In this document: in pieces, positions 1-64,000 of the stretch | Layout: every line of letters starts with the position of its first letter | Numbering within the stretch: position 1 is the first letter of the stretch | Assembly: GCF_002113885.1 (NCBI RefSeq) | Contig: NW_018404676.1 | Coordinates: forward strand, 255,453-319,452 | Reading direction: 5' to 3' | DNA from: Mizuhopecten yessoensis | Taxonomy: Eukaryota | Length of the DNA: 64,000 bases | Notes under the pieces: model-generated | The model's input: the letters and a program-made list of their open reading frames with translations, nothing else | Told to the model about the DNA's origin: nothing | The model's database searches: none | Made by a program: the position numbers and the translations under genes

Positions 1-436
1 GGGGTCTCTTGTAGACAGCAAAACCTAGCTGGGTCTTACAGGCATCTTTCATTTAAAGAAAAAATATCGCAGATTTTGTGGATTAGGGCCAAATATTTTC
101 AGTTTCGAGAAATATTAAAGTCATCTATGTTAATAGGATTCTATGATGTTCAAAACATTGATTTATAGACACTCAACATTTCTAAACCAATTTCCTTTAT
201 CTAATGGAACAGACTTATCACTGACAGAGAAAAGTGGCAGTCAAGTTTTCTAGATTGCCAGATGGCTTTGCAACTCCTAACCAAAAGTTCGGACCATTCT
301 GTTTAATGAAAATAAAATGTTATTGCTTAATGAGTGTGTTTATCATGTAAATATGTAAATTTATTCACAAAACTCTGCCAGCCTGTTTATCACAAGATAA
401 AAGTTGAAAATGATGTGCATTTCTATTGATATAAAG

Positions 437-3400
437 GTAAAAGCATCTCTGCAATCATTAGAAGATGAGAAAGTCACATTACAAAACAAGGTCGACATAG
501 AGATAGAATGTCGACAGGAGATGGAAGGTAAGTTGGATATTGAAATGTTACATGTTATACTGTATACCGGGACATTTTTGCTACAGTATAACTTTTTGCC
601 TTTTTCGCCCTTCTCGATGAGGGGAATTCATCAAGACAGCGAATTTTAGTACACAACTAAACTTCACTAGAACAACAAGGATTTTATTGGCAAAGGGAAA
701 ATATTTGACAAGGCAAACATTTCCTGGTATACAGTAAGACTTTTCTATTCTAATAACTGATAAATATTTTTGAAGTTTGAAGCAACATTTATACATAATT
801 GAAATTGTGCTAATATTAATTTATCAATAAGTTTCCACTTGTAACTGATAAATATTTTATAAAATATGTGAATTTTTTAAAATATCCTTTGGAATCCCAC
901 AAAAATGTGAACAACACTATCTGAATCCAGTGGGCCCACTGTGTTTAATGGAAAACAGCAGTCTTGTTTTTGAAATGCACTTCTATTTTCTAGGATCTGT
1001 ATATAGATTTCACTTGCAGATTTTTCATTATTACATTTATGCCTGATTCCAAGTAAATATCACCATGGCAAGCTTGTAAGACATGTTAAGTGCATAAACA
1101 ACTAGAACACTTCAAATGAATTGAAAATGGCCGTTTTTATTAAAAACGACATGTTTATATAAAAACTTTATCTTTTAAAGTTTTTGTCCAATGTACTTAA
1201 AAGTCTTAGATGGGGTAAGAAAACGCCCCTTTAAGAAGTAATAATCATATTGAGAAGGAGGCAAGAAGGGGAGGTGGTGGGTAATAAAATTCACTTAGAT
1301 ATTTTTCAAAATTAGATCATGATGTAAAAAGAAGGTACACACCTTGTTCCTCCATCATCTTCAGCAGGCTAGTGACCTAGGGTCAGCTAGTGCACATACT
1401 TATATAGGGTGCTAAAAATAGCCACAAATTCATACGACTTTTGACCTTCTCACCTCCTACTAATGGTCAGCGTCCGCTCATATCAATCATAGATACAACA
1501 AATACAGTACTTTAACATTCATGATATTGAAACATAATAAAAAACAAAGTATTACTAGGACATTCATAAATTACATTAAACCAGGTTTAATTTGTATATG
1601 TACATGAAATGAATATATCCATGGCATATGGAATTCTGATTTTTTCATCAAATTCATTCTCAGTATATTATGAATGCATTGGATACTTATAATTTGAAGA
1701 GAATTGGAGAAATATCTTTTTTTGGAAATATATCTTTATAATGATAATAAAATATCACGTGTGTTATTACTCTTCCAGAACAAATTGCCAGCCTCCAAGC
1801 AAAACTGGAGAGTTTCCAAGCTGACAAAATGAAAGCTGATCGACAGAGTCATGATGCTCAGACCAAACTTAATGTTTTGACCCACTACTTCAAAGAGAAA
1901 GAGGTTCAATTACAACGGTAAGTATTATAAATGTGAAAGATACAATAGTAAAGTTAAGATCATGGAAATTCTGGGGAAAGTTCAGTTTTGGAAAAGTTAT
2001 AAATCCAGGGAAGCAAAAATCATGGCAAAGATTGGGAGAGAAAACACATGTTCTGGCGAGTATTTATAGTCCTGGTAATGTGTGGGCAAATCAAATCTTT
2101 GAAAAGTCAAATCCTGGTAGAATATTGCAAATAATTTCATGATTAGTTTGATGTTGAAAGATAATCTCATGACAGTCATGTCAGAAAAGGTATTAGTTTA
2201 GTTAGTGAGAGATAGTATTAGTTAAGTTAAAGAAAGCTAAGTCCTGGTAGTATTATGGACAGTAAGGTGTTGGTAAGGCTGTAAAGCCAATATAATTATT
2301 AAGTTGAAGAAAGAAAGTCTTTGGTTGGTAAAGGTAAAGAGAGCAAAATCCTGGTAAATTTAATAAGAGTTAAGTATACAATAAGATTAGGAAGAAAACA
2401 TCTGTTGCTAAACTGGAAATGTAAACTCTGTGAGAGCGATGATGCACATTTTTTAAATATCTGATAAATAGCTATTGATAAACTGAAACAAACTGTACAC
2501 TCATAATCAATTCATGAATGCTTTTATTACCTAATTGTGTTTTCTGTCATTATAGAGAGTTAGGTGAGCAGGAAGCATTGAAGAAGCAGAATAAGAATAG
2601 ACTGGAACATGCAGATGAGAGGAGTAAAATGGTGGAAGCAGAGTTAGAAACCTACAGGTACTGGTAGTGTAAAGTTTATTATCCCTCTGGTGGAGATTGG
2701 AGGTGATAATTATGCAATGTAACTGATGTGTGTTTGTCCATGCCGTCTCCATTTGCACACAATAACTTTAGTTCCCATATGTGCCTATCATATTGAAAAT
2801 TCATAAACAGCTTCCTTACTGAAAGTGTGTTTCTGGTATTAAGGTCATAGATCAAGGTCACTGTAAGTATAAATAGAAAATTGTTTTCTGCACAATACCT
2901 TGAGTTACTGTTAAAGATAATACTTGATATCATACACAGCTTACTAAAACATGTACTGAAAATGCAATTGCTTTTCAGGTCCTTTGGTCAAAGGTTAAAA
3001 TCAATGTTTCTATAACTTGAAAATTGGTGTCCCCATAAGAATTTGAGTCCTTGTGGGCAATTGAAGCTCAATTTTCTTACACTGCTACCTTTATATTGAA
3101 AGTGCTACTTGTGATTGGTTTTCAGGTTTGAAGTTCATAGATCAAGGACATTGTTACTATAAATAGAAAACAATATTTCTAAATAATGACTCTTAAATGG
3201 CCCACAACACTTCAACTTTGCACACTGCTTCCTTACTAAAGGTGCTGAAAGGCCGCTGTTCCTGTAATTAAAGCAAGCATTACATCTATTCTTACACTAT
3301 AAAAATACCTCACTATTAAGAATCAAGTGATAACAACGTCCTTGACTTCAGCACTGAGTGGCTGGATAAGTGTCACTGAGGATAGATATGTTGGAGTTAG

Positions 3401-6400
3401 ATACCTACAGGTACTACTGGTTCATTACTTATTTAGTAATGAGACAGTACAGGTAGTGTTAGATACCTACAGGTACTACTGGTTCATTACTTATTTAGTA
3501 ATGAGACAGTACAGGTAGTGTTAGATACCTACAGGTACTACTGGTTCAATACTTATTTAGTAATGAGACAGTACAGGTAGTGTTAGATACCTACAGGTAC
3601 TACTGGTTCAATACTTATTTAGTAATGAGACAGTACAGGTAGTGTTAGATACCTACAGGTACTACTGGTTCAATACTTATTTAGTAATGAGACAGTACAG
3701 GCAGAGTTAGATACCTACAGGTTCTACTGGTTCAATACTTTATTTAGTAATGAGACAGTACAGGTAGTGTTAGATACCTACAGGTCCTACTGGTTCAATA
3801 CTTATTTAGTATTGAGACAATACAGGTAGGGTTAGATGCCTACAGGTACTACTGGTTCAACACTTATTTAGTATTGAGACACTACAGGTAGGGTTAGAAC
3901 CCTACAGGTACTACTGGTTCAATACTTATTCAGTAATGACACAATACAGGTAGGGTTAGATACCTACAGGTACTACTGGTTCAATACTTATTCAGTAATG
4001 ACACAATACAGGTAGGGTTAGATACCTACAGGTACTACTGGTTCAATACTTATTTAGTAATGAGACAATACAGGTAGTGTTAGATGCCTACAGATACTAC
4101 TGGTTCAACACTTATTTAGTATTGAGACAATACAGGTAGGGTTAGATACCTACAGGTACTTCTGGTTCAATACTTATTTAGTAATGAGACAATACAGGTA
4201 GAGTTAGATACCTACAGGTACTACCAGTTCAATACTTATTTAGTATTAAGACAAAACAGGTAGGGTTAGATACCTACAGGTACTACTAGTTCAATACTTA
4301 TTTAGTATTAAGACAAAACAGGTAGGGTTAGATACCTACAGGTACTACTGGTTCAATACTTAATATGTAGTATAAAGAGACAATTTAGGCAAATTAGGTT
4401 TCTGCAGGTTTATTTTAACATGGTCTTGTTTTAAACTGGTTCAAAACAAATTTAACACTATTTACATATTTTGGTTTTACTGTATTTTAGGAATAATCCT
4501 GGAGGGGGCCATGGGGTCGGGCCATTGACCCCTCAAAACTGAAATTAAGCCATCTGTGTATCAGTTTTCTTTGAATTTTACATAGAATGGTCCCTCTTAA
4601 TTTGATGTTGACAAAAAATGCTGAAAATGGCCGAATGCTCTCAAATTCTAGGATTTCCGCTGTATCTTATATTTCCATAGGATGTAACTTTGACTTGAAC
4701 CCTATTCTGATTTTTTTCACTTCAGGTCACAAGCTGAAGATTTAAAGAAGGAAATACTTTCAGCAGAGAGAGATTTTAGGTCTCAGGTAAGTCAATACAT
4801 TGTCAAGTTGTTAACAGCCTTGTTTGCTAATAATTGTTTGTTTGTTAAGAATTGTTAAGGAAAGTAATAAAAACAAAGTTTGTTCCTTCGCCACATCTCG
4901 TTAGAAATTTTAATATAATCCTAATGTAGGGTTTCTGAACTGTTACTTATTTATATTTTAAGCAATTAAATTATTAGAAGATGAGAACAAAATTGTGTTG
5001 AACTTTAATATCCTTGATATTTTCAGATTGCAGCTAATGAAAAGAAAGCTCATGAAAATTGGGTAAGCATATAATGATCCAATTATTTCACTTAGACGAG
5101 AGTCAGTGATTAAGAGCATAATTTCACCTTTGCTAAAAAGAAATCTTCAATCTCTATTCCAACTGTTAGTACCCTTATTGAGACCATGCTGATGTTAAGC
5201 TTTGTGGTGTGAATGCCTTATTGATATGGTATCTATGGTGAAAAGGTTTTTAGCTCACCTGGCACGAAGTGCAAAGTGAGCTTATGCCGTGNCTCACTTT
5301 GATGCACCACATTCACAATAATGAATATAATTTGTCCATTGTTGTGATATCATTTCATAGGGAAGTGTATGATTCCAGTGTAATGTTTCACTGCTTTCTC
5401 TACACAGCTGGCGTCTCGGACAGCGGAGAGAGAACTGAAGGAGGCACGGCATGAGTCTACAGTGTTACGGCAGAAGTGAGTAATGCGATACCAAAACTCA
5501 TTTTAATGGAATTTGGTTCTGTCTGATATTTAATGACAACCAGTATTTCTGATAACTTATAATTACTACTCTTTGCTATGAGAGAAAATAAGGTGATTAT
5601 TTATATAAATTTTATCTTGCGGTTTTCATTGAATTTCTGATTTAACTTAAAAAAAACCACCTACATTTTATAATATCATATTACATCATATAGCGAAATG
5701 TTAGCACAAAATAACTCATGATGAAGTAGGTAAAGTGATTTGGAGTTAGACATGGTCTAATTTTAGACTGTCTCTCTATTTTTGACAGATTGACAGATCT
5801 TGAGAGGCGACTACACCATGGGCCAAGTGGGCTCCTACGGCCCCTCCCCACGCGGGGCATGCCACCACCAGGTAGATAATCTCAGTGGGGTGTGTTATTG
5901 GACATTCAATTATGCAGGGTTGTCTCTACATCCTTTTTAGATACACTTGAAGCATTTATTGGTTTGAGAAAAAAACATTTTGTGATGTTATTGTGTGATT
6001 TAAATGGATATGAGGAACATTGTGACCATTTAAAATTAACACATATCCATCATTTACCAAATATCCCTTAGGATCATGTCATCATTTAAGTACTAAGTGT
6101 TGGTAGCATTTTAAGAGTTGCTCTTCCTTGTCCACAGGCATGAATGGGCCACCTCCTCTACCCCCAGGAGTAGACAGACCAGGACCCCCGGGCATCAGGT
6201 AGGCTGTACTCACCTCCATCTCTATTTCTTGTCTAATAAAATCTGGCTATGTGTGAAGAAGACCAAACATTGTATGAATGAACATGCTCAATGTCAGACT
6301 AAACAGTTATTTGCACACAACTTTTGTGATATGATAAAAACTGGAAATACAAACTACTCTATGTGCTTTATAGATTGGTGCAATAATTTAACTCCTTTCT

Positions 6401-9400
6401 TTCCCATTCTGATATTGAATGTAGAGCTTTGTAATTTCTATCATTGTACAAATTACACCATCAAAATATACTGACAGGCTACGACATATTTTCTAAGGAA
6501 ACCAATTATGCTTTTTGTCTAATAAACATGTTGTTTTCTATAAGGGACGGAGATTTCCTAGGCTCTCCAGGCCCTGAGCGGATGCCTCCACCTTCTATGC
6601 ATGAACGGCGAATGCCCCCTCCCGGGATGATGGGCCCCAGGATGCCACCCCCTCCATTGGATGGCCGTTCTCCGCCCCCTTACGACCGAAGAGGCCCTCC
6701 TCCTCCAGACAGAAGGTCTCCACCTCCATATGAACGTGGGCTGAGGATGCCTCCTCCTCCTCATATGGATCGTAGATCCCCGGGCTATAGAATGCCTCCG
6801 CCAGACATGCTTCCTCGTATGAGGGGACCTCCTCCTCCACATCTACGTGGGGGGCCTACTTCTCCTCTCCCTCATGGTATGGGGCTCCCTCCTGATGGTA
6901 GACCTGGTAATCTATTTGCTTCCTCCTAGTCACACACTCAAGCAACCATTTCTTCAAAATACCAAACTATATTTGGTTTCTAAAAGTTAGTTTTTGCCAT
7001 AAAATCTTGTTTTGGTATTCAGGGATCGACACTAACGGTAGACCGGAGGACCGGGTCCACCAAAATCTTGGACGGTCCACTTAATCTCCAAAGCTGGTAG
7101 ACCGCCGGTCCACCACATATTACTTGATAAGTGTATATATATTTGAGAATGTTGTTCAGAAATATATTAATAAAGACTTTATTTACTTCGCCAGCGAGCC
7201 GTAAAATCCCATCTGGTTAAAAAATGTATCGTATTTTCGTGTTGTTAAACCGCTAAAAGTTGTCGTTATCATTCTTGGACGAGTGAAGTGCGTGAATCCG
7301 CTTGCGGTAAGTCGGAATCCTTTCAGCGTTTGAGTCGCTNTGCATCTAGCTTTTAAAAAATTTCGGGGGAGGACCCCCGTACCCCCCTCTTATTCAGGAG
7401 GGGGCTACCCCCTCCCGAACCCACCCCCCACTCCTCGCTACGCTCGTCGACCGGGGCGCATGGCGCCCCAGATCTGAGAATATTATTCAGGTCCACCAGA
7501 AATTAACCAGGTCCACCAGATCAAGAGAGCAGGTGGACCTGCGGTCCACCACCTATTAAAAGTTAGTGTCAACCCCTGGGTATATCTTGTTTTGTTTTGG
7601 TATATCTTGTTTTGGTATATAATTCAGTTCTAAAATAATTAAGATATGTACGGAAAGATTTTGTGGTAACAGATTATTAAACATTAAGCAGTAGCTACTT
7701 CTTAAGTGGGTCCTTTGTTTTTGACAAATTCAATTCTAGTAAAAACTGCAGCTTTATAGAAATGTTTTTTTTTTTTTTATATATGGTACTCGCATTAGTA
7801 AAAAATATTGATCAGTGGCAAAAACAAACTTAGTGAATCCTAAATCCTAGCTTCAGTTTTTTTGCAAGAAATCAGGGGTATCATGTTCAGTCTAAACAGA
7901 TTTAATCAAAGAGGATGCTCTTAATAAGCAGGTACTTCTTACACTAACCCTGCTTAAAAGGGAACAAAGTGTAGAAGGAATATATAATATTCATGTTGTG
8001 CCTGTGTATGCTTTGTTTTCTTTGAGTGTTTCTCCAATATTGTTCACTTTAGGATCACCAAACTTGTTAATAGCTATATAAAGGGAAGATGGAGAGTCAC
8101 ATATATAGGCTAGGTCAATGTAACCTATAATTTGACCTCTGAACTCAATCAAAGAGAGAATATTTCTAGTGCATTTCTCTCATACTATTTCATGTGGGAT
8201 TATCAATCCCACACCCTATCATTGTTATTTGCAGATCATGTACGAGATGGGTATTACAAATAATTATATTTACATTTGTATATACCTTTGTCAAGAACTT
8301 TGGTATTTTATAAATGACTTGGTAGTATACTTTTCTTGTGATAAAAAGGCTATAGGTCAATAAATTAAATAACACCATAGACCATATACCTTCTTTTGGT
8401 CAAAGTTGAAAATTACTTATTATTTAATTGGTAAAAGAAAATGGGTAAAATATTACCCAGTGTTTTTAATCAAGGTAATTAAAACAACTGTATTTTCCTA
8501 CAATGTGATAATTCTAATGACTGAATCTTGTGTTAGAATTCAGTTTAATACTCGTGTAAAAGGTACAGTATTTACACTTTTATTTTGGGTGTTTTATTTC
8601 AAAATGCTAGTGTTACAAACATAAGATTGACCGTTAAATGCTGAGTAAAAGACAAAAAGTGACTTACTAAACGCAATATTGATCATTATGAGCTGAGGAA
8701 AAGACAACATGATTTACTAAAATGTTAGATTGATTATTAGGGGCTGAGGAAAAGACAAAATGTGACTTACCACATGTCAGACTGACTATTAGGGGTAGAG
8801 GAAAGGACAAAATGTGACTTACTAAATGAAATATTGACCATTAGGGCTGATGGAGGACAAAGTGGAACTTACCAATTGTTTGATAGACAATTAATTAGAG
8901 CTGAGGGAAGCCCTAGTAGAACATATCAACTATAAGACTGACTATTAGGGGCTTAGCATAACTTATCAACTGTATGACTGTCCATTCGGAATAAAGAAAG
9001 ACTCTGAGATTACTATAAATCACTTGATACATTTTACTTTTCATGCCTTTTCAGTTCTTCGGTGTTTGTACTACAGGAGGCCTATATGGCAAGGGTATTG
9101 CTTCATTATCAGCCTGTAGAATTAAGTTCAGATGAGTCACAGTATGGTCACAAAGAGGAGGTTTATATTCGATATAAGATCTGAAAACTATTATGGAACA
9201 AATATATGTCACCCTGGTAAAACAATAGCCAATTTCTATCGATTCAGCTAGGGAGAATTTCTCTTAAGCTTATCCGTTAGAGCATGAGACTTATAAACCA
9301 GAAGTCCCGGGTTCGATTCCTGGTAGAGGCATTGACAAAATAATGATGTCTGTTACATACAAAAATTTGTATACCTGGTATGTAAACATTTTTCAGTGAA

Positions 9401-10327
9401 AATTTGAGGTCAATATGTCCGAAGTTTCAGTTTATAGATATTTCTTGACAATTTCTCACTCAAAATTTTAGTACAGGTATATTTATTGTTGAAATTACTA
9501 CTATTAATTAAAAAAGTTCTATTAGTTATCATAATGGTAATTCTTTTTAATCATTGGTAATGGTGGTTAAGAGATGTATGTGTAGACTGTTGAGTGTAAA
9601 TGCCCTTACAGACCTCTGTAATCTGCTGTACAATACTGGTGACAGTTGCATGTGGTTTGATTCCTCCTCCGCTGCAGGGCATTCTACTCCTTCACTTTGG
9701 ACTCTGCTATTTCTGCAAAGACGACTTTGCCTGGAGACACTTACTTGTCTGACATTGAAAATATTGTATTTACAGGTCTACTGGTATAATTTTTTCACCA
9801 ATTTTCTACATGTTCTTACCGGTACTTAAATAATCTTCTCGAATGTGGTTTTCAAGATGTGGAATAACTGTTCTCTTTCAGATCTACTGTTTTTGGTGGA
9901 CATTGTATGTCCGTAGAGATTATAATATTTCTATAGAAAATTGGAAGAGTTAGAGAATAAGTTTGAATTAAACGCCCTCATTTATAAAAGTATAAATGAG
10001 ACTGTTAAAAAGGGAGATCAGTAGAAATCCAATGCTACAGGAAGTATGTTTACAATATTTTCACAGATTTTCTAATTTTACTGTTCAATTGAAAAAGTTT
10101 GACCTAGTTTTAATAAATATGTTCTAGTTCCAAGATTATAGAAAATTAAGTTTAGATAGGTTAGACTGAACAAAAAAATTACATGTCAAATTATGATTTA
10201 GTATAACAGTTTGAAACTTTTTGACAAATATTTGTTTTGTTGTCCAGGCCCCGGAATCCCCCCTTACCACCCCCCTCCTCCAGGCCAAGATCCCGACCAC
10301 AAGCCAAGACAACAAAGTCAGGTGTGA
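437..10327 (+). CDS. MIA3: TANGO1/MIA3-cTAGE5(MIA2) family ER exit-site protein, 3' portion (second coiled coil + proline-rich domain); 5' exons lie upstream of the window
   Basis: GT-AG exons in consistent phase: 437-527, 1779-1917, 2556-2657, 4726-4786, 5027-5062, 5408-5475, 5789-5871, 6138-6198, 6545-6906, 10248-10327 (TGA). The spliced peptide contains IAANEKKAHENWLASRTAERELKEARHESTVLRQKLTD, the TANGO1/cTAGE5 coiled-coil signature (xEKKAHxNWLxAR), followed by a PPP-rich tail. An invertebrate copy is co-orthologous to MIA2/MIA3. Confidence 0.93.
2715..3345. mobile_element. Decayed interspersed repeat (HINE/Helentron-like family) inserted between a TANGO1 exon and its donor array
   Basis: Internal subrepeats such as 'aggtcatagatcaaggtcactgtaagtataaatagaaaa' and 'gcttccttactgaaagtg' match the element at 59598-59927; boundaries approximate. 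Confidence 0.6.
3394..4362 (+). repeat. 62-bp tandem array (~16 copies) whose unit contains a copy of the upstream exon end/splice donor
   Basis: Unit gttagatacctacaggtactactggttcaatacttatttagtaatgagacagtacaggtagt; starts at 3396, 3458 ... 4327. GAGTTAGATACCTACAG|GTACT matches the junction GAGTTAGAAACCTACAG|GTACT at 2641-2662. Confidence 0.95.
4489..4660. mobile_element. Short MITE-like interspersed repeat (second, inverted copy at 48682-48848)
   Basis: 'ataatcctggagggggc...ttgacccctcaaaa...aaaatggcc...ctctcaaattctaggattt' is the reverse complement of sequence at 48682-48848. Confidence 0.65.
7020..7578. mobile_element. Non-autonomous DNA transposon (MITE) with CAGGG termini, hAT-like
   Basis: TIRs cagggatcgacactaac (7020-7036) and gttagtgtcaacccctg (7562-7578), subterminal ggtccacca repeats, flanks ggtatt/ggtata. 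Confidence 0.8.
8625..8990. repeat. Decayed ~50-bp tandem repeat
   Basis: Recurring 'ttgactattagggctgaggaaaagacaaaatgtgacttact' motif, about 7 degenerate units. Confidence 0.7.
9240..9332 (+). mobile_element. tRNA-derived SINE head / tRNA pseudogene fragment
   Basis: ttagagcatgagacttataaaccagaagtcccgggttcgattcctggtagaggca has a B-box (GGTTCGATTCC); the 5' arm is disrupted and no full cloverleaf is visible. Confidence 0.55.
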
Positions 10328-13300
10328 GACTTCATTAATATACCAGTGGACAGGGCTGTTCACTGCCTCAGAGGAGCATCTAGTTCCAGCATCATTTCTG
10401 TCAAATATAGGACTGAATAACTATATTAACAGTGGCTACATCAGAACGAGTTTAATATCTATAATTGGATGTGTAATGTTATAATTACATTAACGTTATT
10501 TAAACCACTGATAGATGAAATGTGATTTTTGCATAATAAGCATCTGTCCATTTCCGTGTTGTGATATAGTTTTATTTATCAGTAGAATGAGGTGTAGAAG
10601 ACTGCGACCGTGTGAGACACACTGGGATTCTTACACTGGGCTGTTGCAATATTACCAAACTGTCTCGATCTCAGTTATACATAAATCCTGTTTGTACGGC
10701 GGTGTGACCAACCCGTTAAAGTGTATTCAGACTGCTGTTGAAACTATACAGGTCCCTCTACACTAGTAGGTGATGGAATGAATTAGCCATTTCCCATGTT
10801 TGTAACACATAGAGAGGTCTTGAATTGCACTCGCGTCATCATTTGTCAGGATTGTGTATGGCAACTTTAGGGGGATTAACCCTACTCTGAATCATGTGTA
10901 GATTCAGCCTACTACCAGGTACAATGTGACCTAACCCACAGCCAATCATGGTTTATAAACAGACCCAGCCTACTTAAAAGTTGGCTTATCCCACACTGAA
11001 TCATGATTGTGGACAGATCAGTAGTTTTCTTAAGTAATTTGATTCTGTTCTTAAGTGTTATGTTTTCACATAAGTTTGAACTGAAGTTATGTTTTTAACT
11101 AGTATCTGATTTTGAAATGGCTAGTCGGAATAGATTGCAATTTTCAAAAATCAGAATTGGACAAAGTGAAGATGGAAAATGGCAAAAATAGAATAAAATG
11201 GTATGCTAAATGATAGGACGCTAATGTTGTACACGTCACATTATGTAGACATTCAGCATTAAATATACAGTAGTTGGTGATTATTGCTTGTTGGCTATAG
11301 TGCTAGAAATTCATTGTTGAAAAACTTTTTTTTTTTAATATTTGATATATAATATTGTTGTCACATCTTTGTTACTTGTCAATACAGAGGTTTTTACCTT
11401 TTGTCATTCCTACAAATATTAACTAACATTACTGTGTCTGTGAGAACAGCATTATTACAGGGTCAAGTACAATCTTGTAGGAGTTAGTGATCACATTCCT
11501 TTGTATAGAAATGGAGATGACATTGTGTGGGAGCTTATGACTTATTTAGAGCTGATTATTCTCAGTTGTGAAGGTTATTCTCAGTTGTGAAGGTTCTAAA
11601 TTAAACTACCTGTTAAATGTAAAATAATTGCCATTTCAACTGTTTCTTTAAAGCTGAAAATAATTGTATTTTTTTGCGTAACATTACATATGTTAAAGGT
11701 ATTTGCGACTCAATATCAGTACATGTATTGTAAAATGTTCCATCTATATTCAAGCTGGTACCTCTACATATAGGTATTTTATTGGGTCTACTGTAAAGTC
11801 TAGTCATTTGGTTACTATACTTAATTAAGTGCTATTTTGATATCAATAGTTTGAATATTGACAAAGTTAACCTCTCTATAAAGACCACCAAAGACAGTGC
11901 AAATAGTCTTAATATACAGGTGTCATAGACAGGTTATTATAAAAATAATGATACATATTTTTTTTAAGATGGTAGTTCTATACAGGTGATTCTGCATAAT
12001 TCACTGAAATACTGATAGAATATCTGTCCACACAACTTTTGAAAAGGCTATTTGGTATACACATTGTATACGTATTTTGTATGAAAATTATATATATTTT
12101 GTATATACCTGTAAAAAAAAAGATGAAGTACCCTTCCTATTTGTCCCAAGGAATTCATGTTAAAAAAGCTCAAATATTTTATCCATTAAATTCGAATTTC
12201 TTTCAGTAAATAAATATACTTTTAAACAATATTTTACACCTTGGTATTATAAACAAATATACAGAAATGCGTAGAGTAATCTGTAAAATAAGTGTTCAGA
12301 GCTGGACTCTTTATGTTACATCTAGTATTCACACTGTATATACTGTACTATAGTATTGAATTACTGTCTGTGCCATCACATCACGCTACTGGATACATTT
12401 TAATTGTTAAGTGCTTTTATGTAAAATAAATATGCTTATGTATCTCTCAAAATATCTCTGTATACAGGTTGGAATTTGTCAAGTTAAATTTGCATTTATG
12501 TTGAAAAATACAAATTAATGTAGTAAGTGTACTCATTAAAATTTTGAAATTGTTTAGGAATCCAGTATTACAAATATGTTAAATTCTTACAATTCTTCAT
12601 ATCAGAAAAAGCACTGCTTTGAAAATGACATCTTTCATATGCTTCCAGTCTATAATTGCCAAAACTTGTGAAACCTAGTGTACATTATGATGTATGCATG
12701 TACATGTATTTGACATGGGTAATATTCATTATGCACCAACTATATAGCTACCATCAAGTCATATTATGCAATTTTGAACAATACGAGGTCAAATCCAATT
12801 TTGATGAACCAGTTCTTTATGTTGGGGAAAGTATCAGTATACTTGTACTGCAACAGTTTTGTGTTCATAGACCTTTTTACAGATTGTTGTTTTGAGTAAA
12901 AACAATTCTTGTGAAACCAATATTACCAAGATGTTCATTATCTACAACATGGTATTGCCATGCTCATGTCAACCTTAAGTGTAATTCAGGTCGGTTAGTT
13001 CTAATACACTTGCCTTTGGTGTCATTCTGCCCATGTGTCAACATTTAGCTTGTCTGCAGCTTCTTGACTGAAGCTTTAACCAGTTTGAAGCTCTTGACAT
13101 CAATCTGTATAGCCCATTTGAAGGTCAAGGTCACATTAAAGGTCATGGTCACAGGTATATAATCTTAACATGATGATGAACAAGTTGTACATTTGAAATG
13201 TCCACAGGTTTCTGACTAAACGTTTTGACAAAATTTCATGAAACAATTATTCCTGACATCAATCTGGTGACCAAGCGAAGGTCAAGGACATGGCTACAAA

Positions 13301-14066
13301 ATTAACATCATGAAATTTTCAACAAAGTTTCACAGACTCGTTCCATATTTTCGGAATTGGATACAAGCCCTATGTACAAGGATGTCTTGATTTTTTCAGT
13401 GTAGCCTCTAAAAGTCTGTATCTGCTACAGTTACGAAGAGAAACTTAGAGTGTTAGTATTTTTCCATTAAGTATAGAATAGTTCAGTTGTTCAATTATTA
13501 TTCATTATTAATCAGATCTATTTGCAGATTTTTTAAAACCCATATCAAACCGAACACTTGACGACACAATGGTAAAATACACTGTTAAGGACTTTCTTAG
13601 TCTTTGTTGATATTAAGGCAAATCATGATGATGAAAAACAAAGTTGTAGTTTAAAATACCAAACCAATAGAAATATTGTTGTATATAAGTATGAGGACTA
13701 CAAATTGAGTAGAAAGTGTATATTTTGTAATGAAGATGCATGTTTAATTTAAAGGTGAAGAGTACTTGGTTTTGTCCGAGCTAGAGGTGTACATAGACTG
13801 AATGACTGAGGTGAAGGAATGAGAGAGACGTATGTTATATCAGAGTTCACATGTTGATGATTGAAGTAGCAATGACTATTTATTTCTGTTTGTGAGGGTA
13901 AACAGGTGATTTTGTGTTGATATTCTTATGTCAAAAGAAAACAAGGTTGAATGAATAAGAATGATATTATGATACATTTAGTATTATTATTCTCAAAAAA
14001 CAATTGAAAGAAATATAAAATAATTACAAAATGTTCTCAAAGTTATTTAGAATTCATAAAAATATG

Positions 14067-14085
14067 AATAAAATGTGAAAATAAA
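14067..14085 (+). terminator. Candidate distal polyadenylation signals of TANGO1 (implies ~3.7 kb 3'UTR)
   Basis: Two AATAAA at 14067-14072 and 14080-14085, followed by T-rich sequence, ending a long AU-rich stretch after the stop codon. Confidence 0.4.
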
Positions 14086-14675
14086 ACTGATCTTATTATT
14101 GTCATTACCATAAAGTTTATGACACTCTTAAACTCTTAAGAAATTGGCAAACAGAAACTTAAAATAACGATTGAGAAAATTGTATTAGAAGAAATTAAAC
14201 CATATCGCAGAGCATTATATGCCCATGATTTATTGGTGAAATGAATGAAACTTCGACAAAATTTAGATGTTAAGTTCACATATACTGGTAAAATATATTT
14301 AAGATGAAGGGATGCACATGTCATAAGGATGCCAAATTCAATTTAGGAGGGTGTGGTAAATTATTTCAATGATACTTGAACCAAAAAATTCAAAAATGGC
14401 ATTTTCAAATTGTATGTACAGAATGAAGGCAAAGGGTCCTTAGATTTTGCCTTCAACCAGATTTGCTGTGACGCATCCTTTGGACCAGAGAGACCAAGAG
14501 TGAAACAGGCCCTCTGGGCATTTTGTTAATGAAGTGCAGACAATAATGTCTGGCACAATATATATCAACCATAGTAAAGCTCTATTCGAACAGGTGATGC
14601 ATCATCTTCTGTAGAATAAGCGTAGGAGTCGATCGCAACAAGCTCAGGATAAGTTGAATCTTCTTTATTAGGTAT

Positions 14676-14714
14676 GTCTACCGGTATCGCCCGAACAGTG
14701 GGCTTCTTCAGGAC
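14676..14714 (-). ncRNA. Minimal type I hammerhead ribozyme of the Penelope element, core mutated (GAAA>GATA)
   Basis: Minus strand: gtc-CTGAAGA-a-GCCC-actgttc-GGGC-GATA-CCGGTA-gac. It has the CUGANGA box, 4-bp stem II, palindromic ACCGGT stem III, GUA cleavage triplet and gtc/gac stem I. Confidence 0.75.
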
Positions 14715-15087
14715 GATTTAATAACAAAATATGTGCCCTGAAGTACTAAAATTCTGGGCACATTTATATTGTGTATAGTGACGTAATACAGGTAACGTCA
14801 CGTGATTTTATCTATTTATAACGTTCTAGAAAGTTCCATCACGGTTATTATTAGTAGATGAGCATTCTAGTCTATAGTATCAATACCTGAAATACTATCA
14901 ATGTACATACAATTCATTGACTATTTTAAATATATATGTGTGTATAAATGTGTGTATATATATAGTTAGACATAAGTACAAGTTTCTTTTATCCCTAAAT
15001 ATTATTAAACTGAATTATAATGTTCAAGTTCATCCTGACAAACAGTGGATGTGGATAGAGACGTATATCCCAAAGTCTTGTAGTCTC

Positions 15088-15858
15088 TTATTGCGTAGTC
15101 ACCTTCTGATGTGTTTGGCGTGGATGCCGTGTATTCACTCTCTGATAATTTTTTAATGCGTAATGCTTGCGAATACGGGATGCTATTTTTTGGTAACTTT
15201 GGTAGTGTAGATATAGAAACGCGTTAGTCGCTTTACTATACACCTTACAGCCGAGACTGCCGTCCGGTAGTAAGTAGATGGTTGTATCTAGGAAGTTAGC
15301 CTCCGTGTTGCTGATATCGAAGGTAAACTTGATCGTTGGGTGGTAAGAGTTCATGGCTTCACAGAAGGAGGTGAGTTCCTCTCTTGTATGTGTCCATATA
15401 AAGAAAATATCATCTATATATCTCAACCAGACCAATGGTATTTTTGCTTGTGTAGATAAAAATCTGGTTTCTATGTAGTCCATGAAAATAATTGCATAAT
15501 TTGGTGCCATTTTCGTGCCCATGGCGGTGCCTAGCTTCTGTAAATAATAGTCTCTGTTGAACCTAAAACAGTTGTTCGTTAATATAAGTGCGATCATCCT
15601 GAGAACGATCCACGTGCTGGGTTTCGCATCTTGACCTCTCTTATCTAATGCCAACTTGGCGGCCCTAATACCTTCTGTGTGTGGAATAGATGTGTATAGA
15701 GCAGACACGTCCGCTGTACATAATATGCTATTGGTCGGTATTTTACCCATTTGTTTTATTTTCCGAAGGAAATCGGTGCTATCCTTCAAATATGACTCAG
15801 TGTTAACAACTAAGGGTTTGAGGTGGTAGTCCGCAAATTCTGATATTTTTTCCGTGCA
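15088..15858 (-). pseudogene. Penelope-type reverse transcriptase fragment
   Basis: ORF 15088-15789 plus in-frame upstream codons; YIDD catalytic motif intact; truncated at both ends. Confidence 0.88.
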
Positions 15859-17376
15859 GCTTTAAAGTGTGGTATTATGGAGGCTGGTAAGGTTTTGTTC
15901 TCTGTGACAGTATCTTCTCTCCTCCTTTTTGGCTCTTGATTACTGGAATGATCTGGTGGTTATCGTTAGGTAATTGGAACGAGAAATCTTTGTTAGTTGA
16001 TTCATTCATGTTCGGTGACGGGAGGTGGTCCGGTGTTGGACTCGGGTATCCCTTCGGCGGATCCACTAGAGATGCAGGGGCTCTAGATAAAAGTTACAAC
16101 ATCGATCCAGGAGTAGAGCTTCTTCTGTAGAAGTGTTATCTACTGTTCATCTAGACAGCAATTGATACTAGTTTATTTCTAGAGTAAATCACTTCCAAGT
16201 CTCCATATGTGATATCCTCCATGGACATGTTGGTGGTGAACAGTCTATGGTGGTGAAAGTGAAAAGAGTTGCAGAGGGCTATAACTTTGGTAACAAGTAA
16301 CACTATATACCCTTTTTTCATAATATATAAATCCTCGTAATTATGATTCCTATCACACCCACACTACATTTCTCAAAAATCTTGTTGAAAATTGTATGAT
16401 TCTTATAGGCCAAAATGTTCACATTTTTGTTGCTGGTCACAATGGACTGAAAATTGTTAGCTAAAATTAACAGCAATTTTTGTATATATATAGCATTTTC
16501 ATTTTTATGATGCCAAGATATCAAGTGTTGTTAGTTCAAGGTATCGTTAACCAATTTTTTTTTCCCCCATCACCATCATATAGTTAATCATTCATCCTTA
16601 AAAACATTATCATCACTATTTCTAAAGAAGCAAGTTTCTCAAATTTCACATGTTGTTTTTCATCGGTCCCTAGCTGTGCTTGTTTATTTTGAGACTGATA
16701 AAAAACATTAAGATGGCTGTTAGGTGGCCAACTTAGATTTTGACTGTTAAAGTTTCTTCTCTCTAATTTTCAGAATGTAGGGGATCTTTCTCATACCTAA
16801 GAATTTTGAACTTTTGATCAAAAGTTATTACATAATGCTTTCACTGCTGAAATGACTACAAAGATAATCCAACTGATAAAAGATTAAACTTGCTGAGAAC
16901 TGTTGAAGATCTTCCAGAGATCCTCTGGGGGTTGATCTAGCTAGAAAACAGTTTAACATGACATTGGTTGTTGACTTTTTGACCCCAAATAGGTCAAATA
17001 CACTATGTTTTTACTCAACAAATCACTGTGACATTAACCATAGCCTTTTGAATACAAAATTAAAGGGGATCCTTCTCACCCAAATTAGCTTTGATAAGGG
17101 TAGCTAAAACAGTCTGAAGACAAACGTGTCCCGACACAGGGAAGTTTGATTCTGGCATACCCTGTAAACTTTTCATTTGGCAGAAAAATCTTGAAAAATG
17201 CTAAAAAGAGAAGTACTGTGCTATTGTTTCTCTTTTTACAATTTGAATTGGTGACTGAATAAGAAGAAAATTCATATAAAATACACAATAGCATTTAAAG
17301 TATGAAATAAATTATAATTAAAGTTTGTACATAATTAACATACATTTTTATGTAACAATAACGATTGTGGACTTGG

Positions 17377-20300
17377 CTACACCCTGTAAGCATGCTTTAA
17401 TACCAGTTCCTGGTTCTCTTCATGGGAATGTCTGTAGCAGTCGACCACCAGTAGGTACCTGTGTCCTACACACTGTGTGGCAGACTGGAGTAGTGTAGGG
17501 AGATCTGGTAGCTTCTGTGGAGGGTAGGACAGCCAGTGGATGGAAGGATGCGACATACACAATAATTCTGACATGGAACCTCCACATCTGTCAGCCATAG
17601 GTCTCCAGATCGTGTTCAATAAAATATGGGAATTTAGTCCTGTCCAAGTCAAAATGAAACATTCTGGAATTTCTGAAATACAAAGACAGGTTTCCTTGAA
17701 TAAATCTCAACTATTTTTGTACACTGATTATCCGAGGAACTTGGCAAAATCTCATCAAATATCTGGTATGCCCATTTTCCAATTCAGTGTTCATACAAGG
17801 CTCAAATATTAATCGCCCTGCATACCCACAGTACTCACAGAAAAGGGGCCTCACTGATCAACCCACATATACCTTCAGTTTAATAGATCTTTAGACTGTA
17901 GTTTATACTATTTCCAGACCCCCTTACCAAGGTTAAGATCACTCTTAAAGGTAACAATTAAAATGACTGGATTTTATCTCATAAAATGATGTTAAATGCA
18001 TATCACTGATATTAATCACTCTTTTTGGCCAGATGTTCACATGCAGTGGAGGGGCAGGGGGTCAACATGATTATACTTCAAGAGTTGCTGAATGAAATCA
18101 GTCTCATAAACGTAATAAATTGATACATTTAGTAGCCATAAGTAAAGATGGATGTTTGAGAAGATTTAAAAAACCCAGGTACAAACCTTTGTCTCGACAT
18201 TGCCTCTCTGTTTCTGAAGAATGCCCTGCTGTATTTGAAGAATGCCCAGCTGTATTTGAAGAATTTCCTGCTGTATTTGAAGAATGCCCTGCTGTATTTG
18301 AAGAATTTCCTGCTGTATTTGAAGAATGCCCTGCTGTATTTGAAGAATGCCCTGCTGTATTTGAAGAATTTCCTGCTGTATTTGAAGAATTTCCTGCTGT
18401 ATTTGAAGAATGCCCTGCTGTATTTGAAGAATTTCCTGCTGTATTTGAAGAATGCCCTGCTGTATTTGATCTGTATTCTGTGGTATCTGAGGAATATCCC
18501 GGTGTGTTTGAACTGTGCCCTGTTGTATCTGAGTGTTGTTGCTCCTCTGTTGACAGCTCCCCTGAAGGGAACATGAGCTTCTGTCTGAGCCTGGACCGGT
18601 CAGCTGGGCTGTAGGACACAGGAAAGGTGTGTATCAACTGTTGTGGCTTCACTACCCCAATACTCTCCATCTGGTCAGTCAGGGCATGAGTCTCTCTGTC
18701 TACAACCACCACTTCCTGTTCACAAAGCGGTGTCTTTTCTGCCTTGGATATCTTTTTTCCTCTTGATTTCCGTCTATATGTTTCTGGTGCTGCACATCTA
18801 AAATTGAATTAAAATAAAATCACTTTGTATGTTTTAGCTCAATTAGGGCAAAGTTTAAATAAAATCAATAATTGGTACATGTATTATACTTTGAATAACT
18901 TTGAAATTGTAGCAAAAAAATCATTCAAACTAGAACACTGACAGGTCAGTAAGGGCCCCGTCTTGTGGCAATATATCCCCCATAATCATCAAGAAGCAAT
19001 CTGCCCATATAGCTGAGCTTGACGTTTGACATTTGGACTTCAAAAAGAATCGCAAGGAAGCAAAATTTACATTTTACATGTCCTTTGATGTGAGGTGAGT
19101 CTTGTTTCCTTCCACCTCCATATTTACTGGGCTAACAGAAATGTAAATACCGGTGCGATACTCATTTGTTAGCTTTGATTTGTTTTATTTCACCTTTAAT
19201 ACCTCCTCCATCAAGAGCCAGGGTCAAAGTCAGAGATCCACTTTGTCTTTGACCTTTGGACCCAAATGACATTGACCATTAATCCAGTGACCCTGATTTT
19301 TGGTCAGTTGACTTATTCTTTTTTATTCTGACCAACTTTGCTTCTTAATATCATAACAAAATGTTCATCAGTGAAAAATATAAAAATTGGCCTTGACCCT
19401 TTGGACCTCGTTACCTGGACCTAAGGTCAGTAGACTCTGTGCTCAGTTCTGAACAACATTGCTTCATAATGTCATAACAAAATGTTCANGTAACAAAATG
19501 TTCATCAGGGAAAAGGTACAATATTTAAACTTCACCTTTGACCCAGTGACCTTGACCTTTGGTCAATTGACTCCTTGTTTAATTCTGAGCAACACTACTT
19601 GAAAGTGTCATAGCGAAATGTTCACCAGTGAAAAGATACAAAATTTAACCTTGACCTTTGACCCAATGACCTTGACATTTGGTCAGTTGACTCCTTGTTT
19701 AATTTTGATTAACTTTGCTTCATCATGTAAATTAAAATGTTCATCAGTGAAAAGATGCAAAGTTTGACCTTGACCATTGAATCTAATGACCTTGACCTTT
19801 GACCTTGACTTTTTTCCTCAATGTGTATTTTTGTGAACTGAACATCTTGACCAAGTTTCATGTACATCGGTCAATAAATACCAAAGTTATCAGCCAGGAA
19901 CAAAATTTGTGGACGGACAGACAGACAGACAGAGTGATTACTATTGGGCACCCGTATCTCCGATACGGGGCCCTAACTAGGATTCTGGTATTGTGTACGT
20001 ATTGACCTCATGACCATTTAGGACTGCACATCTACAATAAAGTGTACATTCGCGTATCCGGTTGAAACGGTTGAACCTGTAAAGAAAACGACAGGCACAG
20101 ATTTGGACCGAGGCTGACCTCAGGAAAAGTTGGTACGTGTAGATTGAGGGGTCCAGACGTACCTGACAGAAACTAAAATGCTGACTATTGCCAATTTGCG
20201 TTATTTCTTTCTTAAACAATGTCAAGTCACATGTAATTTTTAAGATACGTTATGTAATTTAGTGGACGCATGAGAGAAGGGCATAATATTCTTGATACAT

Positions 20301-23300
20301 TGTTTTTTATTCTCCGAAACTGGATTTTTAGCTCTGCTTATAGAACGGTTCAAGTGTGTTCGTTTATCGTGGAAAATTTCTGTGCCTCACGTACCGTTTC
20401 AACCGGGATATGCGAATGTAGCCTTAATTTAAACTGGAATTCTGGCACTTATCTTACTATCAAATACCTTTAAAAAATACATGACAAATTTGAGTTGAAT
20501 GATAATTTTGGAAGGGACTTTGATAGTTACTAAATAATAAAACAAATAAATAAATGGGGGAGAAACAATGATATGTGCACTGTGCAGTACATTAAGAGAC
20601 ATTGTGATGTGTATAACAAGATTTCTTAGACGTCTAACACCAAACATTACCTGACAGTTGGAGAGTGGATCAGTTTAGCCATGACCATGACTGCTTGTAC
20701 AAACAGATGTCTAACACCAACCATTACCTGACAGTTGGAGAGTGGATCAGTTTAGCTGAGACCCTGACTGCTTGTACAAACAGATGTCTAACACCAACCA
20801 TTACCTGACAGTTGGAGAGTGGATCAGTTTAGCCATGACCATGACTGCTTGTACAAACAGATGTCTAACACCAAACATTACCTGACAGTTGGAGAGCGGA
20901 TCAGTTTAGCCGAGACCATGACTGCTTGTACAAACAGGTGTCTAACACCAAACATTACCTGACAGTTGGAGAGCGGATCAGTTTAGCCGAGACCATGACT
21001 GCTTGTACAAACAGATGTCTAACACCAAACATTACCTGACAGTTGGAGAGCGGATCAGTTTAGCCGAGACCATGACTGCTTGTACAAACAGCTGTCTAAG
21101 ACCAAACATTAACTGACCGTTGGAGAGTGGATCAGTTTAGCCGAGACCATGACTACTTGTACAAACAGATGTCTAACACCAAACATTACCTGACAGTTGG
21201 AGAGCGGATCAGTTTAGCCGAGACCATGACTGCTTGTACAAAAAGATGTCTAACACCAAACATTACCTGACAGTTGGAGAGTGGACCAGTTTAGCCGAGA
21301 CCCTGACTGCTTGTACAAAAAGATGTCTAACACCAAACATTACCTGACAGTTGGAGAGCGGATCAGTTTAGCCGAGACCATGACTGCTTGTACAAAAAGA
21401 TGTCTAACACCAAACATGACCTGACAGTTGGAGAGTGGATCAGTTTAGCCGAGACCCTGACTGCTTGTACAAACAGATGTCTAACACCAACCATTACCTG
21501 ACAGTTGGAGAGTGGATCAGTTTAGCCGAGCCCATGACTGCTTGTACAAACAGATGTCTAACACCAAACACTACCTGACAGTTGGAGAGTGGATCAGTTT
21601 AGCCGAGACCATGACTGCTTGTACAAAAAGATGTCTAACACCAAACATGACCTGACAGTTGGAGAGTGGATCAGTTTAGCCGAGCCCATGACTGCTTGTA
21701 CAAACAGATGTCTAACACCAACCATTACCTGACAGTTGGAGAGTGGATCAGTTTAGCCGAGACCATGACTGCTTGTACAAACAGGCGTTTGTGTTGTCTA
21801 TAACTAAGCCCTATCAATTCTCTCTTCCAATCATCACTAGGAACAATCTGGAAAATGAAATAGCAACAATTACTTAACTGAAACAGAATAGATCAGAATC
21901 AAATTTCATCAAATGATTTATTATAATGTAATAAGTTAGACAATATTTGTTTTGCTATTAATGAAGTAGTTGGCTTTTATAAAAGTTATAAAATCTGACA
22001 GATAATTAAAAATTCAAACTGTTTACATATAGTGGTAAGATTACAACCTTGAGATCAGTGTACATATCTTGGAGGGCAGCCAGTCCTATGGGGAGACAAG
22101 GGTAGGAAAAGTATCCTTCAACCATAGAGAGTTCTACTTCCCTTGTACCCTCACGTGATTGCGACCAGGCTAGTACACGCGTTATGGCAGATTCTTGTCT
22201 GGAGTGTCTCTCTTCACTCCCTTTTATACTCAACTGAAAATAAAGAAACCAATGTGACATGGTATCGAATATTAGTGGGAAAACAAACAGTGTCGTAAAC
22301 TGTGTGTGGGCCGATGGAAACAAATGATATTGGAGAAAGGCTGTCATATCATCAACTGTATGTAGCAACGAACAGTGTCTTATGCCATAAGCACTCAGTG
22401 GAGAAAGAATACTCTATATCAATACAGGGTAACTGTATGTGGAGAAACAGTGTCATGGCATCAACTGTTAGTGGAGAAATAGTATCATACATCATGAACA
22501 GTTTGTTGAGACATTAAGTGTCATAGATCATGAACTGTTAATTGAGGAACAAACAGAGTCATATGTAATAAACTGATAGTGGAGGAACAAAGTTTTTACA
22601 CGATTTCAGAAGACATCAACTCTTAATGAAGAATAAAGAGAGTATCATACAGCATCAACAAATTCTGGCAAAAACCAAATTGTCATCAATGGTTCGTAGA
22701 GCCAGGTGGGTAACAGACTTACCTGGGTTCAGGTAAGGTACACCTGTCGGTGACAGGTAGACTCAGTCAGGTGGGTTACTGACTTACCTGGGTGTTGATG
22801 GTTGAGGTAAGGTACACATGTCGGTGACAGGTAGACTCAGTCAGGTGGGTTACTGACTTACCTGGGTGTTGATGGTTGAGGTAAGGTACACATGTCGGTG
22901 ACAGGTAGACTCAGTCAGGTGGGTTACAGACTTACCTGGGTGTTAATGGTTTAGGTGAGGTACACCTGTCGGTGACAGGTAGACTCAGTCAGGCGGGTTA
23001 CACACTTACCTGGGTGTTAATGGTTGAGGTGAGGTACACCTGTTGGTGACAGGTAGACTCAGTCAGGCGGGTTACACACTTACCTGGGTGTTAATGGTTG
23101 AGGTGAGGTACCCCTGTCGGTGACAGGTAGACTCAGTCAGGTGGGTTACTGACTTACCTGGGTGTTGATGGTTGAGGTAAGGTACACATGTCGGTGACAG
23201 GTAGACTCAGTCAGGTGGGTTACAGAGTTACCTGGGTGTTGATGGTTGAGGTAAGGTACACATGTCGGTGACAGGTAGACTCAGTCAGGTGGGTTACAGA

Positions 23301-26300
23301 CTTGCCTGGGTGTTGATGGTTGAGGTAAGGTACACATGTCGGTGACAGGTAGACTCAGTCAGGTGGGTTACAGACTTACCTGGGTGTTGATGTTTGAGGT
23401 AAGGTACACCTGTCGGTGACAGGTAGACTCAGTCAGGCGGGGTACAGACTTACCTGGGTGTTAATGGTTGAGGGGAGGTACACCTGTCGGGGACAGGTAG
23501 ACTCAGTCAGGCGGGTTACAGACTTGCCTGGGTGTTAATGGTTGAGGTGAGGTACACCTGTTGGTGACAGGTAGACTCAGTCAGGCGGGTTACACACTTA
23601 CCTGGGTGTTAATGGTTGAGGTGAGGTACCCCTGTCGGTGACAGGTAGACTCAGTCAGGCGAGTTACAGACTTACCTGGGTGTTAATGGTTGAGGGGAGG
23701 TACACCTGTCGGTGACAGGTAGACTCAGTCAGGCGGGTAACAGACTTACCTGGGTGTTAATGGTTGAGGTGAAGTACACCTGTCGGTGACAGGTAGACTC
23801 AGTCAGGCGGGTTACAGACTTACCTGGGTGTTAATGGTTGAGGTGAGGTACACCTGTCGGTGACAGGTAGACTCAGTCAGGTAAGATGTGTTGTTGATCA
23901 CCCTCATGTGTCTACACACCAGCACCACACCAGGTCTTACTTCAGGACCAATCAAAGACTACAAATCCAAATCAAATCAAATTGAGCAGTGATTTAACAT
24001 TTATACCATGACAAACCTATATTATAGTACATTACACAGATTTTCTTACAGTATAATTCTGAATCTGCCTGTGTGTGCAAATTTTCTCCTAATCAGACTA
24101 TTTCACGGGGATTAAATTCCACTCAACAGCACCTAGTTAAAATTCCAAAGTCACTGGAAACATCCATATAATGTAATAGGAAGATTCGGTCTTCAAGTAA
24201 GTCAGACATGCACAGTGCAACAGTATAGTCATAGTTTTGTTTACTTTTCAATAAGACCATGTACATGTACATCGGAATGCAGGTTGTTTTTTAATTATTG
24301 TTTAAAAAAAATGACCAATTCGACAGGCTGATAGGCAGATAGCTGTCTTTTGAAGATTACGGAGGAGCAATATCCAATTCAAAGCCAGTCTAATTTACCT
24401 TTACACAACCAAGAGATTCTTTTGAACATCAAAGGATCAAATTAATCTCCTCATTTCATCCACAAGGTGCACAGGGCGCACATTGAGTCTAAGAATTTGT
24501 AATGACGTCACATATTCCGGGGGTGCAGAGAGCGTAAGTGAGCGTTTCCGACGTCAAATGAGGCTTCGCGACTAGAATACCCTTGAGTATCGAGGATAGG
24601 ATTTACCAAGATATTTTTTCATGTCTGTATTTCAAGATATTTGCTTTAATACATGTCTGTCCATGACCAGGATATTCTACCTTAAGGGTTAAGAATTGTG
24701 AGTAAAATTCTTGGCAAAGCCCCTAGTATTATTCCAATTCAAAACCCACTTGGTACAAATCTACACACATATGAAAAAAAAAATTTTAAACAGTAAAGAA
24801 TATTGTAATATCTCTAGTATAAAATTGGTCATTACTGTGATTCAAAAGTTTTCAATTTCAAAATGTACCATTTATGAGGAATACAATAATTTGCTTACCT
24901 CTGCTGCTCTGAACATTTGTACTATGAATGTCTTTTTGCTGGAGGCGTCCTTCAGGTGTAGCCAACGACGAACCCAGAAACCCCCACTGTCTAGGCCAGC
25001 TTTGTCTAAAACACAAACACAACCCACTCATCACAGTTTTAGTGAATATATTTCAAAATTATAAAAATGCCTTTCTTCCCTGAATTCTTACAAATTCTCT
25101 CAAAAAAGTGTATTTACAGTACATTATTCCTTGTGTTCATTTAAACATTCAAAAGGTTATTATACAGTTGCAAATTTCTAATAATACATTTACATATACT
25201 CAATGTGTTTGGAAATATTTTTAATTGTAAACAAACCTTTTTAATCAAAGGAATGATGTCCTACTCTTACTCATTCATGAATATTTATCTTAGAAAGAAT
25301 CCAAACAACTTTATACATTTTGTAACATATTTTATGTTTCAGCCTCTCTACAGGAGTCCCTTTTCATTGAAAAATGTAATTCACATGTGCTTGTTCAATG
25401 ATAGTATGTTATTGTGTAGTATGCTCCCTTTTTATTACGTTCAGTGAACATGTGTACTTCATTAGTTACTGTGGCGATCACACTAAGTCAGAAGGTTCAG
25501 CAATTTATGCCCAATATAGACCACACAACAAGAATTACTGATTGGTCACACTTAGGCTACATTCGCTTATCCCGGTTCAAACGGTACGTGTGACACAGAA
25601 ATATTCCGCGATAAACGAACGCACTTGGACCGTTCTATAAGCAGAGCTTAAAACGCAGTTTTGGAGAATAAATAATAATGTATTAAGAATATTATGCCCT
25701 TCTTTCATGCGTCCACTGAATTACATAAGGTATCTTAAAAACTACATGTGGCTTGACATTATTTTAGAAAGAAATAACGCAAACTAGCAATAACCAGCAT
25801 TTATAGTTTCGGTCAGGTATGTCTGGACCCCCAATCTACATGTGCCAAATTTTCCTGAGGTCAGCCTTGGTCCAGATCTGTGCCTGTTGTGATAGTGCTC
25901 CATTTATTTAGGTAACAAAGTACACTTAAATTGCTTTCACAAAGGATTTTAAAGATCCTGCAATTATTTCTGCCATCGTTTGATAAAAATATGGCTTTAC
26001 CACAATTGCTCTAATTTGTTATAAGATTCTGCACATAAAACACTTTACATAGGTCATGCAGCTAGCATTAATGAATGGCCACACTAACTTGTAATAAGGT
26101 CTCGCTCGTAACGTCCCACGTAGGTCACACAGCCCACAATATCACAGATGTAGTTGTCTGGAATGGATCTGCAAATCAAAACGGTGGTTATATATAATTA
26201 GGTACATGTTAGGAAAAATAAAACATCTCTTATTAGTAATAAGAGATGTTTTATTTAAATGTTTTTGTGTTAATTTTTATAAAGTAATTTATTTTATAAA

Positions 26301-29300
26301 TATTCACACTAAAACATTTTGCCAGCAGACTTAATATTGTTGTTTTATCAGTTCATACTACAAAATGCTGAAATATGACAGATGTTCTTGGGTATATCTT
26401 TTAAGAATGCCAATAAGTGTTTATTCCCCCCCCCCCTTTTTTTTTATCAAATAGCTCTAGATACTTTTAGAATGAGTGGTTTTATCAACACCTATTAAAA
26501 GTTGTCAATATTAGGTATATATACTATGAGCTGACTGATTGACTGTTTAATCCCATTGCAGCATAGTTATGGTCTTAGAGACGGCAACATAATTTAGCTG
26601 ACTTGATTGTGAACCGTGACAATAGTCTGGATATAAATAAGAAAAAATCCCCATTTTCAGTGTGATGAGAACCTATCAGAACTACATATTTATTGTTAGC
26701 TTTATTTACCCTAGCTGTTTGCGTGTGACAAAGTTATACTCCAGATCTGGGAGACGAATGTTTTTAGGTACAGCCGACAAAGCCAGTATCTGTATCTCAC
26801 TTCGGGGATGGTGTGGGTTCATGTTGAGGTCGATGTCGTAATACTGTAAGTTTTTGGGTACCTGGATCTCCCGACCACTGCTGTAGTAGCTCTTCTTCAC
26901 TGTGAATCTCCTAATCAATATCACACAGCCTTCCTGCAACCTTCACAAACACAGGACAAAAGATATATAACAAAGCTAGTAAACTGTATTGTTTCTACAT
27001 GAACAGAGAGATAAAACAGATTCAATTAAGCATTTACTTTCAGATAGCATTCAGTCATAGTAAATGTGAATGCCATTTAAATACGAATATCAAATGGAAT
27101 TCAAATAATCTATCTGAACAATTCTTCAATTATATCCTGAACAAATCTTTAATAGTATTCTGAATAACCACTATAAATAGTGTTCTGAATAACCACTATA
27201 AATAGTATTCTGAATAACCACTATAAATAGTGTTCAGAATAACCACTATAAATAGTGTTCTGAATAACCACTATAAATAGTGTTCTGAATAACCACTATA
27301 AATAGTGTTCTGAATAACCACTATAAATAGTATTCTGAATAACCACTATAAATAGTATTCTGAATAACCACTATAAATAGTATTCTGACAAATAGTTGTA
27401 AGTGTTTTGCACAAAGCTTTGATAAAAAAATTACAAACATTTGATAGTACATTTGTATTCTAAACAAACTTTCATATTTTCATAACACGCATTGGGAAAT
27501 ATTTTCACAAACCATTGGTAGCTATCTGTATAAACCTGAAGTGGTATGCTGCACAAACTTTGGGCGGTATTCTGAACCTAATTGGCAGTATTCTGTATAA
27601 ACTTTTAAGTTATATTCAGCATATACTTTCAGTGGTAGGCTGCAAAACCTTTTGAAAGAATTCTGTAAAAACCAACTGCAGTGTTCTGTACAAACCTTTG
27701 ATAATGTTCTGTACATAGAGCATTCCATAAAACCATATTACACACTCCAGTCTCATCACAAACACTAAAATGGGCCTGAAACATAGAAAGCATGTCATAA
27801 ATTAATAAAGCAGTTTCAACATTGTTATAACTGTTACCTTGTAAGGCACCACATTTTTTCATTTTATACCTGATTTTTTGTATCTAAATTTGTTCTGATG
27901 CTGATTAAGGGTCGAAACATCTGAAGAGGGCTGGCCATCACCTGATGACGTCAAATGAGGCTTCGCGACTAGAATGACAGCAGTGACGGACTACAAGTCA
28001 AGGATGTCACAAGATGCAGAATCACCATCATCTGTAAGCAATCATCACACACCTCATGTGTCGAAATTGGTCAATGTTAACTTGGATTAAAGCCGTTATA
28101 TCCAGCACGACGTTGTCATGGTCATCTTTACCTATTGATATATCTAAGTATATTTATAGTCACATGAATTTGATGTTAAATGCTGATTACTATGGTATCA
28201 ATATTTTACGGTTAAAACAACATACAGTTAAACCCCACTTCGTCAAACTCGGTTTATTCCAATAACCCTCATTCGTCGTACAGTTAGTTTGGTTCCGACC
28301 GAGTTGGTACATATTCTTTGTAAAGTAACCCCGGATTAGTCGAACCGCTATTCCTCAAACACCCCATATTCCTCGAACAAAAATTTGTCCCCGACACAAC
28401 ATTGTCATAGTGTAAATCCTAACTATTCGTCGAACAGGTGTGATCACCTGTCACGCCTGACAGATATTTTACCTGTGTATCACAGGTACAGGCACTGCTG
28501 CCGGCATGTCTCGAGGCACAGGCTGCGGTCCGCGCTCATCGTGCTTATACAGGTGTCTGCTGGACGTCAGATAATTAAAGGATTAACGGCAGTATCATTA
28601 AGTAACTGGACCGTTACCCTGTTGTAGCTGCATTATCATTTTTCGTGCATATTATTTTTTCCAGATGATGTTTTGACATCGATGATTTGGTGGAAGTGTT
28701 AATTCACTCGGTGTGTAAAACCATATTTTGGTATGGCAATATAAGCGGAATTCACATAGCGGAATCCGACCAAATTTAAAGATATTCAAACTTGATTAAG
28801 TCGTGATTGTTAATTTCGTTTTCAATCAACATTGTGATTACAAGGATTCAAGATTTTCTTCATTTCATAATGATTGAAGAGTTCCTCTTGTTTTGATATT
28901 TCTTAAACTTAACGCAGACGATTACAGTATGGCGGACTATGTCAAAACGATAAGTACACTATACATGCAGCTTTTTAATTTTATTTATTTTCTTCATACC
29001 GGTGGCTATATGTTTTTATTGTTAAGCTATTTTAGATCTCATAAAATTCTGTCATCTTGATTAAACTTCCTTTTTCTTCTATCATCTACTATTCGCGATA
29101 GTTGCATTGCTCATACTGTCTGTTGTCCCACCTATTAAAAAAATGACGATGTCGGTCGAACCTCGGATTCGTCGAATACCATGTATTCCTTGAACTATTG
29201 ATTTGGATCCTATGAGTTCGAGTAAACAGGGTTTCACTGTACATATTATCATGCCTAGAATAAAAAAATTGCTATGTCAATTCTGATACACTATATACCT

Positions 29301-32300
29301 GGAAATTTTCGTCCTGTCAAACCTTCGCCCTTCTCCTGTGACATCCAAATTAGCCCAGTGTTAATTTCGCCTTTCACATTTAATTACTACGTAAATTATG
29401 TTGTTGCCTAACATTTTATGTAATGATAATTTCACCCGAATTCCAGAGGGTGAAAAGCGCAAAAAAATCCCAGTATACAGTAGTAAAAAGACTTCAAACT
29501 TGTAAGATGTATAACAGAAGTGAATACATATCGTTCTAAGGGTACAAACTAGATTGGCTCAAATAGCTGATGACTTTGTAAATGAACACTTCTCACAATG
29601 AGGTCATACCTGGAAAGGCCACTTCTCTGCCTTGCATGGCTTAGCGTAGTGGAGTAACCGACATTTACCTACAACCTTAACAATCATGTGAGGGTTGATG
29701 GTTTTAACATCTGTCCACTTCTTTGCAATTTCTTTCACTTTGTAGATATCCTGTGCTCGAACTCCTCCAATACTTTTAGACTCTTCATCTACGGAGAAAA
29801 ACGATCATTCACCTTGTCATAGTAAACAAAAGATGTTTTATCGTTACACTGCTCAAAGACAGTTTCAAATAGTCAAGTAACAGGTAAAAAGGCACCCTTC
29901 AACTTGATGCTTAAATCCCAAAAGGTCACTTTCCTTCTTTGCTTTAGTAATCCTTAGGTATATTGACATTATTTGAGGTAAATGACTTGTGTACATATAT
30001 ATATCACATCTGATCACATGTTTTATACCTACTTAATATCCTTACAAACATGTGGTTAACCTTCTCAAGGCTACACTCCAACACAATTATGAGCTTTCAT
30101 CGAGATTAATGAAGATGTTTTGAATTAATTAATCTGTGGCCCTATATTTCATGTTCTTTTAATTCATTTTTACCTTGTTCTACCCCTGTTCCCTTTATTG
30201 AATATTGAGTATATTTGAGCTGGGTGGAACTGATCAGTTATTTTGCTCTTTACCTTCTGAACTTAATTAAATTTTGTTATATTTTCTTTTCTTCAACAAA
30301 TAACTCAAAAGAGAGAGATTCTTTAAATTATGTATATACGTACTTGTACCAGCTAGTTTCCATTGTGGTCCAGTTATCTCTATACTTGACCAAAGATCCA
30401 GATAATAGCCACGCGAGGAAGTGAGGGGCAGAGCCTTGGTCTCATTAGCACCACAGTCAGGACACCAGGTAAGATCGGCCATATCTGTAACAAATGATAC
30501 AATAATAACTCACTCTACAAGGATTTATGATCTAACCAGGCGATGTATTTTTGGTACATGTACATGAAAGTAAAACAGAGAAAAACCTTAGGAATGTGAA
30601 TATTTCTGGACTGATCACAGGTTCTGGATGAACAAGGTTCACAGGTATTTCCGTTAATAAATCTAATACGTATACATGTACCATAAAGTAAGGCTCTGTA
30701 AGTTCTATCAAAGATAGTGTTATTCACAAGAAGTTAATCTGATAAGGCAGATATATATTATGGCCACAAGAGAAATCACTGATTTACCCAATTTACCTGA
30801 GCGCACAACTTTACTAGACCATTAACGTGTCAAGAACATATCTTGAAATGTTGCTGTAAGTATTCTCTGTGACAACTTATACATTATGTTACCACTATAT
30901 GTCAATACAGTTATATACAATTACCTGCTGGTAAAAATGATAAACATGGTTTTGTTGCCATGTTGATGCTGTGCAATACAACTATACTGCTTCCTGACAA
31001 ACTGGTCTCATCATAACGCACTGTACATTTTGTGAAAAGTACAGAACAGCCTTCTCTCAACTGAAATTAAAAAAATTACATACTTATATACACATAGAAT
31101 TTGATGCAGTAGTTAGTTTTCAAACATTGAATATAAGTAGCTCATTGAATATTTATGCAAATAATTTATTTGGACAAATTTGTAGCCCTTAAACCCAGCA
31201 AGTTAAGGAGTACAGGCCCAACAGTTCCTGAGAAGAAGTCTGATGAAGTTTTAACAGTTATTATTTATGTGATGTCAAATGTGGATCAAGGTCATTCATA
31301 CAGTTTTCAATCGAGTTAGCTATCTTTAAGCCATATATCAGCACTTTATGTCCAATTGTTCACTAAAAACAAGAGGTCCAGAGGGCCTGTATTGCTCACC
31401 TGTTTCTTTTGTTACATGCAACTGACATATAGGTAACTTAAGACCAAATTTGGTAACTAGAACACAAGACATCTTAACATCTCTTAATGGTTCTGAAGAT
31501 TTTGTTGTTTGAAATTTGAAATTTCAATTTTAAAGCTTTTAATCCATATTGACCTTTGACTCCCGACTTTCACTTAAAATTGGCCTTTGACCTCATTATG
31601 GTAATAAAGAAAACAATTCACACAGCTGGTCTACATAACATACCCAAGTATCATGACTCTAGTCCAAATGGTTCTTAGGATATTGTTGTTTGAATTTTTT
31701 AACATATTTGACCTCAGTGACCTTGAAAGTAGGTCAAGGTCGTTTTTTTTTTGTTTTTTTTTATAGCACTCCATCCCAGGTACCTACTGCCCAAATAGCA
31801 TGACCCTGGGCCTAATGGAACTTGAGAAGAAGATTGTTAAAGCCTTTGACCCATGTTGACATTTGACCCCCAACTAGCATTTAAAGTTGACCTTTGACCT
31901 CATAACTGTAACTAAGAAAAATAATCGCACTGCTGGTCTACATAACATACCCAAGTACAATGACTCTAGTTCTAATGATTCTTAGGATATTGTTGTTTGA
32001 ATGTTTACCATATTTGACCCCTGTGACCTTTAAAGCAGGTCTAGGTATTTTTAATGAGGAAACTTTATAGCACTACATCCCAGGTACTTACTGGCCACGG
32101 ATTATGACCGTGGGCCTTATGAAACTTGAGAAGATTTTTGAAGCTTTTAACCAAAGTTGACATTTGAACCCCGACTAGCATTTAAAGTTGACCTTTGACC
32201 TCATTACTGTAATTGAGAAAAATATTCGCACTGCTGGTCTACATAACATACCCAAGTATCATGACTGTAGTTCAAACGGTTCTTAGGATATTGTTGTTTG

Positions 32301-35300
32301 AAATCTTTCACATATTTGACCACTGTGATCTTGAAAGTAGGTCAAGGTCATTTTAATGAGGAAACTTAATAGCACTCCATCCAAGGTACCTACTGGTCAA
32401 ATATCATGACCATAGGTCATACAGTGCTTCAGAAGAAGTTGACGGCCGGACGACGGATGCTGCAGTACGGCATAAGCTCACATGGCCCTTCGGGCCAGGT
32501 GAGCTAAAAACTAGAAAAAGATTATGACACATTATCCAACTTTCCTCCTTAAGAGTGAATCAAGGTAATTTAACTTGACAGCCCTTCACTTAAAACAAGA
32601 GGCCCAAGGGCCTTAGCGGTCACCTGAGTTATATCATAGGTACTGGTAGCTTTATTTTATTGTTTAGATGTGATGTGGAAATCAGCATGTAAACTAAGTG
32701 AAATACAATACTTGTCATGTCATCAATGGATAAGAATTTGAAAATATTGGTAAATGTTCCCTTTGGGGCCCCGCCCTAGCCCCTGGGGATGGGGCAGGAA
32801 TCCNNNNNNNNNNNNNNNNNNNNNNNNNNNNNNNNNNNNNNNNNNNNNNNNNNNNNNNNNNNNNNNNNNNNNNNNNNNNNNNNNNNNNNNNNNNNNNNNN
32901 NNNNNNNNNNNNNNNNNNNNNNNNNNNNNNNNNNNNNNNNNNNNNNNNNNNNNNNNNNNNNNNNNNNNNNNNNNNNNNNNNNNNNNNNNNNNNNNNNNNN
33001 NNNNNNNNNNNNNNNNNNNNNNNNNNNNNNNNNNNNNNNNNNNNNNNNNNNNNNNNNNNNNNNNNNNNNNNNNNNNNNNNNNNNNNNNNNNNNNNNNNNN
33101 NNNNNNNNNNNNNNNNNNNNNNNNNNNNNNNNNNNNNNNNNNNNNNNNNNNNNNNNNNNNNNNNNNNNNNNNNNNNNNNNNNNNNNNNNNNNNNNNNNNN
33201 NNNNNNNNNNNNNNNNNNNNNNNNNNNNNNNNNNNNNNNNNNNNNNNNNNNNNNNNNNNNNNNNNNNNNNNNNNNNNNNNNNNNNNNNNNNNNNNNNNNN
33301 NNNNNNNNNNNNNNNNNNNNNNNNNNNNNNNNNNNNNNNNNNNNNNNNNNNNNNNNNNNNNNNNNNNNNNNNNNNNNNNNNNNNNNNNNNNNNNNNNNNN
33401 NNNNNNNNNNNNNNNNNNNNNNNNNNNNNNNNNNNNNNNNNNNNNNNNNNNNNNTAATTTTCCCTTTGGGGCCCCGCCCTGGCCCCAGGGGTTGGGGTAG
33501 GAATCCCAATTTTACAATTTTGAAGCCTCATCTACCAAGGATGATTCTGACCAAGTTTGAAAAAAATCCATCCACTGGTTCTTGAGAAGAAGTTGAAAAT
33601 GTAAAAGTTTACGCACGACGCACGACGGACGAAAAGCGATTGGAATAGGTCACTTGAGCAAAGCTCAGGTGACCTAAAAATTGTAGACAAATGTATGATC
33701 CATATGACATAAATAAGATGAGATTAATTTTTATTTTCATTCCAGCTAGCTACAGGCCAAAAATCAGAATTCTAGGACAGGATAATCTTAAGAATATATT
33801 TAAATTTTTCTCCACATTTTACCATAACCATTAATGGATTCCACAGTCATTTATTTGAAGAAAAAAAAACCCACAGTATTTTATCCCAGCAAGCTTAAGG
33901 ACAGATGTCAAGAACTGAAACAAGTAATATATATAATAAAGATTGTAACACATCTGACCATGGTTAACTTTGATGTGGGTATAGGTTGTTCATAAAGTAT
34001 TTCAACAGAGTTGATAACTCTTTATTCCAGTAAACTACAGGCCAGGCCAAATCGGTTGTTTGAAAATTTCAACACATTTTAGCCATGTGACTTTGTGGTT
34101 ATAACCCAGTAAGTCAATGTTATTTATTTTCATCAAATTTGACAGCCTTACGATTTGTCTAGTTACATGTCATATTTCCTTACCCTAGGTCTTAAGGTCA
34201 TTAAGAACTCATATGAAGGAAAAAGTTGACACTGGAAAGAAGGACAATGGACAGGCAGATGGACAAACAATATGTTAAAAATAAGATATATATTCATAAT
34301 GACAACCTGTCTGTTTTGGATTTCTGTTGATAATTTTGGATCTGCTACAACTTTGAGTTTATGTACATTGTCTGTGACAGTCAGCTGGTAAACATCAATG
34401 TACATAGTATCCAGGCCAGTCTGAGAAGTGTGCTGCGGATCTACCATGTACCGATCTATTTTCAAAACCTGCAAAATATATCATATTCATTAGTGGTAGT
34501 TCATTTGTATGCATACAAAATTATGAGAGGGTTGTTGAAGAGATTAGCAAAAAATTAATCTATTTAGAGATAAATTTCATACTATTTTTACACTTACAAA
34601 ATGATTGTGACTAAGGTAAGCTAAGAAGACAAATAAAGTGTCTAAGGGTTGGCTCGAAATAATGATAACATATAACCCATGGACTAAAATATGTTGACTT
34701 TTGCAGGTACAACTATGTATACAGGTACTGTCAATCTCATGATCTTTTTGTTAATATGATTTACTAGGACATTAGTGGACACAAGCATTGCTGCCTCTAT
34801 ATCTACGTCAATATATTTTGAAATACAACGTGGTAAACATAAAATAAGCCTATACATAAGATGCTGTATGATCGTACTTCAACTCCAGATCTTTCCAGAA
34901 TTCGTCCAAGTTTTTCTCAAAGTCAAATACGTTACGAGATGAAATAACATCTTGCGAGAGACTATTCCAGATATCAATTATTCTTTGAGTAAAGTAATGT
35001 TTTCTAATATTTGAATTAAATGTTGGATAGTTTCTTATTTCAATTATTAGTAGACCATCAGATGTGTTTAATTTAACTTACATACAGAATTACAAAATAA
35101 TATCTTTTTATCCTTTTAAATGATTGTCATGATTTGAAGTTCCTCTGGCCCTGACACCAGACTTAGACCTCATATCTATCAGATTGGGCACCACAGCGCA
35201 TATGGGTAATAATCCTGCCTTTGGGTAACATATTTGTATGTTATGGTTGAATGCACTTCGAATCTACTTTCACTATCCTATATAAAAAATCCAAATTTTG

Positions 35301-35982
35301 TACTTCACTTACGTTATTTAAAATCGCCATATGTATTGGTTATTACAAACAACTTTTGGTTGAACAGTTTTCTGTTTTGAAAGTATTTCACGACTTTTGA
35401 AGCCTTAGAAAAGAAAGTCGGGACATCTAAAATCACGAAAATGTCAAAACACGAAAAAACGTTCAACCAAAAGTTGTTTATAATAACCATATAAATAGCG
35501 ATTTTTAATAAAGATAGTGAAGTACAAAATTGATTCGAAGTGCATTCAACCATAACATACAAAGATGTTACCCAAATGCAGGAGTATTACCCATAACCTG
35601 TCTATCTGTCAAAATGTCTAAGTCTGGTGGCCAGAGGAAACTCGGGTTAGTTAGCCGTACTCCTATAACATAAGAGGCGGCCGCTGGTCGGCCATTTTTT
35701 CTTTCGGATATGATTTTGCCGACGGCGCAGATCAAAAGTATCTCGCCGTGTAAACCTCTACCATATGTTGGAGTAAGTTAGCCGCAGACACTGGACTAGT
35801 GATGTAGGCGTTGAGTTTTGAATACATATCCATATTTCAATGTACTTATTTGTTAATAACTCATTTTCTAATGCCAAATTTACCATAAATGGTCCTGCAA
35901 TAAAATCTTCTTGATGAAGATCTGCTCGCTTTACACATTTTTTCAGATCAACAAGAGAATTGCAGTTTGATTTTTCCGCCAT
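17377..35982 (-). CDS. RADX: RPA-related ssDNA-binding OB-fold protein RADX (CXorf57), complete, ~848 aa
   Basis: 14 exons, all GT-AG and phase-consistent: 35982-35884, 34468-34307, 31060-30925, 30484-30350 (or 30344), 29788-29610, 27775-27696, 26940-26710, 26168-26089, 25005-24899, 23958-23824, 22233-22048, 21847-21729, 18797-18187, 17663-17377. Motifs matching vertebrate RADX: VLKIDRY..LTVTD, LPLTSSRGYYLDLW, MVLWNALCTEHY, FTVKKSY, LPDLEYNFVTRKQL..IPDNYICDIVGCVTYVGR, FWVRRWLHLKD, GYFSYP. Confidence 0.92.
18213..18530 (-). repeat. Coding 21-bp minisatellite (NTAGHSS/NTAGNSS, ~12 near-perfect plus ~3 degenerate units) in RADX exon 13
   Basis: Plus-strand unit tgaagaatgccctgctgtatt, in frame within exon 18797-18187. 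Confidence 0.93.
18929..19980. mobile_element. HINE/Helentron-like non-autonomous element with internal tandem core
   Basis: Starts aactagaacactgacaggtcagt; internal ~120-bp tgacctttgacc-rich repeats; (gaca)n microsatellite; terminal hairpin cccgtatc-tcc-gatacggg. Confidence 0.7.
20040..20424. mobile_element. MITE, PIF/Harbinger-like termini (copy 1)
   Basis: TIRs tacattcgcgtatccggttgaaacggt / accgtttcaaccgggatatgcgaatgtagcc; inverted homologue at 25552-25888. Confidence 0.75.
20631..21785 (-). repeat. 77-bp tandem array (15 copies) made of the RADX exon 12 3' end plus its splice donor
   Basis: Plus-strand unit ttacctgacagttggagagtggatcagtttagccgagaccatgactgcttgtacaaacagatgtctaacaccaaaca; donor motif at 20647, 20724 ... 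21725 (14 x 77). Confidence 0.96.
22230..22700. repeat. Decayed ~33-bp periodic repeat abutting the RADX exon 11 acceptor
   Basis: Recurring 'catcaactgt..gtggagaaacagtgtcat' units. Confidence 0.6.
22705..23881 (-). repeat. 74-bp tandem array (~16 copies) made of the RADX exon 10 3' end plus its splice donor
   Basis: Plus-strand unit cttacctgggtgttaatggttgaggtgaggtacacctgtcggtgacaggtagactcagtcaggcgggttacaga; period 23747 to 23821. Confidence 0.96.
25552..25888. mobile_element. MITE, inverted and truncated copy of 20040-20424
   Basis: ttaggctacattcgcttatcccggttcaaacggtacgtg...cctgaggtcagccttggtccagatctgtgcc is the reverse complement of 20094-20424 with scattered substitutions. Confidence 0.8.
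27151..27388. repeat. 25-bp minisatellite (~9.5 copies) within an older ~23-25-bp periodic tract (27110-27716)
   Basis: Unit aatagtgttctgaataaccactata. Confidence 0.92.
28225..29239. mobile_element. Tc1/mariner-pogo type non-autonomous transposon
   Basis: TA-flanked, TIRs cagttaaacccc...aactcg / gagttcg...gggtttcactg, subterminal attcgtcgaa repeats. Confidence 0.78.
29292..29481. mobile_element. Short MITE
   Basis: Imperfect termini actatatacctggaaattttcg / cgcaaaaaaatcccagtatacagt. Confidence 0.55.
31367..32510. mobile_element. HINE/Helentron-like element with tandem internal satellite
   Basis: aaacaagaggtccagagggcc...gctcacctg start, ~300-bp internal repeats, (gacg)n, terminal gctcacatggcccttcgggccaggtgagctaaaaa hairpin. 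Confidence 0.75.
32593..33680. mobile_element. HINE/Helentron-like element spanning the assembly gap
   Basis: aaacaagaggcccaagggcc...ggtcacctgag start; same 'ccctttggggccccgccct' core on both sides of the gap; terminal ggtcacttgagcaaagctcaggtgacctaaaaa. Confidence 0.75.
32804..33453. other. Assembly gap (N run), probably collapsed internal tandem repeats
   Basis: Run of n flanked by the same repeat unit. Confidence 0.98.
34860..35030 (-). mobile_element. CR1-type LINE 3' fragment
   Basis: Minus strand translates as KHYFTQRIIDIWNSLSQDVISSRNVFDFEKNLDEFWK, typical of the CR1 ORF2 C-terminus. Confidence 0.7.
35139..35642. mobile_element. Long-TIR MITE / foldback element in RADX intron 1
   Basis: ~130-bp imperfect inverted arms (cctctggcc..ccagacttagac..gggtaacat..tttgtatgttatggttgaatgcacttcgaatc and its reverse complement at 35513-35642). 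Confidence 0.8.
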
Positions 35983-36869
35983 TAGAATCTGCGTAGTGGC
36001 GACGTTTGATATACTGGTGAAAATAAATACAAACATGGTCATCTCATTTAATCCGGAATATAATTATAAAAAAAAAATCCGCTAGTCAAAAATGAATTTA
36101 CTGTTAATATCAAGCTAATTGCAGCTATGAACATCGATTGTTCACAATAATATGGCTCTTAATGCATGTAACACAAAAAAGTCTACCAAAATCAGCATTG
36201 GAGATTTCTTTTTTTGCCCTCCGCTCTCGACTCCAAAATATTGAAAATCTTATAATATGACTGTTTGACATTTGAAGAAATTGGAAATTAAAAGAATAGC
36301 AAGACCAAGTAAAACACAACATATTATATACTGACTTGCCGAAAAATGCAAGAAAACAAAAGGGGTACCGGCCGGTTCAAGTTCGGCCACCCTAGATATA
36401 AATGTTTGGTCTTGAGCAAATATTTACAACTTTGAGGATATTAGCAGTTCAGTTGACTATGACAGACATTCACACGGTAAAACAGCGAGGAAAACTCAAA
36501 TCTTAAATTAATAAACGAGAGAAAGTTACTTTTGGGAAGGTAGATAGAAAAAAAAGCATGACCTCACTTCTTTCTAGTATTGCGAACTTTCTGTAAATCG
36601 AATTGCTATTTATTTATGTATTGCTGTGATATACGAATTTATTGACAATTTGGGGCAGGTTCGGTACATGCAACATATAAAAAGTCGTGAAATTGGCGGA
36701 AAATCTAACGTAACAGATACCAACGTGGGCCCAGACAGTCTGTCCCTGCATAATTGGGGATTTGCAAAAGCGATCAAAATTAATCTGCTGCGCCGATTGT
36801 AATATTTGGGATCTTTGATTTCTTTCTACTTCTAATTACCTTTCGTTTCCTATAGTGCCTTCCCTTGCA

Positions 36870-37160
36870 GATCGTTTGCCCAAGTGAGGAAGGCAATGGA
36901 CTCTGTTCTCATGCTGGGACATACCAAAGTCCTTAAATATGACCGTTGTTATTCCCTGCTTTATGTTCAAAATTTAATGGCAACAACTGGTTCACCCGTG
37001 GTCAATATAATGTGACATGTCGGAATGTTGTGCTGGGTGCCTTCGGCATGGTATTTCAGTGAGGTAGCGCTATAAAGTTAGCATCAGATCCTCGCTAACA
37101 CAAGGATCACATACACACGCGCGCATACGCAACACACATGGAGGCACGTCCTTAACTGTA
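36870..37160 (+). mobile_element. Mollusc-type SINE, decayed
   Basis: Central block 'gtcaatataatgtgac...cttcggcatggtatttcagtgaggtagcgctataaagtt' and tail 'ggcacgtccttaa', the latter shared with 59930-60030. Confidence 0.5.
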
Positions 37161-37249
37161 CAACCAACCAATCTGTCAGATGAGTACTGGGAAATCGGCG
37201 GGACTATGGGTACAATATCCAGCGCTGTTTTATTGAAGACTTTACTATC

Positions 37250-37760
37250 GTGTTAGATTTGCGGAACCAATTCAGTTATTGTACGAAACTGCATACGTGG
37301 TCGAAACGAAGACGCAACCCTTGGGACTTAAGTACACTTAAAATAATATGATTAGAAACACTGTAAAACATCAGGATGAAAGTGAATGGTTTGGCCAACT
37401 CTGGAATGATTGTGGGCTTGTTAACAGAAATAAGCTACGGACTTACATGAATTTAAAAAAAGGACCTAAAACAATAACATTTCGTGACACGATCCTACCG
37501 GAGCGTTCTGACAATGTTGGGATGGCACCATATGGGGTAGTGCTCCTCTGAAGATTATAACATGCCACCGACACCCCTAAACGTTTTGGTGTTCCCAATC
37601 TGTGGAAACAGAGGCTCACTTCTTGTGCGATAGTCCCATGTATAGTATTTTGCGAAATAATCTGTTTTACCTTAAGGGATAATATATTTATGATATTTTT
37701 CCCTAAATTAATTAAGGAGTGCATCCTCTAGTATTTTAAACAGATCTAGCATGATCTCTT
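37250..37760 (+). mobile_element. Decayed non-LTR retrotransposon ORF2 C-terminal fragment
   Basis: Broken frames give NKLRTY and VETEAHFLCDSPMYSILR (ExExHxxxxCxxYxxxR-like zinc-knuckle tail). Confidence 0.55.
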
Positions 37761-38356
37761 AAAGTTAGAATACTTGTGTAATTTTTAAACGATAAATGTT
37801 TTTTACTTGCATATTCATGGCATTGCATTGTATTGTAAATTAATTACGAACGTTTTTGTGAAACATGTATTTATGACTAATGTTAAATTGCATTGAAGTG
37901 TCAGACAAGTCAGTAAATGACCTGATGTTAATATGGTAATATCTGAATTATTGATATGTATCTGATTTATGTATAAATTAACATGTGACACTCTAATTAA
38001 ATATTGTATTGATTGGTTGATTAATTGTTGTGGGAAGTTGGTCTGGGCTGCATACCTTCTTAGATCTCTCTCAGCAGCTTCAAGATACTCTCGGGCCTGA
38101 ACACTGTAACGGGTTGCGGGTATCGCCACTGTTAGTTCTCCATAGGTTCGCAAAGTGAGCTGTCATTTGCTCGCTTTGTTTTTTTACAGCAGTTTTCATT
38201 ACCCTCCCAATGTTGGGACACTTGGTTCATTCCTTTCTGAGATCATTTTTTTTAGATAAATAAATCAAAGACATCGGTGTGTGGAATCAGAAACCTTCTT
38301 TGTGTACCACTCCATCAAAGCATATGCAGTATTTCATTAAAGGTCGACCAGTTATA

Positions 38357-38684
38357 GGGGAGACCGGGGCAAGTTCGGCCCTGAGGTAGGTCGGGTCACA
38401 GCTGATATGTTTGGTCTTGAGCAAATATTTACAACTTTGTGGATCTTAGACGTTTAGTTTGTTGGGCGGGACATGACGTTGCATGCTTAAGGATGTGTAT
38501 AATTATGCTGATTTCAACGTGGGCCGAACTAACCTTAAACTGCCTGTCCGAATTTTTGACTTTTAAAAATAAATAAATATGAAAGACGTAGAATTTCTCT
38601 TTCAAATGGTGTATAAACACATACATTTCAACAAATGACATGGACGACTTTAATAATAATGGACCGAACTTGCCCTGGTCTCCC
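38357..38684. mobile_element. TA-flanked MITE (related fragment at 36361-36450)
   Basis: TIRs ggggagaccggggcaagttcgg / ccgaacttgccctggtctccc; internal atgtttggtcttgagcaaatatttacaactttg also present at ~36402. Confidence 0.75.
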
Positions 38685-38887
38685 TAAACCAATAGTTACA
38701 TTCTTACTACTGCAATTCTTGATATTTATCATACTGTACCATGTGTATAGAACGATATGCCTTTTGGGATTTTTTTTTTATATACACAGGCATATACACA
38801 TATCTGCTCTTCAAATATTGCTTTACATACCTAGTCTTTCCACTAGTAGTCGACCAATACCTCTATTATTTCTGATTACTTTTGAAA

Positions 38888-39125
38888 GGCTAGAGTTCGG
38901 AAAGTCCCGTGTTCTAGTCCCGGTCTGGCCATGCACTTTTCTCTCCTGTAACAGTGGTACCTGTGACCAACCCTTATTACATGCAGTGGACGAATGCTTG
39001 GGGCGGGGCTATCCGAACCTGTGCTGTAAAATAGAAATCGATTGGGTCGATTGTCGGCGACCAGCTAGAGTTCGAAGGGTCCTGGGCTCAAATTCCGGTC
39101 TGACCATGCATTTTTCTTCTTCTCT
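38888..39125 (+). repeat. tRNA-like tandem repeat, two heads ~175 bp apart
   Basis: gctagagttcggaaagtcccgtgttctagtcccggtctggccatgcacttt repeated as gctagagttcgaagggtcctgggctcaaattccggtctgaccatgcattttt; degenerate B boxes. Confidence 0.5.
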
Positions 39126-39382
39126 TTTTTACATAAACAATACTATTGCGTTACGAGAACGATAAAATGTGACGTCACCATCACCAGTCGTCGGGAAGGG
39201 ATTTACAAACGCGGATTATGATTGCTATGTTGATAGGATGGGAGATAAAGATGCATCTCCTATGCCATGAGAGTATGCCGAGAAATGTTAACCCCTCGGA
39301 GTGATTCTTAGATGATTAGGCATAGATAATTAAAAATACCACTGTTCGGGTTTAGATATCTCTGTCTGTATAAAGTTTGTGC

Positions 39383-39555
39383 TTTTACGTCGTTATAACA
39401 GCTGTAGTCATAAAAGTACCCGCCAGGTTAGTATGTAGATAGTAGAGGAGAGCAGGAGTACACAAGAAAAAATACTGACCTGCGACACCCAGTGGTGGAG
39501 CGCTAGTGATGTCGTAGACGGTCAAACGCCTTAACCACTCGGCCATCGTGACCCT
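39383..39555 (-). mobile_element. tRNA-derived SINE, internally deleted
   Basis: Minus strand begins gggtcacgatggccgagtggttaaggcg (A box) and ends gctgttataacgacgtaaaa. Confidence 0.6.
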
Positions 39556-39769
39556 TGAAGTTGGGAAGATTATATTAATCCTTTCTCAAACCCACACACA
39601 TAACAATAAGTAAAAGTATTGGAAAACCTAAAAATTACCAGTAGGCAGTTGGAGTATAGAATAACACAAGGCCAGTGCTTGCTAATATCTTGGACTAAAA
39701 ACAGAAACGTTTATTATAACAGATCGTACAACACAACCGACATTTTTCATGCAATATGAATATTGTATA

Positions 39770-41182
39770 TCACGCGGCTTCACAGTCCAACCCGTACTCG
39801 CGACTGTACACGAGCTTTGCGTCCCTTAGTGGTACCCCTAGGGCCGCATGACGCACGGCCTGTGTAATAGAAGGGTGTCCGTCAGCCATGGCCCCCTCGG
39901 AGGCAGCAGCCATCTCCACGATCTGTCGAAACACAAATTCCCAGGACAAAGTTATCCCAGACTTGGTTACGTCTTGTAAAACCTGGGGAAAAATAGCAGT
40001 TTCAAGTAAATTACCTCAACAAAACAGAAGTGTTGGATATTCTGATCATCTAACGTGAACTGAAACGACACCTACAGCGACCTCACTAAACATAGTTTAG
40101 TTTAATTAACATTTAACGTTTAACATAGGCCTAGCTTCTAATATGTTGAAAGTTATATTAATAATGTGAATGAGCTATTCAGCCATTTTTTGCGATTCAA
40201 AAATTAACAGCATTTTTTTACGCTCGTCAAATCGTCCAAGTACCTTCTTAACCTAAACATGTACAGAACACTGCATATCAGTGATAGTATAATAGCCCGA
40301 ACAAACGCTACTTCTAATAGATAGGCCCTATAGCCCCCAGCCTACAACACCGTAACACTACAAATGACTTCAGTTTCTCAAGTAATATAATATATAAAGA
40401 AATAAAAGATAATGAAATATTCCCACATAGTTATGAATTTATGAAATTCGTAAATCATCTTTACGTGGTTCTTTTTATCAAGCACATTTTCTCTCTGAAC
40501 TGGCGTGTCCTGAATTTGCAAGGGACTGAATTTTTAAGGAATTTTCGACAAAGGCCACCCATACTACAATCGGAATATCTCATTATTTTCCTTACTAGGC
40601 CTACAACGAAAAGGACAATTGTCACGATTGAGTGTAAAAGTTGACGAGCGGGAAAAATCGAATATAACAAACTTAAATGATACTCAAACCACTTACCACT
40701 TCGCCGTTCCTTTCATCCCTTTCGCAGTTTCCGTTCACCTTTCTTGCTCTTTTAAATGCATTCTTTTGGTTCTTGTTTAAAACATTCAACTCCATTTTGA
40801 TTTCTTCCAAGCCAATAGGTGTTTGATTAGAACGAACATGACTTTCCTTATTTTTATCACACATAACACTATTGCTTTTTGATATATCATTACCTGAAAA
40901 TCTCACATCATGAAATGTCAATTTAACAGTATCGTCATTTTTCACAAGCGTCTCTGTGTCGTGTTGTAGACGGCGAAACTTTGCTCGTCGGTTTTGAAAC
41001 CAAGTAGATATGAAGTTTTCCGATTTACTTATTACCATTGCCAGATGCATCTTTTTACTGCGATCAGGCCATTTATCTTGCTGAAAGAGGGCTTCCAATT
41101 TTTCCAAATCTTTCTTGCTAATCACAGTACGCTTTCTTTTCTTCTTCATCTTTCCAGACGAAAGTGCAATATACGTCGCCAT
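39770..41182 (-). CDS. Divergent PRD-class (Q50) homeodomain transcription factor, 232 aa, two exons
   Basis: Exon 1 41182-40697 (GTG|gtaagt) encodes KKKRKRTVISKKDLEKLEALFQQDKWPDRSKKMHLAMVISKSENFISTWFQNRRAKFRR. Exon 2 39982-39770 (ttccccag|GTT...GCG TGA) is open in phase 0 for 70 codons. AATAAA on the minus strand at 39710-39715. Confidence 0.88.
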
Positions 41183-41854
41183 GTTGATTTCTCATGTGAC
41201 GTCAGAGCAGCGCACTTGTTTCGTAGACCTATTCAGATTCCCCCTCCAAAGACCAAGGGTACATGCAACTTTTACAGACTCTTGTGAGCATAAAGATATA
41301 TGATAAATAATAAATCCTTATATTTGTTTCTTGGAATGGGACTTTAAATTCACGGAATACTGAGTAATATTGCTTGGTAATGTATAAAGCTTATCGATAG
41401 TACATGAGATTGTGTTACAGTTGGTATGTTTTTATCTTGACGAGAAGAAAGTATCAATTATAAACGATATTTATTAAGGATACGTTTGGATCAATTAATT
41501 GTCTAACTTGATTTTTTTATTTAGTTCTTTCATAGCAAGTTCAGCACCTGATTGTTTCATTACACGCATGTTAGGCTGTGGAAAACGATCAATTAACTAA
41601 GTAATGAGGTTTAATATGTCATTTTTTATTATCTTGAGAAGTAAAAAAGCTTTTTCTGCTGCTTAAGTGTGCACAACAAAGGTTATCAACAGCTGTATTA
41701 TATAATTTCATCAAGTCTGAAAAGCTCAATGGGAATTCAATGTGCTAATGACTCTGCAAGCTCTTTTGACATGAAGGCGCGAAACCTCAGAGCATCCCGG
41801 AATACCTCGGATATTATTAATAATTGAGTAGTTTCGAATAGTATTTGTTTGAAT
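41183..41854. promoter_or_regulatory. Putative bidirectional promoter region between the homeobox gene and KIZ; contains CRE palindrome TGACGTCA at 41197-41204
   Basis: Divergent ATGs at 41182 (-) and 41855 (+), only 672 bp apart. Confidence 0.55.
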
Positions 41855-44800
41855 ATGGCGTCCTCAAATGTTCAATACTACCAACGACAAAAAGAAAACC
41901 AAGATGTCATTCACAACCAGTAAGTAGCTTCACAGTATAAAATAGTCCAAATCATTATAGCTTGCTGTGCTAACTTAACCTGTTTAAATAGAAAATGCAA
42001 CACTACGGACACCCGAATCAGTATCTTGTTATGCAGTTTGCGTGCTTGAACATGCTTAGTAACATCGGGTTTCTGAGCCCTAAACTAGAAATTGTCTATA
42101 CATAAACTAAAGCAATCTTGAGCTACACGTTGTTTAGTAGCAATGTTAAGTCTTTAATTTTCTGTTTCTGTAGATTACTGGAAGACCTCAAATTTGAGTA
42201 TAAATTCCAGGGTTGGAGAAGTGCGCTTTTAGTTTATATTGTCCCAGTTTGTAGTGATGTCTTGAAGCTTTTAAGTTCTTGCGTTTTGACGAGGTCTTCT
42301 GGTAGGTTATTCCACTCTGTTGTTGTTCGGGGAAAAAACGAATTTTTAAATATGTCCGTATTACACTGGAAATGTCGGTAATTTTCACTATTTTTTTTAT
42401 CTGGTACGGGTGTTTGATGAATTAAGTCAATATGTGATCTACAGGTATGGCCACTAGCCCCTTTAACGATCTAATAAAAAAGGGCAAGCTGATGGTCTCG
42501 CCTGCGATCCTTTAGTGGTGTTAGTTTTAGAGTGTCCATCATTTCTGTTACACTGCTGTCCCTTCTATAGTTTGATATCATAAAGCGGGCAGTGCTGCGT
42601 TGTACCTTTTCCAGCGAGTGGATGTTTTGCTGGTAAGGGTCCCATATCGTGCAGCTGTATTCCAGTATGGATCTCACCAAGGATTTGTATGCGGTTAGAT
42701 TAGGTTTTGCCGGGCAGTCAGTTTGCAATCACATTCTTTACAATGGCCTGCAGGCTACTTATCAGGTTGGGGACAAACTCACCAATTATATGCCAGTTGG
42801 AGTCACACACAGGTGCTCGGGTTCTGGAATATATGTGATATATTATTTTAGGTATCGCACCCTTTATAATAATAAATCATATGATTTATTAGTATAAGGG
42901 GGTGCGATATCTAGAGGGGTGATATAATATATCACATATATTCCAGAACCTGGGCACCTGTGTTTGGAGTATGGATTTGTTCCTAAAAATAACCCAAATC
43001 GCTTAAACAGTAACTTTTGCAATATATTAATCAAAAATCGCATTAATTTACGACATGGTAAATATTTTTTGCTAAAAGATGTTTACTGAAAGCGTTGGCT
43101 ACTTAGAAACTTGATGTAACTCTATCGGAAGTTTTGCATCTATTTTTGTAGCCGCGATACCGTAGCTTTCTGACGACGAGAGATTCTTTTTACATATTGC
43201 CAGCAATGGCAGAGGAGGCCGGGTATTAATATTAGTACAACTATTTTTGGTATTTTCCCACACACAAATAATGTTTATTTTTGCATTTGTATGATAAATG
43301 TGACTTGGACAAACAATTTGAAATAGTTAAGCTTAAAGTGATTTTGGCTATTTTAAGTAACAAATCCATAACCCAATTAGGGTATATTATACGCAAGTTG
43401 GTGGTTTTCCCCGACCTGCTTATAGCACTCACAGTGATTTTTCTATCTTCTTTTCATAGGGGCATGTGCCTTGTGACTTTGGGGAAATATCACACACAGA
43501 AATCTTGATTTTGAGAAAAGGAAAATGCAACAGAAGAATAAATTATCTAGGGGATAGGGGCCTTTATAAGACCCCAAGTTCAACCTAAAAATCACTTGTA
43601 TTTATATACTGATGTAATGTCACATGACAAGTACATGACCCTTTTAATAATAGAAAAAAAGTAAAAAATAGGTCTACATACATATTGTACACTTTTATTT
43701 ATTTAATTGTTAGTAATTTGTTACATCATTGTTGTAATGCATATGCCAGCTATAGCTGCCGGAACAGCAAGGCTAGATCAAATTATTATATTACATGATG
43801 TCAAAAAATGATACAGCTTTGCAATAATAAAGTCAATTAAAAGGATCTTCTTTTGTAAACCATAATCAAAATTCAGAAACTTATATAATTTTCTTTAAAC
43901 TGTGATTTCAGAAATTATAACTTTGTTTAGGATAAATAAATGAAAAACTAAATATTTATCAGTTTTCAGATATTGCGAATGGGCATATTTGCATGCATAT
44001 TTAATTTACAGATAATCATCAGGGAGGCTATCTCTTTTTGTGTTAAATATCTGTCCATATCCACTTATATGTTCTTGTGAATGTATAATTGAAAATGGAA
44101 TTTCAATTCTTTCTTTTTCCTATTTAGTGAAAGCAAGAGGGCGAATTTAGAACAACAGCTGAAAGTTCTCGCAAAGACAGATAATCGACTGTAAGTATTG
44201 TACCCATGATAAATAAATTGCATTCTATATGTCTTTATTGGTTCAACTCTACATAAATAAATGTTGTTATGGGCCTATATTTAAAGTCACAGGGATAAAA
44301 TATGTAGAAAACATCAAAGAAACTGATGATGAACTGTGATAAGTACACAATCAGGTTAGGCCTGTAGGTTGCATAGCTGAAAGGCTGTCAAGTTTGTCAA
44401 AAGAACAAATAACCAGAAATTGAAAGTTTTGTAAACAATATGTATTCTTCTCTTAATGTTAAATGATATATTTGGTTGAGGTCATAAATGGGAACTATTG
44501 TGATAACAGTATGGTGGGTCTTAAAATTTGTTTGCTCGGTGTTTCATGGTTCAAAATTTACATTATTAAATATTAATAAGTTTCTCTTCAATTTAGAATA
44601 CATGGTTAGATACCACACCAACTTTTAGGGGGTACAATACAAAGTTGGATAATATTAAAGGTAAACATATATACGTACATTTTTCATATTGATAGTTTCT
44701 CGAATGTTATCTCTCCTTTGGATTTATATGCATAGTGCAAGTATTTACCAATTTGACCATCTCACAGAAGGTTACAGATAACAGTTCTTTTAAATACAGA

Positions 44801-47800
44801 ATATGAGATTTGATTGATCTAAGATTCATCTCAACATTGAAGATAGGCATATTCTGTTATTCATTGTACACATATTTCACAAAGTTATAGGTGATTACAT
44901 TTTCAAGTATCAAGAAATGTTTCAGTGCCATTGAAAATGATTGCTTCCTTTTAAATTTTGCATTTTATGATAAATAATTTTATTTTAAACGCGAGAAATT
45001 TAGAAAAAATTGTAAGATAATTACAGAGTACTGCAGTATAGGTTAACACTTGGAGGGCATGCAAAAAGTGGTTTAAAACGGGAGGGGATGTCAACAAGGG
45101 TTTACAAAGGGAGAGGTTATGTCAACAAGGGTTAACAAAATGGATTTGGGGCGGGGTGTCAACAATGTTTTACAATGGGAGGGGGTCAAAGGGGTTAACA
45201 ACAGAAGGGGATGTCAACAATGGTTTACAATGGGAAGTACATGTTAACAATAAATGTAGGCGAAGTTTCCTTTAATTTAATAGTGTTTTCTCCAGTAAAA
45301 ACTAGGCCATTAGAATTGTGATATAACTTTAATCATAATTAAAAAAATCAGACTGTAAAGATTGCATGTCCAAACACTGTTTAAGACATATCAAGAATTG
45401 AATTGGAGAAGGATATTAATTTATTATGTTTATTTTCAAAATTCAACTCTTTACTGTGACGATCAAGAATTGAATTGGAGAAGGATATTAATTTATTATG
45501 TTTATTTTCAAAATTCAACTATTTACTGTGACGTTCCTACAGTGTATACTTTAAACAAACTGCTAACTGTTCATTGTTGATTGCTGTGCTGCTCCAGGGC
45601 TGTGGTAGCTGTGTAAGTCAAACACACTACAGACTCACCACCAAACTTATTTTATCTCCAAAAATTACACAACTATGTTGTCTACTATCACCTTGTCTGG
45701 TATTTTTGTCATCTTGTTTTCTGCCAACAATTTACACAATCTTTCAAATAGTAGTAGTGTTCATCTTGTTTACACCCAAATATTACTTTCACTACTTTTC
45801 CATTATATTAATGAAATATAAGTTAATGTTTAGGCATTTTAATGTATTTAATTAAAATCCATAATTATTTTTTGGGGGATCTTATTATTTTTAAGAAGGA
45901 TAAATATCAACTAAATATTGATCTGTTTTCCATCAGGAGTTCTACACACTCCACACTGTAACTAACAAACTTACAAAAATAAAAATTCAAATGGTCTTTT
46001 TATTCACATTACACTTCAGGGGACTTGAAGCGAACAGACAATATATTTACGGTGCGATTTTCAATAAATGATGCATAAGGATTCATAGATGGAAGAAATT
46101 CTTTAGGATAAAATTATTGAAGGTCACTTTCTTGAGTTATGGACTTGATTCCCACAAAAAGAGAAGAGGATGCTTACATAGTTCTTATGAATATTAGGTT
46201 TTACCATAGCATACATGAGCAAAACACATGTTTTTCTTACTATGTGTTAAATTTTTGTTTCAATTTGATAATAAAAGTGCATTTATTGATGTTATCGAAG
46301 TGCAAGAATTTAAACTGAAGACCAAATAAACTGTTTTATTGTTTTAAGACAATCTAGTTCTAGCTGTCACTATGTTTACACACATTGTATTCAAAATCAC
46401 TCCAATTTAATTTTCATTTTAATTACAGTAAGTTATAATTTTGTGATCTGGACATAGATGTAGATTTCTCTTCTGAATTTATGATTATTTTATAGTATTT
46501 TAGATTACACTGCTGTGTATTTTTTTTACTGTGCATGTATTGTTGAACTTAAATGGTTAAATCTATCTTAAAATAATAAATGATATAATTTTAAAATATT
46601 TTTCATGAAAATTTGGTAGCTAATACAGAAGATGTTGAAAAGATATAAGGAGCTGTTAAAAGAATAAAATGGATACTCATAATTCTAGATATAGGTGTTG
46701 ATTAAGACTTTTGTATATTTGTTTTCAATGAAACACACCCCTTTTTGTATTTTCTAACATTGTGAGAACGTTCAAAGAAACATCTGTACCTGCATATATA
46801 TAATATAAACATGTTAAGCAGATACTCATACAGTTCTTTAACTATCTTCTTGAATTATTTTTCTTCTGCGCATAGTGTTTTTTAAACTTAATTATTTTGA
46901 AATGGTTCTGCTTAATGCTTAATGCTGTTTATTGAAAGCAAACATTTGATATAAATCATAGTCTGATCTCATTAATTTGAATTGTCAGGGCAAAGTTGAG
47001 AGCAGCAAAATTGAAGACCTACTGGAAAAAAATTTGTGATGACCAGAAGAGAGCTCAGGAACGAAATGATCGTATTGTTCAGGAGTTTGAGAGGATTGAC
47101 ACTTTCCTTGCGGCATCAACTGCCAGGACAGAGAAACTCCGGCTACTCAAGGTACATAAATCTTTCAATGTGTAAAAGATCCACTTTTGCTTTGTGTAAA
47201 AAAATGGATATAGGATATATCAGTCAAGCTAAAGATATGCTTTTTCCCTTTTAAGGAAGATGCATAAATATCACAAAGTATGTTTAACGATAATTATTCT
47301 TAATGTGAGCTTTGTTTTGTTTCCAGAGACAGTATGAAGAGTACATAGAGAAAACCTATCCACTATGGATGGAACAGGTGCTACATCACAGACAGCAGAC
47401 CCAGCAATCTCCCGCCCAGGGGGCCCATCCCTTGAGCTCTCAAGGACCTCCTCAACCCTACCCACAGGGACAGCCCAGCTATCCTCATCATCAGCCTACA
47501 CCAGGCCACACTCCCCAGTCTCAATCAGTTGGAGAGGCAGGTCCACCTCCCATGGAGCCACCTCGTGGCTACAAAGAAACATCAACCCCAACCAGAAGCA
47601 CTTACAACCCAAGCCAAAGGGATGAGAGTCCAGAGGAGAGAGATTCATATGGTCATGTACTGACATCCACACCATTTAGAGGAGATGATCAATATACACA
47701 AGTAGGTCATTCATGGATTCAGAAGATTAAATTCACAGATGTTTGTTCTTATTCTTTAATCTGATCACTGCCATTTATGCTTGAATTGTAATGAATTGAA

Positions 47801-50800
47801 AATTATTCAAAGAAATGGAGGATTGTCACTTGTAAAATATTGTAATTTGAAAATGTTTCCCTAATTCTTTTTTTGTGCTTGTTTCTAATATAGAAGCCAA
47901 AAACATCCTCCATTTATGCCAACATATCACAAGTAATGCGAAATCCCACTGATCAGGAGACAGTCCAACAACAGAGTCAACCCAGGGCTGTTCAACAACA
48001 GGTCTCGCATGTCCCTGCTGAAAGGGAGACAACTGCCTACCAACACAGTGTGCCTGATCAGGTTACTGATGTTAGCTTCAGTGATGATATTGTGGAGGAA
48101 ATGGTGCAGCATCCCCAGCCAATACAGAGTGTACGAATTGGTCAACAAGTGCACAAACCAGTGCCAGAGTCTCCAGGTAAGGTCAGCGAGTACACAAACT
48201 AGTGTCAGAACCTCCAGGTAAGGTCAATAATACACAAACTAGTATCAGAATCTCCAGGTAAGGTCAACAAGTACACAAACTAGTGTCAGAACCTCCAGGT
48301 AAGGTCAACAAGTACACAAACTAGTGTCAGAATCTCCAGGTAAGGTCAGCGAGTACACAAACTAGTGTCAGAACCTCCAGGTAAGGTCAATGATACACAA
48401 ACTAGTGTCAGAATCTCCAGGTAAGGTCAATAATACACAAACTAGTATCAGAACCTCCAGGTAAGGTCAACAAGTGCACAAACCAGTGCCAGAGTCTCCA
48501 GGTAAGGTCAACAAGTACACAAACTAATGTCAGAATCTCCAGAAAAGGTCAATGAGTACACAAAAGCTTTTGAGTGATGTTTCATGAAAAGACTACAACT
48601 TGTACTGTTAATATATTCTGGCAAGTTATCCATAACGTTCAACCACTTCTTTATTTATGGGAAGTGAAAGAAACCATTTACCAGCTGGAAAAATCCTGGA
48701 ATTTGAGAGCAGTGGGCCATTTTCAGTCATTTTTAGTCAATATCAGAATTAAGAGGGGCCTTTCTATGTAAAATTAAAAGAAACTTGAAAAATTGAGGGG
48801 TCAATTTCAATTTTGAGGGGTCAATAGCCCCCTCCAGGATTATCCCTGTACCAGTACTTTGTGTAGTTTTGAAAAAAACTGACATCATCAGCAATGCTCC
48901 GACCAGTTGTTTGTCATCTAGTAAAACATTTAGATCTGAAGGTACTCTACATTAAAACTGCATTTGAGATGGCTTCCTTGAAAGACAATGGTTACAGTTG
49001 TCTTCTCTGTTACACAGATATATCCCAATCCCTGTCTGGACCAATGGAGCCTAACCCGGTTGATGAAGTGGGTGGAGATGAAGTCAGTGATTTTGGAGAT
49101 GATGATTTACCGTTAAGTACGAGTCAGACAGGACCAGATCAGCCTCAAAAGATAGTGACCCATGACCAGGTATCTCCTCCCAGCTCTCCGGACGCCACGC
49201 CTCGGGATCGTCCAATACAAACCGCTGTGACAGGAGGTGATAGCAGCTCTAGGTTAGTGTTACTCCTCCAGATGTCTCGTGTCAGCCAGTCACTTCATTT
49301 ATCCCTACATTTCACTTTGTTTATACATACATCGTATTTACGGAAATACATGTATAATCAAAACTTTTATAGCATATGCTTTATAAATGGTTGCTAATTT
49401 GCAGTCCTGCTACCCCATCTCCGGAGCTACATCTAGATGGACTGGTGCGTCTGATCACTCATGTCCAGGCTGACTTCCCAGAAGCTTTATCTCTGGAGGG
49501 ATACTACCGTTCTCATCGTCCTTCCGCCTCCGACCGACGTGATATCATGCAGTAAGCCATCATTTCCTTTTTGATAAAATATAACATAAAACATACACAT
49601 GATGTATATATATTGTTTTAATGGGTTTGCTTCATTTATCATATTGATTAGTAGTTTTTTAGTGTGTCAGTACTGAATAGTTGTTTAATTTCGCAAAGCC
49701 AATATTTCACAGTTGTCCCAATCAGAGCTAGTTTGCAGGGGTTAGATTTTGTACAATATGGCTAGATATAATTATCCGCTCATGATGGTACTTTTGTATT
49801 TTGGTGATGGGATATATTTTACAGGTGTTTTGTGAAAATAAAGTAAAGTGCGATATTGAATTGTTGTTTTATCCTCATTATTCGGCAGTACATGTGTAAA
49901 TAGATGTTTTCTTTTTCTGTCTGTAAATATATATGTTCACAGAGATTATAATTCAGGGAATTCATTTTCACTGTATATTTCACACTATCTTTGGTGACCG
50001 CGAAATATGGCGAACTTAAATTCCGGTGACTATTATCATCTATACAGTAATGAGGCGTATTATATGAACTGTGTACACAACTTGTTTTAACCTTGTAGTA
50101 AAGGCAACAAGGGCATCCCGATGCATGATCAGGATGCTGAGAAGATCAGCATGGTGCTGTTGGAACAGCTCCCCCTGGTGGTGAGGAATTTGTCTCCCAA
50201 GGGCCTCCTACCAGACTCTGTTCTTGCTGGCAATGTAGACAGCATCACAGAGATGAGAATCAGGTAAGATATTGTAGACGGAGACATATGTCAAGTGACT
50301 CGGATCATACAGTGGATTTTATATTATTTAGTGGGTATTTTTTAATCTTTAATTTTGAATTGTTATCAATATGAGTTACTTATCAGTTCCAATAAAGAGG
50401 ATTTCTCTTTGTGATTGCATCTGTTAGTTTAAAATATATGAAACATCAAGGCTTCACTTTAAACTTTAACTTAAATAATTGTACTGTAACTTATTTGAAT
50501 AATAAAAGACACCTTATATTATGTTAGATCTGATAATGTTCATCAGACAGGAATTACAGTTATATGAACACATACTTTAATACAAACAAAAAACAGGTTG
50601 TCATCTTCAATTCTAAGGACTCATCGTCTGGTTTAGGTTAAACACTCATACAGGTTGAAGGTCAAACTGCTACACATTCCATTAGTGTCTTGCTCTGTGA
50701 ATACTTTGACAAAAGATTGCTGGTTTAGTAGAATGTGTTTCTGTGAGTTGAGTTTGTTCCACATGTAGAATGGCCCTGCCAGAAGCTGCTCAGCCCCTGT

Positions 50801-53800
50801 GGGACTGTTTGTTTGATCACCTGTCCCAGTTAGTGCGAAACAAAGTCATGGTAACTAAGGAAGTGGCCGCCGTGTTTGTTCCTAGTTTGGTGGCCGACTA
50901 CTCTCCGTACCAGGACAGGGTAATCAGACTGATATTTTAACCAGTACAATATCAAATAATTTTCACAACTTCAAATATTAAGAAAACAAAAGATTACATG
51001 TTTATATTGATCATAGTTCAGTACAATAATGGCTTAGTTTGAATCTTAAGGAATAATTCTTTAAATATAAAAACAGACTTTGTACATTTTTTTGTGGTAT
51101 TTCACTAATGTTTTAAATAGGCAAGATCAGATAAGCATACTTTGTTAGCCAAAAATGTAACATACTTTTTTTTTCTTTCATGTATTTTCTCCAGGCATAC
51201 AACCTTGTAATCCGCCTCCTTGAAAAGTTTGATGAGTATAGACAGGCGGAGAGTGAGGGGATGACTCCCAGAGATACCATGGACAGCATGAGGAGTAGTC
51301 TGGGAGGAGGTGAGAAGGGTTGTGGGATCAAAAATGCAGTAGTCTGGGAGGGGGTGAGACGGGTTGCGGGGTAAAAAATACAGTTGTCTGGGAGGGGGTG
51401 AGACGGGTTGTGGAGTAAAAATTACAGGAGTCAGGGAGGAGGGGAGAAGTGTTGGGTACAAATTACAAAAGTTAGGGCGGAGGTGAGAAGTATTATGGGG
51501 TAATAATCATGATAGTCTAGCTGGAGGTGAGACGGGTTGTGGAGTAAAAATTACAGTAGTCAGGGAGGAGGGGAGAAGTGTTGGGTACAAATTACAAAAG
51601 TTAGGGAGGAGGTGAGAAGTATTATGGGGTAATAATCATGATAGTCTAGCTGGAGGTGAGACGGGTTGTGGAGTAAAAATTACAGTTGTCTGGGAAGGGT
51701 GAGACGGGTTGTGGGATCAAAAATACAGTTGTCTGGTAGGGGGTGAGACGGGTTGTGGGATCAAAAATACAGTAGTCTGGGAGGGGGGGAGACGGGTTGC
51801 GGGATAAAAAATACAGTTGTCTGGGAGGGGGTGAGACGGGTTGCGGGATAAAGAATACAGTGGTCTGGGAGGGGGTGGGACGGGTTGCGGGATAAAAAAT
51901 ACAGTTTTCTGGGAGGGGGTGAGATTGGTTGTGGGATAAAAAATACAGTTGTCTGGGAAGGGTGAGACGGGGTGTGGGATCAAAAATACAGTAGGCTGGG
52001 AGGGTGTGAGACGGGTTGTGGGATCAAAAATACAGTAGTCTGGGAGGGGGTGAGACGGGTTGCGGGATAAAAAATACAGGTGTCTGGGAGGAGTTGAGAC
52101 GGGTTGTGGAGTAAAAATTACAGTAGTCAGGGTGGAGGGGAGAAGTGTTGGGTACAAATTACAAAAGTTAGGAGGAGGTGAGAAGTATTATGGGGTAATA
52201 ATCATGATAGTCTAGCTGGAGGTGAGACGGGTTGTGGAGTAAAAATTACAGTTGCCTGGGAAGGGTGAGACGGGTTGTGGGATCAAAAATACAGTTGTCT
52301 GGGAGGGGGTGAGACGGGGTGCGGGATAAAAAATACAGTTTTCTGGGAGGGGGTGAGACGGGTTGCGGGGTAAAAAATACAGTTGTCTGGGAGGAGTTGA
52401 GACGGGTTGTGGAGTAAAGATTACAGTTGTCTGGGAGGGGGTGAGACGGGGTGTGGGATCAAAAATACAGTAGGCTGGGAGGGTGTGAGACGGGTTGTGG
52501 GATCAAAAATACAGTAGTCTGGGAGGGGGTGAGACGGGGTGTGGGATCAAAAATACAGTAGTCTGGGAGGGGGTGAGACGGGTTGCGGGATAAAAAATAC
52601 AGTTTTCTGGGAGGGGGTGAGACGGGTTGTGGGATAAAAATTACAGTTGTCTGGGAGGAGGTGAGAAGGGTTGTGGGATCAAAAATGCAGTAGTCTGGGA
52701 GGGGGTGAGACGGGGTGTGGGATCAAAAATACAGTAGTCTGGGAGGGGGGGAGACGGGTTGTGGGATAAAAAATACAGTAGTCTGGGAGGGGGGGAGACG
52801 GGTTGTGGGATAAAAAATACAGTTGTCTGGGAAGGGTGAGACGGGTTGTGGGATCAAAAATACAGTTGTCTGGGAGGAGTTGAGACGGGTTGTGGAGTAA
52901 AAATTACAGTAGTCAGGGTGGAGGGGAGAAGTGTTGGGTACAAATTACAAAAGTTAGGGAGGAGGTGAGAAGTATTATGGGGTAATAATCATGATAGTCT
53001 AGGTGGAGGTGAGACGGGTTGTGGAGTAATGATTGCAGTACTGTATGCGCAGCTGTAGTGAGAAAAGTCATGACAGTCTGGGCAGAGTGTGAAAGGTTAG
53101 GACAACATTCTGGGGATACTGGTTGGTTTGTAGGTATCTCGATCAGCCCACAGGCAGTGAGCAAGAACTTTTACTTTACTATTTTAAGCCTATTTACTAA
53201 TTCAAACCCACAATGGGGATGAGAACCTTCCTTTTATTGGTGTATGGTTTATAAAATGGTTGTTACTCAAATTTTAGAAAAACAGGACTTTCTCAGCGAC
53301 AAAAGTCACTGATTATCAAAGAAGTTCTACCCAGTGATCCTTTAGCTTTGAAACAGAGATGCTGTCTTTGTTGTACATGTGTATCCAATTGTTGTGAATT
53401 GTGTTTCAGTTATTATTGGTCCAGAGGGCAAAGTACAAGGTAAATGACCAGACCAATGTGTCTGGTTTGTATGTCTAGCACGCTTGGTTAGCTGTCCATC
53501 CGCCCTTTGTACATACATATTCAGTCTCATCAGCTGATAAGCAGACACAGGAACAATACTGTGAGATTAATATGGTGCTTGACAACATGCCAAGCTTCCA
53601 CCAACTTAACTTATTTAACACAATCAGCATTGTGATCACCGAAGCTATATAACATGGCAATGAAACATCCTCAGAAACTCATTTCACTGGTCACCAACAT
53701 TTGTTTTCAATCATTTGCCGTCCATTGAGCATTCTGTTTGTTCACCCAAGGCATGTTAGCCAATTGATAACTGAAAATAGTGTTTAGATATTTTTTATAT

Positions 53801-56800
53801 ACTGTAGTACAACTGTATATGTATATCCATCTATTACCATTTTATTTTACTGTATGCTGATAGCCTTGTAAATTCCAATGATAGCAGAAATTACGGTATA
53901 TATTTAGTATTCATGTATTACTACTTGCAAAAAAGTCCTTGTATTATTGTTTAATGCATGAAATAGGTGATAGTACAGTCCTAGAAATATTGGGAAAATA
54001 ATCAGAAGTGAGAAAATGTGTCCTGTATGCTAAGGAGATAGCAACTGAAGCAAGCCATTAATTTGTTTCAACTTTGTTGATTTCATGTTGACTGTTAATT
54101 TACTAACAAGAAATTCTGTTTCAGAATAATATCACATGTTTTGTGTGTTAATGACACCCATCTTAGTGTGTTCCCAACTCTCACATTGGTACATGTTATT
54201 GTCGGAAACTCTCACATTGGTACACGTTATTGTCAGAAACTCTCACATTGGTACACGTTATGGTCGGAAACTCTCACATTGGTACACGTTATTGTCGGAA
54301 ACTCTCACATTGGTACACGTTATTGTCAGAAACTCTCACATTGGTACACGTTATTGTCGTAACTCTCACATTGGTACACGTTATTGTCGGAAACTATCAC
54401 ATTGGTACATGTTATTGTCGGAAACTATCACATTGGTACACGTTATTGTCGTAACTCTCACATTGGTACACGTTATTGTCGGAAACTCTCACATTGGTAC
54501 ACGTTATTGTCGGAAACTATCACATTGGTAGACTTTATGGTTGGAAACTCTCACATTGGTACACGTTATTGTCGGAAACTATCACATTGGTACACGTTAT
54601 GGTTGGAAACCCTCACATTGGTACACGTTATTGTCATAACTCTCACATTGGTACACGTTATTGTCAGAACCTCTCACATTGGTACACGTTATTGTCGGAA
54701 ACTATCACATTGGTACACGTTATTGTCAGAAACTCTTACATTGGTACACGTTATTGTCAGAAACTCTCACATTGGTACACGTTGTTGTCGGAAACTCTTA
54801 CATTGACATGTTATGTTCACCTCTTATTGTTGAAAGTCTCGTTTGTCCTGCTGTATGTTATCAGTTATAAGCTAATTAGCATTGAAAAAGTCTTATATAA
54901 ATTCTGATTGGAGACCTACTGTACATACGGTGATATATAAATTCTGATTGGAGACCTACTGTACATAAGGTGATATATAAATTCTGATTGGAGAACTACT
55001 GTACATACGGTGATAGACTAAATAAAGACCTACTATGCATACGGTGATAGACTAATTAGAGACCTACTGTACATATGGTGATAGACTAATTAGAGACCTA
55101 CTGTACATATGGTGATAGACTAATTAGAGACCTACTGTACATACGGTGATAGACGAATTAGAGACCTACTGTACATACGGTAATAGACTAATTACAGACC
55201 TACTGTACATACGGTGATAGACGAATTAGAGACCTACTGTACATACGGTGATATATAAATTCTGATTGGAGACCTACTGTACATAAGGTGATATATAAAT
55301 TCTGATTGGAGACCTACTGTACATACGGTGATAGACTAATTAGAGACCTACTGTACATACGGTGATAGACTAATACTCACTAATTTCAGAGATGGGAGTC
55401 ATATCTGAAAAAAATATCTGCATATGATGCAGATTTATATTGGAGAAATAATTTGGTGCCTGTGTTACCACCTTTCGGATGACTAGGCCACCTTATACAT
55501 TTAATAATTATCTCTAATAAAAAATGCTAACATACGTTAGGATCAGTTGTTCAAAGTACAAAATGTAATAGAAGTTTAGGGTGTGCTGTTTTTTTCTCTG
55601 TGCTATCAGCTAGTTATAAGCTTGGGAAATGTTTTTACTGAATGGTATTTTTATTTATGTACTTATTGCTAGACTAGGGAAAGTAGAACTACATACATTA
55701 TAGCTAGTACATACTATTTCTTGTACAAAATACCCTGGCTATGTTAACATAGACACTCAAATAGTATAGTTATATTATTTACAAAACTTAATATACAAAA
55801 TATGTCATTATTGGGTCCTGGGGATACTGAGATCATATTTGAAATGAAAATAAGCTTGAATATGATGTTTGTTTTAATGTTTGCGATGTCATGCAGGTGA
55901 GAATTACATTTTACCTGTCTTAGATCAGTGCTCTAGTTTTGTGACAGAAATCACCATGTTTTTGCCAAATATCTGATTTGTTATGCTCAATTATGTGATA
56001 ACACTTTTACTTAAAGCAATGAAATCAAAAACATGATAAATGCTGTTCCAGTTTTAAAACAATTTTAGATATATAAATACATATATTTAATATCCTAGGC
56101 TACGTTTTGGCAAAAACATCCCAAAGTGTTTCTGATAGTTTCATACATAGGCTGTTTTCACTACTGTTTAACTTATTGTATACCTACTGCATGACTTCTC
56201 CAATATGTCTGATGTCACATTTTAAAAATGTATACCATCTGAAACTGTACTCTCTAAGACATATAAACATTAATTTCAAGATTTCATTTTCAGTTTGATG
56301 TCATATTTCTTATTCTCTCTTAATTCAAATGTGTGATCTGTCCATACTGAACACTTTAGAGGTGAAATTTCTTGTTCGAAATAGACAGGTCATCACATTA
56401 CACAGGTACAATTTTACAGATTCAGTATCGACAGGTCGCACAATCCTTCTAACACTACATATACTTCATGTGTATTTTTGTCAATTTTATTTTCAGTTCT
56501 GTTTTGTGTTATTCACTTTCATTTTACTATCTGAACACACAGTCCCACCACTCAAGTTCGGCAGTTTAGTGGATAAACAATTCGGTAGCGATGATGAGAC
56601 CACCACCATGTTGACCCCGAGCGTCCCCACAGATGCCCCTAAGGTGCCCCTCAATGGTATGTCTTATGGCTATGAGTGGATTGAGAAACAGAGACACCCC
56701 AAATGTACCCTAATAATTAATGCATTATTTACTGAGAGAATTGCTTGACAAGAGAAGTATATTAACACTGATTGTATCCTGGTTTTGTTTTTGTGTTATA

Positions 56801-59800
56801 TAATATATACTGATATGTGCTACAGTAGTTGATAATCTCCTGTAGATATGTGGTCCCCTAATTTACCCTGTTGGTAATGTTACCTGACCATCCCCCATAC
56901 CTGTCACTGTATTTGGATACAGGTACACTGTATCACTCTGAAGATACAGCCTGTATCTGGGCTGACCCTGACTATATAAACAAGAGATAGCAGAACCTCG
57001 TTAATACAGCCACCTTCATGCTCAGGTCTAAATGGCAGGATAGTGACTTCATAACTGGGTCATTTATGAATAGAAGAATGAAAATTTCTCTTTCAAAACA
57101 CTGGATGGATAGTGCGACAACTGATTTCATGGTGAATTAATTGAAAATACCCAGCTGTAGAGTAGAGTCTTGTAAATCCTGCCACTGCCAATCTGGTTGT
57201 CTGGCCATTGACATTTTTACATGTACACTGCTATACTAAAGAGAAATATTCTTTTTTAAAACAATGGAAATTTAGACTTGAGTCTTTTTCATGATTCCCA
57301 GGCCAGCTGTTTTACTATCCAGCCATATCTGTCTGTGAACATGAGCGGAGTGACGAGGCTCTATTTTACCTATACTGATGTATAGCCGTCATGTCATCAT
57401 TTACACATTTCTGTACATCTAACGTCTCTTGTCAGTACCTCATCATGTCCTGTTAGTTTTCACTACCTGATCACAAAGTGCCTTTTAGTAACACTCACAT
57501 CATGTACCACTTGTTACCAGTGAAGCTCTTGTTTTCTTCCTATCAAATCACCAAGATGATTTCATAATGGACATATTTTCAGACTATGTAGAATAACCTG
57601 CACACATTTGGAATTCATGGCTACATAACGTTATGTACATGCAATTTATATATGAGAGTTGCTTATAGTTTACATACTTTTTTAAGATATTAATGTCTTT
57701 GATTATCAGTCAATTTAAAAGCATTTTACTTGAACATACATCTTATGCACAGCTTATTGATTTTTAAATTTAAAAAAATGAAGACTTGTTATGTGAACCC
57801 TTGTCCAGAATGGATAAACCTGATCAGATGAGACAGTGTTCAATAAGGAACAAAGACAGGAACAAAGAGAGGGACAAAGAGAGGGAATTCAGACTTCTTT
57901 ATTGTTTTGTTACATTGATTTGTTTGGTTTAAAAAAATCATAATTCTTATAAGCTAGATTCATGTTTTTAGTTTGAGATTAAAAAAAAAAAATGAAGTGT
58001 ATAACCCGATGTCCTACATAAGCTGGCATGAACTTACTTCTGTTATATAATCACCTGTTGTTGTGATTGATTACTACTGCCATATATCTGACTCTTTTTC
58101 ATTGTACATAATTTTATATAATACATAATTCACATTACAAAGAAAGATTTTGATTTGATATAAGTTGTTTGTATATAGTATTTATACTGTCTTAATGTCA
58201 CTGTAAAAGATATCACATCAGTACCTTTAATATGTATATTTCACAATTTACACAGCATATATTCTATAATTCAAATTTGTGATGCTCACATTTCCTCTAT
58301 TTTGAAAAATGAAGTTTCATGGACATGGAGAGACAGTAACAACAGAAATAAATATAGATATATAAATAATTGTGTTATAGAAAACTCGTAACAAAACTTA
58401 TGTATATTGGTGACACTTCGCATAAGCTCCTGCTTGTTATGAATTCTTGGTGAATGTAAGGTAAGATCAAGGTATATTATATATCTATGGTATATGAAAT
58501 GTGATTACTTGTGATAGGTATATTTGTTACTTATCTCATGGTACTGAAAGGTAAGATCAAGGTATGTTATATATCTATGGTGTATTCGTTACTTATCTCA
58601 TGGTACTGTAAGGTAAGATCAAGGTATATTATATATCTATGGTATACGAAATGTGATTACTTGTGATAGGTATATTTGTAACTTATCTCATGGTACTGTA
58701 AGGTAAGATCAAAGTATATTATATATCTATGGTATATGAAATGTGATTACTTGACATAGGTATATTTGTTAATTATCTCATGGTACTGTAAGGTAAGAAC
58801 AAGGTATGTTATATATCTATGGTGTATTTGTTACTTATCTCATGGTACTGTAAGGTAAGAACAAGGTATGTTATATATCTATGGTATATTCTTTACTTAT
58901 CTCATGGTACTGTAAGGTAAGATCAAGGTATGTTATATATCTATGGTATATTTGCTACTTATCTCATGGTACTGTAAGGTTATAAGATCAAGGTATATTA
59001 TATATCTATGGTATATTTGTTACTTATCTCATGGTACTGTTAGGTAAGATCAAGGTATGTTATATATCTGTGGTATATGAAATGTGATTACTTGTGATAG
59101 GTATATTCGTTACTTATCTCATGGTACTGTAAGGTAAGATCAAGGTATATTATGTATCTATGGTATATGAAATGTGATTACTTGTGATAGGTATATTTGT
59201 AACTTATCTCATGGTACTGTAAGGTAAGATCAAGGTATGTTATATATCTATGGTATATTCGTTACTTATCTCATGGTACTGTAAGGTAAGATCAAAGTAT
59301 ATTATATATCTATGGTATATGAAATGTGATTACTTTTGATAGGTATATTCGTTACTTATCTCATGGCTTTTGGTGATGATTCTGTGAATATTCAACTAGA
59401 TAACAATCCCCACTTCATTCCATTCTACTTGCTATTTTCTTCTATGTAAAAGTAAAGAACTCTAACTTGGTTTGAATTTGAAATATATTTTTCCTATTTA
59501 CTACAACAGAAACTTGTTCAAACACCATTCTTCTGTTCCATTGCCTTTATACAGGCAGAAGATGTTTTCCAAATGCAAATCGGTAGGTTGGTGGTTTTTT
59601 GTGTCGTCTGCGAAAAAGCTGGTGACACATATGTATTGCTATGTCTGCATCGTCCGAACAGAGGTTTTTGTGAGATAACTTGAGTTTCCTTGGGCCGATC
59701 AAACTCAAACTTCATGCAGTGCTTCCTTACCAAAAGTGCTTGCTTGGGATTGCTTTTTAGTTCAGAAGGTCAAAGGTCAAGGTCACTGTTTCTATAAATA

Positions 59801-61603
59801 GAAAATCTGTTTTCGGGCGATAACTTGAGTTTCCTTGGGCCGATCAAACTGGAACTTCATGCATTGCTAAGCACAATCTCCCAGCTTCCTGCGCAGGCGA
59901 CACATCCACTTCCGTGGAATTCTTGTTCTCTGGAAAGTCTGGCGTTCCTCTACCACCAAAACCTGGCACGTCCTTAAATGACCATAGCTGTTAATAGGAC
60001 GTAGAACACAAACAAATAAACCAAACCAAAAGCAACTTTTTTTTGAGATTCACTTTTATTTGGCAGTTTTTCTGGGACAACATGGCAAGCATACTGGTAC
60101 TTAAATGAGGTAAAACTTATAAAGTTCTGTTGAATATCTATTGAGTTACTCCCCAGAAGCTGTTCCATGAGGAAGATATTGCATGTAAACACTCTAGTAT
60201 TAATGTATTGTATACCTATACACAGAGACAGCAGCCTACCGTAACATGTTGTCGGGAACCATGTCATCACAGAACAGACAACAAGCCCATGTCGATGATG
60301 AGGATACAGATGATGATGTGGAAAAACAGTTTGCATCAGCCCTGTCTCCTCGAGACCCTCCCAGGTAGGCTCCAGTCACGTGTGCTAACTGTAGTAGCTG
60401 TACCTAGTTCTAACTTCTCATCAACTGTTCTTCTTTTCATGGTGTGACATAAAACCATTTCCATACTAACATCAGTGACTCCTCACTGTTTCATCTTTTC
60501 TCTATAGCTATTCAGGCATTTACAAGGAAAGACACTTTTTGGCTATGGGGAGGTTAGTTAGTGTTTGGTACATCAAAATTTCATATGATTCATCAATATA
60601 GATATAGTCAATAAATAGACATTTGTATGAATAATGCATTAAGTACAGTATTGACTGATAATGTAATCAGATTGTCTCACATATATCAAGACACAAAGAT
60701 ATAGTGCTGTTTTGGGTAAAATTCAGGACATCACATTTTTTTTTGTTTTTTTTTTATAATTTTTTGAATTGAATACATGTACCTTCATTTGACTTTCAAA
60801 ATCATTCAGGCAGATTTGCTTTAGATACTTGTTTGCTCTTTTGAAAAAAACCTATTTTATTTAAGTAATACTGTAGTGTAATGATAACATGCAAGTTCAT
60901 GTGACTAATTGATCATGATATTTTCAAACATCTGTTTGTAGAATGGTATTTTGTATAAATAATTATCTCATTGTCCTGGACTGTTATTGTTCTTTTTCCT
61001 TGTCTAAATGATATTTAAGATGGTAGCTATAGTATAACTGATACATGTTTTCCAATCTTCATATCAATGGTTATGGATGCAACTTCTTTTGATTAATATA
61101 ATTAGGTCTTTGTTTCTAGGACTATATAACCTGTATAACATCTGTAGTCAGATGTTGGAGAGAATACTAACCTAGTATGTAGTGGCGATTGTAACAACAT
61201 GCTGAGGTCTCAACTATTGTCAAACTGAAAAACTTCATTTTTTTTTTCTTTTTCATTTTTTTTTAAAGCCAACATACCATATTAACATTTTTGTTCATTC
61301 AACCTTTCCTGTTTCCACCGCCTTGACTTTTTAAAATGAAAATATCACAAAAGAAAATGTCAACTGTTCATGATATTTGGATTGACAATTGTGTACATCA
61401 GCATGTTAGGAGAAGAAAAGCCACCATTCTTCTGTTATGTAAACTGCACAGTGTGTCTTACTTTCCAGCACTATACCACCTCCTAAAAGTTTTGCTAACC
61501 CCACTGACTCCAAACCTGACAATCAGGCGGAGCCTCTTTCTGAACTCAGTACACCAACTCAGCCAAGTCCGGTTTATGTTCCAACTGCAGTGCAGAAACA
61601 GAG
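41855..61603 (+). CDS. KIZ: Centrosomal protein kizuna (PLK1 substrate 1); 3' end beyond the window
   Basis: Phase-consistent exons: 41855-41919, 44128-44190, 46989-47151, 47327-47701, 47894-48176, 49018-49252, 49405-49551, 50099-50263, 50769-50919, 51195-51309, 56543-56656, 60226-60364, (60508-60552 optional), 61469-61603; possible next acceptor at 63996. The N-terminus YYQRQKENQDVIHNHESKRANLEQQL..AKLRAAKLKTYWKKICDDQKRAQERNDRIVQEFERI matches the kizuna coiled coil; LWDCLFDHL..VFVPSL and ETAAYRNML match its C-terminal blocks. Confidence 0.9.
42280..42735 (-). mobile_element. 5'-truncated LINE (CR1/L2 group) 3' fragment in KIZ intron 1
   Basis: AYKSLVRSILEYSCTIWDPY..LEKVQRSTARF..SSVTEMMDTL and, in another frame, SFFPRTTTEWNNLP. 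Confidence 0.8.
42807..42963. mobile_element. Palindromic foldback/MITE remnant
   Basis: acacaggtgctcgggttctggaatatatgtgatata...aataaatcat|atgatttatt...tatatcacatatattccagaacctgggcacctgtgt folds into one hairpin with no spacer. Confidence 0.8.
45070..45250. repeat. Decayed ~32-bp minisatellite
   Basis: Recurring gggatgtcaacaagggtttacaaaggga. Confidence 0.65.
45390..45533. repeat. 72-bp direct tandem duplication
   Basis: atcaagaattgaattggagaagg...tttactgtgacg at 45390 and 45462. Confidence 0.9.
48140..48563 (+). repeat. 41-bp tandem array (10 copies) made of the KIZ exon 5 3' end plus its splice donor
   Basis: Unit gtcaacaagtgcacaaaccagtgccagagtctccag|gtaag; ctccag at 48171, 48212, 48252 ... 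48537. The last copy has lost the GT. Confidence 0.95.
48682..48848. mobile_element. Short MITE-like repeat (inverted relative to 4489-4660)
   Basis: Ends gccccctccaggattatccctg; homologous to 4489-4660. Confidence 0.65.
51294..53030 (+). repeat. 44-bp G-rich tandem array (~39 units, with a ~130-bp higher-order variant) seeded at the KIZ exon 10 donor
   Basis: Unit agtagtctgggaggag|gtgagaagggttgtgggatcaaaaatgc; the first unit overlaps the exon end at 51309. Confidence 0.95.
54176..54806. repeat. 30/31-bp minisatellite (~20 copies)
   Basis: Unit aactctcacattggtacacgttattgtcgga. Confidence 0.95.
54894..55374. repeat. 34/40-bp minisatellite (~13 copies)
   Basis: Units gagacctactgtacatacggtgatagactaatta and gagacctactgtacatacggtgatatataaattctgattg. 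Confidence 0.95.
58455..59366 (+). repeat. 62/90-bp composite minisatellite (~12 units), almost every unit with AAG|GTAAGA
   Basis: taaggtaagatcaaggtatattatatatctatggtat[atgaaatgtgattacttgtgataggtat]atttgttacttatctcatggtactg. Confidence 0.93.
59598..59927. mobile_element. HINE/Helentron-like element
   Basis: T-rich start tttttgtgtcgtctgcg, internal duplicated gataacttgagtttccttgggccgatcaaact, end gcaggcgacaca-tccacttccgtgga-attcttgtt (subterminal IR plus hairpin). Confidence 0.7.
59930..60030 (+). mobile_element. SINE 3' part
   Basis: ttcctctaccaccaaaacctggcacgtccttaaatgaccatagctgttaataggacgt followed by an (aaac)n tail. Confidence 0.6.
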
Positions 61604-61669
61604 GTAATAAAATATAAAGTTTTTTTTTTTTTAAAGATATTGGAAAGACGGAATGTATCTACAAATGAG

Positions 61670-63068
61670 GGATAACATAGTGTGTGTGGGATTTAAGAAT
61701 AAAAATATGTGTGAATGAGAAATCACAAGGTGTGTGTGAATGAGGAATAACAAGGTGTGTGGAAGAGGAATAGCAAGGTGTGTGTAAATGAGGAATAACA
61801 AGGTGTGTGTAAATGAGGAATAATAATGTGTGTGTGAATGAGAAATAACAAGGTGTGTGTGAATGAGGAATAACAAGGTGTGTATGAATGAGGAATAACA
61901 AGGTGTGTGCATGAATGAGGAATACCAATGTGTGGGAATGAGGAATAACAAGGTGTGGGAATGAGGAATAACAAGGTGTGTGTGAATGAGGAATAACGAG
62001 GTGTGTGTGAATGAGGAATAATAATGTGTGTGTGAATGAGGCATAACAAGGTGTGTGTAAATGAGGAATTACAAGGTGTTTGTAAATGAGGAATAATAAT
62101 GTGTGTGTGAATGAGGAATAACAAGGTGTGTGCATGAATGAGGAATAACAATGTGTGGGAATGAGGAATAAGAAGGTGTGTGTGAATGAGGAATAACAAG
62201 ATGTGTGTGAATGAGGAATAATAATGTGTGTGTGAATGAGGAATAACAATGTGTGTGTGAATGAGGAATAACAAGGTGTGTGTGAATGAGGAATAATAAT
62301 GTGTGTGTGAATGAGAAATAACAAGGTGTGTGTGAATGTGGAATAACAAGGTGTGTATGAATGAGGAATAACAAGGAGTGTGGGAACGAGGAATGACCAG
62401 ATGTGTGTAAATGAGGAATAATAATGTGTGTGTGAATGAGAAATAACAAGGTGTGTGTGAATGAGGAATAACTAGGTGTGTGAATGAGGAATAACAAGGT
62501 GTGTGGGAACGAGGAATGACCAGGTGTGTGTAAATGAGGAATAACTAGGTGTGTGAATGAGGAATCACAATGTGTGTGTGAATGAGGAATAACTCTGTAT
62601 GAATGATGAATACCTAGGTGTGTGAATGAGGAATAACAAGGTGTGTGAATGAGGAATAACATAGTGTGTGAATGAGGAATAACTAGGTGTGTAAATGAGG
62701 AATAACAAGGTGTGTGAATGAGGAATAACTAGGTGTGTGAATGAGGAATAACAAGTTGTGTGGGAATGAGGAATGACAAGGTGTGTGTAAATGAGGAATA
62801 ACAAGTTGTGTGGGAATGAGGAATAACAAGGTGTGTGTGAATGAGGAATAACAAGGTGTGGGAATGAGGAATGACAAGGTGTGTGTAAATGAGGAATAAT
62901 AAGGTGTGTGGGAACGAGGAATGACCAGGTGTGTGTGAATGAGGAATGACCAGGTGTGTGTAAATGAGGAATAACAAGTTGTGTGGGAATGAGGAATAAC
63001 AAGGTGTGTGTGAATGAGGAATAACAAGGTGCGTGTGTGTGAATGAGGAATGACCAGGTGTGTGTAAA
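61670..63068. repeat. ~23-27-bp satellite (gtgtgtgaatgaggaataacaag)n in a KIZ intron
   Basis: More than 50 degenerate units. The many His/Thr-rich minus-strand ORFs here are repeat artefacts. Confidence 0.96.
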
Positions 63069-64000
63069 TTAATATCAGTGATTGCGAGGAATATCTGACT
63101 AAGGCAGGGCTCTCTTTGAACGTTTTTCTTGCTTATCTTTCTGTAATATGCATGGTTTATTGTAGATGTGTTCCAATTTCAGATAAATCTGTTGTGTTAA
63201 CATAAAGCATGTATGAGGTTATTGTACATATGCTTCGACACCAAAGATTATAATATTGACATGTATATATTTTCTGTTAGGCTGTTCTATCTTTGAAGGT
63301 AACAGGTAAATCAGCACCACTTATACAGTTATTAGACTTTGTCTTCATTCATGAAATCATTCATCTTCAGAACCGGGCCGACCATACCATCCTGTGTATC
63401 ATACCGTTTTAGTACATGTACTGTGTAGTCCTTTTTCTATAATACATGTCATGTACAGTCGAGTGTATGGTGCTGTGGTTTGCCTTTTCCTCTTGTGATA
63501 TTATTTTCAATATTTTCAAATACACATAATTATATTATAAAACAGTTTCTAAAACAGGGTATGTCCAAGTTTTTTTTGAAAATCTTAGACGGATAACCTT
63601 TGACCTTCAATGACTCAATTTTAATGTGAAATTTTGTAAAAAAAACAAAACATTGTAAATTGTAGTGATAAACAGCTTTTCAATAACAAAGTGGACCTTT
63701 TCACTTTAGTTTGAAAACCTAAGAAGCTTTTCATACTGATATTAAATGTGGTGTTATAACATTCATTACTTTGAGAGAAATAGATGTTTCAACATAACTT
63801 TTAATGACCTTTAACCCAAAGCTTTGCTGTAGAGTTATCAACTTGAAACAAATTTGAATCAAAGTGAATGTGTGCACAGAGTTTGATATTCTGTCAATAA
63901 TTAATAAAAATAGTAACTTGAAAAATAATCCCTATTTAAAAATGCTCATAAAATAGTTTTTATAAGCTTATAATAGGGTTTGTTGTTATATTACAGTTTA

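What the first reader, a model, noticed from the sequence alone, without database searches (positions are those of the whole stretch)
2641..53030. Recurrent 'donor-echo' arrays: minisatellites built from an exon end plus its own 5' splice site, in three unrelated genes
Seen: five young arrays (TANGO1 3394-4362, 62 bp; RADX 20631-21785, 77 bp; RADX 22705-23881, 74 bp; KIZ 48140-48563, 41 bp; KIZ 51294-53030, 44 bp) and one decayed array (RADX 27110-27716, 23 bp). They share no sequence with each other, yet each unit straddles the local exon/intron junction and is amplified into the downstream intron. The result is about 10-40 tandem near-consensus donors per young array with the GT mostly retained. 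Six of roughly 37 visible donors are affected, while junctions make up a tiny part of the DNA. Inference: a systematic process is tied to 5' splice sites, either mutational (transcription pausing, R-loops, repair slippage) or selective (U1 snRNP loading that reinforces exon definition or telescripting, or tunable unproductive splicing). This is the best candidate for an undescribed system in the window.
Basis: partly seen in the sequence, partly recalled or inferred. Interest (0 to 1): 0.9.

Follow-up and report, generated by a model that had tools for sequence, protein, structure and literature searches.

The report
Splice-donor "mirage" minisatellites in scallop genes
In three Yesso scallop genes, several introns open with tandem copies of the preceding exon end plus its splice donor; these repeats are real, but they are a kind already known from amphioxus ("mirages") and from human genes such as F7, and nothing here shows that they have a function.

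Summary
All six arrays exist as described (TRF for five; a 23-nt periodicity for the decayed one). The window is Yesso scallop.

- **Exon ends checked.** RNA contigs from three studies (KIZ), the species' own annotated RADX protein and a Pecten homologue show that five arrays start with the true exon end and donor. The first donor is the one spliced. The TANGO1-like array copies its junction (21/22 nt) but lies 737 bp downstream, behind a spacer holding a dispersed repeat.
- **Not an undescribed system.** Boundary minisatellites are published as "mirages" in amphioxus and in human F7, IFI6, CBS, LMNB2 and PDGFA, where downstream copies stay silent or nearly so.
- **No sign of function.** GT columns vary as much as the rest of the units, no unit length is a multiple of three, and no contig uses a downstream copy.
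- **New here.** Echoes sit at 5 of 19 verified donors, against one weak single-copy echo among 19 acceptors. The RADX exon-10 array is shared in register with Ylistrum and, shortened, with Pecten, so it is old. The exon-12 donor gained arrays with different breakpoints in Yesso and Pecten.

The scan had already reported the same thing in at least six other stretches of this genome.

The parts
2556..2657 (+). TANGO1-like coiled-coil exon; its end plus donor (GT at 2658) is the parent of the 62-bp unit
   Evidence: Open frame closed by a stop 7 nt past the GT; phase continues into the next exon at 4726. Gene named by synteny with a Pecten SH3_2 gene of 1757 aa, and the last exon is 93.5% identical. 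No RNA check.
2663..3393 (+). Spacer between the parent junction and the array; contains a dispersed repeat
   Evidence: Internal ~145-nt repeats; 70-79% matches to 59675-59831.
3394..4362 (+). 62-bp array whose first unit repeats the junction 22-mer 21/22
21729..21847 (-). RADX exon 12; the authentic donor is the first of 15
   Evidence: P0030 and P0001 alignments.
20628..21784 (-). 77-bp array: about 56 nt of exon tail plus 21 nt of intron head, x15
   Evidence: 14 further copies of the 24-nt junction.
23824..23958 (-). RADX exon 10; perfect CAG|GTAAGT donor
22705..23881 (-). 74-bp array: 57 nt of exon tail plus 17 nt of intron head, x15.6; homologous to arrays in Ylistrum and Pecten
27696..27775 (-). 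RADX exon 6; donor CAAAG|GTTTGT
27114..27716 (-). Decayed 23-bp donor array (27395-27716) with a young 25-bp secondary array (27151-27388)
47894..48176 (+). KIZ exon; the first donor is used
   Evidence: Joint 48176->49018 in four runs.
48140..48564 (+). 41-bp array: 37 nt of exon tail plus GTAA, x10.4
51195..51309 (+). KIZ exon; the first donor is used
   Evidence: Spliced contigs end at 51309 and run on to an exon beyond 53799.
51294..53024 (+). 44-bp array: 16 nt of exon tail plus 28 nt of intron head, about x40, with 129-bp higher-order blocks
32804..33454 (.). Assembly gap, inside RADX intron 2; not part of any array
   Evidence: the flanking exons are contiguous in the homologue.

Best explanation
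These are boundary minisatellites of the 'mirage' / F7-IVS7 kind, and they are by-products of repeat turnover, not a regulatory device.

1. Birth (inferred). A segment spanning the end of an exon and the first 4-28 nt of its intron was duplicated in tandem, probably by slippage or unequal exchange between short imperfect direct repeats.
2. Silence (shown for splicing). The spliceosome joins the first donor, the one next to the exon body, so the mRNA is unchanged and the downstream copies are ordinary intron.
3. Turnover (shown by comparison). Once two copies exist, unequal exchange keeps expanding, shrinking, homogenising and re-amplifying the array. It therefore looks young (94-95% identity) although the locus can be old.
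4. Donor/acceptor asymmetry (inferred). At an acceptor the authentic site would be the last copy, so upstream copies would compete. At a donor the authentic site is the first copy. I read this as the likely reason arrays are seen at donors much more than at acceptors.

Whether births are also favoured at donors is unresolved. I put that at about 30%.
For: Arrays and exon ends.

First donor used: the joint 48176->49018 and the exon end at 51309 appear in RNA contigs from 3 studies. NCBI's protein for this species joins the first donor at all three RADX arrays.

No constraint on the copies:
- GT columns carry 6 variant cells against 7.0 expected.
- In the 44-bp array about 10 of 39 copies have lost the GT.
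- Unit lengths are 62, 77, 74, 41, 44 and 23, so none is in frame. The only array inside an exon (21 bp, 18208-18469) is in frame.

Age and turnover:
- The Yesso 74-bp array aligns without a gap over 240 nt with a 74-bp x3.6 array at the same donor in Ylistrum balloti. Pecten maximus has a derivative 25 nt shorter, of 49 bp.
- The exon-6 donor has a decayed 23-bp array in Yesso and a 46-bp array in Ylistrum.

Background: 17% of the window is tandem arrays.

Precedent: upstream donor used and copies silent or nearly so (PMC1557585); 'mirages' do not disturb splicing (PMC3087553, PMC3902484).
Against: - A uniform neutral birth model predicts about 0.6 donor-straddling arrays in this window, and 4-5 are seen.
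- Within RADX, all three short-unit non-coding arrays sit at donors.
- The exon-12 donor carries arrays with different 5' and 3' breakpoints in Yesso (-56..+21) and Pecten (-7/-13..+29), while Ylistrum is single-copy. That looks like recurrent birth at one site.
- Contigs cannot show rare use of downstream donors.
- Copy numbers are not confirmed by long reads.
Confidence: 0.75

Rival explanations
1. Donor-linked mutational hot spot. Something about 5' splice sites (transcription pausing, R-loops, a chromatin boundary, or a constrained 'master' unit that keeps re-seeding the array) raises the birth or survival rate of minisatellites there. The arrays still have no function. This reading is compatible with the best explanation and adds a rate bias to it.
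For: - Echoes at 5/19 donors against one weak single-copy echo among 19 acceptors (Fisher 0.046 for 5 vs 0, 0.18 for 5 vs 1).
- Poisson P = 0.003 to 0.0004 for 4-5 donor-straddling arrays.
- Different breakpoints at the same exon-12 donor in two genera, with a single-copy state in a third.
- Donors with arrays are slightly stronger than those without (mean 7.6 vs 6.6 of 9, one-sided P = 0.054).
- Other stretches of this genome were flagged for the same thing (unchecked notes).
Against: - The window was picked after the fact. With P(>=3) of about 0.02 per gene-dense window, several such windows are expected among some 400 by chance.
- Two of the three RADX sites are shared by descent, so recurrence across species is partly persistence.
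- The donor/acceptor asymmetry can come from selection alone.
- There is no common hairpin signal: z-scores are 0.28, 1.24, -0.32, -1.29, -3.05 and -0.99.
Confidence: 0.3
2. Selected function. The donor copies load U1 snRNP to reinforce exon definition or suppress premature polyadenylation, or they provide tunable unproductive splicing.
For: - Many near-consensus donors per array.
- The exon-10 array has persisted across three genera.
Against: - GT is no better kept than other columns.
- A quarter of the 44-bp copies have lost it.
- The decayed array shows loss without replacement.
- Ylistrum has no array at the exon-12 donor.
- Period and copy number differ freely between species.
- No spliced contig starts from a downstream copy.
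Confidence: 0.07
3. Assembly artefact. The arrays, or their lengths, are produced by mis-assembly of repeats.
For: - The window has an estimated gap and comes from a scaffolded assembly.
- DNA runs hold only 0.69-0.81 of the sampled words of 47001-57000.
Against: - Contigs from independent runs cross the ends of both KIZ arrays: 48481-48646, 52879-53799 and 52881-53222.
- The same architecture sits at the orthologous donors in two other species' assemblies.
- Only the copy number remains unverified.
Confidence: 0.03
4. Intron gain or new-exon birth by tandem duplication (Rogers model), or banks of cassette micro-exons.
For: - The 44-bp unit carries both ...ACAG and GGTGAGA motifs.
- This model was proposed for amphioxus mirages (PMC3087553).
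Against: - The arrays fill only part of each intron. For example, the 41-bp array takes 387 of the 841 nt of its intron.
- The same introns exist in all three scallops, and at the exon-12 donor of Ylistrum without any array.
- No contig includes a unit as an exon.
Confidence: 0.03

Closest known systems
Amphioxus 'mirages' (Adh3, globin BflGb6/BflGb9, troponin C, PGBD5): PMC3087553, PMC3902484
   Same: Minisatellite-like tandem duplications of an exon-intron boundary; units of 10-160 bp; splice signals reiterated; normal splicing undisturbed; concerted evolution within the array; several loci per genome; mechanism of origin stated to be unclear.
   Different: Here the host is a mollusc and the density is very high (5 of 19 verified donors in two genes). 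All cases in this window are at donors, whereas amphioxus has both boundaries. One array is shown here to be shared in register between genera.
Human boundary VNTRs: F7 IVS7 37-bp, IFI6 (6-16) intron 2, CBS IVS13, LMNB2, PDGFA intron 4 (PMC1557585)
   Same: The first monomer spans the exon-intron boundary, so identical donors follow the authentic one. The most upstream donor is used (in IFI6 and CBS two proximal copies are used as well).
   Different: The human cases are isolated loci. In F7 the exon part of the unit is only 4 nt, against 16-57 nt here. Functional tests (50 minigene constructs) exist for F7 and none exist here.
Intron gain by tandem duplication of an AGGT-containing segment (Rogers model, as cited in PMC3087553)
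   Same: A tandem duplication that includes a splice signal and leaves the mRNA unchanged.
   Different: Here the introns pre-exist and the array occupies only their 5' part. No new intron or exon is seen.
U1 snRNP decoy or telescripting sites (established knowledge, not tested here)
   Same: Many U1-complementary sites lie within an intron.
   Different: There is no evidence of constraint on the sites or of any effect. This is a resemblance only.

Membership tests
Exon-intron boundary minisatellite ('mirage' / F7-IVS7 type) | Head-to-tail array of units of roughly 10-160 bp | tested here: met
   TRF; lag-23 periodicity.
Exon-intron boundary minisatellite ('mirage' / F7-IVS7 type) | The first monomer contains an authentic exon end and its splice site | tested here: met
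   Met for five arrays. The TANGO1-like array copies the junction 21/22 but lies 737 bp downstream, so it meets this only as a displaced copy.
Exon-intron boundary minisatellite ('mirage' / F7-IVS7 type) | The authentic, most upstream site is used; the copies are silent or nearly so | tested here: met
   RNA contigs for KIZ; annotated protein and homologue for RADX. Rare use cannot be excluded with contigs.
Exon-intron boundary minisatellite ('mirage' / F7-IVS7 type) | Length instability or polymorphism and concerted evolution | tested here: inconclusive
   Period and copy number differ between three genera, and units are homogenised within each species. No population or long-read data.
Selected U1-loading / decoy-donor element | Donor positions conserved above the background of the unit | tested here: not met
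   6 variant cells at GT against 7.0 expected; about 10 of 39 copies without GT in the 44-bp array. Power is low.
Selected U1-loading / decoy-donor element | Effect of the copies on splicing or transcript level | not testable with these tools
   Needs minigenes or raw split reads with NMD blocked.
Intron gain by tandem duplication (Rogers) | The duplicated units span the whole intron, from donor to acceptor | tested here: not met
   The arrays end well before the acceptors.
Cassette micro-exon bank | Units appear in mature transcripts | tested here: not met
   No contig contains a unit between exons. Contigs drop rare forms.

The most novel reading that the evidence does not exclude
In pectinid scallops the exon/donor boundary is a true hot spot for minisatellite birth, as the RADX exon-12 donor suggests: different breakpoints in Mizuhopecten and Pecten, single-copy in Ylistrum. 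The exon tail, as first unit, would then take part in concerted evolution with its intronic copies, so that array turnover can write changes into coding sequence. One hint: the Yesso-specific Leu codon in ...QVYLTS... is in the exon and in every unit, whereas Ylistrum's exon differs from its own units.
Probability: 0.25. Interest if true: 0.6.

Novelty: new member of a known kind. Interest (0 to 1): 0.3.

Why it matters
As it stands, the finding mainly warns annotators. About a quarter of the verified donors in these two genes are followed by 10-40 equally good donors. Gene predictors, splice-junction callers and variant callers can therefore mis-place exon ends in scallop genomes.

If the excess at donors holds genome-wide, scallops would offer hundreds of natural F7-like test cases for two questions. 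One is how the spliceosome chooses the first of many identical donors. The other is whether transcription or splicing leaves a mutational footprint on DNA.

Tried and rejected
- **Hairpin-driven origin.** Folding the junction units as single-stranded DNA gave no common signal. Only the 62-bp unit folds unusually well, z = -3.05.
- **Selection on GT.** No excess conservation.
- **Frame rule.** All six unit lengths in the window are 2 mod 3. Pecten has 49 and 36 and Ylistrum 46 and 74, so I treat this as coincidence.
- **Pfam on KIZ and TANGO1-like exons.** No hits. The names rest on synteny with the Pecten Kizuna_N and SH3_2 genes.
- **Orthologous KIZ and TANGO1 junctions in Pecten.** The 10-kb flanks of the RADX locus did not reach them. 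Conserved blocks found by tblastx were only the 5' KIZ exons.
- **Independent Yesso assembly.** P0030 is not on record as a gene product, and its longer isoform X1 matches the window, so it is probably the same assembly.
- **Arrays at 54176, 54907, 58455 and 61664.** I could not tie them to exon ends without RNA. The putative exon end at 61604 shows no clear echo in the 25-bp array.
- **Joined models.** Exons were searched or aligned one by one by reference. A short junction string was built inside one script for the TANGO1-like phase check; its anchor was wrong and its output was not used. The phase was then read codon by codon across the two exon ends from that call's sequence print.
Full report
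**What is there**

Tandem Repeats Finder reports all five young arrays at the stated places and periods. It also reports about ten further arrays that the finding does not mention. Together, tandem arrays cover 17% of the window.

TRF mostly misses the sixth, decayed array. Even so, 27395-27716 shows identity 0.458 at lag 23 and 0.388 at lag 46, above the best of 500 shuffles at 0.392. Three degenerate copies of its core motif cluster there, against 0.41 expected in the whole window. A young 25-bp array at 27151-27388 is a secondary amplification inside it.

The unit consensuses share nothing but the donor consensus.

**Which genome and genes**

A RADX exon peptide found a Pecten maximus RADX-like protein (P0001). 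A search with P0001 found the Mizuhopecten yessoensis protein P0030, which matches the window's exons at essentially 100%. The window is therefore Yesso scallop.

In P. maximus the neighbours of RADX are a Kizuna_N gene, a homeobox gene and a 1757-aa SH3_2 gene. The last exon of that SH3_2 gene is 93.5% identical to 6600-6926.

**The gap**

The gap at 32804-33454 lies in RADX intron 2. The flanking exons (34468-34304 and 31063-30929) are contiguous in the homologue. It touches none of the arrays.

**Are the units really exon end plus donor?**

- **KIZ.** Spliced contigs of up to 2.5 kb, from four runs of three studies, give these exons: 47894-48176, 49018-49252, 49405-49551, 50099-50263, 50769-50919 and 51195-51309. 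The joint 48176->49018 is present in all four runs. The contigs leave the stretch at 51309. So both KIZ arrays begin with the true exon tail (37 nt and 16 nt), and the first donor is the one used.
- **RADX (minus strand).** Fourteen exons were placed exon by exon with P0001 and P0030 and refined to GT/AG. The annotated protein reads ...TEHYQ|RLQEG...TINTQ|LSIKG and ...HSPTV|RCAAPE. These are the first donors at 27696, 23824 and 21729.
- **TANGO1-like.** The exon end at 2657 rests on the frame only. A stop follows 7 nt beyond the GT, and the phase is continuous with the next exon at 4726. Its junction 22-mer recurs 21/22 at the start of the array, 753 bp away start to start. The spacer holds a dispersed repeat that also occurs at 59675-59831. 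This agrees with a later insertion but does not prove it.

**A systematic scan**

For all 19 verified donors and 19 verified acceptors of RADX and KIZ, I searched the adjoining intron for the 24-nt junction.

- Five donors have echoes far beyond the null: 24/24 with 14 copies at or above 19/24 in each RADX array, 24/24 with 9 such copies, 23/24 with 31 such copies, and 19/24 once.
- No acceptor has an array. One acceptor (18797) has a single 17/24 copy 1.2 kb upstream.
- Fisher's test gives 0.046 for 5 vs 0 and 0.18 for 5 vs 1.

With 16 arrays and about 35 donors, a uniform seed model expects 0.59 donor-straddling arrays. Seeing 4-5 has P of 0.003 to 0.0004. That figure is not corrected for the window having been chosen because of this pattern. 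At P(>=3) of about 0.02 per window, several such windows are expected by chance among roughly 400.

**Signs of function**

I found none.

- GT columns carry 6 variant cells against 7.0 expected from the array means.
- In the 44-bp array about 10 of 39 copies have lost the GT.
- No unit length is a multiple of three, and the 41-bp copies carry TAG.
- No contig splices from a downstream copy, although contigs drop rare forms.
- The one array inside an exon, the 21-bp array at 18208-18469, is in frame and encodes a 7-aa repeat that is also present in Pecten.

**Comparison with other scallops (RADX only)**

- **Exon-10 donor.** Ylistrum balloti has a 74-bp x3.6 array that aligns with the Yesso array over 240 nt without a single gap, so period and register are the same. 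Pecten maximus has a 49-bp x5 array that is the same unit minus 25 nt. This array predates the split of the three genera. Its 95% internal identity in Yesso reflects homogenisation, not youth.
- **Exon-6 donor.** Ylistrum has a 97%-identical 46-bp x6.9 array starting at the donor. It looks like a dimer of the ~23-nt unit that is decayed in Yesso, and Pecten keeps one decayed echo.
- **Exon-12 donor.** The Yesso unit runs from about -56 to +21, and the Pecten 36-bp x31 unit from -7/-13 to +29. Ylistrum has a single-copy junction whose intron head is homologous to the Yesso head. Different breakpoints on both sides argue for two separate births at one donor, although remodelling of an older array cannot be excluded.

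**What is known**

A full-text search found the F7 paper. [quoted passage not shown] Its 50 constructs show that the most upstream donor wins and that the copies are functional but silent.

Earlier notes of this scan pointed to amphioxus 'mirages'. I checked this in PMC3087553 and PMC3902484: tandem repeats spanning exon-intron boundaries, at either boundary, that do not disturb splicing and whose mechanism of origin is unknown. I found no paper describing them in scallops.

**Reading**

The arrays are mirage-type boundary minisatellites. The steps are:

1. Birth by tandem duplication across the boundary.
2. Silence, because the first donor is used.
3. Long persistence through unequal exchange and repeated re-amplification.

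The steps shown are exon ends, first-donor use, lack of constraint, and shared ancestry of one array. The inferred steps are the duplication mechanism and the selective filter against acceptor arrays.

The excess at donors and the double birth at the exon-12 donor keep a donor-linked rate bias alive, at about 30%. A selected function is unlikely, at about 7%.

The same pattern had already been reported by this scan in at least six other stretches of this genome.

Noticed in passing
window 18208-18469 (-): A 21-bp x12.5 array lies inside RADX exon 13, in frame, encoding HSSNTAG/NSSNTAG heptads. The Pecten protein has fewer copies. NCBI isoforms X1, X2 and X3 of the Yesso protein (853, 839 and 813 aa) differ in length here; the window carries the 14 extra residues of X1.
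   Followed up: partly
window: units of 62, 77, 74, 41, 44 and 23 bp: All six donor-array unit lengths are 2 mod 3 (chance about 0.004 for one shared class). The orthologous arrays in Pecten (49, 36) and Ylistrum (46, 74) break the rule, so this is probably coincidence.
   Followed up: yes
window 23824-23880 vs L003:10010-10060: The Yesso-specific codon change in the exon-10 tail (...QVYLTS..., where Pecten has V and Ylistrum I) is present in the exon and in every array unit. In Ylistrum the exon (I) differs from its own units (V-type). This suggests sequence exchange between exon tail and array, or recent re-seeding from the exon.
   Followed up: partly
L001:18815-19418 and window about 20039 (-): In Pecten, a 40-bp x15 array ends 100 bp upstream of the RADX exon-13 acceptor. 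Its unit holds a gapped copy of the exon head (CCATGT..CAGAAAC). In Yesso, a single 17/24 copy of the same acceptor junction lies 1.2 kb upstream. These are possible acceptor-side echoes.
   Followed up: partly
window 48690-48848: A short element in the KIZ intron has contig depths in the hundreds to thousands in all four runs, many variant contigs and loose ends on both sides. It is an abundant, expressed dispersed repeat.
   Followed up: no
window 15091-15861 (-): A 257-aa open frame downstream of RADX looks like a reverse-transcriptase fragment of a retroelement. This is by eye only and was not searched.
   Followed up: no
window 41754-42043 vs L002:4184-4473: A block of about 290 nt between KIZ and the homeobox gene is conserved with Pecten in all six frames. 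It is therefore probably non-coding (promoter or UTR).
   Followed up: no
window 58455-59366 and 61664-63069: Two more large arrays have units with donor-like motifs (AAGGTAAGA; CAAGGTGTG). A putative exon end at 61604 lies 60 bp before the second, with no clear echo. Their relation to exons is unknown without RNA.
   Followed up: partly
L001:17007-17092 and 18451-18547: Further copies of the Pecten 36-bp donor unit lie 2-3.4 kb deeper in the same intron, separated from the main array by a 158-bp repeat array. The original array has been split by later insertions, as proposed for the TANGO1-like array here.
   Followed up: no
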